DNA from: Ranitomeya imitator
Taxonomy: Eukaryota
Reading direction: 5' to 3'
Length of the DNA: 64,000 nucleotides
Assembly (NCBI RefSeq): GCF_032444005.1
Contig: NC_091284.1
Location: 535,308,001-535,372,000 of the forward strand
The notes under the pieces were generated by a model, which worked only from the letters and a program-made list of their open reading frames with translations, was not told where the DNA came from and searched no databases. A program made the position numbers and the translations under genes. Numbering within the stretch: the stretch's first letter is position 1; each line of letters begins with the position of its first letter. Below are positions 1-64,000 of the stretch, piece after piece.

Positions 1-689
1 ACTACAGAGACAGAGTACAACACTCTGCTCCTCAGACTTTCTATGTGCGCTGTGACTGCCTCTAGGTGATGATGGTGATAGTAGTATTTGGAGCATTTAA
101 CACAGTCATGAAGCAGCCATAACAACATGAAAGAGAAGTATTTTTAACGAGATACCACACTGTTCGATGTGTTGCCTTTTTTAAAAAAATTTTTAAACTA
201 AAATAGTGTACCGAACTAGGGTAACAGACAGCAAATAAAGCTGAATGTAGGCCTGAATTTCCACAATTTATAGGCCACAAATACATCAGACGTCTGACAG
301 CGATAACACACTGCCAAATATATGGCCTATATTTTGTTAAATGCAAAAGAATGCTGTATATAATTACAGTAACAGACAGTCAAAAAAGTGGTCCACCGGC
401 CTACAATGCCCAAATGTGGAGCACACAGATATATTAGGGTTGTCACAGAAATACCGCACTGGCAAATATGTGGCCTTTTTCTATTTTTTTTATGCTAAAT
501 AGTGCTGTATATAATTAGAGTATCAGACAGCAGAAAGGCAGCCCAAAGGCAGAGGGGCTGTCATCCCTATGTCGGCACCCGGAATGCTGCCCTTGTGTTT
601 GATCGCAGCATTTGGGGTGTTAAAGTGCCAGGTGTCAGCTGTCAGAATCAGTAGGGCAACACTCAACCCTCACCACAAGTAAACCCTGT

Positions 690-1620
690 GTGTCGGAGTC
701 CTCTTAGGAGGAGGGGTCAGGGGAGGGTGGTGGTTCCCTCTGTGCATAGTTGGGGTATGAGTGTGGTGACACAGGGGGATGCCTCTTTTGTCGGTTCCTC
801 AAAGAGTTCATCATCTTGTGGCAAATGTATGCATGAAAATGAACAATCAGGTCTGGACCTGTGTGTGAACCAGTACGTGTGGGTGTCCACCAAAAACATC
901 AGGTGGAAGTATGCTAGGGTGATCGGGCCATATTGGCTGTAAGCCATTCACAGCCCGGGAACTTTCCGGTTGGAGTTACCCTCTGTAATGCACACACAAC
1001 TCTTTCCACAGGTCGCCGCTCTAGAGATTTGTGGCGCCTCCGGAGCCTACGTTATCGTCCCCTCCATCGGGCTGTGTTCGGTGTAAACCTGAGAGTCAGG
1101 TGACTGCAGAGGTGAACTCTGGTGGATCAAGGCATCCTCACCATGTGTCGTTTTCTGGTGATGTCCAGTGACCCCTCACTGAAAGGGGGGTACTGACACA
1201 ATCTATTTTTTGGATTTGTGGCAGCTCTCGTTCCACTCAATTTAAAACTTTTTCCTTTTTGACCATCGGGGTTAATATCAGTTTCTTTCCCCACTAGCAA
1301 TCTGATGTTACTGCAGTGCTGCTGGTGACCACTCCCACCATACTTTAAAAGGTCCCCAGATGCATCAGATGACTGTTGGTGATACAGTTTCTTTCTGGAG
1401 ACCAGCCTAGCAGGAGAAGCTTTCTGGTGTTAGCCATGTCTGGTTATTGGAGTCCAGTTGCAGTTGTTATCTTTGGTGTGGAGCTCAGCAGCAGTGTTCA
1501 TAAGCTAAGTGTGGTGTTTTGTTACCTTGTCCCTTTTGGTGTTTGTCACTTCCCTGTGTGTATTATCTGCAGAGGGGAGGTAAATGCTCCTTGCTGGCCA
1601 GTTCACTAGCCAAGGCAGTA
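690..1620 (+). mobile_element. Degenerate Gypsy 3' end: integrase GPY/F remnant, polypurine tract (1181-1190) and start of LTR (TG at 1194)
   Basis: Translates as VWVSTKNIRWKYARVIGPYWL*AIHSPGTFRLELPS..., matching the integrase tails of the intact elements in this window. It is followed by gaaagggggg-tac-TG, the same PPT-tac-TG junction as elements A-C. Confidence 0.7.
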
Positions 1621-2330
1621 TGTTAGGTGTCAAGTTCCCGCCGCTGCACAGGGGGAATCTCGAACCTGGTCGCCTGCGGTCATCCATTCTCCTCCAGCCA
1701 CAGTGGAACCTGCTCAGCGGAGACATTGGTTCCAGTGTCTGGCTCAAACTAATACTGTGCGAATGGTTACTGCTGCCTTTCCAGGCTCTGCCTTTGTAGC
1801 CAGCGCTGATCAGCAGCAAGCAGGCCTTTCTGAGCCTAAGTCCTGCTTTTCCCATACTGAGCATGCCCACGGGATGACCTCCCATTGAAGGTCGGGGGTC
1901 ACATGCTCAGGTCCTGTTGCGGCTGCTATTGGATTATCAGGAAGGTCCTGGAGCACTACTGCTATAAAAAGTTTGCATGGCCGCTCGGCCATGCGCTAGT
2001 GTAAACTTATTTACTTGTGTGTGTAGATTAATGCCTTGTCGATGGATGAAAGCTCCGAATCATTCCCATCTCTAGTGTTGCCTGCTCGCGAATGGTGGAA
2101 GCTACCTAGCACCAGACAGTGCTACTCTGCACATCCAGCACACAAATCAGCGTCTCTCAGCAGCAACCACCAGTGCGGTGCCGTGTGCTTAGTGCGCTTT
2201 TTGGGCCCTGGTTAGGGTGCTTAGTGGCGTCCGCCAGAGCGGCGTTGTATGCACTCTTGTGAGACAAATTGTTATTATTAGTTCAGTTCTACCACTGACA
2301 CCACAGTAATGGTGTCAAGCGTAAAAGGTC
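1621..2330 (+). mobile_element. Solo or partial Gypsy LTR related to the LTR of element D (50670-51653, minus)
   Basis: Starts TGTTAGG. Colinear similarity to the reverse complement of 51653-51000 (ctgcacagggggaat, gagcatg, ggccatgcgctagt). TATA box at 1963. Interrupted near 2336. Confidence 0.75.
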
Positions 2331-2335
2331 TAGAG

Positions 2336-3110
2336 TAGGGTTGAGCGAAACGGATCGGACAAATTCAAAAATCGCCAACTTTCAGCAAAGTTGGGTTTCG
2401 TGAAACCCGATCCTAGTGTGGGATCGGCCATGAGGTCGGCAATCAGTGCGCCAAAGTCGCATTTCATATGACGTTTTCAGCGCCATTTCTCATCCAATGA
2501 AGGAGGACGCAGAGTGTAGGCAGTGTGATGACCTAGGTCTCGGTTCCCACCATCTTAGAGAAGGGCATTACAGTGATTGGCTTGCTTTCTGCGGTGTCAC
2601 AAGGGCTATAAAGGGGTGTGCACGCCGACCGCCATGATACTTCTGCCGATCGTAGCATAGGGAGAGGTTGCTGCAGCTGCATCAGAAGAAGGGATATAGT
2701 TAGGGAGGGAAGATTAACCCCGAAACTGCTTGTGCTGTAGCAATTTCCACTGTCCAACACCACCTTTTCTTTGCAGGGACAGTGGAGTTTATATTTTTGT
2801 GCATCAGCGCTGTAGCTTATTAGGCTGCCTTATAAGGCTCCCTGATAGCTGCATTGCTGTTTGTACGCCGCTGTGCAAACCAACTGCTTTTTTAAAAGCA
2901 AAAATCCTATTGCTCCTTTCTGCACAGTTCTCTTGTTTATTTGTCCACACATTTGTGTGCAGTAGTCCTTTTTCTTGCAGCCATACTTGTCCTTTGATCA
3001 TTGTAGGGAGATTGAAATTGTACTACAGCCCTTGCATTTTTTGATATATCTTCCAGCCACGTTCTACCACTTACATTGTGTAGTGTAATACACTGGGCCG
3101 TACAGTGTTC
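2336..3110 (+). mobile_element. 5' portion of a non-autonomous hAT-type DNA transposon (terminus TAGGGTTGAGCG)
   Basis: Terminus TAGGGTTGAGCGAAACGG. Colinear and similar to 61118-61830. Superfamily assignment is inferred from the TIR style. Confidence 0.6.
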
Positions 3111-3166
3111 ATTTTAGGACATGATCACATATCAAACTCAAACATCAGAAATACTCTGTCTGCTAC

Positions 3167-3440
3167 CTGATTCTGATACTTGATTCTGATACCTGACTAT
3201 CATATATCAAAGTCAAACATCATAAATACTTTGATACTTGAGTCTGATACTTGAGTCTGATACTTGAGTCTGATACTTGAGTCTGATACTTGAGTCTGAT
3301 ACTTGACTCTGATACTTGACTCTGATACTTGACTCTGATACTTGACTCTGATACTTGACTCTGATACACTTGACTCTGATACACTTGACTCTGATACACT
3401 TGACTCTGATACACTTGACTCTGATACCTGAGTCTGATAC
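3167..3440. repeat. Minisatellite of 13-bp (tgatacttgagtc / tgatacttgactc) and 15-bp (tgatacacttgactc) units
   Basis: Tandem copies directly visible; the source of the repetitive ORFs at 3200-3457. Confidence 0.95.
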
Positions 3441-3585
3441 ATGAAACATTCAAACATCTGAATCAGAAGGTTATTCAGATTCCCTCCATACAGTATGTGA
3501 AAGGTTCATCTCATAAAATTAGTACCTGGTATCACTTGAGCTTGTGGTGCAATGGAAAGGCTGATGGCTGTAGTCTCTAGTCTTA

Positions 3586-4411
3586 GGCTGCTTTCACACA
3601 TCAGGTTTTTGCCGTCAGGCACAATCCGGCGTGTTTTGAAAAAAATGGATCCGTTTTTTCCGCCGGATCCGGTTTTTCCGCCTTATCCATTTTGTCTGCA
3701 GGATCTGTTTTTTTTCCGCCTGATCCGTTTTGTCTGCAGGATCCGTTTTTTCAACCGGATCCGTTTTTTCGCCGGATCTGGGGTTTTTTGTCCGCAGGAT
3801 CCCTTTTTTCTCCCGGATCCCTTTTTTTCCCGCAGGATCCGTTTTTTTCCTTCAATTCTGTTTTTTTCAGCCGGATCCGTTTTTTTCCGCCTGATCCGTT
3901 TTTTTCCGCCAATTCCATTTTTTTCCCACTGGATCCATTTTTTCCACCAGATCTGTTTTTTGACGCCGGATCCGTTTATTCCAGAGGATCCTTTTTTTTC
4001 CGCAGGATCAGTTTTTTATACCGGATCCGTTTTTTTCCACCAGATTTGTTTTTTTCCTCGGGATCTGTTTTTTTCTGCCGGATCCGTTTTTTCCGCCGCA
4101 TGTGTTTTTTTTCGTCTGATCCTTTTTTTTCTGCAGGATCTGTTTTTTTTTTTGCCGGATCAGTTTTTTTCTGCCGGATCCGTTTTGTCCGCAGGATCCG
4201 TCTTTGCCACCAATTCCGTTTTTCCAGCTGGATCCGTTTTTTTTTTCGCAGGATCCATTTTTTTCCGCTGGATCAGTTTTTTTTCCACCGGATCTGTTTT
4301 TTTCTGCAGGATCCGTTTTTTCCGCCGGATCCGTTTTTTCCACCGGATCCATTTTTTTCAAAACGCGCCGGATTGTGCCTGACCGCAAAAACCTGATGTG
4401 TGAAAGCAGCC
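3586..4411. mobile_element. PIF/Harbinger-type MITE with internal ccggatccgtttttt repeats
   Basis: About 69-bp TIRs (GGCTGCTTTCACACATCAGG... / ...CCTGATGTGTGAAAGCAGCC) with 2 mismatches. TTA TSD at 3583-3585 and 4412-4414. Confidence 0.9.
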
Positions 4412-4445
4412 TTATGCTTTTTCATCACACATAGTTTTGGTTTAA

Positions 4446-5377
4446 AGGGCCACTGTCACCCCCCTCCAGCCATTATAAACTAAAAGAGCCACCTGGTGCA
4501 GCAGTAATGCTGCATTCTAACAAGGTGGCTCTTTCGTTTTGTGTTCATGTATTACTAAAATAAAGCGCTTTGAAACTTTTCAAAAACACCTATCTTTGTC
4601 CACGGAGGCAGGTCTGAAGCCTCCTCTGTGAAGCGCCCAACTGCCGTCACTCATCTCTTCTGGGGCGATGGTCGCCGCCCCCTGCGCGCTGTTCTTCTTA
4701 AATCCGGCGCCTGCGCTGTGTGTGCCTGCCTGGGGCAGGCGCACTGAGAATTGTCAGTCATAGCTCAGATGCCGGGTTCCTGACTGCGCCTGTGCGGGCA
4801 GTGCAGCCACCCTGTTACTGAAGCCCCGCACTGTGTTATGCATTATACACAGTGCGGGGCTGGGATTCCTGGGCATGCGCACTGTGCTTGTCAGATGCTC
4901 ACCCAGGTTCCCCGCCTTCCATCATCAGACTGTGCAGGAATCTGCCCAGGAATCCCATACCCGCACTGTGCATAATGCATAACACAGTGCGGGGCGGGGA
5001 TTCATTAACAGGGTGGCCGCACTGCCCGCACAGGCGCAGTCAGGAACCCGGCATCTGAGCTATGACTGCCAATTCTCAATGCGCCTGCCCCAGGAGGCAC
5101 GCACAGCGCAGGCGCCGGATATAAGAAGAACAGCGCGCAGGGGGCGGCGACCATCGCCCCAGAAGAGATGAGTGACGGCAGTTGGGCGCTTCACAGAGGA
5201 GGCTTCAGACCCGCCTCCGTGGACAAAGAAAGGTATTTTTGAAAAGTTTCAAAGCGCTTTATTTTAGTAATACATGAACACAAAACTAAAAGAGCCACCT
5301 TGTTAGAATGCAGCATTACTACTGCACAAGGTGGCTCTTTTAGTTTATAACGGCTGGAGGGGGGTGACAGTGGCCCT
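4446..5377. mobile_element. Fold-back T2/Kolobok-type MITE
   Basis: TTAA at 4442-4445 and 5378-5381. Termini AGGGCCACTGTCACCCCC / GGGGGTGACAGTGGCCCT. The two halves are near reverse complements. Confidence 0.9.
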
Positions 5378-5420
5378 TTAAAATAATATGAAAAATAATA
5401 ATAATAAAAAAAATAACTTT

Positions 5421-5483
5421 CATTGCTGGGATTTGAACTCACATCTCTGTTACCAAGCCTGCACACCTTACCACTGTACTATA
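5421..5483 (-). repeat. Degenerate tRNA-derived (SINE-like) head
   Basis: Minus strand has A-box-like TAGTACAGTGGT and B-box-like GAGTTCAAATCC. No intact cloverleaf. Confidence 0.4.
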
Positions 5484-5684
5484 CACTCTCTTGTAGTTGA
5501 TCTCTCTCCTGTTTGCTTTTGTCACTGCTGTCAATGTAAACATGTGGCAGACACTCCTAGTTCTGTGATTTCAATAAATGAGTCTGATGCCTGATACTTG
5601 ACTACTTTCAAACATCAAAATCAACAGGTTTTTCAGATACTCACAGAAAGAAAGGGAAGAAAAGGGGTTCTCCCATCGCCAATT

Positions 5685-5745
5685 AGGCTGATGGCTGAGT
5701 GGTTAAGCTCCTGGTTTATGGAATAGCAAACTTGAGTTCTATCCT
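5685..5745 (+). repeat. Degenerate tRNA-derived (SINE-like) head
   Basis: A-box TGGCTGAGTGG (5692-5702) and B-box-like GAGTTCTATCC (5734-5744). Confidence 0.35.
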
Positions 5746-5768
5746 CAAATAAACTTTTTTTTTTTTAA

Positions 5769-7362
5769 CCCCTTTACCCCCAAGGGTGGTTTGTACGTTA
5801 ATGACAGGGCCAATTTTTACAATTCTGACCACTGTCCATTTATGAGGTTATAACTGAAACGCTTCAATGGATCCCGGTGATTCTGACATTGTTTTATTGA
5901 GAAATATTGTATTTCATGATAGTGGTAACATTTCTTTGATATTACCTGCGTTTATTTTGGAAAAAAATGGATATTTGGCGAAAATTTAGAAAATTTAGTA
6001 ACTTTCAAACTGAATTTTTATGCAATTAAGTCACAGAGATATGTCACACAAAACTTCATAAGTAAAATTTCCCACATGCCTACTTTATATCAGCACAATT
6101 TTGAAACCCACATTTTTTTTTGTTAGGAAGTTATAAGGGTTAAAAGTTGACCAGCAATTTCTCATTTTTACAACACCATTTTTTTTTAGGGACCACATCT
6201 TATTTGAAGTCATTTTGAGGGGTCTATATGATAGAAAATAACCAAGTGTGACAACATTCTAAAAACTTCACCCCTCAAGGTGCTCAAAACCACATTCAAG
6301 AAGTTTATTAACACTTCAGGTGTTTTACAGGAATTTTTGGAATGTTTGAATAAAAATGAACATTTAACTTTTTTTCACAAAAAAATTACTTCAGCTCCAA
6401 TTTGTTTTATTTTACCAAAAGTAATAGGAGAAAATGGACCCCAAAAGTTGTTGTACAATTTGTCCTGAATATGCTGATACCCCATATGTGGGGGTAAACC
6501 AACTGTTTGGGCGCATGGCAGATCTCGGAAGCGAAGGAGCGCCATTTGACTTTTCAATGCAAAATTGACTGGAATTGAGATGGGACGCCATGTTGCGTTT
6601 GGAGAGCCCCTGATGTGCCTAAACATTGAAAACCCCCACAAGTGACACCCGTTTGGAAAGTAGACCCCCTAAGGAACTTATCTAGATGTGTGGTAAGCAC
6701 TTTGACCCATTAAGTGATTCACAGAAGTTTATAATACAGAGCCGTAAAAATAAAAAATCATACTTTTTCACAAAAATGATCTTTTCGCACCCAATTTTTT
6801 ATTTTCCCAAGGGTAAGAGAAGAAATTGGACCCCAAAAGTTGTTGTACGATTTATCCCGAGTACGCTGATACCCCATATGTGGGGGGAACCACCGTTTGG
6901 GTGCATAGGAGAGCTCGGAAGGGAAGGAGTGCCATTTGGAATGCAGACTTAGATGGAATGGTCTGCAGGTGTCACATTGCATTTGCAGAGCCCCTAATGT
7001 ACCTAAACAGTAGAAACCCCCCACAAGTGACCCCATATTGGAAACTAGACCCCCCAAGGAACTTATGTAGATGTGTTGTGAGAACTTTGAACCCCGAAGT
7101 GTTTCACCACAATTTATAATGCATAGCCGTGAAAATAAAAAATCCTTTTTTTCCAGAAAAATTATTTTTTAGCCCCAGTTTTGTATTTTTCCAAGGGTAA
7201 CAGTTGAAATTGAACTTCAAAAGTTGTTGTCCAATTTGTCCTGAGTACGCTGATACCCAGTATGTGGGGGGGAGCCACCGTTTGGGCGCATGGCAGAGCT
7301 CGAAAGGGAAGGAGCACCATTTGGAATCAGACTTAGATGGATTGGTCTGCAGGCATCACGTT
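5769..7362 (+). mobile_element. Left portion of a non-autonomous piggyBac-type element with ~390-bp internal tandem repeats
   Basis: TTAA (5765-5768) followed by CCCCTT. The block aaaagttgttgt...gctgatacccc recurs near 6440, 6830 and 7220. Cut at 7363 by another insertion. Confidence 0.65.
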
Positions 7363-8214
7363 TAGTGTTGAGCGATACCTTCCAATATCCAAAAGTATCG
7401 GTATCGGATTGGATCGGCCGATATTCAAAAAATATCAGACATCGCCGATACCGATATCCCATACCAATGCAAGTCAATGGGACCAAAATATCGGAATTAA
7501 AATAAACCCTTTTTTTCCTAGTAGTTTAATTCTACATGAAGGAAAACAACTAAGAATAATGTAGGATGTACTGGGGGAGGTGGAGGAGACATTAAAGGCA
7601 TAGAGGTTTAGCCGAATCAAATGGAATAGCAGGAATTAATTTTTTTTTTTAAGACGTTCGGAGTTACAGAGATATTGACTATGTTAAGATTTTTTATATT
7701 TTGTCAGATATTGATGTTTCACTAATTCCATGCTCTTCACCTTCTTTTTTAGTTCTCCGACACTTTCTTCTTCTTCATCCTCAACAGCAGCATCTTTTAC
7801 ATCAACTTCTTCTTCACCTTGTTCATCTTCTTCACTTTCTTCCTATTATTCTTTTTTGTTACATTCTTCATATTCTTTTTATTAAACTATTTTTCTTCCT
7901 CATATTCTACTTTTTCATCATATTCTTATTTGTGACAGGCATTCCTGTAGTTGTTATCTATAAAAGTTTCAAGATCACGCCTTCCGCTCTGCCTGTCACA
8001 AAAGAGTTACAACAGGACTTGTCCGCGTTCAGTTTGGCCTGCAGCAGCAGGCTTTTTCCAGGGGCACTACGAGGAGGAATGGACTCACCCCCATACACTG
8101 CTTAGTCTTCTTCTGCTTATAATTTAGATAATATATTTTGCTCTGATGTTTAGTCTTATGCGTAATGTTCTTCTGCTCTTTGTTCTGCAGCTTCTTGTTC
8201 TTCTGCTTCTTGGT

Positions 8215-8365
8215 CTTCAGGGTCGTCGTCTCCAGGGTCGTTGTCTCCGGGGTCGTCATCTTCGGGGTGGTCTTCAGGGTCGTCGTCTCCAGGGTCGTCG
8301 TCTCAGGGGTCGTCATCTCTGGGGTCGTCGTCATATTAGGGGTGGTTTTCAGGGTCGTCGTCATT
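8215..8365. repeat. 15-bp tandem repeat (gggtcgtcgtctcca-like)
   Basis: Directly visible; produces the spurious TTPETTTLE and LQGRRLQG ORFs. Confidence 0.9.
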
Positions 8366-8419
8366 AGGGTCTTGAACTTGGAAATGTAGCAGAAGGTACA
8401 AGAAGGCTGAGGAAATGCC

Positions 8420-9250
8420 GAGAACCAGCTGACGGTACTGGAACCCGGATGGCTACCCGAAGGTCCAAGAGCCAATGGAACTACCGAGCACCAGTTGACG
8501 GTACTGGAACCCGGTTACTAGGCAGGAGGTACCCATGCCAGAAAGCACTACCAAGAACCACCTGACGTTGGTGGAACTTGGATACCCAGTAGGAGGCACC
8601 TAAGCCAAAGGCTCTGCCCGGAACCAGCTGACGGTACTGGAACCAGGATGGAGAGCAGAAGGTATAAGAGCCAAAGACACTGCTGAGAACCAGCTGACGG
8701 TACTGGAACCCAGATGGGTAGCCGAAGGTACAAGAGCCAATGGAACTACCAAATAACAGCTGACATTACTGGAACCCGGTTACTAATCAGGAGGTACTAT
8801 GCCAGAAAGCACTACCAAGGACCACCTGACGTTGATGGAACTCGGATACCCAGAAGGAGGCACCTAAGCCAAAGCTCTGCCCGGAACCAGCTGACGGTAC
8901 TGGAACCAAGATGGGGAGCAGAAGGTACAAGAGCAAAAGACACTGCCAAGAACCAGCTGATGGTACTGGAACCCAGATGGGTAGCAGAAGGTACAAGAGC
9001 CAATGGAACAATTGAGGACCAGCTGATGTTACTGGAACCCGGTTACTAAGCAGGAGGTACCCATGCCAGAAAGCACAACCAAGGACCACCTGACATTGGT
9101 GGATCTCGGATACCCAGAAGGAGGCACCTAAGCCAAAGGCTCTGCCCGGAACCAGCTGACGGTACTGGAACCCGGGGGACCTTTTCAAGATTGTCTTCCT
9201 AAGAACCAGCTAATGGTGCTGGAACTCAGATAGGTAGCGGAAAGTCTACA
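8420..9250. repeat. Degenerate tandem array with core ccagctgacggtactggaaccc
   Basis: Core motif recurs more than 10 times at 50-70 bp spacing. Confidence 0.85.
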
Positions 9251-9624
9251 GGAAAAACAAAAGTTGCTAGGCCGCAAGCCGGCTGTGGTTACTGACAATC
9301 CACAGACCTACATGGGGAGCTTGTCCTATTGGCACTACAGAACCAGCCTTGATTGCCAGTTCCCACAGCCCACATAGGAGGCACCAAAACTGCAGGCACC
9401 ATAGAGTCGGCTAACCCGACCTCAACCCGTCAGGAGAACATATTGGAGGCCAAGTGACCTTGACACTACCCGGAAACAGCTGGCGTGCTGGAACCGGGCT
9501 GGGCAGGAGGGAGTACCCGTGCTAAAGACACTTCTGATCAGCAACTGGCGGTGTTGGAGCCCAGGGATTACATGACAAACAAAGTGTAGGCTGAGGCCTA
9601 ATTGGAGCAAGATGAAAGGGTGCC

Positions 9625-10240
9625 TTTAACCCCCCCCAGGCGTTAACAACTAGAAGAGCCACCTTGTGCAGCAGTAGTGCTGCACAAGGAAAAGGTGGCT
9701 CTTTTAATTGTGCTCCTTGCACACGCTGAATGAAACACTTTTAAAATTTTGCCCCTCATACCGTGAAACTGTTCCGGAGGCGGGACTTTCCTTCTTAATG
9801 AGACGCAGGACAGCTGTCATTCCTACCCCCTTGGCGCCGGGCGCAGCCTTCTGAGCATTGTTTGTTTGTGTACCAGAGCCTGCGCTGTTATGTTATCCCT
9901 TGGCAATGCACAGTTAGCGCTGCCCGTCTTCTGACATCATTTGATGTCAGCCTGACTGCGCCTGTGCGGTCGCGCTGCACGAGATCACGCCCCGCAGTGT
10001 CTTTTGATGTATTCACACTGCGGGGCTGGGATTCATGGCCTTGCGCAGTGCATATCTTTGCCTCTCTCTCATCTCCTTCCGCCTTCTTCAGTCTGTGCAG
10101 CGTCACGGCCGTGGCATGTGATTAGGGATCAGCTGACGCCGCACAGTCTGAAGAAGGCGGAGGGAGATGAGTGAGAGGCGAAGATATGCACTGCGCAAGG
10201 CCATGAATCCCAGCTCCGCAGTGTGAATAAATCAGAAGAC
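9625..10240. mobile_element. Fragment of a fold-back T2-like MITE related to 4446-5377
   Basis: Shares the aagagccacc...tgcagcagta.tgctgca...aaggtggctcttt block. Inverted repeat centred near 10128. Confidence 0.55.
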
Positions 10241-10249
10241 ACTGGGTTA

Positions 10250-11400
10250 GTAAAATAACAGAAAAAAAGAACACACCGGCGCTCAAAGAAATACTAAAGC
10301 CGCTGATACCAAGGCAAGCACTGTACTAGCTATGCCCAGACCCAAAGGGTCATGCAATACAACTTAAAAAAACAGTATGGTATCACGCTAAAGATAATGG
10401 CCTAATATTAATTGTCCCTGGCCCTTGTGATAATATACTCCAATAGAAGCTGACAGGTCATAACTTCTTAAAGTTCTATTAAACGATGCAGATGTTAAAT
10501 ACTGCTGTTAAGCTTGTACAAATGGCATTAAAACCACTTGTAAATCCCGTATACCAAGCCACTCCCTATGAATGCAAATGAGTATTACCACCGATATATA
10601 TGGTGGTTATCCCAATTACCCGAATATAGTAATGTCCTTAGTGTCAATAACACATAGGCTTGGAAGGAAACCATTAATAGACCTACTTGATAACAGTGAG
10701 AAATTGCACACTTCACAAGCAATGTAAGAAAAAACGTGAAAATTGTCATATACCACAAAGCTTGATGGAAGGTAAAGACCATTCGGCAAATGCAGAGGAT
10801 ACAAGAAAAAGAAAAAACCGAACTACAAGGGTCAAGAAAATATACAATAAAATAAACATATGATGATGTATAAAGTAATCCAAATATAAATTTTATTGGT
10901 AATAAATAGGGACAAATAGAGAAAGAAAAAATAGCAATGTGGTGCTAAGCACACACAATGTGTATCAGCCCACAAAAACACCACATAAATTAGCCAAAGA
11001 TGTATATACACTTAGATGTACATAATGCAAATGAGATGACATGTATCAGTTATATATGGCCCGAAAAAGATATATATGGTAAGGGGGCATAAAAATGTAC
11101 ATAAGATAATATAGGTATGCAAATAAGTGACAGGTAACCAAACAACGTAAGGAAAAGGAGCAGAAAAAATTCCTGCAGACTCACATCAGTGAAATGAATG
11201 CTGTAATGCAATGGTCAGTAAACATAAGTGATATATCCGGATAGTACCCATTACACTATGTGAGACCCGTCCATATCGTGACCTGCAGCTGCAGAGTTAA
11301 CGGTCACAACATGTGAATCATGGAAGGATGGTTACCTGAAGAGTGTGGTGGATGCGGGCAGATGCGCTCCGACGCACGTTTCGGATCAAGAGTCCTTTGA
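10250..11400 (-). mobile_element. Probable Penelope-like pLTR/3' UTR relic with a broken hammerhead-like motif
   Basis: Minus strand near 11369-11400 reads ..CAAA-GGA-ctcttga-TCC-GAA-ACGTGCGT-C-GG (stem II, GAAA, near-palindromic stem III). The CUGA core is not intact. Confidence 0.4.
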
Positions 11401-11404
11401 CGAC

Positions 11405-11746
11405 GGCGCTGACAGTCAGTGCAGGGAAGCTGACGACGGGGGACGTGACAGACATCGGAATGTGAGTATGTACTGTGTTTTTTTTAACTTTTACAATGGT
11501 AACCAGGTAAATATCGGGTTACTAAGCGCGGCCCATCACACACGCCGATCCAGCGATGACAGCGGGTGATTAGCGACCAAAAAAAGGTCCTGATCATTCC
11601 CAAACGACCAACAATCTCCCAGCAGGGGCCTGATCGTTGGTCGCTGTCACACATAACGAGATCGTTAGCGGGATCGTTGCTACGTCACACAAATAGCGTG
11701 ACATTGCAACAATATCGTTAACAAAATCGTTATGTGTGAAGGTACC
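11405..11746. mobile_element. Right half of a GGTACC-terminus MITE
   Basis: Ends gtgtgaaGGTACC-ttaa. Shares aacatcgggttactaagcgc-type blocks with 12145-12884. Confidence 0.75.
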
Positions 11747-12144
11747 TTAAGCTCTTATAAAAACTAGGTTCCGCTTTCTCTCTCCTGTAGATTGTAAACT
11801 CTTATGGTGAGGGGGTTCTCCCTCCTCTCCCACATGTTTAATTTACAAGCAATTACAAGCTTTCCTGTAATGAGATTACCACAAACTAATTTACTGCAAA
11901 TCAAATTACTGTATTTAGGAAAATTCAACAAAGTGGGAAAAATTTGACAAAGTCACCGAATTGGAATTTCTTCTTGACAGTGGCTAAAAAATAACATTAC
12001 CATTCTTCCGATGCTGTCAGTTTGAAAGACATCACTATTTTATACATAAAATCTAAAATAAGATTCCATCAGCGGCAAAGTCTCAGCAAATACCATAAAA
12101 AAGACAGTTCTTGTAAACCACCATCAGCAAAAGACTAAGCTTAA

Positions 12145-12884
12145 GGTACCTTCACACATAACGATATCGTTAACGATATCGTTGCTTTTTGTGACGTAGC
12201 AACGATATTGTTAAGGAAATCGTTATGTGTGACAGCGACCAACGATCAGGCCCCTGCTGGGAGATCGTTGGTCGCTGAGGAAAGTCCAGAACTTTATTTC
12301 GTCGCTGGACTCCCTGCAGACATCGCTGGATCGGCGTGTGTGACACCGATCCAGCGATGTCTTCACTGGTAACCAGGGTAAACATCGGGTTACTAAGCGC
12401 AGGGCCGCACTTAGTAACCCGATGTTTACCCTGGTTACCAGCGTAAAAGTAAAAAAAACAAACATTACATACTTACCTACCGCTGTCTGTCCCCGGCGCT
12501 CTGCTTCTCTGCACTCTTGCACTGGCTGTGAGCGTCGGTCAGCCGGAAAGCAGAGCGGTGACGTCACCGCTCTGCTTTCCTGCCGCTGTGCTCACAGCCA
12601 GTGCAGGAGGAGTGCAGAGAAGCAGAGCGCCGGGGACAGACAGCGGTAGGTAAGTATGTAATGTTTTTTTTTACTTTTACGCTGGTAACCAGGGTAAACA
12701 TCGGGTTACTAAGCGCGGCCCTGCGCTTAGTAACCCGATGTTTACCCTGGTTACCCGGGGACTTCGGGATCGTTGGTCGCTGGAGAGCTGTCTGTGTGAC
12801 AGCTCTCCAGCGACCAAACAGCGACGCTGCAGCGATCGACATCGTTGTCGGTATCGCTGCAGCGTCGCTGAGTGTGAAGGTACC
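12145..12884. mobile_element. Complete GGTACC-terminus MITE
   Basis: TIRs GGTACCTTCACAC / GTGTGAAGGTACC with internal nested inverted repeats. Flanks ttaa and ttta. Confidence 0.9.
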
Positions 12885-14006
12885 TTTAGGCGAACCCACC
12901 ATAGCACTTTTTTTACAGTATTGGTCACCGATAGTTTTTTGAAAGATTTTCCCATAGTTTTTGTGATGTCTTTTGGATGGCTTTTTGGCAGACATGTGAG
13001 GATTTTTTTAAAATTTTTCTTTGGATACTAATAAATGGGTAAAAGAGGGTAGGGGAGTTTATATTTCAAATAAAGGATTTTGTGTGTTTATCTCAATTAA
13101 AGGACTTTATTTTGCATTTGTCTTTATTACTTTTCACTATGGGGTTAGTAATTGGGGTGCCTCTCCATTACTAACCCCTGGGCTTGATGTTAGCTGATAT
13201 TACAAAGCTGACATCAACCTCAATACTATTACCCCACTTGCTACCGCACCAGGCAAAGTGGGAACAGCGGAGGCTAAGTGCCAGAACTGGAGCATCCAAT
13301 GAATGCACAAGTTCTGGGGCGGCTGAGGGCTGATGTGCCTTGTCTGGGAGGGGGCAAATATCCATGGCCACTTCCTAGGCTACTAATATCTACCAGGACC
13401 TTTCTGCCTAGCCTTTGCTGGCTATTAAAAAAAGGGGGACCCCATGTCCTTTTTTGAGGGTCACTTCTTGTTAATAACCAGAAAAGGCTAAGTAGGCAGC
13501 TTTGAGCTGATATTAGTCGCCAGGGAAGCTCCATGCTTATTAACCCCTTCCCAGACAATAAACATCAGCTCCTAGCTGTTGGCTTTCCCTCAGCAGGTAA
13601 AGAAAATTCGGGGGGCTCTAAGCCATTTTTGTCTTTCATTTATTTTATTACTCGCTAAATACATGTACATTAAGCTATACATGCACTGACTAATTATATA
13701 TCTTACTGACATATTTCTATCTATCTACATCTGTATATAAGATTGTTTTATTAGTTCGAAAACTAGATTGAAATGACAGAAGTAACATATGTAAAATCTG
13801 TGATAAAAATCCTTTTATAAGGATTGCATAAGCATGTCATAAGGATGCTAGGTGAGAGAAAAAATGCACACTCACATAGCATTCACATGGCATACGGTTA
13901 CTAGGTGAGATTAGTTGAGAAAAAAAAACACATGACTCCTGACATTCTCACTTTTCTAGCTGAGAATCTCAGCTACTTTTTATAAGCAGATGTGAGCGTA
14001 CACTTA

Positions 14007-15290
14007 CCGTATATACTCGAGTATAAGCCGACCCGAGTATAAGCCGACCCCCTAATTTTGCCACAAAAAACTTATTGACTAGAGTATAAGCCTAGGGTGG
14101 AAAATGCAGCAGCTACCGGTGAATTTCAAAAATAAAAATAGATGCTCCATACCGTTCATTATGGCCCCATAGATGCTCCATATAAAGTTGTGCCCCATAT
14201 AATGCTCTGCACCGTTCATTGTTGCCCCATAGATGTTCCATATAAAGCTGTGCCATATAGAATGCTCTGCACCGTTCATTATTGCCCCGTAGATGTGCCA
14301 TATAAAGTTGTGCCATATAGAATGCTCTGCACCGTTCATTATTGCCCCATAGATGTGCCATAGAAAGCTGTGCCCCATATAGAATGCTCTGCACCATTCA
14401 TTATTGCCCCATAGATGTGCCATAGAAAGCTGTGCCATATAGAATGCTCTGCACCGTTCATTATTGCCCCATAGATGTGCCATAGAAAGCTGTGCCATAT
14501 AGAATGCTCTGCACTTTTCATTATTACCCCATAGATGTGCCATAGAAAGCTGTGCCCCATATAGATTGCTCTGCACTGTTCATTATTGCCCCATAGATGT
14601 GCCATAGAAAGCTGTGCTATATAGAATGCTCTGCACCGTTCATTATTGCCCCATAGATGTGCCATAGAAAGCTGTGCCATTGCTGCTGCTGCAGTAAAAA
14701 AAAAATGCCATACTCACCTCTCTTGTTGCCTGCAGCTCCTCAGTGTCCCGTCTCGGCGTCTCTCGGCACTGACTGTTCAGGCAGAGGGCGGCGCGCACAC
14801 TAGTACGTCATCGCCCCCTCTGACCTGAACAGTCAGATCCAGAGGACGGGAAGACTGAGCGGCGCCCGGCGGGTGGAACGCGGACAGGTGAATATGTAAT
14901 ACTCACCTGCTCCCGGCGTCCCTGGCTCCTTCTCCCGGACAGCTGGTCTCCGGGTGCCGAAGCCTCTTCCTCTATCAGCGGTCACCGTTACCACTCATTA
15001 GAGAAATGAATATGCGGCTCCACCCCTATGGGAGTGGAGTCCATATTCATTACTTTAATGAGTGGTCCCACGTGACCGCTGAACAGGGGAAGAAGGTGCC
15101 GGCTCCTGAACACCGTGGGACAGGCACGGGGAGCGCCAGGAGCCCCTGAAGCAGGTAAGTATGCCTCAGACCTCTCTCCCCCTCACTCGCCGACCCTGCC
15201 GCCGACCGTGACTCGAGTATAAGCCAAGAGGGGCACTTTCAGCCCAAAAATTTGGGCTGAAAATCTCGGCTTATACTCAAGTATATACTG
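14007..15290. mobile_element. Tc1/mariner (Tc2/pogo-like) non-autonomous element containing a ~60-bp tandem array (14135-14680)
   Basis: TA TSD at 14005-14006 and 15291-15292. TIR CCGTATATACTCGAGTATAAGCCGA versus TCGGCTTATACTCAAGTATATACTG. About nine copies of atagatgtgccatagaaagctgtgcc...cattattgcccc. Confidence 0.85.
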
Positions 15291-16159
15291 TACTTTAAAG
15301 GTAGGTGCACTTGACCTTTTTCGCTCTGTTAGAGAAAAATGGTTCATGTATTCTGATCAGACTCTGATCAGAGTTTGATGATGTCAGTTTTTCTCAGAGG
15401 TAGAGAGAAAAATTTTTAAAAATCTTCACCCTCTCCATTCTGGCAGAACATGGAAATTGGACCTCAATTGGATGACATCCAAGTGGAGTTCCATTTTCTT
15501 TGTACTTGCATGGCTGAATGTGATCCAACTGAAAAATTGGATATGTGCACATCCCCATTGAATATCATGGGTATGAGTGCTATCCATGAACACCACGGAT
15601 AGCAATCATTCAATATAACCTGTTTTGTGCACAATCCCTAATAGAAGCGTTTGAGGGCTTATTTTTGTTTGATGAATTGAAATTTTTATTAATACTATTT
15701 ATGGGCAAGAACAAATGGATGAACAAAAAATAGCAATTCTGGCATTGGTCTCACTTTTTTTACAGTGTGGGGTTTTAGCAGAGAGATTCTGAATATTGGT
15801 ACTTCTACTTTTGCTTTTTTTAGTTTCTTTCTATTTGCTTTTAACTGATAGCTGTCCTTTCAATAAACTGCTTACATCAATAGTACAAGAAAATGTAAGA
15901 TACTTTGTAATATACTTTATCAGAGAACTCTGCCTCTTTGTCCACTTTTGAGCCACTTCTCTCCCAACCTTTGCCTCCTGCACTCATCTTTCACTGTTAG
16001 GCCACACTATATGATGAGTTCTGTCAAAAAAAAAACAGACAGCACACCAAAAACAATCAGACTAATGTTATTTAATGGGGCAAATTTCATGTCTGTAAGG
16101 CTGATTTGACATAACATCAAATAGCGTTGTCAATTGCGCCGAAAATCCACCCATTGGTG

Positions 16160-17139
16160 ATCGCAAGTTATCGATGGGTTGGCATGACAACCAGAGGTCT
16201 CCTGGAGACCTTTATGGTTGTCACTGCCAGATTGCTATGAGTGTCACCTGGTAGTCGGTGCTCATAGCAAGTGGGGTATTTCTGCTCCATGCAGGCGATC
16301 TGATCATCGCCTGCATGTAGCAGAGCCGATCGGGTTATGGCAGCTTCTAGTCTCCCATGGAGACTATTGAAGCATGTCAAAAGTGAAAAAAAATTTTTTT
16401 TAAATATATAAAAGTTTAAATCATCCCCCTTTCGCCCCATTCAAAATAAAGCAATAAAAAAAAATCAAACATTCACATATTTGGTATAGCTGCCTTCAGA
16501 ATAGCCCCATTTTTATCAGTAAAAAAAAGTTTTGACCTGATCACTAAACGCATAGAAAAACAAAATCAAAACGCCAGAATTATGTTTATTTGATCGCCGC
16601 AGTATTATATTAAAATGCAATAACGGGCGATCAAAAGATCATATCTGCACCAAAATGGTATCATTAAAAACATCAGCTCGGCACGCAAAAAATAAGCCCT
16701 CACATGACCCGAGATAACGAAAAGTGGAGACGCTACGGGTATCGGAAAATGGTACATTTTTAAACAAAGTTTGGAATTTTTTTCACCACTCAAATGTCAA
16801 AGAACTTACATAGGTTTGGTGTCTATGAACTCGTAATGACCCGGAGAATCATAATAGCAGGTCAGTTATAGTATTTAGTCAACCTAATAAAAACTCAAAA
16901 CAAAAACAACTGTGGGATTGCACTTTTTTTGCAATTTCACTGTACTTTGAATTTTTTTCCTGTTTTCCAGGACACAATATGTTAATATCAATGGTGTCGT
17001 TCAAAAGTACAATGCTTTCCACAAAAAACAAGCCCTCACATGGCCATATTGTTGGAAAATTTAAAAAGTTATGTTTCTGGAAAGAAGGGAGCAAAAAAAC
17101 GAAAACGCAAAACCAAAAATACCTACGATCATGAAGGGG
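16160..17139 (+). mobile_element. Right end of a non-autonomous piggyBac-type element
   Basis: Ends AAGGGG followed by TTAA (17140-17143), the complement of the TTAA-CCCCTT terminus type. Left boundary approximate. Confidence 0.6.
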
Positions 17140-18519
17140 TTAATTTGCCTAGGGTCCAGCAACAAGTTATAAGATGTAGCTGTCACAAAGGAAATTTTTG
17201 ATGTACTGATGTTCAATTAATTGACTGTACTTGCTGCTAATTATCTGGCAGGTTTTGGCAGCTTTGGTTTGCCTAAATGTCACCTTGCCTTCTAATAATT
17301 GTCATTAAACAGCCTATCTTGGAGTGGAATGCTTGTATGCAATTTTTCATTTTTTTTGTCATTTAGTTGTATTTATTGGTTATTAGAAACAATGAAAAAG
17401 ATTCATGAGAACCATGGTCTGGCATCCACGTTGGTAGTTCACAGCTGGACCAAGGCAGTGCCAATTTCCTTTGCCAGTGGTCGAATACTGGCTCTTGAGA
17501 CGTTATGATGATTTTCTGCTGTTTGCTTGTTGCAATCTTGTAGGTCAAAAAGCTACCCCATTAGGATGCAATGGAGCAGTGGCATACTGCATTTTTTGGC
17601 TGTGTCACCTGGGTACCTTGCAAAGTTGCCATGCAGCTCAAACATCAATTTTCATTTAGATACATTTACCAACTTCTATTGTTCATAGAAAAACCTCTTT
17701 AAGAAATCAGATATACAGTCTAACAAATATTAATTTTGGTATAAAACCAATAGGATGATAACAAAGAACAAAATCATGTGTATCTTGGATCACATTTTCT
17801 CATCCAGGAACAAACAACATAATTAAAAATATAGTTTGCAAGATCAAAGCAATTACAGCTAGCCATGTTACAGCAATCCATCTGCACTCATCTGCCAATA
17901 TACATTAAGTCTGCCAAGCACTTTTTGGCTCATCACTTTCTGCATTTTGTAAGTTCATTTAATTAGTTCCATTTCAATGGACAAATTCTCTGCTTAAGTC
18001 TTGAAATCAACATTGCCGATTCAGTTCCATATTGCTACACCTAGCTATTTAGATTAAACACCCTTTTATACAATTAACCTCGATGAAATAATCCAAATCT
18101 GTAGCACATTATGTTTAATAACTAAAATAAGAAAATACATGAACATCATATGAAACACATGTTTCTACAATATAAAAATGATATGACTCCCATCTCTTCT
18201 TACCGTTAACATCCATCTATTTCACATAATTTGCTCTCAGTGAAGGCCGTTGACTCTGTCCAAGAACATCAATAGAGTCAGCAAATCATGTTATAGCAAA
18301 GAAGTCAGTATCCTAGGAACTATGCTGTATTGATCCGCTATTCCAAATAAAAGATCATGACTAAAGAAATCTGGATAAAAAAGAAGAGATGCGTGCGTGT
18401 GTGTATATGTTATGCATGTCCTTGACCCACAACAGGGGAAGGACATGCACACCAGGTGCAACTTGGGGGGAGGGGGGATAGCCATTAACTGGGCCATTTC
18501 CATGAAACAGTCATGCAAG

Positions 18520-18800
18520 GGCTATCTATGAGTGTAAATATGATGAGGAGGGTGAAGATGACTAAGATGGTGAAGGGCTACTTAAATGACTATGCCAGCA
18601 TCCTTCCTGATTCTTCTGTGCCTTTTAACTATTGGTTTCCAAGCTGCACACTTGGCCCAACCAAGACTTGGAGGTGCTGGCATGCCCTGCCACAAGTGTG
18701 ATGTTTGAGCGGGTTTTTATTTCGGTAGGTGCAATCATAATGGATAGGTGCACAAAACTGTCAACTGAAAATGCAGTCAAGCTAACTTTTCTAATATTAT
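18520..18800 (+). pseudogene. hAT transposase C-terminal dimerization domain relic
   Basis: Frameshifted translation ...VPFNYW/VSKLHTWP..LEVLACPATSVMFERVFISVGAIIMDRCTKLSTENAVKLTFL matches the hAT dimerization motif (LACPAxSVxSERVFS). Confidence 0.85.
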
Positions 18801-18875
18801 TATTATTATTATTATTATTCATTTTTGAACAAGGGCTGGATTTCCTCCGACTTTGTAAGCCTTATGGATGACAGC

Positions 18876-19629
18876 TGTTGTGAATTCAGCTTTTGGGCTC
18901 CCTCCGGTGGTTGTAGAGGGTAATGCAGTTGTGCCTGGACCACAGGACAGGTGTATCTACTAATTGCAAAACTGACTGGGGTATATAGCTTTGTTGGATC
19001 CTTTAGTCAGTGCCAGTTGTCCATTGTTCTTGAAGGATTCACTTCCCTGCTGGTCTCTCCAGTTTGCTGTGTTTTTCTACAAAGATAAGTCCTGGCTTTG
19101 TTTTTGCAGTCCATCTGCAGTGGACCTTATAGTTCTGTGCATTTTCATGTTTTTGTCTTGTCCAGCTTGGTTTGTGAAGGATTTTTTGCAGCCTAGCTAT
19201 TTCTCTGGAGATGCAGATATACCCCCCATGTCTTTAGTCAGATGTGGTGATCCGTATTTTCTGCGGTGGATATTTTCTAGTGTTTTTATACTGACCGCAT
19301 TGTACTCTGTTCTATTCTTTCTTTTTAGCTAGTATGGCCTCCTATGCTAAAATCTGATTTCATATCTACGTATGTTATTTCCCTCTCCTCTCACAGTCAA
19401 TATTTCTGGGGGGGCTATCTATACTTTGGGGATTTTCTCTGAGGCAAGATAGGTTTCCTGTTTCTGTCTTTAGGGGTAGTTAGATCTTAGGCTGTGGGGT
19501 CTAGGGAGCGTTAGGTACCCCCCACGGCTACTTTTAGTTGCACTGCTAGGTTCAGGGTTTGCGGTCAGTACAGGGACCACCTTCTCCAGAGTACGTCTCA
19601 TGCTGCTCCAAGGCCACCAGATCATAACA
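18876..19629 (+). repeat. Gypsy A 5' LTR
   Basis: TG...CA termini, TATATA at 18982, matches the split 3' LTR. Confidence 0.95.
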
Positions 19630-22388
19630 GTACAACTGGCCAACAATGAGTTAATTGCATCTCAGAAGAAGGGTGGAAAGATTTTGAGCCATTTTTTTTC
19701 CTTAGCCTGTTTGGTCTGTTCCTCCCTCTTTACCTCTGGGTGGCTACGGAGTCTAGTATTAACATGAATGTCCAGGAGTTAGTTTCTCGGGTGGATCAGC
19801 TTGCTGCTGGGGTACAGGGTATTTGAGATTTCATTGTTCAGACTCCTGCCTTAGAGCCTAAGATTCCCACTCCTGATTTATTCTTTGGTGACAGATCCAA
19901 ATTTTTGAGTTTCAAAAATAACTTTAAACTGTTTTTTGCATTAAGACCCCGGTCTCCTTGTGATCCTATTCAGCGGGTTAAAATCATCATATCTCTGCTG
20001 CGTGGTGACCCACAGGATTGGGCATTTTCCCTGGAATCTGGCAATCCTGCTTTGCTTAATGTTGATTCGTTCTTTCAGGCATTGGGGTTGTTGTATGATG
20101 AGCCTAATTCTGTGGATCAGGCTGAGAAAATCTTGTTAGCCCTGTGTCAAGGTCAGGAAGCGGCAGAATTGTATTGCCGGAAATTTAGAAAATGTCTGTA
20201 TTGACTAAATGGAATGAGGATGCCTTGGCGGCAATTTTCAGAAAGGGTCTTTCTGAATCCGTTAAAGATGTTATGGTGGGGTTCTCCACGCCTGCTGGTC
20301 TGAGTGATTCTATGTCTCTGGCCATTCAGATTGATCGGCGCTTGCGTGAGCGCAGAATTGTGCACACTGTGGTGTTGTCCTTTGAGCTGAGCCCTGAGCC
20401 TATGCAGTGTGATAGGATTTTGTCTAGAGCTGAACGTCAAACATTCAGGCGTCAGAATAGGTTGTGTTTTTACTGCGGCGATTCTGCTCATGTTATTTCT
20501 GATTGCACTAAGCGTACTAAGAGAATCGCTAGTTCTGTTGCCATCAGTACTATACAACCTAAATTTCTGTTATCTGTGACCTTGATCTGCTCATTATCAT
20601 CATTTTCTGTCATGGCATTTGTGGATTCAGGCGCCGCTCTGAACTTAATGGACTTAGAATTTGCCCGACGTTGTGGTTTTCCCTTGCAGCCTTTGCAGAA
20701 CCCTATTCCTTTGAGGGGCATTGATGCTACACCGTTGGCTAAAAATAAACCTCAGTTTAGGACACAGCTGACCATGCGCATGGCGCCAGCCCATCAGGAA
20801 GATTGTCGTTTTCTGGTGTTGCATAATTTGCATGATGATATTGTGCTGGGTTTTCCATGGTTGCAGCTACATAATCCGGTGTTAGATTGGAAATCCATGT
20901 CTGTGACTAGTTGGGATTGTCAGGGGGTTCATGATCAGGTTCCTTTGATGTCGATCTCCTCTCTCCCCTCTTCTGAAGTTCCTGAGTTTTTGTCTGACTT
21001 CCAGGATGTATTTGATGAGCCCAAATCCAGTTCCCTTCCACCGCATAGGGACTGTGATTGTGCTATTGATTTGATTCCAGGTTGTAAGTTCCCTAAGGGC
21101 CGACTTTTCAACCTGTCTGTGCCTGAACATACCGCCATGCGGAGCTATATTAAGGAGTCTTTGGAGAAAGGGCATATTCGGCCATCTTCTTCACCGTTGG
21201 GAGCGGGGTTCTTTTTTGTTGCCAAGAAGGATGGCTCCTTGAGACCCTGTATTGATTATCGCCTCTTGAATAAGATCACGGTTAAATTTCAATACCCCTT
21301 GCCTTTGCTTACTGATTTGTTTGCTCGGATTAAGGGGGCTAGCTGGTTTACTAAGATTGACCTTCGAGGGGCATATAATCTTATTCGTATCAAGCAGGGT
21401 GACGAATGGAAAACTGCATTTAATACGCCCGAAGGCCATTTTGCATACCTTGTGATGCCATTCGGACTCTCTAATGCCCCATCTGTGTTCCAATCCTTCA
21501 TGCATGATATCTTTCGGAGTTATCTTGATAAATTCATGGTTGTATATTTGGATGATATTTTGATTTTTTCCAATGATTGGGAGTCTCATGTGAAACAGGT
21601 CAGGATGGTATTTCAGATCCTCCGTAATAATGCTTTGTTTGTGAAGGGGTCAAAGTGCCTCTTTGGAGTGCAGAAGGTTTCTTTTTTGGGTTTCATTTTT
21701 TCTCCCTCATCTATAGAAATGGATCCGGTTAAGGTTCAGGCCATTCATGATTGGATTCAGCCCACATCTGTGAAGAGCCTTCAGAAATTCTTGGGCTTTG
21801 CTAATTTTTATCGTCGTTTCATTGCCAACTTCTCCAGTGTGGTTAAACCTCTAACCGATTTGACTAAGAAAGGCGCTGATGTGACGAATTGGTCCTCCGC
21901 GGCTGTTTCTGCCTTTCAGGAGCTTAAACGCCAATTTACTTCTGCCCCTGTGTTGCATCAGCCAGATGTTTCTCTTCCATTTCAGGTTGAGGTTGACGCG
22001 TCTGAGATTGGGGCAGGGGCCGTTTTGTCTCAGAGGAATTCTGATGGTTCCTTGATGAAACCATGTGCCTTCTTTTCTCGGAAGTTTTTGCCTGCTGAAC
22101 GCAATTATGATGTCGGCAATCGGGAGTTGTTTTACTATGAAGTGGGCATTTGAGGAGTGGCGACATTGGCTTGAGGGGGCCAAGCACCGTATTGTGGTCC
22201 TAACCGATCATAAGAATCTGATTTACCTCGATAAATCAAGTGTAGATGACGGACAGCACTCCCTTACTTGGGCGCTCGTTCCATATCCAGGGAACCCACC
22301 TGGGTAACACGTCACAGTCTGCACAAAGGAACAGCGCTCCACCGGGTGTATCGATAAAAATAAATCCTTTATTTAGCCATAGAACAAA

Positions 22389-22424
22389 AGCGACGTTTCG
22401 ACCATATGCTGGTCTTTTTCAAGC
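22389..22424 (-). ncRNA. Minimal hammerhead ribozyme motif, U3-A8 core variant
   Basis: GC-TTGAAAA-A-GACCA(gcata)TGGTC-GAA-ACGT-C^GC: 5-bp stem II, palindromic stem III, GUC cleavage triplet. Stem I is weak. Confidence 0.7.
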
Positions 22425-23568
22425 ATACAAACATGGCTGACAGGCGGTCTTAAATATCGTGGAGCCAATCGCTACCAAGTACCGCCCATCTCACAATATA
22501 AATCAACATTATGTAAACATATATAAAATAGACATCAGGCATTATAATATACATATAGATAAAGTAACATTCATTCCCTTCACAATACCAGTGAAAAACG
22601 ATCACTTAAAGCACTAAAACCCAATATTTGTTTATACTTTAGCTCTCCTCGATCTCACCGCCTGTATACGTTGCCATAGTGAACAACACTTCCTGTATGT
22701 GACTAGCACACGTACCGCACTTAGCATAGCCAATCTCATTTGGTCTAACATAAAGCATCTAACATTAGCCAATCGTATGATCTCTTATACTCACATATCA
22801 CTACCGGTATCCACCAACGCTATGATTACTAACCATGTCTGAAGGCAGTGGGGCGCAGGCACAGCCACGTCAGAGCAGGGCCGCGCCTCATCACATGATC
22901 CGACAGAGGCCGTGCCCGGAAGTGACGACAGCCATTGCCGCACCTCCACACATCCCCAGGCCAGGCAGATCACCACGGAGACGTGGATAAACATCACCAC
23001 GTTATCCCTCGGCCCCGCCTCCCCAGTCAGTCCCGGAGAAGGAGTCCAGGTACTAGCGCAGTGCGTGTGGACTGAAACTAACCACACGCAAAGCACAACT
23101 GCGCCTACACTACCCACATCCCGCACCGACTAGCAGGTCAGGAGCTCAAGAAAGATGTATTTATAATAAGGCTTATTCAGGAGACATTATATAGAGATCA
23201 CCGATACACAATATATTCCAATTAAATCCCATATGGGCAAATCAATACATAAGTGCAGATCGCGGAGCAGCAAAATATAACAAATCTATAACCATCTTTG
23301 TGAACATATAATAAAATACATAACAGTCACACTGTGGCAGTCGGGAACTTGAAGAAACTTATTCCTTGAAGATAGAAATATCCTTTATCCATATAAATCA
23401 TCCAATTTAAATATTTCCCAGCATCCTCAACTATATCCATCCACCGACCGTCACACGTGTGCTTGCTATAATAAAAACATAACAAACACCCAAGATATTA
23501 AAAACATGATGAGCAACGCATATGGAAAGAAAAAGGAAAAAACCATAATATCATTAAGGGGGGTCCAA

Positions 23569-24318
23569 TCAATAGGTACATCCATGAAGACTGAAATCAA
23601 TGTTCAATCCCCCTGGTTGTAACGAACCTAATGTATAGATCCATTTCATCTCTTTGGTTTTAAGCATTTGCAGCCTATCCCCACCCCTTCTCAAAACAGG
23701 AACATGGTCTATAACCCTAAATCTAAGCTGGTTCACTAAATGTTTCCTATCAATGAAATGTTTTGGGACTGGCAACTCGGTGATTCCCGTTCTTATAGTA
23801 CTTTTATGTTTGGTGATGCGAGCTTTCACCTCCATAGTTGTTTCGCCAATATAGGCGAGTCCACAGGGACAGGTGATCATATAGATAACATAACTGGACA
23901 GACATGTGTATCTCTCCTTTAGATAGAATTTCTTCCCAGTATGAGGATGACAAAAATGGTCCCCCTTCAGCATGTTATTGCAACAAGCACATCCGAGACA
24001 TGGGAAATTCCCATGTTTCGGTGTACTTAATGTTCTCTGAACCACTTTTTTAGAGGACCCAAAATCAGATCTCATCAGTCTATCCCCTAGGTTCTTACCC
24101 CTCCTGTATGACATCATGGGGGGCAATTTAAAACCTGACACCTGTGGCAAACCCCGTTGTAGGAGGGCCCAATGTTTTTTTATTACACCACCAATCCGAT
24201 TACTCACAGAGTTGTAGGTGGAAACAAAAGGAATGCGGTCACAACCGCTTTTGGAGGAGACTTTCTTGCGGACACTATCCCTTGTTGAGTTTCGGGCTTT
24301 AGTTTTAAACGCCTCCAC
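23569..24318 (-). CDS. C-terminal part of PLE1 ORF: Cys-rich linker and GIY-YIG endonuclease
   Basis: CLGCACCNN linker; VIYMITCPCGLAYIGETT...RITKH; ExxWI..L.SLQPGGLN. RT lost by 5' truncation. Confidence 0.9.
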   Translation of the reverse strand: MEAFKTKARNSTRDSVRKKVSSKSGCDRIPFVSTYNSVSNRIGGVIKKHWALLQRGLPQVSGFKLPPMMSYRRGKNLGDRLMRSDFGSSKKVVQRTLSTPKHGNFPCLGCACCNNMLKGDHFCHPHTGKKFYLKERYTCLSSYVIYMITCPCGLAYIGETTMEVKARITKHKSTIRTGITELPVPKHFIDRKHLVNQLRFRVIDHVPVLRRGGDRLQMLKTKEMKWIYTLGSLQPGGLNIDFSLHGCTY

Positions 24319-27239
24319 ATTTCTTCTGATTTACCTCAAGTCTGCCAAACGGCTGAATCCTAGACAGGCTTGATGGTCTCTGTTTTTCTCCCGTTTTGAT
24401 TTTGTGGTCTCGTACATTCCTGGTACTAAGATTGTTAAGGCGGATGCCCTCTCTAGGAGTTTTTTTCCCGATTCCCCTGGGGTTCTTGAGCCGGTTGGCA
24501 TTTTGAAGGAGGGGGTGATTCTTTCTGCCATCTAACCCTGATTTGCGATGGGTTCTTCAGGAATTTCAGGCTGATAAGCCTGACCGTTGTCCTGTGGGGA
24601 AACTGTTTGTTCCTGATAGATGGACTAGTAAAGTGATTTCTGAGGTTCATTGTTCTGTGTTGGCTGGTCATCCTGGGATTTTTGGTACCAGAGATTTAGT
24701 TGGTAGGTCCTTTTGGTGGACTTCTTTGTCACGGGATGTGCGTTCTTTTGTGCAGTCCTGTGGGATTTGTGCGCGGGCTAAGCCTTGCTGTTCCCGCGCT
24801 AGTGGGTTGCTTTTGCCATTGCCGGTCCCTGAGAGACCTTGGACGCATATTTCTATGGATTTTATTTCCGATCTTCCTGTTTCCCAAAGAATGTTGGTTA
24901 TCTGGGTTGTCTGTGACCGATTTTCTAAGATGGTTCATTTGGTGCCTTTGCCTAAATTGCCTTCTTCTTCTGATTTGGTTCCGTTGTTTTTTCAGCATGT
25001 GGTCCGTTTGCATGGTATTCCGGAGAATATTGTGTCCGACAGAGGTTCCCAGTTTGTTTCCAGGTTTTGGCGTGCCTTTTGTGCCAAGCTGGGCATTGAT
25101 TTGTCTTTTTCCTCTGCATTTCATCCTCAGACAAATGGCCAGACTGAGCGAACTAATCAGACCTTGGAGACCTATTTGAGATGCTTTGTGTCTGCTGATC
25201 AGGTTGATTGGGTGGCTTTTTTGCCATTGGCCGAGTTTGCCCTTAATAATCGGGCTAGTTCGGCTACTTTGGTTTCGCCTTTTTTTGTAATTTTGGTTTT
25301 CATCCTCGTTTTTCTTCTGGGCAGGTTGAGCCTTCTGATCTTCCAGGTGTGGATTCTGTGGTCGACAGGTTGCAGCAGATTTGGGCTTGTGTGGTGGACA
25401 ATTTGGTGCTGTCTCAGGAGGAGGCTTAGCGTTTTGCTAACCGTCATCGGTGTGTTGGTTCCCGGCTTCGGGTTGGTGATCTGGTTTGGTTATCTTCCCG
25501 TCATGTTCCTGTGAAGGTTTCTTCCCCTAAGTTTAAGCCTCGATTTATTGGTCCTTATAGGATTTCTGAGATTATTAATCCGGTGCCCTTTCGCCTGGCG
25601 CTTCCGGCCTCTTTTGCTATTCATAATGTCTTCCATAGATCTTTGTTGCGGAAATATGTGGAGCCGTTGTTCCCTCTGTTGATCCTCCGGCCCCTGTATT
25701 GGTCGATGGGGAGTTGGAATATGTTGTTGAGAAGATTTTGGATTCCCGTTTTTCGAGCCGGAAGCTTCAGTACCTTGTCAAGTGGAAGGGTTATGGCCAG
25801 GAGGATAATTCTTGGGTTTCTGCCTCTGATGTCCATGCCGTTGATTTGGTTCGTGCCTTTCATCAGGCTCATCCTGATCAGCCTGGGGGCTCTGGTGAGG
25901 GTTCGGTGACCCCTCCTCAAGGGGGGGTACTGTTGTGAATTCAGCTTTTGGGCTCCCTCCGGTGGTTGTAGAGGGTAATGCAGTTGTGCCTGGACCACAG
26001 GAGTGGACAGGTGTATCTACTAATTGCAAAACTGACTGGGGTATATAGCTTTGCTGGATCCTTTAGTCAGTGCCAGTTGTTCATTGTTCTTGAAGGATTC
26101 ACTTCCCTGCTGGTCTCTCCAGTTTGCTGTGTTTTTCTACAAAGATAAGTCCTGGCTTTGTTTTTGCTGTCCATCTGCAGTGGACCTTATAGTTCTGTGC
26201 ATTTTCATGTTTTTGTGTTGTCCAGCTTGGTTTGTGAAGGATTTTTTGCAGCCTAGCTATTTCTCTGGAGATGCAGATATACCCCCCATGTCTTTAGTCA
26301 GATGTGGTGATCCGTATTTTCTGCGGTGGATATTTTCTAGTGTTTTTATACTAACCGCTGTGACGATCTGACTGCACTCAGTGTAATCTGAGCGCAGTCC
26401 AATAGTGACCATGAGAACGGAAGACTGAGACAATCTGACTGCTCTCTGATGAAATCTGAGCGCAGTCCTATAGTGACCGTGAGGACAGAAGACTGTGACA
26501 ATCTGACTGCACTCAGATGAAATCTGAGCGCAGTCCAATAGTGACCGTGAGGACGGAAGAACCGGACAGAGAGTGGACCCTCTGGGTCACGGTACTGATA
26601 CACCCAGGGGCGAGCGAACCCGCGATGACAACCCCTATACAGGGATAGTTGGGGAGCAGGCCCGAGGGGAACAATACCGCAACAGCTGGCACCAAGAGGG
26701 ACGGCTCTGGAAAGGACAGAAGGGAAGGACAGAAGTAGAGGAGAAATCCTGGGAATGAAAGTAAAAGGGAAAGGGGAGGAAGGGACGAACCAAGGGAGAC
26801 AGGCTGGGAAAACGGAGGGAAGACAGGAGGAGAATGAGCCTGAGAAAACGGACCAGACCGGAGCAGAAAAGGATCTGAACCAGACAGGGCCAAACGAAGG
26901 TACAAACTGCACACAACAATCAGGCACCTCCATTATGGAGGCGAGGCCTGTTATAGCCCAAAGAAGTACCTGATTTGAGGAGACAGGAGCAGGGAGGGTC
27001 AGAAATGGTTAACTGGAGGAAGAAGTGCACGCCCACGTCCTAAGGCGCATGTGTGGAGCAGGTACAGGACGGGAGGGAAGAGGAGCGCGCACCCCACGCC
27101 GAAATCCCCGAGCAGAAGAGGACGCGGGGAACCGGCGCGACACTGAGAGCGGCAAGGAGAAATGGAGAGAGCGGGACTGATAGGAGAAGCGGCCGCAGCA
27201 TCAGAGGAGGCCGGTATGACAGTACCCCCCCTCCTAAGA

Positions 27240-30195
27240 CTCCCCCCTCCGAGACTGGCTGTGAATCTTCTCAGAATCCGTGGAGCATTAACGTTCTCCC
27301 TAGGCTCTCACGACCTCTCCTCAGGACCAAACCCCTTCCAATCAATAAGATAGAAGACCCTTCCTCTAACCCTCTTCATGGCCAGAATATCCTTTACTTC
27401 AAAATCATTGTCAATGCTAAAGGGCTGAGGGGAGTCCATGGGTGCAGGAGAGAATCGATTAAGAATGAGAGGTTTCAAGAGCGAGACATGGAAGACGTTA
27501 GGGACTCGGAGAGAAGCCGGCAATCTCAATCTATAGGCCACGTTGTTAATACGTCCCAAAATCTCGAAGGGACCGATGTATCGAGGACCCAACTTGTAGG
27601 AAGGAATCTTCAAGCGAATGTGTTTAGTCGAAAGCCAGACCTTGTCACCAGGATGATACGGTGGAAGATCCCTCCTCCTTTTGTCGGCGTGTCTCTTCAT
27701 CTGGGCTGCAGTCCGAATGAGAGCCTCCTTGGTCTCTCTCCAAATTTGGGAAAATTCAGAAGAAAAGGCGTCTGCTGCAGGCACTCCAGAAGGGGAAGAC
27801 ATAGGAAGAGGTATTCCCGGGTTCAGACCAGAAACCACAAAGAATGGAGATTTAGAAGTTGCCCTACTAGGATGATTATTATGGGCAAATTCAGCCCAAG
27901 GAAGAAGAGTTACCCAGTCATCATGATGAGCGTTGGTAAAATTGCGGAGGTAGGAGGTCAAGATTTGATTTATCCGTTCCACTTGCCCGTTGGTCAGAGG
28001 ATGATAGGCGGAGGAGAAATCCAGCGAAATGCCCAAGAGCTTACAAAGTGCTCTCCAGAACTTGGAGGTAAATTGGACCCCTCGATCCGACACAATTCGC
28101 TGAGGAAGTCCATGTAATCTGAAGATCTGATGGATGAAAATTCTTGCCAATTCTGGAGCCGAGGGTAATCCAGGCAGTGGAACGAAATGGGCCATCTTGG
28201 AGAACCGATCCACCACCACCAGGATGGTTGTGCATCCAGAGGAACGAGGCAAATCTGTAACGAAATCCATAGCTATTTGTTGCCAAGGGGCCTCGGGAAC
28301 GGGTAACGGATGCAGGAGACCGGAAGGTAGCCCTCTAGGTACTTTGTTTTTAGCACAAGTCGTGCAGGAGGCCACAAAATCCGAAGTATCCTGTCGGAGA
28401 GACGGCCACCAATAGTATCGGGAGAGAAGAGTGATAGTCTTCTTGGTGCCGACATGTCCAGCAACTTTGGAAGAATGTCCCCAATGCAATACCTCTGTTC
28501 TTTTGTCACATGGGACAAAAGTTCTGCCAGGGGGAACAGAGAGGAGGTTAGAGGGAGCCACCATGATGATTTTGGCAGGATCAATAATATGTGAAGGACC
28601 TTCTTCTGTCTCGGGAGATTGCAAGGATCGGGAAAGTGCATCCGCTTTAGAATTCTTATCTCCGGGTCGAAAATGAAGCTTAAAATCAAAACGAGAAAAG
28701 AACAAAGACCATCTGGCCTGTCTGGAATTAAGTCTTTGGGCGGATTGAATGTAAGCCAAGTTTTTGTGGTCTGTGAAAATTTTAAAGGGATGAATGGCCC
28801 CTTCCAAGAGATAACGCCACTCCTGTAGAGCCATCTTTATAGCTAGTAATTCTCAATCTCCAATTGAATAATTGCATTCCGCGGGCGAAAATGACTTCGA
28901 GAAGAACCCACAAGGAACCAGATGACAGGAGAGAGATCTTTGGGAGAGAGTTGCCCCAGCACCCGAAGAGGAGGCATCCACTTCAAGGATGAAAGGCCTG
29001 CTGGCCACAGGCCGATGAAGAACAGGAGCAGATGTGAAGGCCCTTTTTAGGGAGAGAAAGGCGTCTTCTGCCTCCGGAGGCCAAACATTGTGAACCGCTC
29101 CTTTCCGGGTAAGAGCGGCGAGAGGCTTGGTCACAGAAGAGAAATGCGGAATGAATTGTCTATAGTAGTTAGCGAAGCCCAAAAATCGTTGGATGGCCTT
29201 CACTCCAATAGGACGAGGCCACTTAAGTACAGCAGATAGTTTCTCAGGATCCATCTCCAACCCCATGTCAGAAATAATATATCCTAAGAAAGGCAAAGAA
29301 ATCTGTTCAAACAAACACTTCTCGATCTTTGCGTAGAGGCGATTCTCCCGAAGACGCTGTAGAACCAGACGAACACTTCTTCTGTGAGAGGACAAGTCGG
29401 GTGAAAAAATAAGGATGTCGTCAAGATACACCACCACACAAGAATACAGTAGATCACGGAAGATCTCATTCACAAATTCCTGGAAGACCGCTGGAGCGTT
29501 ACAGAGACCAAAGGGCATGACCAGGTATTCATAGTGGCCATCCCGGGTGTTGAATGCAGTCTTCCACTCGTCTCCAGCGCGAATTCGGATAAAATTATAG
29601 GCTCCGCGTAAACCTAGTTTGGAGAAAATTCGGGCTCCTCTCAGTCGGTCGAAGAGTTCAGGAATCAGCGGTAGGGGATACCTATTCTTGACTGTGATGG
29701 CATTCAGACCTCGGTAGTCTATACATGGCCGAAGGGATCCATCTTTCTTGCGAACGAAGAAAAAACCGGCTCCAGCTGGAGAAGAGGACATCCGGATGAA
29801 ACCCTTGGCTAAATTCTCTCGGATGTATTCTGACATGGCTAAGGTCTCTGCCGGAGATAACGGATAGGTTCTTCCCTTGGGAAGGGTAGATCCGGGAATT
29901 AACTTGATAGGGCAGTCATAGGGTCGGTGTGGAGGAAGAGACTCCGCCCCTTTTTTATCAAAGACATCGGCAAACGAGAGATAGGCAGAGGGAAGACTAG
30001 GAAGATTGACGGGTGCTTGGGGAAGACCTGGACGGGAGACGGACAGCAGACAACGTTCATGACAACCATGACCCCAGCGGAGTATCTCTCCAGAGCACCA
30101 ATCAAGAACTGGCTCGTGCGACCTGAGCCAGGGTAGACCCAAGAGCAGAGCGTGAGAAAGATTAGGCAGAACATAAAATGCTATCTTCTCCTGGT
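27240..30195 (-). pseudogene. pol: Gypsy B pol, 3' part (RT, RNase H, integrase, chromodomain)
   Basis: ORFs 28853-30142 and 27308-28834 are in one frame, separated by TGA (probably CGA>TGA), with a second TGA in the chromodomain. RT motif reads KLGLRGAYN (Asp>Gly). Confidence 0.95.
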
Positions 30196-32067
30196 AGCAC
30201 CAAGAAAAGATGATACTAAGGTCGAGCAGGTTTCATATCAAAAATGCTTTATTAATAACCTTTTAATAAAAACTAGAACACAAGTGAAAGAGAGGTGATA
30301 CAGATATGGCAACACCTATGAAGGCATTGGAAAATATAGCAGGAGGCACATACCCAGGAGACGCTAGTCTACTAAAATTAATAACCCTAAACTATACAGA
30401 CACTAATAGTGCACAAAATACTAATAAACTAGTCATAATTATTGGTAGGAAACCTATGTGCAGGCCACGGTCCGGAATAAGTAGCTTGCGGCCATCATAG
30501 TAGAAACCTTCATATTAGGTACACCCTTAAACAGTGTGGCAGTATTATAATAATAATAGTGATGCAAACCAAGTCACAAATCAGACTATAGCATATCATA
30601 GACCACCGCACAAAGTTACCTACCACAGAGTAGACTGCGATCCTGGGGACGAGCCTCCGCCCCAACGCGCGTTTCGGAAACCAAACCTTCGTCAGGGGGC
30701 ATACAACGTAAAGTGACAAGCAGTTTAAAAAGGAGTGACCCCGGAAATGTAAGCCGACCGCGACCCGGAAACAGAGGCACGTCGTCATAGCAACAATGAC
30801 GCCGACACCATCCCAGAGCGGCATGAGGACAGAAGAGACCACGGGGGCCCCACGTGATCACAGGCGTCCAAACACAGCCCCATGGGAGGCGCAGGCGCAG
30901 AGGAGCAAGAGGACGCGCACCGCAACCATGAAGCAGGTGATAGTCATAATATTGAAGCCAAGGCAACAAGTACCGGATATACCATGGCTCGAGATACAAT
31001 AAATAACAAAACAAATATAATTAATATACAGAAAAAACTAATATACAGAGAGAACAAAGCACTGCCATGGTAAAAGTGTCACGACTATAATGAACACTCA
31101 CCCTGTGGATACCACTGTCCCCCAGATAACATCTTAAGCTAAATCAACCGCAGATGACATGCTTCTATAATAAGCAGAGGGCTGCCATAGTACCACATGA
31201 TAAAACAGCCAAGTGGCTGCCACTATCCATACACACAACAAATTAAGCTCACAATAGCAACACAGTCGAACCATCATATAAGCTGTGGATGGCATCATTA
31301 ATAATAATCCAAAAGGAATTTTTTATATATAAATGTCCAAAAAGCGAGCAAGGGATTATCAGAAGAATTCATCTTGTTGGTAATGTTGATAGAAGAATAT
31401 CATGGTATAGTAGCTCCACAGCAGTATCCACACAGGCAGGGGGTCACATAAAACTAGGATAATAGAAAAGAAAAGAAAGAAGTACGTTAAAAATAATAAA
31501 AACAACACAATGGCGACAGGGTGATGCCACAGACACCAGCAGACCAACTTTTACAGGAAGGGGGCATAGCTAATATTATCATTGAGGCCCGCTGGATGGA
31601 CTGTGTTCAACGTCCAGATCCACCTGGACTCCATGCGGGCCAAACGCTGAAAAGTACCCCCTCCACGGATCCCCACCTCCAATAGATCAATACCCCTAGC
31701 CCTGAGGAGACCGGCATCGCAGCCGTGGAATCTCCGAAAATGTCGCGGTAATGCTTTTATTGTAGAGATATCCTCCACTGCGGCCGCCGCGCCAACGCCC
31801 AAAACATGCTCGCGTATCCGTGTTTTCAGCTGGCGTGTGGTCATCCCCACGTATCTTTTGTTACATGGACACGTCACCATATAGATAACGTTCCTGCTGG
31901 TACATGTAATTCTTTTCTTGATAACAAATTCACGCGACCCATCTGAATTGGGGAACACACCAATCCGCTCAATGTTTGGGCATGCAACACAGCGGCCGCA
32001 GGGAGAACACCCCACCCGGGAAACAGCCGAGTCCAAAAAGGTATTTACTCTCTCACCAGTATAGTGG
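30196..32067 (-). repeat. Left arm of the 1872-bp inverted repeat (partner 39193-41064)
   Basis: Mirror-image ORF sets in the ORF track (e.g. 31551-32036 vs 38987-39709; 30616-31014 vs 40246-40644) differ by only two amino acids. Confidence 0.95.
30660..30699 (-). ncRNA. Minimal hammerhead ribozyme, inverted copy of 40561-40600
   Basis: Reverse complement of 40561-40600. Confidence 0.8.
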
Positions 32068-33279
32068 TAACCTTACAAGGGAGGAGAGGGGACGTCTTCG
32101 TGTCCTTCAGAACCTTGGGGATGTAGTGTTTAAGCCAGCGGACAAGGGGGGAAACATAGTGGTTTGGCCTAATGCTATGTATGAAAGAGAGGCCTACCGC
32201 CAATTAAATAATCAAACATGCTACAAAAAACTTACGTTTAACCCCTTGTCCGCTTTTTCACAACAACTTATGTGTATTATTAAGAATGCGAGGGATGTGG
32301 GTACAATTACCAATGAATTGGCATCGGCATTGGTTGTGCCGGAACCCACTATTCCCACTTTCTACCTCCTCCCTAAGGTTCACAAGGACATGAGGACGCC
32401 CCCTGGTCGTCCAATAATTTCCGGTAAGGGTAATTACCTAGAGAAGGTAAATCAGTGGATCGACTCTAAATTGCAACCCTTGGTGGAAGGGCTACCGTCA
32501 TTCCTTAAGGATACGGGAGAGCTCTTAAGGAGAATTGATGGTATTCATCTTGAGGAGGATGAGTTATTAGTGACGGCAGATGTCGAATCACTTTATACTA
32601 GCATCCGACATCAAGACGGTCTTCGGGCCATTGAATTCTTTTTGGATACATCAAATCTCCCTGCGGATATTAGGAGTTTCATCTATAAATTGTTGGAATT
32701 CTCCTTGACACACAATTTTTTTGTTTTTAAGGGGTCCTTCTTCCTGCAGCTCCAGGGAACAGCTATGGGGGCTCCTTTTGCCCTTGCTTTTGCTAACCTG
32801 TTCCTGGGGCTGTGGGAGAGGGACCTCCCCCTGCCTGATGGTCCTGAGTCAATGTGCCGCGTCCATTTTTGGACGCGGTACATTGACGATGTTTTGATCA
32901 TCTGGCAGGGTTCTAGTGATGGTCTGCGGGATTTCATGGCATTACTTAACAATAATGCTCGTAATATACTGTTGACATATAAATTCGATAGGAATACTGT
33001 CGAATTTTTGGATGTTACTATTAAACGTGACTCCCGTGGGAGCCTGCAGACTGTCATCTATCGTAAACCCACTTCTACTAATCTTTTGTTGCATGCCTCC
33101 TCCTCCCATCCTAATCATGTTATTCAAGCCATCCCCACGGGACAATAACTTCGCTTACGTAGACTGTGTTCTACTGAAGCTGATTTCTACACTCAGGCTG
33201 ATGATTTAAAGAACAGGTTAATTGCTCGTGGACACAGCAAGCGTAGCATTAAAAAAGCCTTCAACAGAGCTAGGTTTAC
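32068..33279 (+). pseudogene. PLE2 reverse transcriptase (5'-truncated)
   Basis: KPADKGG, PTFYLLPKVHK, GRPIISG, TADVESLYT, QGTAMGA, RYIDD, FLDV, YRKPT motifs. One in-frame TAA at 33146-33148. Continues in frame at 38974 after removing C. Confidence 0.95.
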
Positions 33280-36200
33280 TGTTATGGCTGGCAATCAGGC
33301 AACACAGCGTGCAGTAATCAGCGCACATACAGAGATCTGGCAATAACCCAAAACAATAGGACGAGCTCTGAGACGTGGAATCTCTGTAGACTGCAGTACC
33401 TGATCTATCCTCACACAACTGGAAGCAGCAGTGGATTGCGCCTACCCACTACCTATGCAACTCGGCACTGCCTGAGGAGCTGACTAGCCTGAAGATAGAA
33501 ATACAAGCCTGACTTACCTCAGAGAAATACCCCAAAGGAATAGGCAGCCCCCACACATAATGACTGTTAGCAAGATGAAAAGACAAACGTAGGAATGAAA
33601 TAGATTCAGCAAAGTGAGGCCCGATATTCTAGACAGAGCGAGGATAGCAAAGAGAACTATGCAGTCTACAAAAAACCCTAAAACGAAAACCACGCAAAGG
33701 GGCAAAAAGACCCACCGTGCCGAACTAACAGCACGGCGGTGCACCCCTTTGCTTCTCAGAGCTTCCAGCAAAAGATAATAACAAGCTGGACAGAAAAAAC
33801 AGAAAACAAACTAGAGGCACTTATCTAGCAGAGCAGCAGGCCCAAGGAAAGATGCAGTAGCTCAAATCCAACACTGGAACATTGACAAGGAGCAAGGAAG
33901 ACAGACTCAGGTGGAGCTAAATAGCAAGGCAGCCAACGAGCTCACCAAAACACCTGAGGGAGGAAGCCCAGAGACTGCAATACCACTTGTGACCACAGAA
34001 GTGAACTCAGCCACAGAATTCACAACAGTACCCCCCCCTTGAGGAGGGGTCACCGAACCCTCACCAGAACCCCCAGGCCGACCAGGATGAGCCACATGAA
34101 AGGCACGAACAAGATCTGGGGCATGGACATCAGAGGCAAAAACCCAGGAATTATCTTCCTGAGCATAACCCTTCCATTTGACCAGATACTGGAGTTTCCG
34201 TCTAGAGACACGAGAATCCAAAATCTTCTCCACAATATACTCCAATTCCCCCTCCACCAAAACAGGGGCAGGAGGCTCCACAGATGGAACCATAGGTGCC
34301 ACGTATCTCCTCAACAACGACCTATGGAATACATTATGTATGGAAAAGGAGTCTGGGAGGGTCAGACGAAAAGACACCGGATTGAGAATCTCAGAAATCC
34401 TATACGGACCAATAAAACGAGGTTTAAATTTAGGAGAGGAAACCTTCATAGGTATATGACGAGAAGATAACCAAACCAGATCCCCAACACGAAGTCGGGG
34501 TCCCACACGGCGTCTGCGATTAGCGAAAAGCTGAGCCTTCTCCTGGGACAAGGTCAAATTGTCCACTACCTGAGTCCAGATCTGCTGCAACCTGTCCACC
34601 ACATTATCCACACCAGGACAGTCCGAAGACTCAACCTGTCCTGAAGAGAAACGAGGATGGAACCCAGAATTGCAGAAAAATGGAGAGACCAAGGTAGCCG
34701 AGCTGGCCCGATTATTAAGGGCGAACTCAGCCAACGGCAAAAATTACACCCAATCATCCTGGTCAGCGGAAACAAAACATCTCAGATATGTTTCCAAGGT
34801 CTGATTGGTTCGTTCGGTCTGGCCATTAGTCTGAGGATGGAAGGCCGAGGAAAAAGATAGGTCAATGCCCATCCTACCACAAAAGGCTCGCCAGAACCTC
34901 GAGACAAACTGGGAACCTCTGTCAGAAACAATATTCTCAGGAATGCCATGTAAACGAACCACATGCTGGAAGAACAAAGGCACCAAATCAGAGGAGGAAG
35001 GCAATTTAACCAAGGGCACCAGATGGACCATTTTAGAAAAGCGATCACAGACCACCCAAATGACAGACATCTTTTGAGAAACGGGAAGGTCAGAAATGAA
35101 ATCCATCGAAATATGTGTCCAAGGCCTCTTCGGGACCGGCAAGGGCAAAAGCAACCCACTGGCACGTGAACAGCAGGGCTTAGCCCTAGCACAAATTCCA
35201 CAGGACTGCACAAAAGCACGCACATCCCGTGACAGAGATGGCCACCAGAAGGATCTAGCAACCAACTCCCTGGTACCAAAGATTCCTGGATGACCGGCCA
35301 GCACCGAACAATGAAGTTCAGAGATAACTTTACTAGTCCACCTATCAGGGACGAACAGTTTCTCGGCCGGACAACGATCAGGTTTATTAGCCTGAAATTT
35401 CTGCAACACTCTCCGCAAATCAGGGGAGATGGCAGACACAATGACTCCTTCCTTGAGGATACTCGCCGGCTCAGATAACCCCGGAGAGTCGGGCACAAAA
35501 CTCCTAGACAGAGCATCCGCCTTCACATTTTTAGAGCCCGGAAGGTATGAAATCACAAAATCAAAACGAGCAAAAAACAACGACCAACGGGCCTGTCTAG
35601 GATTCAAGCGCTTGGCAGACTCAAGATAAGTAAGGTTCTTATGATCAGTCAAAACCACCACGCGATGCTTAGCACCCTCAAGCCAATGACGCCACTCCTC
35701 GAATGCCCACTTCATGGCCAGCAACTCTCGGTTGCCCACATCATAATTACGCTCAGCAGCAGAAAATTTCCTGGAAAAGAAAGCACATGGCTTGAACACT
35801 GAGCAACCAGAACCTCTCTGTGACAAAACCGCCCCTGCACCAATCTCAGAAGCATCAACCTCGACCTGGAACGGAAGAGAAACATCAGGTTGACACAACA
35901 CAGGGGCACAGCAAAAACGACGCTTCAACTCCTGAAAAGCTTCCACGGCAGCAGAAGACCAATTAACCAAATCAGCACCCTTCTTGGTCAAATCGGTCAA
36001 TGGTCTGGCAATGCTAGAAAAATTACAGATGAAGCGACGATAAAAATTAGCAAAGCCCAGGAATTTCTGCAAACTTTTTAGAGATGTCGGCTGAGTCCAA
36101 TCCTGAATGGCCTGAACCTTAACCGGATCCATCTCGATAGTAGAAGGGGAAAAGATGAACCCCAAAAATGAAACTTTCTGCACACCGAAGAGACACTTTG

Positions 36201-38967
36201 ATCCCTTCACGAACAAGGAATTAGCACGCAGTACCTGGAAAACCATTCTGACTTGCTTCACATGAGACTCCCAATCATCTGAGAAGATCAAAATGTCATC
36301 CAAGTAAACAATCAAGAATTTATCCAGATACTCACGGAAAATGTCATGCATAAAAGACTGAAAAACAGATGGAGCATTGGCAAGTCCGAACGGCATCACC
36401 AGATACTCAAAATGACCCTCGGGCGTATTAAATGCCGTTTTCCATTCATCTCCCTGCCTGATTCTCACCAGATTATACGCACCACGAAGAGCAATCTTAG
36501 TAAACCAACTAGCCCCCTTAATCCGAGCAAACAAGTCAGAAATCAATGGCAAGGGATACTGAAACTTAACAGTGATCTTATTAAGAAGGCGGTAATCAAT
36601 ACACGGTCTTAGCGAACCATCCTTCTTGGCTACAAAAAAGAACCCTGCTCCCAATGGTGACGACGATGGGCGAATATGTCCCTTCTCCAGGGACTCCTTC
36701 ACATAACTGCGCATAGCGGTGTGTTCAGGTACGGACAAATTAAATAAACGACCCTTAGGGAATTTACTACCAGGAATCAAATCGATAGCACAATCACAAT
36801 TCCTATGCGGAGGAAGGGCATCAGACTTGGACTCTTCAAATACATCCTGAAAGTCCGACAAGAACTCTGGGATGTCAGAAGGAATGGATGACGAAATAGA
36901 CAAAAATGGAACATCACCATGTACTCCCTGACAACCCCAGCTGGTTACCGACATAGAGTTCCAATCCAATACTGGATTATGGGTTTGTAGCCATGGCAAC
37001 CCCAACACGACCACATCATGCAAATTATGCAGTACCAAAAAGCGAATAACTTCCTGATGTGCAGGAGCCATGCACATGGTCAGCTGGGCCCAGTACTGAG
37101 GCTTATTCTTGGCCAGAGGTGTAGCATCAATTCCTCTCAACGGAATAGGACACCGCAAAGGCTCCAAGAAAAATCCACAACGTTTAGCATAATCCAAATC
37201 CATCAGATTCAGGGCAGCGCCTGAATCCACAAACGCCATGACAGAATATGATGACAAAGAGCACATTAAGGTAATGGACAAAAGGAATTTGGACTGTACA
37301 GTACCAATAACGGCAGAGCTATCGAACCGCCTAGTGCGTTTAGGACAATTAGAAATAGCATGAGTAGAATCACCACAATAGAAACACAGTCTGTTCAGAC
37401 GTCTGTGTTCGTGCCGTTCTACTTTAGTCATAGTCCTGTCGCACTGCATAGGCTCAGGTTTACTCTCAGACAATACCGCCAGATGGTGCACAGATTTACG
37501 CTCGCGCAAGCGACGACCGATCTGAATGGCCAAGGACATAGACTCATTCAAACCAGCAGGCATAGGAAATCCCACCATTACATCCTTAAGAGCTTCAGAG
37601 AGACCCTTTCTGAACAAAGCTGCTAGTGCAGATTCATTCCACAGAGTGAGTACTGACCATTTTCTAAATTTCTGACAATATACTTCTACATCATCCTGAC
37701 CCTGGCATAAAGCCAGCAGATTTTTCTCAGCTTGATCCACTGAATTAGGCTCATCGTAAAGCAATCCCAGCGCCTGGAAAAATGCATCAACATTACTCAA
37801 TGCAGAATCTCCTGGTGCAAGAGAAAACGCCCAGTCCTGTGGGTCGCCGCGCAAAAAAGAAATAATAATCAAAACCTGTTGAATAGGATTACCAGAAGAA
37901 TGAGGTTTCAAGGCCAAAAATAGCTTACAATTATTTCTGAAGCTCAGGAACTTAGTTCTGTCACCAAAAAACAAATCAGGAATCGGAATTCTTGGTTCTA
38001 GCATCGATTTCTGATCAATAGTATCTTGAATCTTTTGTACATTTACAACGAGATTATCCATTGAGGAGCACAGAGCCTGAATATCCATGTCCACAGCTGT
38101 GTCCTGAAGCACTCTAATGTCTAGGGGAAAAAAAAGACTGAAGACAGAGCTAAGAAAAAAAAATGATGTCAGGATTTCTTTTTTCCCTCTATTGGAAATC
38201 ATTGAGTGGCTCCTTGTACTGTTATGGCTGGCAATCAGGCAACACAGCGTGCAGTAATCAGCGCACATACAGAGATCTGGCAATAACCCAAAACAATAGG
38301 ACGAGCTCTGAGACGTGGAATCTCTGTAGACTGCAGTACCTGATCTATCCTCACACAACTGGAAGCAGCAGTGGATTGCGCCTACCCACTACCTATGCAA
38401 CTCGGCACTGCCTGAGGAGCTGACTAGCCTGAAGATAGAAATACAAGCCTGACTTACCTCAGAGAAATACCCCAAAGGAATAGGCAGCCCCCACACATAA
38501 TGACTGTTAGCAAGATGAAAAGACAAACGTAGGAATGAAATAGATTCAGCAAAGTGAGGCCCGATATTCTAGACAGAGCGAGGATAGCAAAGAGAACTAT
38601 GCAGTCTACAAAAAACCCTAAAACGAAAACCACGCAAAGGGGCAAAAAGACCCACCGTGCCGAACTAACAGCACGGCGGTGCACCCCTTTGCTTCTCAGA
38701 GCTTCCAGCAAAAGATAATAACAAGCTGGACAGAAAAAACAGAAAACAAACTAGAGGCACTTATCTAGCAGAGCAGCAGGCCCAAGGAAAGATGCAGTAG
38801 CTCAAATCCAACACTGGAACATTGACAAGGAGCAAGGAAGACAGACTCAGGTGGAGCTAAATAGCAAGGCAGCCAACGAGCTCACCAAAACACCTGAGGG
38901 AGGAAGCCCAGAGACTGCAATACCACTTGTGACCACAGAAGTGAACTCAGCCACAGAATTCACAACA
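33280..38967 (-). mobile_element. Gypsy C: young chromovirus LTR retrotransposon inside the PLE2 ORF
   Basis: 748-bp LTRs 33280-34027 and 38220-38967 with no difference I could find. PPT at 34028-34046. GTTTAC on both flanks (33274-33279, 38968-38973). Confidence 0.98.
34028..38088 (-). pseudogene. gag-pol: Gypsy C single-frame gag-pol (Gag, CCHC, protease, RT, RNase H, integrase, chromodomain)
   Basis: ATG at 38088 (MDIQALC...). ORFs 34744-38358 and 33907-34740 share a frame, separated by one TAA (34744-34746). RT motif reads KIALRGAYN (Asp>Ala). Confidence 0.95.
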
Positions 38968-38973
38968 GTTTAC

Positions 38974-39709
38974 ATCGAGAGACTCGTTGTTATATGATAC
39001 TACAAATACACAGGAACATGAGGTTGTCCATTTTGTCACCAAGTATCATTCCCAATTCCCACTGATGAAAAGGATCCTTGATAGATCCTGGCACGTTTTA
39101 AGGGCGGACCCTGTCATTGCACGATTTATCCCTGAGAGGGCCGGCATCGCGGTCCGACGGTCCAGGAATCTAAGGGACATGTTAGTCCATAGCCACTATA
39201 CTGGTGAGAGAGTAAATACCTTTTTGGACTCGGCTGTTTCCCGGGTGGGGTGTTCTCCCTGCGGCCGCTGTGTTGCATGCCCAAACATTGAGCGGATTGG
39301 TGTGTTCCCCAATTCAGATGGGTCGCGTGAATTTGTTATCAAGAAAAGAATTACATGTACCAGCAGGAACGTTATCTATATGGTGACGTGTCCATGTAAC
39401 AAAAGATACGTGGGGATGACCACACGCCAGCTGAAAACACGGATACGCGAGCATGTTTTGGGCGTTGGCGCGGCGGCCGCAGTGGAGGATATCTCTACAC
39501 TAAAAGCATTACCGCGACATTTTCGGAGATTCCACGGCTGCGATGCCGGTCTCCTCAGGGCTAGGGGTATTGATCTATTGGAGGTGGGGATCCGTGGAGG
39601 GGGTACTTTTCAGCGTTTGGCCCGCATGGAGTCCAGGTGGATCTGGACGTTGAACACAGTCCATCCAGCGGGCCTCAATGATAATATTAGCTATGCCCCC
39701 TTCCTGTAA
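38974..39709 (+). CDS. PLE2 linker and GIY-YIG endonuclease (3' part of the interrupted ORF)
   Basis: CGRCVACPN linker; VIYMVTCPCNKRYVGMTT...RIREH; ESRWIWTL...PAGLN. Confidence 0.92.
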
Positions 39710-40560
39710 AAGTTGGTCTGCTGGTGTCTGTGGCATCACCCTGTCGCCATTGTGTTGTTTTTATTATTTTTAACGTACTTCTTTCTTTTCTTTTCTATTA
39801 TCCTAGTTTTATGTGACCCCCTGCCTGTGTGGATACTGCTGTGGAGCTACTATACCATGATATTCTTCTATCAACATTACCAACAAGATGAATTCTTCTG
39901 ATAATCCCTTGCTCGCTTTTTGGACATTTATATATAAAAAATTCCTTTTGGATTATTATTAATGATGCCATCCACAGCTTATATGATGGTTCGACTGTGT
40001 TGCTATTGTGAGCTTAATTTGTTGTGTGTATGGATAGTGGCAGCCACTTGGCTGTTTTATCATGTGGTACTATGGCAGCCCTCTGCTTATTATAGAAGCA
40101 TGTCATCTGCGGTTGATTTAGCTTAAGATGTTATCTGGGGGACAGTGGTATCCACAGGGTGAGTGTTCATTATAGTCGTGACACTTTTACCATGGCAGTG
40201 CTTTGTTCTCTCTGTATATTAGTTTTTTCTGTATATTAATTATATTTGTTTTGTTATTTATTGTATCTCGAGCCATGGTATATCCGGTACTTGTTGCCTT
40301 GGCTTCAATATTATGACTATCACCTGCTTCATGGTTGCGGTGCGCGTCCTCTTGCTCCTCTGCGCCTGCGCCTCCCATGGGGCTGTGTTTGGACGCCTGT
40401 GATCACGTGGGGCCCCTGTGGTCTCTTCTGTCCTCATGCCGCTCTGGGATGGTGTCGGCGTCATTGTTGCTATGACGACGTGCCTCTGTTTCCGGGTCGC
40501 GGTCGGCTTACATTTCCGGGGTCACTCCTTTTTAAACTGCTTGTCACTTTACGTTGTATG

Positions 40561-40600
40561 CCCCCTGACGAAGGTTTGGTTTCCGAAACGCGCGTTGGGG
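40561..40600 (+). ncRNA. Minimal type I hammerhead ribozyme, canonical core
   Basis: CCCC-CTGACGA-A-GG(tttggttt)CC-GAA-ACGCGCGT-T^GGGG: 4-bp stem I, perfect 8-nt palindromic stem III, predicted cleavage after 40596. Confidence 0.8.
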
Positions 40601-41166
40601 CGGAGGCTCGTCCCCAGGATCGCAGTCTACTCTGTGGTAGGTAACTTTGTGCGGTGGTCTATGATATGCTATAGTCTGATTTGTGACTTGGTTTGCATCA
40701 CTATTATTATTATAATACTGCCACACTGTTTAAGGGTGTACCTAATATGAAGGTTTCTACTATGATGGCCGCAAGCTACTTATTCCGGACCGTGGCCTGC
40801 ACATAGGTTTCCTACCAATAATTATGACTAGTTTATTAGTATTTTGTGCACTATTAGTGTCTGTATAGTTTAGGGTTATTAATTTTAGTAGACTAGCGTC
40901 TCCTGGGTATGTGCCTCCTGCTATATTTTCCAATGCCTTCATAGGTGTTGCCATATCTGTATCACCTCTCTTTCACTTGTGTTCTAGTTTTTATTAAAAG
41001 GTTATTAATAAAGCATTTTTGATATGAAACCTGCTCGACCTTAGTATCATCTTTTCTTGGTGCTTTCATGTTAAATTGATGATGGGTCTATAAGTTGTCT
41101 TTTATTGATGGTACAGATTGCGGATGTATTTAGTGTACCATGTGTGTTGGCCATATAAGCTGTTAC

Positions 41167-41476
41167 CTATCTTCTCCTGGTGTAGAGCTCCAATTTGCAT
41201 GTCCAACTCGAGAGTGACCATCTTGATGGAAACAGGTAGGGGTCTGCCATCCACTGCAGAAATAAAATGCGGAGTCTCAAGAGTAACCACAGGTATCCGA
41301 AATTTGTTCACCTCCTCCTGCCGAATGAAATTACCAACGGCACCCGAGTCCACATACGCCTCCACAGACCTACGCTCAAGACCTACAGAAATCAAAGCTG
41401 AAATAGTTAGGGGTAGAGAGGAATTTGAGTCATCTAGGAAGGCCTCTCTTACCTGGCCTAGGTGGAGGAGTTTCCC
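41167..41476 (-). pseudogene. pol: Gypsy B protease (5' part of pol, -1 frame relative to gag)
   Basis: AYVDSGAVGNFI motif. Joins in frame to 30180 (LHQEKI|[19 protein letters not shown]) after removing PLE2 and one TSD. Confidence 0.9.
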
Positions 41477-42483
41477 GGCCTCTCTGGACAGGAACGCAAG
41501 AAATGATTTACCCCTCCGCAATAAAGACACAAGCCCTGCGCCAACCTCTCCCTGCGACGCTGCTCTGACAACCTAACTCGATCCACCTGCATAGGTTCAG
41601 GAGAGGAAGAAGCAGAGGACTTGACCGAGGAGGAACCAGGCACCCAAATAGTCCTAAAGGATCTCCTCTCCCTGACTAATTCCCGAGAACGCTCCTGGAA
41701 ACGTAAATCAATACGTGTGGCCAGGGATATAAGGTCCTCCAGGATAGTAGGGGTATCCCGACCTGCGAGCTCATCCTTAATCTTGGACGAGAGCCCTCTC
41801 CAAAAAGCCCCTACCAGTGCCTCGTTATTCCACCCAAGCTCAGAAGAAAGTGTCCGGAAAAGGATGGCGTATTGTCCAACAGTAAGGTTCCCCTGTTGAA
41901 GATTAAAGAGGGATTCAGTGGTAGATGCCACCCGACCTGGCTCATCAAAGACCTTACGAAATGTGTCCAGAAAAATCTGTATACTGGCAACTACCGGGTC
42001 ATCCCGCTCCCATAAGGGGTTAACCCAGGACAGAGCTTCTCCCTCGAGATGGGACACAATAAAGGCCACCTTAGCACGATCAGAGGGATATTGCTGGGGT
42101 AGGAGCTCGAAGTGTAGACGGCACTGGTTCAAAAAACCCCGACACAATTTGGGATCGCCGCTGTATCGAGGGGGCTTTCCCAAACGAGGAGGAGGAAGGG
42201 GTACAGGATCTCGATGAGAGGCAGAAGCAGCGGTGGCAGACTGAAGAGAGTGAAGGCGGTCGTCAACCGATGCCATGTAAGTAAGAATATGGGACTGGGT
42301 ATCTCGCTGCTCTGCGAGCTCCTGCTGGAGTCCCACCAGCAGAGGGGCGTTACCAGGATCCGAAGTCTGTAGGGCGGTTAAACGAGAGTCCATAGACTTC
42401 ATAACAGACATAATACGGGTCTGATTCTCCCGTAAGAACAACAACTCCTTCTGGGTTGCTGCGGAGGCACCAGCGGGGTCCAT
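41458..42483 (-). CDS. gag: Gypsy B Gag (retrotransposon gag domain and CCHC knuckle), open
   Basis: ATG at 42483 (MDPAGASAA...); PPRYSGDPKLCRGFLNQC; CLYCGGVNHFLRSC; TAG at 41458-41460. Confidence 0.92.
   Translation of the reverse strand: MDPAGASAATQKELLFLRENQTRIMSVMKSMDSRLTALQTSDPGNAPLLVGLQQELAEQRDTQSHILTYMASVDDRLHSLQSATAASASHRDPVPLPPPRLGKPPRYSGDPKLCRGFLNQCRLHFELLPQQYPSDRAKVAFIVSHLEGEALSWVNPLWERDDPVVASIQIFLDTFRKVFDEPGRVASTTESLFNLQQGNLTVGQYAILFRTLSSELGWNNEALVGAFWRGLSSKIKDELAGRDTPTILEDLISLATRIDLRFQERSRELVRERRSFRTIWVPGSSSVKSSASSSPEPMQVDRVRLSEQRRRERLAQGLCLYCGGVNHFLRSCPERPGNSST
41470..41476 (-). promoter_or_regulatory. Putative -1 ribosomal frameshift slippery site G GGA AAC
   Basis: Correct X XXY YYZ register in the gag frame, three codons before the gag stop; pol is open in the -1 frame. 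Confidence 0.85.
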
Positions 42484-43799
42484 GGCCTGATTGTACTGTG
42501 ACGATCTGACTGCATTCTGATGTAATCTGAGCGCAGTCCTATAGTGACCGTGAGGACAGAAGACTGTGACAATCTGACTGCACTCAGATGAAATCTGAGC
42601 GCAGTCCAATAGTGACCGTGAGGACGGAATAACCGGACAGAGAGTGGACCCTCTGGGTCACGGTACTGATACACCCAGGGGCGAGCGAACCCGCGATGAC
42701 AACCCCTATACAGGGATAGTTGGGGAGCAGGCCCGAGGGGAACAATACCGCAACAGCTGGCACCAAGAGGGACGGCTCTGGAAAGGACAGAAGGGAAGGA
42801 CGGAAGTAGAGGAGAAATCCTGGGAATGAAAGTAAAAGGGAGAGGGGAGGAAGGGACGAACCAAGGGAGACAGGCTGGGAAAACGGAGGGAAGACAGGAG
42901 GAGAATGAGCCTGAGAAAACGGACCAGACCGGAGCAGAAAAGGATCTGAACCAGACAGGGCCAAAACGAAGGTACAAACTGCACACAACAATCAGGCACC
43001 TCCATTATGGAGGAGAGGCCTGATATAGCCCAAAGAAGTACCTGATTGGAGGAGACAGGAGCAGGGAGGGTCAGAAATGGTTAACAGGAGGAAGAAGTGC
43101 ACGCCCGCGTCCTAAGGCGCATGTGTGGAGCAGGTACAGGACGGGAGGGAAGAGGAGCGCGCACCCCACGCCGAAATCCCCGAGCAGCAGGAAGAGGATG
43201 CGGGGAACCGGCGCAACACTGAGAGCGGCGAGGAGAAATGGAGAGAGCGGGACTGATAGGAGAAGCGGCCGCAGCATCAGAGGAGGCCGTTATGACAACC
43301 GCATAGTACTCTGTTCAATTCTTTCTTTTTAGCTAGTATGGCCTCCTATGCTAAAATCTGATTTCATATCTACGTATGTTATTTCCCTCTCCTCTCACAG
43401 TCAATATTTGTGGGGGGCTATCTGTCCTTTGGGGATTTTTTCTGAGGCAAGATAGCTTTCCTGTTTCTGTCTTTAGGGGTAGTTAGATCTTAGGCTGTGT
43501 CGAGGGGTCTAGGGAGCGTTAGGTACCCCCCACGGCTACTTTTAGTTGCGCTGCTAGGTTCAGGGTTTGCGGTCAGTACAGGGACCACCTTCTCCAGAGT
43601 ACGTCTCATGCTGCTCCAAGGCCACCAGATCATAACAGACAGCAACCTAATGTAAATGCAGCCCAAATGTTCTTTTTTGGAAGTTGTCTAAATGTCCATG
43701 CCTTACCTTCTAAACCCATTTTGTTCAGGAAATCATGTCCTACGCCTCCTGCTTCTGTAACAAGTACTTAGTTGTCATATATGCATATCCCATGTGGGT

Positions 43800-44110
43800 A
43801 ATTTTTTAAAATTTATGGAAACCTTTGTACACTGTGCAATGGGGAAACTTGTACTCCTTATCTCTACCTATTCTAATGTATTGTGAGGTCCCCATCACGG
43901 TCTCTTTCAGCGTGTATGATACAGACCCCTTGGGTAATTTTTGGAAAATTTTGCACATTGTGCAATGGTGAAACTTGCACTATCGCTATTTATACAAATA
44001 ACTGCAAAATGTATTGTGAGGTCCCCATCAAGGTCTCTTTCAGCGTGTATGATACAGACTTGTTGGGTAACTTTTGGAAACCTTTGTACATTGTGCAATT
44101 GTCAAATTTC
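43800..44110. repeat. Degenerate ~120-bp tandem repeat (ggaaacctttgtacactgtgcaat)
   Basis: Three recognisable copies. Confidence 0.7.
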
Positions 44111-45502
44111 TACTCTCAATCTTTATATATTTTATTATAATTTTTTTTGTGGTGCCCTTCTCACAGTCCCTTTAAGTGAGTATCTGGGAGACTGATGTTG
44201 ATTTTTGGGTCTGCACTTGGACATTGTGGAACATCAATGCATAGATATGCTCCACACACTTCTTCAGGTTTAGAATAATAATATGAATAATGAAACATGC
44301 TCTATATACTGTACATGATGCTAGTTCAAAAATATTACCCACATATCCCTTTATAAAGGGAAATTCAACATAATACCTCTGCTGGCAAATGCCATATACT
44401 TCTCATACACGCAGCACCCCAGTAGGTGGGCGGAATGCCTATGTACAAAACATTTGTCTGAGGGTGAAGCCACTGGCCCTTCCCCTGTGTTACATCCTTC
44501 CCAATTTGCTGTCCAGGAAGGAGGTGCTGATGCCTCTTGCCCTCAACCTACAATTGCACAGACACAAGTCAGCAACCATGTCCAGTTCGTTGTCCCAGTG
44601 TTCAGTTGTCACTTGTCAGCATATATCTCTTCCTAAATTGTTTTTCATATAGTGCATACATATCCGTTAACAGTTTACATTGTCTGCTGCTGGACAAAGA
44701 CCATTTTCCACGCTCCTAAATGAGACTTGTGTCTCTTTATTAAACTGTCGCTTCCCTTACATTTTCTAAATTTAGGTTAAAAAAAAATGTTGGTGCCATG
44801 TCTGTACATTTTAAGCACGTCTAAAAGACTGGGTTAATACGCTCCACGGACCTATACAGGCCACAGCCTTACACATATTGGAACATGGTCATTGCCACAC
44901 TAAGGCCTTTAACTGAGCTCTGTAGCACTGCCTGTCAGCTGAGTAATACACTCCACAAACCTCCTCACTCACTGTGACATATCCTGTAATTACTTTATTG
45001 TTGCTCAAAACCATGCAAAAGAAAAATTCTACCTGGTTGGGTAGCTTCCAGAAGAAGTGCGTAGGCTTGTGCAGATTGCTTAATGGCACTCCTGTCTGTT
45101 TCCCTTGAAGAGGCTACTTACAAGTAAAATGAGGCTTGTACATGTGCCTGACATGGGTTTCCGGCCTGACAGATGGACCATAATACAGGCCCTTGCTTGA
45201 ATACACTGTAGTAAGAATTTAGTTGTAATGCTTTTAGTGTCTGGTAGAATCCAATTTACTGACATTGAGCATACAGCAACCCCATCTCATGTATTATATT
45301 CACCTTACGGCGGCTTCACCCGCTATGACAGTGGCTCCATTGGGCAAAACAACAAAATAGCCGCAGACAGCACTCCGTGGTATATAGTGGTGCTCGTCCT
45401 AACTCCACAGGATCCAAGTGGAGGAGTACATACCAAAATTCAGAAGTGAAGGACAGCATCCAATCCGGGTGAAAAAGAAATAAACACTTTATTGTGCCTT
45501 AA

Positions 45503-45541
45503 ATGCGACGTTTCAACCCCATTGGGGTCTTTATCAAGCAT
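45503..45541 (-). ncRNA. Minimal hammerhead ribozyme, U3-A8 variant
   Basis: ATGC-TTGATAA-A-GACCCC(aat)GGGGTT-GAA-ACGT-C^GCAT: stem I 4 bp, stem II 6 bp, palindromic stem III. Confidence 0.8.
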
Positions 45542-46572
45542 GTATAACATTCAAAATGACGGCCTTATAAAGGAAGTGGATCACCACCACCTGAAGGATC
45601 CGCCTACAAAATTTACATACATAATAACTGGTGATCGTATTAACAATAAAAAACATATACAAAGTGAAACATACATAATTAAAATCTCATTGCATTCATA
45701 ACACATGATCACATTGTTGGCAATATTGTTCGAGCACATACTAATATACACATGTCAATGGTGAAAGGTAAATAAACAAAACTCGCAAGTCACTCGACGG
45801 CCTATCAGAGGACACATGGGGGCTATTGTGAGCGTGAGCTGCCTATCACTATACCCATAACACGCCTATCACTATACCCATAACACATCAATACTTAATT
45901 AGCCAATCCATGCCTCTGGTGAAAATCCAATCCAGGGCCCTAACCCATATCGAGCCCAAGCTTCGGAGCCAATCCAAGCTCCATAAACGCTTACATAGTA
46001 ACACCCTCTAGGCTGACTACCGTAGTGCTACATAATCGTACACAATCGTAATGGGAGCTTGTAATACTATTACCTATGTCACTATATACGATTGTGTACG
46101 ATTATGTAGCACTACGGTAGTCAGCCTAGAGGGTGTTACTATGTAAGCGTTTATGGAGCTTGGATTGGCTCCGAAGCTTGGGCTCGATATGGGTTAGGGC
46201 CCTGGATTGGATTTTCACCAGAGGCATGGATTGGCTAATTAAGTATTGATGTGTTATGGGTATAGTGATAGGCAGCTCACGCTCACAATAGCCCCCATGT
46301 GTCCTCTGATAGGCCGTCGAGTGACTTGCGAGTTTTGTTTATTTACCTTTCACCATTGACATGTGTATATTAGTATGTGCTCGAACAATATTGCCAACAA
46401 TGTGATCATGTGTTATGAATGCAATGAGATTTTAATTATGTATGTTTCACTTTGTATATGTTTTTTATTGTTAATACGATCACCAGTTATTATGTATGTA
46501 AATTTTGTAGGCGGATCCTTCAGGTGGTGGTGATCCACTTCCTTTATAAGGCTGTCATTTTGAATGTTATAC

Positions 46573-46611
46573 ATGCTTGATAAAGACCCCAATGGGGTTG
46601 AAACGTCGCAT
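46573..46611 (+). ncRNA. Minimal hammerhead ribozyme, inverted copy of 45503-45541
   Basis: Same motif on the plus strand. Confidence 0.8.
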
Positions 46612-46859
46612 TTAAGGCACAATAAAGTGTTTATTTCTTTTTCACCCGGATTGGATGCTGTCCTTCACTTCTGAATAGTGGCTCCATTGGGATCTGGTGG
46701 GGAAAATGAACTGTGGAGATCACAAAACTCAAGTTTCACGGCACCTGCTGGACCTCTGAAAATGTGAAGTGAGGGCCGCATAATGACATGGCAGTGGACG
46801 TGGTGGTGTTAGCGGGCAAGGCCCAAAATTCAAATGGGCATGTTTTAGTTGGCATTGTA

Positions 46860-47408
46860 CAGTGATGGCGAATATGTATTCCACTATCTAGCTAACCATT
46901 TGAAATGAGTGAGCGACCTCTCAAATGTAGGAGTGAGAGCCCTCACAAATGTTAAAGGAAAATCAAAAGCCAAAACGATCCATGTGAACATATGCTAAAG
47001 GGAAGGTATAAGTTTTTATTTATTTATTTTTTTTAATTTTGCATTATATATGTAATCATGAAAGAAAAAATGTTTTTCCCTTTAAAAAAAAAAAAAGGTT
47101 TGGTAGGTCTTTTTATAAATCTTAAAATCGGCGCAATAATCTGACAACATTATTCCCATATACCATATGTGAGTCAGAAAGGCATGCAGGAATTTTCTCC
47201 ATGCTGTTCCTATTTAGTTTTAGCACTTTCCCATCCATTTCAGCTTTTTCTTCAGGCCCCCAGGCCTGTTTGTTGGGTCCAGCAGAAAAATATTCAGTTT
47301 TCCCATTGACTTGCGTTGGATTCATTACTCGGTACGAATACATGGATATTAGAAATTATTCATGCCTATTTTCCCGAATCCGAATATTTCACTATTTGCT
47401 CATCACTA
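46860..47408. mobile_element. Degenerate hAT-type MITE
   Basis: Ends GCTCATCACTA; imperfect left terminus CAGTGATGGCGAATA. Confidence 0.4.
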
Positions 47409-47554
47409 ATAAATATATAGAAGCAAAAAAAAAAAAAACGATCAGTACCTCCTAATATGAACATGTGCAAGCTACAAAAATTGCATAATATAGACATATA
47501 TTATTATACATATATTTTGTCTAATAAACATATAGATAGATACATACCTATATA

Positions 47555-48067
47555 CAGCTCTGGCAAAAAATAAGACCGCCACCACATCAAATCCCTGTCA
47601 TGGGCAGCCCAATCTCCAGACCTGAACCCCATTGAAAACTTCTGGAATGTAATCAAGAGAATGATGGATAGTCACAAGCCATCAAACAAAGAAGAACTGC
47701 TAATATTTTTGCACCAGAATCAGTGTGAAAGACTGGTGGAAAGCATGCCAAGACACATGAAAGCTGTGATTAAAAATCATGGTTATTCCACAAAATTTTG
47801 ATTTCTGAACTCTTCCCGAGTTAAAACATTAGTATTGTTGTTTCTGAATTATTATGAACTTGTTTTCTTTGCATTATTTGAGGTCTGAAAGCACTGTTTT
47901 TTTTTTTATTTTGACCATTTCTCCTTTTCAGAAAAAAAATACAAAATTTATTGCTTGGAAATTCGGAGACGGTGTCAGAAGTTTATAGAATAAATGAACA
48001 ATTTACATTTTACTCAAAAATATACCTATAAAGAGAAAAATCAGACAAACTGAACATTTTGCAGTGG
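47555..48067 (+). mobile_element. Internally deleted Tc1 element with transposase C-terminus
   Basis: TA + CAGCTCTGGCAAAA terminus. Encodes AQSPDLNPIENFWNVIKR...MPRHMKAVIKNHGYSTKF* (about 47600-47800). Right TIR cut at 48068. Confidence 0.85.
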
Positions 48068-48779
48068 TCACAAATGTTTATTTAATAAATAGTATATAGT
48101 AAAACGTGAAATTTAACATCGTTAACGTTATGCAGTAACATACACGAATAGAATGCCTAGAAATGCTGAAACCCTCTTCCCCAAAATACCCACAAATGGT
48201 GCCCCCACAGTGGAGAGTAACAGAGAGCCCCCCCCAAAAAAGGGTCACATATAATCAGGCGCCCTATAGTGAGAAAGCCACAATCAGCATAGCTCAATAA
48301 CAAATACCAATATCCCAGAGCCAGCGTCCCTCAGTAGGGTTAAATATAACGCTGCTAAATAGGGGGTTGGTAAAGAGACAGGGCTTACCAGTAACGGGGG
48401 CAAGGGGGCAAAGTGGGGAGACAGCCGAAAGGTGGACCCCGATGCGTGTTTCGTGGCAATACGGTGCCGCTTCCTCAAGGGGATATCCCTAGCAGCGTTA
48501 TATTTAACCCTACTGAGGGACGCTGGCTCTGGGATATTGGTATTTGTTATTGAGCTATGCCGATTATGGCTTTCTCACTATAGGGCGCCTGTTTATATGT
48601 GACCCTTTTTTTGGGGGGGCTCTATGTTACTCTCCACTGTGGGGGCACCATTTGTGGGTATTTTGGGGAAGAGGGTTTCAGTATTTCTAGGCATTCTATT
48701 CGTGTATGTTACTGCATAATGTTAACGATGTTAAATTTCACGTTTTACTAGATACTATTTATTAAATAAACATTTGTGA
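48068..48779. mobile_element. PLE4: PLE-derived hairpin with 290-bp arms (48068-48357, 48490-48779) and a decayed hammerhead in the loop (48437-48482, minus)
   Basis: Arms are near reverse complements. Loop on the minus strand reads CCCC-TTGAGGA-A-GCGGCA...TGCCAC-GAA-ACACGCAT-C-GGGG. No TSD identified. Confidence 0.75.
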
Positions 48780-48790
48780 TATTATTTTCA

Positions 48791-49998
48791 TCAATGCTCC
48801 ACAATTTTTCTCCTGTTCAAAAACAGTTTGGAGGTGTGTTTGGGGTCATTGTCCTGTTGAAAAATAAATGATGGTCCAACTAAACGCAAACCAGGTGGAA
48901 TAGCATGCCGCTGCAAGATGCTGTGGTAGCCATGCTGGTTCAGTATGACTTCAATTTTGAATAAATCCCCAAGAGTGTCACCAGCAAGCACCCCCACACC
49001 ATCACACCTCCTCCTCCATGCTTCACGGTGGGAACCAGGCATGTAGAGTCCATCCGTTCACCTTTTCTGCGTCACAAAAAGAAACAGTGGTTGGAACCAA
49101 AGATCTCAAACTTGGACTCCTCAGACCAAAGCACAGATTTTTCCATTCCTTGTGTTCTTTAGTCCAAACAAGTTTCTTCTGCTTGTTGCCTGCCCTTAGC
49201 AGTGGTTTCCTAGCAGCTATTTTACCATGAAGGCCTGCTGCACAAAGTCTCCTCTTAACAGTTGATGTAGAGATGTTTTTGCTGCTAGAACTCTGTGTGG
49301 CATTGACCTGGTTTCTAATCTGAGCTGCTCTTAACCTGCGATTTCTGAAGCTGGTGACTCAGATAAACGTATCCTCAGAAGCAGAGGTGACTCTTGGTCT
49401 TCCTTTCCTGGGGCGGTCCTCATGTGAGCCAGTTTCATTGTAGCGCTTGATGGTTTTTGCAACTGCACTTGGGGAAACTTTCAAAGTTTTTTTCCAATTT
49501 TTAAGACTGACTGACCTTCATTTCTTAAAGTAGTGATGGATTGGCCACTCGTTTTTCTTTACATAGCTGCTTTTTTCTTGCCATAATACAAATTTTAGCA
49601 GTCTATTCAGTAGGACTATCAGCTGTGTATCCACCAGACTCCTGCACAACACAACTGATGGTCCCAACCCCATTTATAAGGCAAGAAATCCCACTTATTA
49701 AACCTGACAGGGCACACCTGTGAAGTGAAAACCATTCCCGGTGACTACCTCTTGCAGCTCATCAAGAGAATGCCAAGAGTGTGCAAAGCAGTCATCAAAA
49801 CAAAAGGTGGCTACTTTGAAGAACCTAGAATATAAGACATAATTTCTGTTGTTTCACACTTTTTTGTTAAGTATATAATTCCACATGTGTTAATTCATAG
49901 TCTTGATGCCTTCAGTGTGACAGTACAATTTTCATAGTCATGAAAATACAGAAAAATCTTTAAATGAGAAGGTGTGTCCAAACTTTTGGTTTGTACTG
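48791..49998 (-). mobile_element. Tc1 transposon relic with long TIR
   Basis: TA + CAGTACAAACCAAAAGTTTGGACACACC terminus at 49998. Transposase remnant ...GPSFIFQQDNDPKHTSK. Confidence 0.88.
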
Positions 49999-50004
49999 TA
50001 TATA

Positions 50005-50525
50005 TAGGGTGGGCCATTTATATGGATACACCTACAGAAAATGGGAGTGGTTTGTGTTATCAACTTCCTGTTGTGGCACATTAGTGTATGGGAGGAGGAA
50101 AACATTTCAAAATGGGTGGTGACCATGGCAGCCATTTTGAAGTCGGCAATTTTGGATCCAACTTTATTTTTTCCAATGGGAAGAGGGTCATGTGACACAT
50201 CAAAGGTATTGAGAAATTCACAAGAAAAACAATGTTGTGCTTGGGTTTGATGTAACTTTATTCTTTCATGTTATTTTCAAGTTTATGACCACTTATAAAA
50301 TGTGTTAAAAGTGCTGCCCATTGTGTTGGATTGTCAATGCAACCCTCTTCTCCCACTCTTGACACACTGATAACAACGCCAAAGAAGAAATTTTAGCACA
50401 GGCTTCCAGTATCCGTTGTTTCAGATGCTGGGGGCATCTGAAGGCGATTGTCCATGCTGTGAAGATAGGAGATGTGCAACATCTGAAACAACGGATACTG
50501 GAAGCCTATGCTAGCATTTTTTATA
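50005..50525. mobile_element. Deleted Tc1/mariner-type element with two inverted copies of a transposase C-terminus
   Basis: Terminus TAGGGTGGGCCATTTATATGGATACACC. QHLKQRILEACAKIS...WEKRVALTIQHNGQHF on minus (50300-50432) and VQHLKQRILEAYASI on plus (50474-50520). Confidence 0.6.
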
Positions 50526-50669
50526 CGTTGAGTGTGACTCCGGCCCTTGGAGTTTTTGGAGCATTTTTCTTTTCCAAAACTCTTCAAAATTGTTTCAGAA
50601 AATGCTTCAGGATGAGTTCTTTTCAGGGAGCATTTTTTAGCACCCTTTTTTGAAATGACAGTGCCTAGG

Positions 50670-53600
50670 TGTTAAGGACTGGCGGAACGCACCAAGTATA
50701 GATGATATGAAACTAGGTGCGTTCGCAGTCCGAGGTCCACCGTGCAGGTAAAAACCCTGCTGCTAGTAAGACTGACTATATGACGGTACTATAAGTATAC
50801 ACGCACGGGTTAACTTCACCCTGCGTGAAGGAAGCGATCCTGTTGAGTCACAGGACCGCGGTACCACACATAGAGCACGAGCAAGAAGTCAGCGAACACA
50901 ACCCCAACACAGGATTGAAGTCCGATTAGACCACTTGCTGGCACAACACCGCAACTGGGTGTGTAAGGAAACTATTAAAATAGTATATAAAGGCATGAGA
51001 GTGCATGCAGTGCCGCACTGACGGATGCCACTAACCACCCAGGCTTGGGTAAGGAAAGCGCAGAGGAAGCGCACGGCGCCGTACAGGCGGTCACAGCAAC
51101 TAGACGCTGTTATGTGTGTAACGTGCTGTTGGATAAGTCGGGCGCTAGATAGCAAACATACACCTTCCGCGAACAGTCATCCAATAGGGAGGGTATTTTA
51201 AAGAGCGACTTTCACTCACAGCACACACACATATTATCAAGACAATACTAGCGCATGGCCGTGCGGTCATGCGCAGTTTATATAGTTGCAGCACAGGAAG
51301 CTGCTACAGAAGTTTTGCCCTTTCAGGACCTGCCAAGAGGACCAATGGGATGTGCTGCAGCACCTGAGCATGTGACCCTTGATCTCCAACAGGAGATCCT
51401 GTCCTGGGCATGCTCAGTGTGTGCAAATAAGGACTTAGTCCCAGGGAAGCCAGCTCGCCGCAGATCAGTGCAGGGTACAACAGGAGAGCTGGAAAAGGCA
51501 GCAGTAACCCTTTGCACAGAATCAGTCCCAGTGAGACGCTGGGAGCGACGCCTCCGCTGAGCAGAGCCCACTGCGGCCGAAGCAGAATGGGAGACCGCAG
51601 CAGACACGGATCGAAATTCCCCCTGTGCAGCAGAGGAAACTCGACTCCTAACATTACCCCCCCTCCTAGGGCCCCCCCTCCTTGGGCCTCGCTACGTTCG
51701 AAGGCAGCAATAAGCTGCGGAGCCCGAATGTGCTCAGCAGGCTCCCAGGACCTATCCTCAGGGCCGTAACCCTTCCAGTCCAGCCAAAAAAATTTTTTGC
51801 CACATACCACCTTGCACCCCAAGATAGCATTCACCTCGAAATCGTCCGTAGACGAACCCGATGTCTCGGCAGATGACTCAGAAAACCGGGACATGTATAC
51901 GGGCTTAAGGAGGGACACATGAAAGGTGTCGGTGATACCAAGGCGTGGAGGAAGGGCCAGACGGTAGACCACAGGATTAACCTGTTCGAGGACCTTGAAG
52001 GAACCCAAGTAGCGAGGAGCAAACTTAGTGGACTCAACTCGCAGCCTGATGTTACGGGCGGAGAGCCACACCAAGTCGCCAGGAGCAAAGGTCGGAGCGG
52101 GGCGCCGATGAGCATCGGCGGAGGACCTCATTCTCTCCTTAGAGGCCCGAATGCGGTCCCAAATATCCCGTGCCTCCACAGCCCAGTCTGCCACCCTGGA
52201 GTCTGCGGAAGACACGGGCATAGGCACAGGTACCCATGGATGCTGACCATAGTTGAGGAGGAATAGGGTTTGTCCAGTGGAGTCGGCTACGGCGTTGTTC
52301 AGCGCAAACTCTGCCCATGATAGCAAGGATGCCCAGTCATCCTGCCTGGCTGAAACAAAATGTCGCAGGTATGTGACCAAGGTCTGGTTGGCCCTCTCTA
52401 CCAACCCATTCGTCTCGGGATGATAAGCGGAAGAGAGATTCAACTCAATACTGAGAAGACGACAAAGCTCTCTCCAGAACCGAGACGCAAACTGGGGACC
52501 CCGGTCACTGACCATTTTGTCTGGCATACCATGTAGGCGGAAGATGTGTTTAATGAACAACGCTGCCAAGGCCCGTGCAGAAGGTAACGGCACCAAATGC
52601 ACCATTTTTGAGAAATGATCGGTGATGACCCAAATGATGGTACAGCCGCGAGATTTGGGTAAACCCACGACAAAGTCCATCCCGACCATCTCCCAGGGCC
52701 TATCTGCCACCGGCAATGGATAGAGCAACCCAGCTGGCCTTTGCCACGGAGATTTATTTTTGGCACAGGAGACACACGCCTGAATATAATCCCTGACATC
52801 CCGGACCATATGCGGCCACCAGTACGTCCTCGCCAGTAGCTCAGATGTCCTCTTTGTCCCAAAGTGTCCACCCACCCTGGACGAATGAGCCCAGGAGAGA
52901 ACCTCCTGTCGCAAATTAATGGGCACAAAAGTCTTGCCCGGAGGCACAGACTCCAGCGAAACCGGCGCTACCGTTCTCAGGCTCTCAGAAGGGACAATAA
53001 GCCGAGGCTCCTCTTCCTCCTCTTCAGTTGACATAAGGGAGCGAGAGAGAGCGTCAGCACGAATATTCTTCTCCCCGGCGAGAAAATGAAGGGAAAAGTG
53101 GAACCGGGAAAAGAACAAGGACCATCTGGCTTGGCGAGAATTTAGCCGCTGGGCTGTTTGCAAGTAGACCAAATTTTTGTGGTCCGTGTAAACTTGGAAG
53201 GGAAACCGCGCACCTTCCAGAAGGTGTCTCCACTCTGAAAAGGCCAATTTCATTGCTAGCAAATCCCTATTCCCGATGGAGTAGTTTCTCTCCGCTGGCG
53301 TGAAGGTCTTAGAGAAAAAGAAGCATGGATGCTTCCGACCTTGAGCATCCTTTTGATAGAGGACTGCTCCAGCACCAACGGATGAGGCATCCACCTCCAT
53401 TAGGAATGGCTTATCTACATCGGGACGATGTAAGATGGGAGCGCTAGCAAAGTGGGACTTAATAGAAGTGAAGGCCTTGGAGACCTCTTCCGACCACAAT
53501 TTGGGATTCGCTCCCTTCTTGGTGAGGGCTACCAAGGGAGCTACCAGAGTTGAGAAGTGGGGAATGAACTGGCGGTAATAGTTAATGAACCCCATAAAGC

Positions 53601-53855
53601 GCTGCACCGCTTTAAGAGAATGGGGCTCTTGCCAGTCCATCACAGCCTGTAGTTTGGCAGGATCCATAGCCAATCCCTGGGCGGAGATGATATAGCCCAG
53701 GAACGGTAAAGACTCCTGCTCAAACATACACTTCTCCAACTTAGCATAAAGAGAGTTTGCCCGTAGGAGGTCGAAGACTCTGCCAACATCTCTCCGGTGG
53801 GAGAATATATATAGAGAAAGATGAGAATATCATCCAGATAGACTACAACTGAGGT
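50670..53855 (-). mobile_element. Gypsy D: 5'-truncated chromovirus (RT end, RNase H, integrase, chromodomain, PPT, 3' LTR 50670-51653)
   Basis: ORF 51304-53739 with integrase and chromodomain (FEVNAIL...WKGYGPEDRSW). Frameshifted [11 protein letters not shown] near 53820-53850. LTR TGTTA...TAACA. Confidence 0.93.
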
Positions 53856-56800
53856 TAGATTGGATACCATCAGGCTCTGGTTCAAGAAGTAGCATGCATT
53901 TTTTTTCCACCAGGCATTTTTTTAAAAAACATCTTCAGAAAGAAAAAGGCTAAAAAACCTCCTCATATGAATAGCCAAGTGGATTTCCCATAGCAAAGAA
54001 TAGAAAGAGTCCAAAACATTTTTAAATGCTTTTTGGGGAGGAATTTGAAGCAGATCTGCTCCCAAAATGTTAAAAAATGTGTAACATATCTTAAAAAAAA
54101 GAAAAGAAAATGTGGCTTTTGGATAGACGGATAGAGCATTACTTGCCTGGAAAATTTTAATGTTCCTAATTGGGGTCATTCTGAAGATCCATTGCTGTTC
54201 TCCACTAGGTCACAGCTGGATATAACAATGGTGCGGCAGTGTCGTGAACCACTTGGGAAGTATTTCTACTGTCTACATCGTCACCCCGTGACAATATTGT
54301 AACTGAACAGCTGTCATGAGCCACCATGCAATTTGTATGGGAAATATTCGAACTGTGGCAGCACATATGTTGCCTAGTACTTGTATACACAGTGTGGCCA
54401 CCAGTACAGGAAGACGCTAACAGCTGGGAAACTAGAGGCATAAAGAATATACGAAATGTATCCTTGGAGGTAGAAGCAGAAATGCAGGAGGCAATGCCAT
54501 TTATTGTTATTAGGTTACATCAGGGTACTTTTGCATTAGGCTATGAGAAAAAAAGTGATTCAAGGTAGTTGGGAGTGGGAAAGAGCTACACATGTTAAAC
54601 TGGTCAGAATGATCTCTCTAAAATGCCTTATTGAAGACTGAAGCTGCCTAAATTTAGTGAATCTGAATAACACAGAAACGTTACGTTATATTAGGCAGAT
54701 GAGTGTATAGCATACAATCCTGAAGGACAGGTCAGGTTGACATATTTAACATAATTGCATACAGTAATACGTATTTTCTTTTTTTCAGAATAAGAATAGC
54801 AAATGCTAAGTGAATATTTTGATGTGTAACTGTTATTTTTTACCTATACGAGAGAGTAATAAATGGATTTTTATTTTTAGTTTTGCAAAAATCTTTGTAT
54901 TCTGCTCCACACCTAAGCTCGAAGTGAGTATGAATAATAAAGAAATACCAAGTGATAACAGGCCAGATGAGGCAGCGGTATCTCGGAAATTCATTCCTGT
55001 AATTGTAGCATGTTCTCGGCACCTGTTCATTATTTTGCACCCTTTGAACACGGGAGGTTAAGTTCCTCGCAGAGTAAAAATCTTTTGGCCCATTAAAAAG
55101 GCATCACCAACAGAGGCAAGTATGTAACAAAGTTACTTTTTCTCTCTGCATTTATTCCTGTCAAACAGAAAGGGGCCAATAATGACTTCGTGTTCGCATT
55201 GTGTATCCTCTGGAGAACAACGTTGTTTTCTTCGTTATAATACAGTGCTGACGTTTTAAGCTGAGTGGGTCACAGTATGGATACCGGTTCCCATATTAAG
55301 AGCACTCATACAATCCTGCTTCAGAATAATAAAGTACACCTGCTTTCTTTCTGCAGGCTTAGAGCGTTATTAGAAGCATGCTAAAGGAAGACTTTCAGCA
55401 CAAAATGTAGCCCATATAGCCCTTATAAAGCCGGACATTTTGTTTTCTTTCCACCTTCCCCAGTTAAAAAAAGGTTATTTTAATCAAATGTGATAATTAG
55501 GTGGTCAGTGCACCCTTGTCATTACCGTGTGTCCGTGTATAGTGCGTCCCATAAATTTTACAAGCCTCTGCCTCCTCTTGCCCTGTCAATCAGTAGACAA
55601 AGTAGTGGAGGCATGCAAAATCTATGGGAGGAACAATGAAGCGAGCGACTTGGTTATGTCAAGGACCTACTCATCACTTAATTAACTTGTATTGTCAAAA
55701 TACAAATACATTTTCTGAAGAATGGAGAATGCAATTAGAACATTAGGTTAAAGGGGTAATCTCCTACTTGGCCAATCCCTTCTCAATCTGTATATTTTCT
55801 TTTTTGCATTTTTTTTAAAAATAATAACACTTAAAGCACACTCACGTTAGCGTTTAAAAAAATAGCTCTGACGTTGCTCCTGAAAAGTTGGACGAGAGGA
55901 ATCCGTATGGTTCAACTTATGTCATGCCAATGCACTTTTTTTTTTCTCACCTAGCTTCCATATGACAACCGTATGACATGCGTTTTTAACATCATCTTTT
56001 ACATACTGTAATTATGTAATTTAAAACTAGTTTTCAAACTAATAAAGCAATCTTATAGACAAAGATGGATAAATAGAGAAAAAATACCTGACCAGCACCT
56101 CCTAAGTGTGAACAGGTGCAAGCTGCGATAGCTGCATTATATAGAATAAGAAAAAACAGCAGCACTCTATATGAGCCAAGAGATAAGCAAACACTAAAGA
56201 CATTCAATCTAAAGTGTTTTATTACTCAGTAAGATGTACTTACAAAAATGAAGGTTCTATATGAGGGAATATTTCTTGTTTTTCTCTTTTTATGTCTTTC
56301 AGGCTCCCATTTATGGTCTACATCAGAATTCTTGGACTATATATATTTTTTAAAATTAATTGGCGAAATGGCTAGTGTCGGGAAGGGTTGAAATAAAATG
56401 TTTCTGTGTTTTTTTTTCTTTTAACTTACTTGGTTAGTAATGGAAGTGTCTGATAGACGTCTCTCCATTACTAACCCTTGGGCTTGATGCCAGCTGACAT
56501 TATAAAGCTGACATCAACCCCACAAACCATTATCCCAATTGCCAAGGCACCAGGGCAATCAGGTAGAGCCGTGCCAAGCACCATAATTGATGCATCTAAC
56601 GGATGTTCCAATTCTGGGGTGGTTGTGGGCGCGTATTTATTTAGGCTTGAAAGTGCTCAATAATCATGGACCTTCCCAGCCTGATAATAGAAGTCCACAG
56701 CTGTCTTATTTATCTTGACTGGTTATCAAAAATAGGGGCACTCCACGTCATGTTTTTTAAAATTAATTATTTATTTAATAGGATAAATAAGGCTAAACAC

Positions 56801-58796
56801 CCTTTATTGACATTGCAAAAAGGAAAATGGGCTGATGAAAAAGTTTGGGCACCCTTGGAGATTTTTGTGCTCAGATATCTTTGAGCAAAGTTTCAGACTT
56901 TAATTAGCCTGTTCGGGTTATATGGCTTGTTCACTATCATCCCTAAGATTCAAAAGTAGCATGAATCTCCTGTCAGGTTCCCTTTATCGTAAGGGGGCAC
57001 AAAGTGGGGAATTATTAATGTTTTGGGGCATAAAGGAGAAGTGCTATTAATGCATGGAGTCACAAAGGTGACATTAATAGTGTGAGGCATAAATGGGACA
57101 TTATTAATGTATGGGGCCATGAAGGTGGGTATTATTGTGTGGGACAACGCAGGGGGAGGGGACACTGTGGCACTTTGAAGTTTGTGTAGAAGTTGGGAGG
57201 AAGCTCTAGAAGTGGCCTGAAATAAATGTTTTTGTGTTGCATTATTTAGAGAGGATACCTTCCTGGAAGAAGTCATATAAGAATAGAGAAAATGAATACC
57301 TTTTGGAGATGTTACTGGATTTACTTGTACTGTATACACTTCCAGTCTGCAGAACTGCTTTCTAATATTTCTTTGTCATGATATAAGTGTAATTTTCCCT
57401 TAGTATTGTATTTACTCTTAAGTATCAATATAGTGGTATTATTCAGTCACTCTGCTGGTAATATACGTTAAAGTGTGGTATTATTTATCCCTTCTATATT
57501 GCATTATTGGTACATTGGTCTTGCTACAGTGGGAGTGGGTTTTGAAATATATGTTCCTTACAGTCATGGTGTGGTGGCATTATTTTGCCCTCATACAGTG
57601 GTATTATTCAGTCTCCACTGTGTATGCTGGTAATATGTGGTTATGGTATGATGGAGCGACCATGCATCAATTTGGACTTACCCTATCAGCATGGAAATGA
57701 GCAACATTATGGTAGGGTAGGTCCAAATTTTGCACTGGGGCCTACAGGATTCTTGCTATACCACGGATTATATTGCATGCAGTTGACACAGTAGACAGTC
57801 AATTCAGTGAAATAATTGTATAGGTAGAGCAACACATTGGAGTCGATTGTAAATGCAATCCCTTACGTTACCCTTCTGGTCAGATCTGTTAGCCCGCAGA
57901 ATAGATGCTTAGTCCACTCAACTACAGGGTCAGTAATCCACCCTAGGTTTGATATACTAACATACTGTATACCGTGCAAAATAATGTAATTTTATCTCTC
58001 ACTGCTTACAGGACAAATATAATAACTGGATTGGAAAAATAACCTTATAAAGTTTCTAGCTACTGATTCTCAGAGAGAAATAGACGTCACTCTCAGGAAT
58101 GAATCACTGAGCTTGATTGTTAAATGAAAAAGTTATTAAATCCACATATCAAATATAAATGCACCTTCACTCCATGTACAAGATTACTGTAACACGGCCT
58201 CCACTGTGCATTAATTCATATGACAAGCACCGTGCTTTGTCTTTGCACATTTAATCAGCAGATTATTTTTTTATCTATGTAAGTAATTCAATGCATATTT
58301 AAAAGGGGTCCTCTCACCTCCAAAAATACTATTTACCTGTAGTTATAGGATTAATCTGCAGGTAAATGTCATTAAAAGCAAGCCTGCTTGCTTTACTGAA
58401 AGAGCAGCCACAGGTAGAAAATGTTTTTACATCCTCCCTGTAGCCACTCACGTCCTGTCATTGGAGTGCAGAGAGTGGTTACAGTCTCAGCTCACTATAT
58501 AGCAAACATGCTGTAATCTCTCCCTGCACTTTGAGTGACAACCTGCTCTGCACACATGTTCTGGCACCCTGGCCTGCAATGTGTCCTGGGGAGTTATCAC
58601 ATCATGACCTTTGCATAGAGAGCGGTGACTGTAACCTGCACCCCGATGACTAGAAGTAAGTGATTATAAGGAGGATATACAGCACCCTGGATATCAAAGT
58701 ATACACCTCTTAACATTTTCAGGTTTTGTCAACTTTCTTATAATTGGGGATGAAGCCATGTTCATAATTGGCCAGTCACATTTAAACTCAAGTTAA

Positions 58797-59373
58797 AGGG
58801 ACACTGTCACCTGGATTTGGAGGGAACAATCTTCAGCCATGGGGGCGGGGTTTTTGGGTTTTTGATTCACCCTTTCCTTACCCGCTGGCTGCATGCTGGC
58901 TGCAATATTGGATTGAAGTTCATTCTCTGTCCTCCGTAGTACACGCCTGCACAAGGCAATTTTGCCTTGTGCAGGCATGTACTATTTGGGACAGAGAATG
59001 TCTGCCTGTTGAGGGCAGAACAAAGTACTGCAGTGCGCAGGCGCCGGAAAGGTCAGAGAGGCCCGGCGCCTGTGCACTGCAGTACTTTGCTCTGCCCTCA
59101 ACAGGGCAGACAAAGTACGCCTGCGCCGGAGCCGTGGCTGAAGATCAGAAGAGGACATCTTGGAATGAAGATGGGAGGCGCCGCAGCGGACCAGAGACAC
59201 CCATCCGACCTGACCAGCAGCGGGACCGCCCCTGGGTGAGTATAATATAACGTCTTTTTCTCCTCTTTCAGGTAACATCGGGGGCTTATCTACAGCATTA
59301 CAGAATGCTGTAGATAAGCCCCTGATGCCAGTGGGCTTACCTCACCCGCGATTTTCGGGGTGACAGGTTCCCT
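58797..59373. mobile_element. T2/Kolobok-type MITE
   Basis: TTAA at 58793-58796 and 59374-59377. TIRs AGGGACACTGTCACC / GGTGACAGGTTCCCT. Confidence 0.85.
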
Positions 59374-59377
59374 TTAA

Positions 59378-60905
59378 GGCTCTACAGCCCAACACAAACA
59401 TTTCTATCAATGAGTCCCTTATAAAATTCAAAGGAAGACTGCACCTCAAGTAATTCATTCCATCTAAGAGGGCATGGTTTGGAATAAAACTCTATATAAT
59501 GTGCAAGAATTCAACAGGATATACATCAGCTTTTCGCATTTATGAGGGGAAAGATAGCCAACCAAACCCACCAGGATGCCCTACTTATATGGGGACATCT
59601 GGTAAAATTGCTTGGCAGCTGATAAGTGCATGTTTACAAAAGGTTATAATTTGTATGTAGACAATTACTACACCAGCATATGCCTATTTAAAAGATTGGT
59701 TGAACTCAACATTGGGGCTTGTGGGACCATTCGTAAAAAACGTCAGCAGTTTCCACAATCATTGGTTAACAATGGAGAGGTGTTTGCCCTCAAGTATCAG
59801 GATAAGAAATATGTTTTTATCCTCAGCTCAATGCACACAAATGCCACAATGGCTATTGTAGAACTGCGATCCACTACTCCAAGGCAAAATCCTGTGTCAG
59901 TCATTGACTACCTTGCAGACTTAAGGTACCGTCACACTTAGCGACGCTGCAGCGATACCGACAACGATCCGGATCGCTGCAGCGTCGCTGTTTGGTCGCT
60001 GGAGAGCTGTCACACAGACAGCTCTCCAGCGACCAACGATGCCGGTAACCAGGGTAAACATCGGGTAACTAAGCGCAGGGCCGCGCTTAGTAACCCGATG
60101 TTTACCCTGGTTACCATCCTAAAAGTAAAAAAAACAAACAGTACATACTTACCTACAGCCGTCTGTCCTCCAGCGCTGTGCTCTGCACTCCTCCTGTACT
60201 GTCTGTGTGAGCACAGCGGCCGGAAAGCAGAGCGGTGACGTCACCGCTCTGCTTTCCGGCTGACCGACGCTCACAGCCAGTACAGGAGGAGTGCAGAGCA
60301 CAGCGCTGGAGGACAGACGGCTGTAGGTAAGTATGTAGTGTTTGTTTTTTTTACTTTTAGGATGGTAACCAGGGTAAACATAGGGTTACTAAACGCGGCC
60401 CTGCGCTTAGATACCCGATGTTTACCCTGGTTACCAGTGAAGACATCGCTGAATCGGTGTCACACACGCCGATTCAGCGATGTCTGCGGGGAGTCCAGCG
60501 ACCAAATAAAGTTCTGGACTTTCTTCCCCGACCAGCGACAGCACAGCAGGGGCCTGATCGCTGCTGCCTGTCACACTGGACGATATCGCTAGGGAGGACG
60601 CTGCAACGTCACGGATCGCTAGCGATATCGTCTAGTGTGACGGTACCTTAAGTTCTACATACCATACCATGTAACTAGAAAATCATATAACTAGTATAAA
60701 AAGTTAGTACTTTACTTGTTTCAGGTGGTCACGTACTTTTTTTGTGTTATACAAAAAAGAAGAAATTCAGATACTTTCCTTGATTATCAGGAAAAGATAG
60801 TTGAAAATCTTGTTTTTGCAAATGTTGGACATTTTATGCCCTCATTCCAGCAACAGAAACAAGAAAGAAGCCCCACAGAAGATGTTGTGTATGTACCAAG
60901 AAGGG
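59378..60905 (+). pseudogene. piggyBac (PGBD4-like) transposase relic interrupted by a MITE
   Basis: NISINESLIKFKGRLHLK*FIPSKRAWFGIKLY...GYNLYVDNYYTS...ACGTIRK...PVSVIDY; after the MITE, PYHVTRKS...YKKL...TFLDYQEKIV. Confidence 0.88.
59925..60647. mobile_element. Complete GGTACC-terminus MITE, opposite orientation to 12145-12884
   Basis: TIRs GGTACCGTCACACT / AGTGTGACGGTACC; TTAA at 59921-59924 and 60648-60651. Confidence 0.92.
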
Positions 60906-60954
60906 ACTGAGGTGTGATACCCACCTCTCTATACTAATAGATTACAGACTGCAC

Positions 60955-61117
60955 ATGAGTCAACAGTATCAAGCAGCAGCAAAAATGGCAAACACAGTTC
61001 TAGGATGTATTAAGAGAAGCATAGTCTAGATCACGTGAATTAATTATCTTCCCCCATCCCCTCTCTACTAACCCTTGGTCAGGCCTTCTCTGGAATACTG
61101 TGTCCATATCTGGGCAC
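60955..61117 (+). mobile_element. CR1-type LINE RT C-terminal fragment
   Basis: MSQQYQAAAKMANTVLGCIKRSI.SRSRE... and LVRPSLEYCVHIWA match the CR1 ORF2 C-terminal motifs. Confidence 0.8.
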
Positions 61118-64000
61118 TAGGGTTGAGCGAAACGGGTCGAACATTTTCAAAAGTCGCCGACTTTTGGCGAAGTCGAGTTTCATGAAACCCGATCCGACCC
61201 CTGTGCGTGGTCGGCCATGCGGTACGCGACTTTCGCGCCAAAGTCGCGTTTCAATGACGCGAAAAGCGCCATTTCTCAGCCAATGAAGGTAAACGCAGAG
61301 TGTGGGCAGCGTGATGACATAGGTCCTGGTCCCCACCATCTTAGAGAAGGGCATTGCAGTGATTGGCTTGCTGTCTGCGGCGTCACAGGGGCTATAAAGG
61401 GGAGTTCCCGCCGACCGCCATGTTACTGCTGCTGATCTGAGCTTAGGGAGAGGTTGCTGCCGCTTCGTCAGAAGCAGGGATAGCGTTAGGCAGGGTCCAT
61501 TAACCACAAAACCGCTTGTGCTGTAGCGATTTCCACTGCCCAACACCACCTTCGGTGTGCAGGGACAGTGGAAGCTCCTTTTTTTTTTCCCTCAGCGCTG
61601 TAGCTCATTGGGCTGCCCTAGAAGGCTCCCTGATAGCTGCATTGCTGTGTGTACGCCGCTGTGCAAACCAACTGCTTTTTTCAAAGCACAAATCCTCTTG
61701 TTCCTTCCTTTCTGCACAGCTATCTTGTTTGTTTGTCCACACTTTTTATTTAATTTGTGCATCAGTCCACTCCTTATTGCTGCCTGCCATACCTGGCTGA
61801 GATTACTGCAGGGAGATAGTAATTGAAGGACAGTTCCTTTTTTTTTTTTTTGGGGGGGAAAAAGATTGACATTTCTGCTAGAGTGCCATCTCTGTCTGTG
61901 TCATCTCTCACTCAGTGGGCCATAGAAAGCCTATTTATTTTTTTGCTTGATTTGGGTTCCAAAATCTACCAGAAAAAATCACAACATCAATCAGTGGGAG
62001 AAAAATATTGGCCTCAGGGCTTGTGTGCCACTCCTTACTCCTGTGTGTGCCATCTCTCACTCAGTGGGCCATAGAAAGCCTATTAATTTTTTTGCTTGAT
62101 TTGGGTTCTAAATTCTACCTGAAAAAATCAATAAATCAATCAGTGGGAGATTAATATTGGCCTTTGGGCTTGTGTGCCAGTCCTAAGCGTGCCATCTCTC
62201 TCTCTCTCTCAGATAGTGGGCCATAGAAAGCCTATTTTTTTATTATTTTATTGGGTTTATAAATTTTCCCTGGAAAAAAAAAAAAAGTGGGAGATTAATA
62301 TTGGCCTCTGGGCTTGTGTGCCAGTCCTGAGCGTGCCATCTCTCTCACAAATAGTGGGCCATAGAAAGCCTATTTATTTTTTTGGTTGATTTGGGTTCAT
62401 AATTCTACCTTAAAAAATCAATCAATCAATCAGTGGGAGATTAGTATTGGCCTTTGGGCTTGTGTGCCAGTCCTAAGCGTGCCATCTCTCTCTCTCAGAT
62501 AGTGGGCCATAGAAAGCCTATTTATTATTTTTTTTTTTATTGGGTTTATAAATTTTCCCTGGAAAAAAAAAAAAAGTGGGAGATTAATATTGGCCTCTGG
62601 GCTTGTGTGCCAGTCCTGAGCGTGCCATCTCTCTCACAAATAGTGGGCCATAGAAAGCCTATTTATTTTTTGGGTTGATTTGGGTTCCTAATTCTACCTG
62701 AAAAAATCAATCAATCAATCAGTGGGAGAAAAATATTGGCCTCAGGGCTTGTGTGCCACTCCTTACTCCTGTGTGTGCCATCTCTCACTCAGTGGGCCAT
62801 AGAAAGCCTATTAATTTTTTTGCTTGATTTGGGTTCTAAATTCTACCTGAAAAAATCATTAAATCAATCAGTGGGAGATTAATATTGGGCTTTGGGCTTG
62901 TGTGCCAGTCCTAAGCGTGCCATCTCTCTCTCTCAGATAGTGGGCCATAGAAAGCCTATTTATTATTATTTTTTTTATTGGGTTTATAAATTTTCCCTGG
63001 AAAAAAAAAAAATGGGAGATTAATATTGGCCTCTGGGCTTGTGTGCCACTCCTGACTCCTGTGTGCGTCATCTGTCACTCAGTGGGCCCTAGAAAGCCTA
63101 TTTTTTGTTTTATTTGTTTTCTAAATTCTCCCTGAAACAATCATTTTATTTTCTTTGGTTTCTAAATTATTCCTGAAAAAAATCATTTTTTTTGTATTTT
63201 TTTTTCTCTCAAGTCTCCCTGGAAAAAAAAAAAAAAAAAAATCTGTGGGAGATTCACATTGCCCCTTCTGCTTGTGTGCCAGTCTTGACTCCTGGGTGTG
63301 CCATCTCTCTCTCTCTCCCCAATTGTGGGCCATAGAAAGCCTATTAATTTTTTTGCTTGATTTGTGTCCAAAATCTACCGAAAAAAATCACTAAATCAAT
63401 CAGTGGGAGATTAATATTGGCCTCTGGGCTTGTGTGCCACTCCTGACTCCTGTGTGCGTCATCTGTCACTCAGTGGGCCCTAGAAAGCCTATTTTTTGTT
63501 TTATTTGTTTTCTAAATTCTCCCTGAAACAATCATTTTATTTTCTTTGGTTTCTAAATTATTCCTGAAAGAAATCATTTTTTTGGTATTTTTTTTTCTCT
63601 CAAGTCTCCCTGAAAAAAAAAAAAAAAAAATCTGTGGGAGATTCATATTGCCCCTTCTGCTTGTGTGCCAGTCTTGACTCCTGGGTGTGCCATCTCTCTC
63701 TCTCTCCCCAATTGTGGGCCATAGAAAGCCTATTAATTTTTTTGCTTGATTTGTGTTCCAAAATCTACCGAAAAAAATCACTATATCAATCAGTGGGAGA
63801 TTAATATTGGCCTCTGGGCTTGTGTGCCACTCCTGACTCCTGTGTGCGTCATCTGTCACTCAGTGGGCCCTAGAAAGCCTATTTTTTGTTTTATTTGTTT
63901 TCTAAATTCTCCCTGAAACAATCATTTTATTTTCTTTGGTTTCTAAATTATTCCTGAAAAAAATCATTTTTTTGGTATTTTTTTTTCTCTCAAGTCTCCC
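61118..64000 (+). mobile_element. hAT-type non-autonomous element (TAGGGTTGAGCG), running off the window
   Basis: Terminus at 61118; homologous to 2336-3110. Confidence 0.7.
61880..64000. repeat. Internal tandem array with higher-order periodicity
   Basis: Monomer gtgggccatagaaagcctatt...cagtgggagattaatattggcc..gggcttgtgtgcca of about 120-150 bp. A ~390-bp block recurs at 63031, 63422 and 63812. Confidence 0.9.

What the first reader, a model, noticed from the sequence alone, without database searches (positions are those of the whole stretch)
18982..43027. Self-priming signature with compensatory changes in three Gypsy families: the sequence at TATA+30 pairs with the element's own PBS
Seen: A, B and C lack a TGG-type tRNA PBS. 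Exactly 30 nt after the first T of each LTR TATA box lies a 9-10-mer complementary to the sequence 2 nt (GT) past that element's 5' LTR. A: TATA 18982, GCCAGTTGT 19012-19020, PBS ACAACTGGC 19632-19640. B (minus): TATA 43027, GCCTGATTGT 42997-42988, PBS 42494-42485. C (minus): TATTTA 38863, GCTCCTTGT 38833-38825, PBS 38217-38209. The middle bases differ between families but pairing is always kept; all read GC...TGT. Established: Tf1 of fission yeast primes reverse transcription with its own first 11 nt, and self-priming has been proposed for vertebrate Tf1/sushi elements. Inference: these are self-priming elements with transcription starting at the GC. The mechanism class is known; the co-variation evidence and fixed spacing here may not be documented.
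Basis: partly seen in the sequence, partly recalled or inferred. Interest (0 to 1): 0.8.

Follow-up and report, generated by a model that had tools for sequence, protein, structure and literature searches.

The report
Self-priming Gypsy retrotransposons in a frog
Three nested frog Gypsy retrotransposons each carry, at the predicted start of their own transcript, a 9-10 base stretch that pairs with their primer-binding site; this is the self-priming known from yeast Tf1 and fish sushi elements, so the reading is correct but not a new mechanism.

Summary
Three nested Ty3/Gypsy elements are present. A is on the plus strand, B is inserted in A's 3' LTR, and C lies inside a Penelope-like insertion in B. 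Each has a 9-10 nt LTR segment exactly 30 nt after the first T of the LTR's only TATA-like box. That segment is perfectly complementary to the sequence starting 2 nt past the 5' LTR.

I found the same signature in 10 further vertebrate-type elements: 8 fish loci and 2 metagenome contigs. Together they give 8 different primer/PBS pairs, always perfectly paired. Close relatives differ by compensatory changes at 3 positions (A vs C), 2 positions (L010 vs L001) and 1 position (L016 vs L004). At least four probably fungal relatives also show it. In an RT tree, all 18 typed self-complementary rows included fall on one side of a 100/99 branch. Five relatives with a tRNA-iMet PBS fall on the other side.

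This matches published knowledge: self-priming is a common feature of the Tf1/sushi chromovirus group, vertebrates included (PMC10085805, citing Butler 2001). So this is a new member of a known kind.

The transcription start is not mapped, because only assembled contigs were available. Four other first-reader notes in this genome report the same signature on other DNA. One small new point: an unpaired C always follows the PBS in the vertebrate branch.

The parts
18876..19629 (+). Element A, 5' LTR (TGTTGTG...CATAACA)
   Evidence: Direct repeat with 25931-26358 (97.7%) and 43298-43637 (95.7%). The target-site duplication GACAGC flanks the element.
18982..18987 (+). A: TATATA box, the only TATA-like motif in the LTR
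19012..19020 (+). A: predicted self-primer GCCAGTTGT, the first 9 nt of the predicted transcript
   Evidence: It starts 30 nt after the first T of TATA. It is a perfect complement of 19632-19640. It is preceded by T.
19632..19640 (+). A: primer-binding site ACAACTGGC, 2 nt (GT) past the LTR, followed by an unpaired C
   Evidence: The duplex is in the minimum-energy fold of the 643-nt leader, mean pair probability 0.99.
19630..25930 (+). A: internal region (gag fragment, PR-RT-RNase H, IN), broken by a ~2.1 kb insert at 22232-24338 that carries a GIY-YIG ORF on the minus strand
   Evidence: Pfam. Similarity to C is interrupted at 22231/24339.
25931..26358 (+). A: 3' LTR, first part, with its own copy of the primer at 26072-26080
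43298..43637 (+). A: 3' LTR, second part, separated from the first part by the insertion of B
   Evidence: The target-site duplication ACCGC lies at 26354-26358 and 43298-43302.
42497..43297 (-). Element B, 5' LTR (TGTCATA...GTCACA)
   Evidence: 97.3% identical to 26424-27221. The U5 end carries a 68-nt tandem repeat, 2 copies here and 3 in the 3' LTR.
43022..43027 (-). B: TATATC box
42988..42997 (-). B: predicted self-primer GCCTGATTGT
   Evidence: It starts 30 nt after the first T of TATA. It is a perfect 10-nt complement of 42485-42494. It is preceded by T.
42485..42494 (-). B: primer-binding site ACAATCAGGC, 2 nt (GT) past the LTR, followed by C and then the gag ATG
   Evidence: The duplex is in the minimum-energy fold, pair probability 0.99.
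26359..27221 (-). B: 3' LTR, with its own copy of the primer at 26916-26925
38220..38967 (-). Element C, 5' LTR (TGTTGTG...CCATAACA)
   Evidence: The two LTR copies (aligned 33277-34029 / 38217-38969) are 100% identical. It is homologous to the A LTR over R-U5.
38858..38863 (-). C: TATTTA box
38825..38833 (-). C: predicted self-primer GCTCCTTGT
   Evidence: It starts 30 nt after the first T of TATA. It is a perfect complement of 38209-38217. It differs from A at positions 3-5, and the PBS carries matching changes.
38209..38217 (-). C: primer-binding site ACAAGGAGC, 2 nt (GT) past the LTR, followed by an unpaired C
   Evidence: The duplex is in the minimum-energy fold, pair probability 0.98.
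34028..38219 (-). C: internal region. It is one gag-PR-RT-RNase H-IN reading frame with a single in-frame stop at 34744-34746. The SH3_Tf2-1 and chromodomain parts follow the stop.
33280..34027 (-). C: 3' LTR, with its own copy of the primer at 33885-33893

Best explanation
A, B and C are chromovirus-type Ty3/Gypsy LTR retrotransposons of the vertebrate branch of the Tf1/sushi group. They prime minus-strand DNA synthesis with the 5' end of their own RNA instead of a tRNA.

Proposed steps, all inferred unless marked otherwise:
1. RNA polymerase II starts about 30 nt after the LTR TATA box, at the G of a T|G step.
2. The first 9-10 nt of the RNA fold back over the 500-620 nt R-U5 leader and pair with the PBS, which lies 2 nt past the LTR. 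The complementarity itself is shown.
3. The element's RNase H cuts after the last paired U. This step is inferred from Tf1.
4. The freed 3'-OH is extended through the GT spacer and U5.
5. The plus strand later copies the primer that is still attached. A change in the primer is therefore carried into the PBS of the progeny. This, together with selection, keeps the two sites complementary while they drift between families.
For: - Perfect 9-10 nt complements sit at the stated places in A, B and C.
- They are rare in shuffled LTRs, and the first 16 nt of 3'-LTR flanks give at most 7 nt.
- The same signature occurs in 8 fish loci and 2 vertebrate-type metagenome contigs. Probable fungal relatives have 10-12 nt duplexes.
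- There are 8 distinct primer/PBS pairs in the vertebrate branch, all perfectly paired. Compensatory changes separate close relatives: A vs C at 3 positions, L010 vs L001 at 2, L016 vs L004 at 1.
- The complement always starts 29-32 nt after the only nearby TATA-like box (26 nt in L016), at a pyrimidine|G step. Pairing never extends upstream, as expected if that is the RNA 5' end.
- The 5'-end:PBS duplex is in the minimum-energy fold of 6 of 8 predicted leaders, with pair probability above 0.95.
- The domain order is PR-RT-RNase H-IN, with SH3_Tf2-1 and a chromodomain, and gag of the RTL1-8/Ty3-capsid type.
- In the RT tree, all 18 typed self-complementary rows lie on one side of a 100/99 branch, and the 5 rows with TGGTATCAGAGC (tRNA-iMet PBS) lie on the other.
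- Literature: self-priming is a common feature of Tf1/sushi elements (PMC10085805), is implicated from fungi to vertebrates (PMC4600332), and is described in the group from yeast and vertebrates (PMC6317226).
- A contig from another organism's run reads ...G TACAACTGGCCAACAATGAGTTA after an A-type LTR end, so the A-type PBS recurs in other copies.
Against: - The transcription start, the RNase H cut and the cDNA 5' end are not observed. Only assembled contigs were available, and these cannot show RNA ends.
- The two flanking duplexes of Tf1's three-duplex 'pretzel' were not supported by my shuffle test, except beside B's PBS. Suggestive extensions exist in A, B and L008.
- The frog LTRs have no AATAAA-like signal downstream of the predicted start, so the R region is not delimited.
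- No named reference such as Tf1 or sushi-ichi could be placed in the tree.
- The host tRNA set could not be screened.
Confidence: 0.85

Rival explanations
1. The 5'-end:PBS pairing is real, but it serves another purpose such as genome cyclisation for packaging, dimerisation or translational control. Priming would then use some other primer.
For: Long-range 5' leader pairings with non-priming roles exist in retroelements (general knowledge). Fish elements L004 and L009 also carry a 12-nt complement between the gag leader and the U3 start, so other long-range pairings do occur. No cleavage or cDNA data are available here.
Against: The paired site lies exactly where a PBS must lie, 1-2 nt after the LTR's terminal CA, in every element. 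No alternative tRNA-type PBS exists there. Relatives of the same clade are stated in the literature to use this duplex for priming, with Tf1 shown experimentally (PMC10085805, PMC4600332).
Confidence: 0.07
2. The PBSs bind host tRNAs, tRNA halves or other small RNAs, and the LTR matches are by-products.
For: Half-tRNA priming is known in some Copia lineages (PMC6317226). The frog tRNA set could not be screened, and no tRNA gene lies in the window.
Against: None of the 13 vertebrate-type PBSs starts with TGG. The vertebrate branch alone has 8 different PBS sequences, and each is matched perfectly by its own LTR at the same promoter-relative place. A host RNA cannot co-vary with each family's LTR. 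Relatives that truly use tRNA-iMet are recognised at once and form a separate clade.
Confidence: 0.03
3. Chance complementarity in T/G-rich LTRs.
For: Per-element shuffle frequencies are not negligible for A (1.3%) and C (3.2%) when position is ignored. Stray 9-12-mers occur elsewhere within 300 nt.
Against: The same offset from the LTR end and the same offset from TATA occur in 13 of 13 vertebrate-type elements across lineages with only 50-58% RT identity. The joint probability is vanishingly small.
Confidence: 0.01

Closest known systems
Tf1 / Tf2 of Schizosaccharomyces pombe (founding self-priming LTR retrotransposons)
   Same: Chromodomain Ty3/Gypsy elements. There is no tRNA PBS. The first nucleotides of the mRNA pair with a PBS just past the 5' LTR (PMC10085805, PMC4600332). 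The Tf1 PBS starts ATAAC (PMC11042837), so like the frog PBSs it starts with A.
   Different: The Tf1 duplex is 11 bp (my recollection of Levin 1995, not read here), against 9-10 bp in the frog elements. Tf1 needs two flanking duplexes (the 'pretzel'), which I could not confirm here. The frog leaders are much longer (500-620 nt). The frog gag has a CCHC knuckle, which fission-yeast elements lack (PMC10085805).
sushi-ichi of Takifugu and the vertebrate Tf1/sushi elements of Butler et al. 2001
   Same: Vertebrate chromoviruses for which self-priming and the pretzel fold were proposed (cited in PMC10085805 and PMC6317226). The gag is of the type that gave rise to the mammalian RTL/SIRH genes (Pfam RTL1-8_LDOC hits).
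   Different: I could not read that paper or place sushi-ichi in my tree. The link therefore rests on domain content, on source names ('Tf2 polyprotein', 'Gypsy retrotransposon integrase-like') and on clustering with fish elements. The frog families here have a different LTR end/PBS design (GT spacer, primer ending in TGT) from the fish ones (G or GA spacer).
Tj1 of S. japonicus; plant Tcn1 (Gypsy) and TAR (Copia) lineages predicted to self-prime
   Same: In these too, self-priming was inferred from complementarity between an upstream LTR segment and the PBS (PMC4600332, PMC6317226).
   Different: They are in different hosts and clades. TAR is a Copia lineage, so its self-priming is presumably independent.
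Plant chromoviruses with a tRNA-iMet PBS (TGGTATCAGAGC)
   Same: Same domain architecture, with 40-43% RT identity to C.
   Different: They carry a tRNA-type PBS, and the one checked (L068) has no self-complement. They form the sister clade in my tree, as the literature describes (PMC10085805).

Membership tests
Tf1/sushi group of Ty3/Gypsy chromoviruses | Ty3/Gypsy polyprotein order: gag, PR, RT, RNase H, IN | tested here: met
   Pfam hits in that order in C (one frame), and in A and B (fragmented).
Tf1/sushi group of Ty3/Gypsy chromoviruses | Chromodomain at the C-terminus of integrase | tested here: met
   C has SH3_Tf2-1 plus Chromo (E 5.5e-14). Near-identical Ranitomeya proteins and the fish homologues carry PF00385. 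B has SH3_Tf2-1 but no detectable chromodomain. A's end is degraded.
Tf1/sushi group of Ty3/Gypsy chromoviruses | No tRNA-type PBS; the PBS is complementary to the LTR sequence at the mRNA 5' end | tested here: met
   That the complement is the mRNA 5' end is inferred from the TATA spacing and the pairing boundary. It is not measured.
Tf1/sushi group of Ty3/Gypsy chromoviruses | RT/IN phylogeny: monophyletic with other self-priming elements, sister to tRNA-primed plant chromoviruses | tested here: met
   In an RT-RNase H tree of 83 rows, a 100/99 branch separates the 5 tRNA-iMet rows from all 18 typed self-complementary rows. Frogs A, B and C fall in a 100/99 vertebrate clade. Caveat: no named reference sequence (Tf1, sushi-ichi) was available.
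Tf1/sushi group of Ty3/Gypsy chromoviruses | Three-duplex 'pretzel' RNA structure around the PBS | tested here: inconclusive
   The central duplex is present. The flanking duplexes are not better than shuffles in 7 of 8 elements; the exception is B's post-PBS flank at 0/300. Short extensions occur in A (AUUGUU:AACAGU), B (UGUG:CACA) and L008 (8 bp).
Tf1/sushi group of Ty3/Gypsy chromoviruses | RNase H cleavage of the RNA:RNA duplex, and own RNA at the 5' end of minus-strand cDNA | not testable with these tools
   This needs cDNA or VLP biochemistry, or raw RNA 5'-end data. Only contigs were served.
Tf1/sushi group of Ty3/Gypsy chromoviruses | Gag-Pol by -1 frameshift (stated as predominant in members outside the fission yeasts; not a defining feature) | tested here: not met
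   C and the fish homologues encode gag-pol in a single frame. PMC10085805 describes this only as a tendency, and Tf1 itself is single-ORF.

The most novel reading that the evidence does not exclude
In the vertebrate branch the self-primer duplex is short (9-11 bp). In 13 of 13 elements it starts with G after a pyrimidine, and the PBS is followed by an unpaired C. That C would face the m7G cap of the primer.

One possibility is that the invariant C absorbs a cap-templated C, which reverse transcriptase would add when the plus strand copies the capped primer to its end. Another is that the C stacks or pairs with the cap. Either way, the cap would be part of the priming design.

The probably fungal relatives have longer duplexes (10-12 bp), start with A or C, and do not keep the C (3 of 6 PBS types counted across). 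The feature would therefore be specific to the vertebrate lineage.
Probability: 0.12. Interest if true: 0.5.

Novelty: new member of a known kind. Interest (0 to 1): 0.3.

Why it matters
It shows that the young, abundant Gypsy families of a poison-frog genome replicate without a host tRNA primer. These families best match Ranitomeya imitator proteins at 93-100% identity. One copy here has identical LTRs.

It also gives a simple sequence rule: a TATA box, then about 30 nt on a 9-10-mer that equals the reverse complement of the bases starting 1-2 nt past the LTR. The rule annotates the U3/R border and the PBS of this whole vertebrate clade, where tRNA-based LTR-finders would report 'no PBS'.

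The mechanism itself has been known since 1995-2001, so the gain is annotation and a clean covariation data set, not a new principle.

Tried and rejected
- RNA evidence for the start site: the sequencing-run search returned only Logan contigs guessed to be RNA. Laying four runs showed heavy coverage of the C and A LTRs and contig breaks at LTR ends and near the U3/R border (for example X10 pieces 38219-38839 and 38841-38969). Contigs cannot show RNA ends, and subfamily divergence in U3 explains the breaks as well. This is not used as support.
Frog covariation beyond A, B and C could therefore not be tested.
- Three fish loci (L006-L008) had no LTR pair. L008 could still be read from its 5' LTR alone.
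- Other ACAGTACA sites in the window (11469, 49920, 49992, 57326, 60138, 60195): the two I read, 57326 and 11469, are not LTR/PBS junctions. The other four were not read.
- The fourth Gypsy fragment (51304-53739) has no LTR in the window.
- Pretzel flanking duplexes: not supported by a duplex-energy shuffle test.
- Poly(A) signal in the frog LTRs: none of 12 hexamer variants lies downstream of the primer.
- Primary papers (Levin 1995; Lin & Levin 1997 and 1998; Butler 2001; Atwood-Moore 2006) are not held. Their content is cited only through later papers.
- tRNA screen: no tRNA gene lies in the window, and no host tRNA set was available.
Full report
**What is there**

A self-comparison of the window resolves a nest of LTR retrotransposons.

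- Element A is on the plus strand. Its 5' LTR is 18876-19629. Its 3' LTR is split into 25931-26358 and 43298-43637. The target-site duplication is GACAGC.
- Element B is on the minus strand and spans 26359-43297. Its LTRs are 26359-27221 and 42497-43297. It inserted into A's 3' LTR, with target-site duplication ACCGC.
- B is itself interrupted by a block that contains a 1872-bp inverted duplication (30196-32067 against 41064-39193, 99.9% identical). ORFs with weak GIY-YIG endonuclease hits on both arms mark it as Penelope-like.
- Element C is on the minus strand and lies inside that block, at 33280-38967. Its LTR copies are 100% identical, so it is the youngest layer.
- LTR identities (A about 96-98%, B 97.3%, C 100%) agree with the nesting order.

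Pfam shows gag, protease, RT, RNase H and integrase in that order in all three. C's integrase tail has SH3_Tf2-1 and a chromodomain. The best protein matches are Ranitomeya imitator predictions at 93-100% identity. Fish 'Tf2 polyprotein / Gypsy integrase-like' proteins follow at 40-47%. The window therefore presumably comes from that poison frog or a close relative.

**Checking the observation**

- In each element the LTR ends in ...ACA. A GT spacer follows, and then a 9-10 nt stretch. The exact reverse complement of that stretch lies in the same LTR.
- The complement starts exactly 30 nt after the first T of the only TATA-like motif of that LTR (TATATA, TATATC, TATTTA).
- Pairing stops at the same point in all three. 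The LTR base before the complement is T, while the base after the PBS is C.
- I shuffled each LTR 3000 times, preserving dinucleotides. An equally long complement to the post-LTR sequence appeared anywhere in the LTR in 38 (A), 2 (B) and 95 (C) shuffles. The position requirement (4 of about 750 positions) tightens this by about two further orders of magnitude per element.
- The first 16 nt flanking the 3' LTRs give at most 7 nt.
- A and C are related: 78-83% identical in their internal regions, with LTRs alignable over R-U5. Their primers differ at three adjacent positions (GC-CAG-TTGT against GC-TCC-TTGT), and the PBS carries the matching changes.

**Does it generalise?**

- Seven fish loci with intact LTR pairs, and one read from its 5' LTR alone, all show the signature. 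A 9-10 nt LTR segment is perfectly complementary to the sequence 1-2 nt past the LTR. It starts 29-32 nt after a TATA-like box and begins with G after a pyrimidine.
- Two vertebrate-type metagenome contigs (L011, L016) show it as well.
- The vertebrate-type set has eight different primer/PBS pairs: GCCAGTTGT, GCTCCTTGT, GCCTGATTGT, GCGAAGTCTT, GCAAAGTATT, GTCTGGTCT, GTCTGGTAT/GGCTGAGCT and GCTCAGTCATG.
- Close relatives differ by compensatory changes: L010 against L001 at two positions, and L016 against L004 at one.
- Among 80 metagenome relatives, several probably fungal elements have 10-12 nt duplexes with a TATA box 33-42 nt upstream (L033, L037, L062, L071).
- Five others carry the classical tRNA-iMet PBS TGGTATCAGAGC. 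The one checked with the LTR-complement scan, L068, has no self-complement.
- In a maximum-likelihood RT-RNase H tree of 83 rows, a branch with 100/99 support puts all five tRNA-iMet rows on one side and all 18 typed self-complementary rows on the other. Frogs A, B and C sit in a 100/99 clade with the fish elements.

**How it most likely works**

The literature held here says the following.

- Self-priming, discovered in Tf1, is a common feature of the Tf1/sushi group.
- That group is sister to tRNA-primed plant chromoviruses.
- The central duplex forms between the mRNA's 5' end and the PBS, inside a three-duplex 'pretzel' (PMC10085805, citing Levin 1995/1996, Lin & Levin 1997/1998 and Butler 2001).
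- The mechanism has been implicated from fungi to vertebrates (PMC4600332, PMC6317226).
- About half of Tf1 cDNA keeps a full PBS copy at its 3' end (PMC11042837).

The frog elements fit this picture.

- The TATA-to-complement distance of 30-31 nt is the canonical metazoan TATA-to-start spacing (established knowledge).
- The T|G step is a pyrimidine-purine initiator.
- Pairing ends where the RNA would end.
- When the predicted leaders are folded, the 5'-end:PBS duplex is in the minimum-energy structure of 6 of 8, with pair probability above 0.95, including all three frog leaders of 526-643 nt.

The remaining steps are inferred from Tf1, not shown here. RNase H cuts after the last paired U. The 3'-OH is extended through the spacer and U5. 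The plus strand copies the attached primer. That last step would carry primer changes into the PBS and so help explain the covariation.

**What does not fit or is not shown**

- The start site is not mapped. The runs on offer are assembled contigs. Their breaks near the U3/R border of C can equally reflect subfamily divergence.
- One useful by-product: a contig from another organism continues past an A-type LTR end with G-TACAACTGGCCAACAATGAGTTA, so the A-type PBS recurs in other copies.
- The flanking duplexes of the pretzel were no better than shuffles, except beside B's PBS. Short helix extensions exist in A, B and L008.
- The frog LTRs contain no AATAAA-like hexamer downstream of the predicted start. 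The fish LTRs have AATAAA 25-60 nt before the LTR end. The frog R/U5 border is therefore unknown.
- Host tRNAs could not be screened. However, eight different PBSs, each matched by its own LTR at the same promoter-relative position, cannot be explained by host RNAs.

**Comparison and novelty**

This is Tf1/sushi-type self-priming in new frog families, so it is a new member of a known kind.

What may be new is modest.

- There is a clean covariation series.
- There is a practical rule for annotating the U3/R border and the PBS in this clade.
- In all 13 vertebrate-type elements the primer starts with G and the PBS is followed by an unpaired C. The probable fungal relatives do not share this.
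- That C would face the primer's cap. A role in absorbing a cap-templated C at plus-strand transfer is possible, but it is speculative (about 0.12).

Four other first-reader notes in this genome (s1-288162, s1-280616, s1-307402, s1-307466) report the same LTR/PBS covariation on other DNA. I could not inspect those stretches.

**Verdict**

Confidence in self-priming is about 0.85. Interest is 0.3.

Noticed in passing
window 30196-32067 and 39193-41064: A 1872-bp inverted duplication (99.9% identical) lies inside B. An ORF with a weak GIY-YIG endonuclease hit sits on each arm (31551-32036 minus, 38987-39709 plus), and there is a weak RT ORF at 31976-33148. It looks like a Penelope-like element rearrangement, and C inserted into it.
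   Followed up: partly
window 22232-24338: A carries about 2.1 kb that C lacks, between RNase H and integrase. It includes a minus-strand ORF (23569-24318) with a weak GIY-YIG hit. It is probably another Penelope-like fragment inserted in A.
   Followed up: partly
window 19012-19629, 42497-42997, 38220-38833: The frog LTRs have no AATAAA, ATTAAA or other common poly(A) hexamer downstream of the predicted start. A and C share AGATAAGT followed by a T/G-rich run about 70-90 nt after the start. Where these transcripts end is unexplained.
   Followed up: partly
window 19641, 42484, 38208; loci L001-L005, L008-L011, L016: The base right after the PBS is C in 13 of 13 vertebrate-type elements. It never pairs, because the LTR has T (once C) before the primer. 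The primer always starts with G and ends with T. Probable fungal relatives do not keep the C.
   Followed up: partly
window 26358-26560 and 42495-42629: B's LTR ends in a 68-nt tandem repeat, with 3.0 copies in the 3' LTR and 2.0 in the 5' LTR. Each unit ends in GTCACAGT, which is the LTR terminus plus the GT spacer. This may be a trace of aberrant strand transfer or priming.
   Followed up: no
window 34744-34746: C's otherwise continuous gag-pol frame has one in-frame stop inside integrase. The SH3 and chromodomain parts continue in the same frame after it. C's LTRs are identical, so the copy is very young but not intact.
   Followed up: no
window 51304-53739 (minus): A fourth Gypsy fragment is present (RNase H, integrase, SH3_Tf2-1, chromodomain). 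It is about 51% identical to C over RNase H and integrase. No LTR or PBS is recognisable in the window.
   Followed up: partly
L004:10044-10055 with 9580-9591; L009:10044-10055 with 9600-9611: In two related fish elements, a 12-nt stretch (TGGTGAATGCCT) 75-81 nt past the 5' LTR is perfectly complementary to LTR positions 5-16, at the start of U3. This could be a 5'-3' long-range pairing in the genomic RNA.
   Followed up: no
L001, L002, L008, L010 around 10001: In fish group-1 elements the called gag-pol ORF starts at a conserved ATGGATC inside U5, right after AATAAA...GCAA. As called, the PBS therefore lies inside the reading frame. In frog B the gag ATG follows the PBS directly.
   Followed up: no
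window 18870-18875/43638-43643; 38968-38973/33274-33279; 26354-26358/43298-43302: A and C appear to have 6-bp target-site duplications (GACAGC, GTAAAC). B and fish L002 have 5-bp ones. The sixth base could be a chance match.
   Followed up: no
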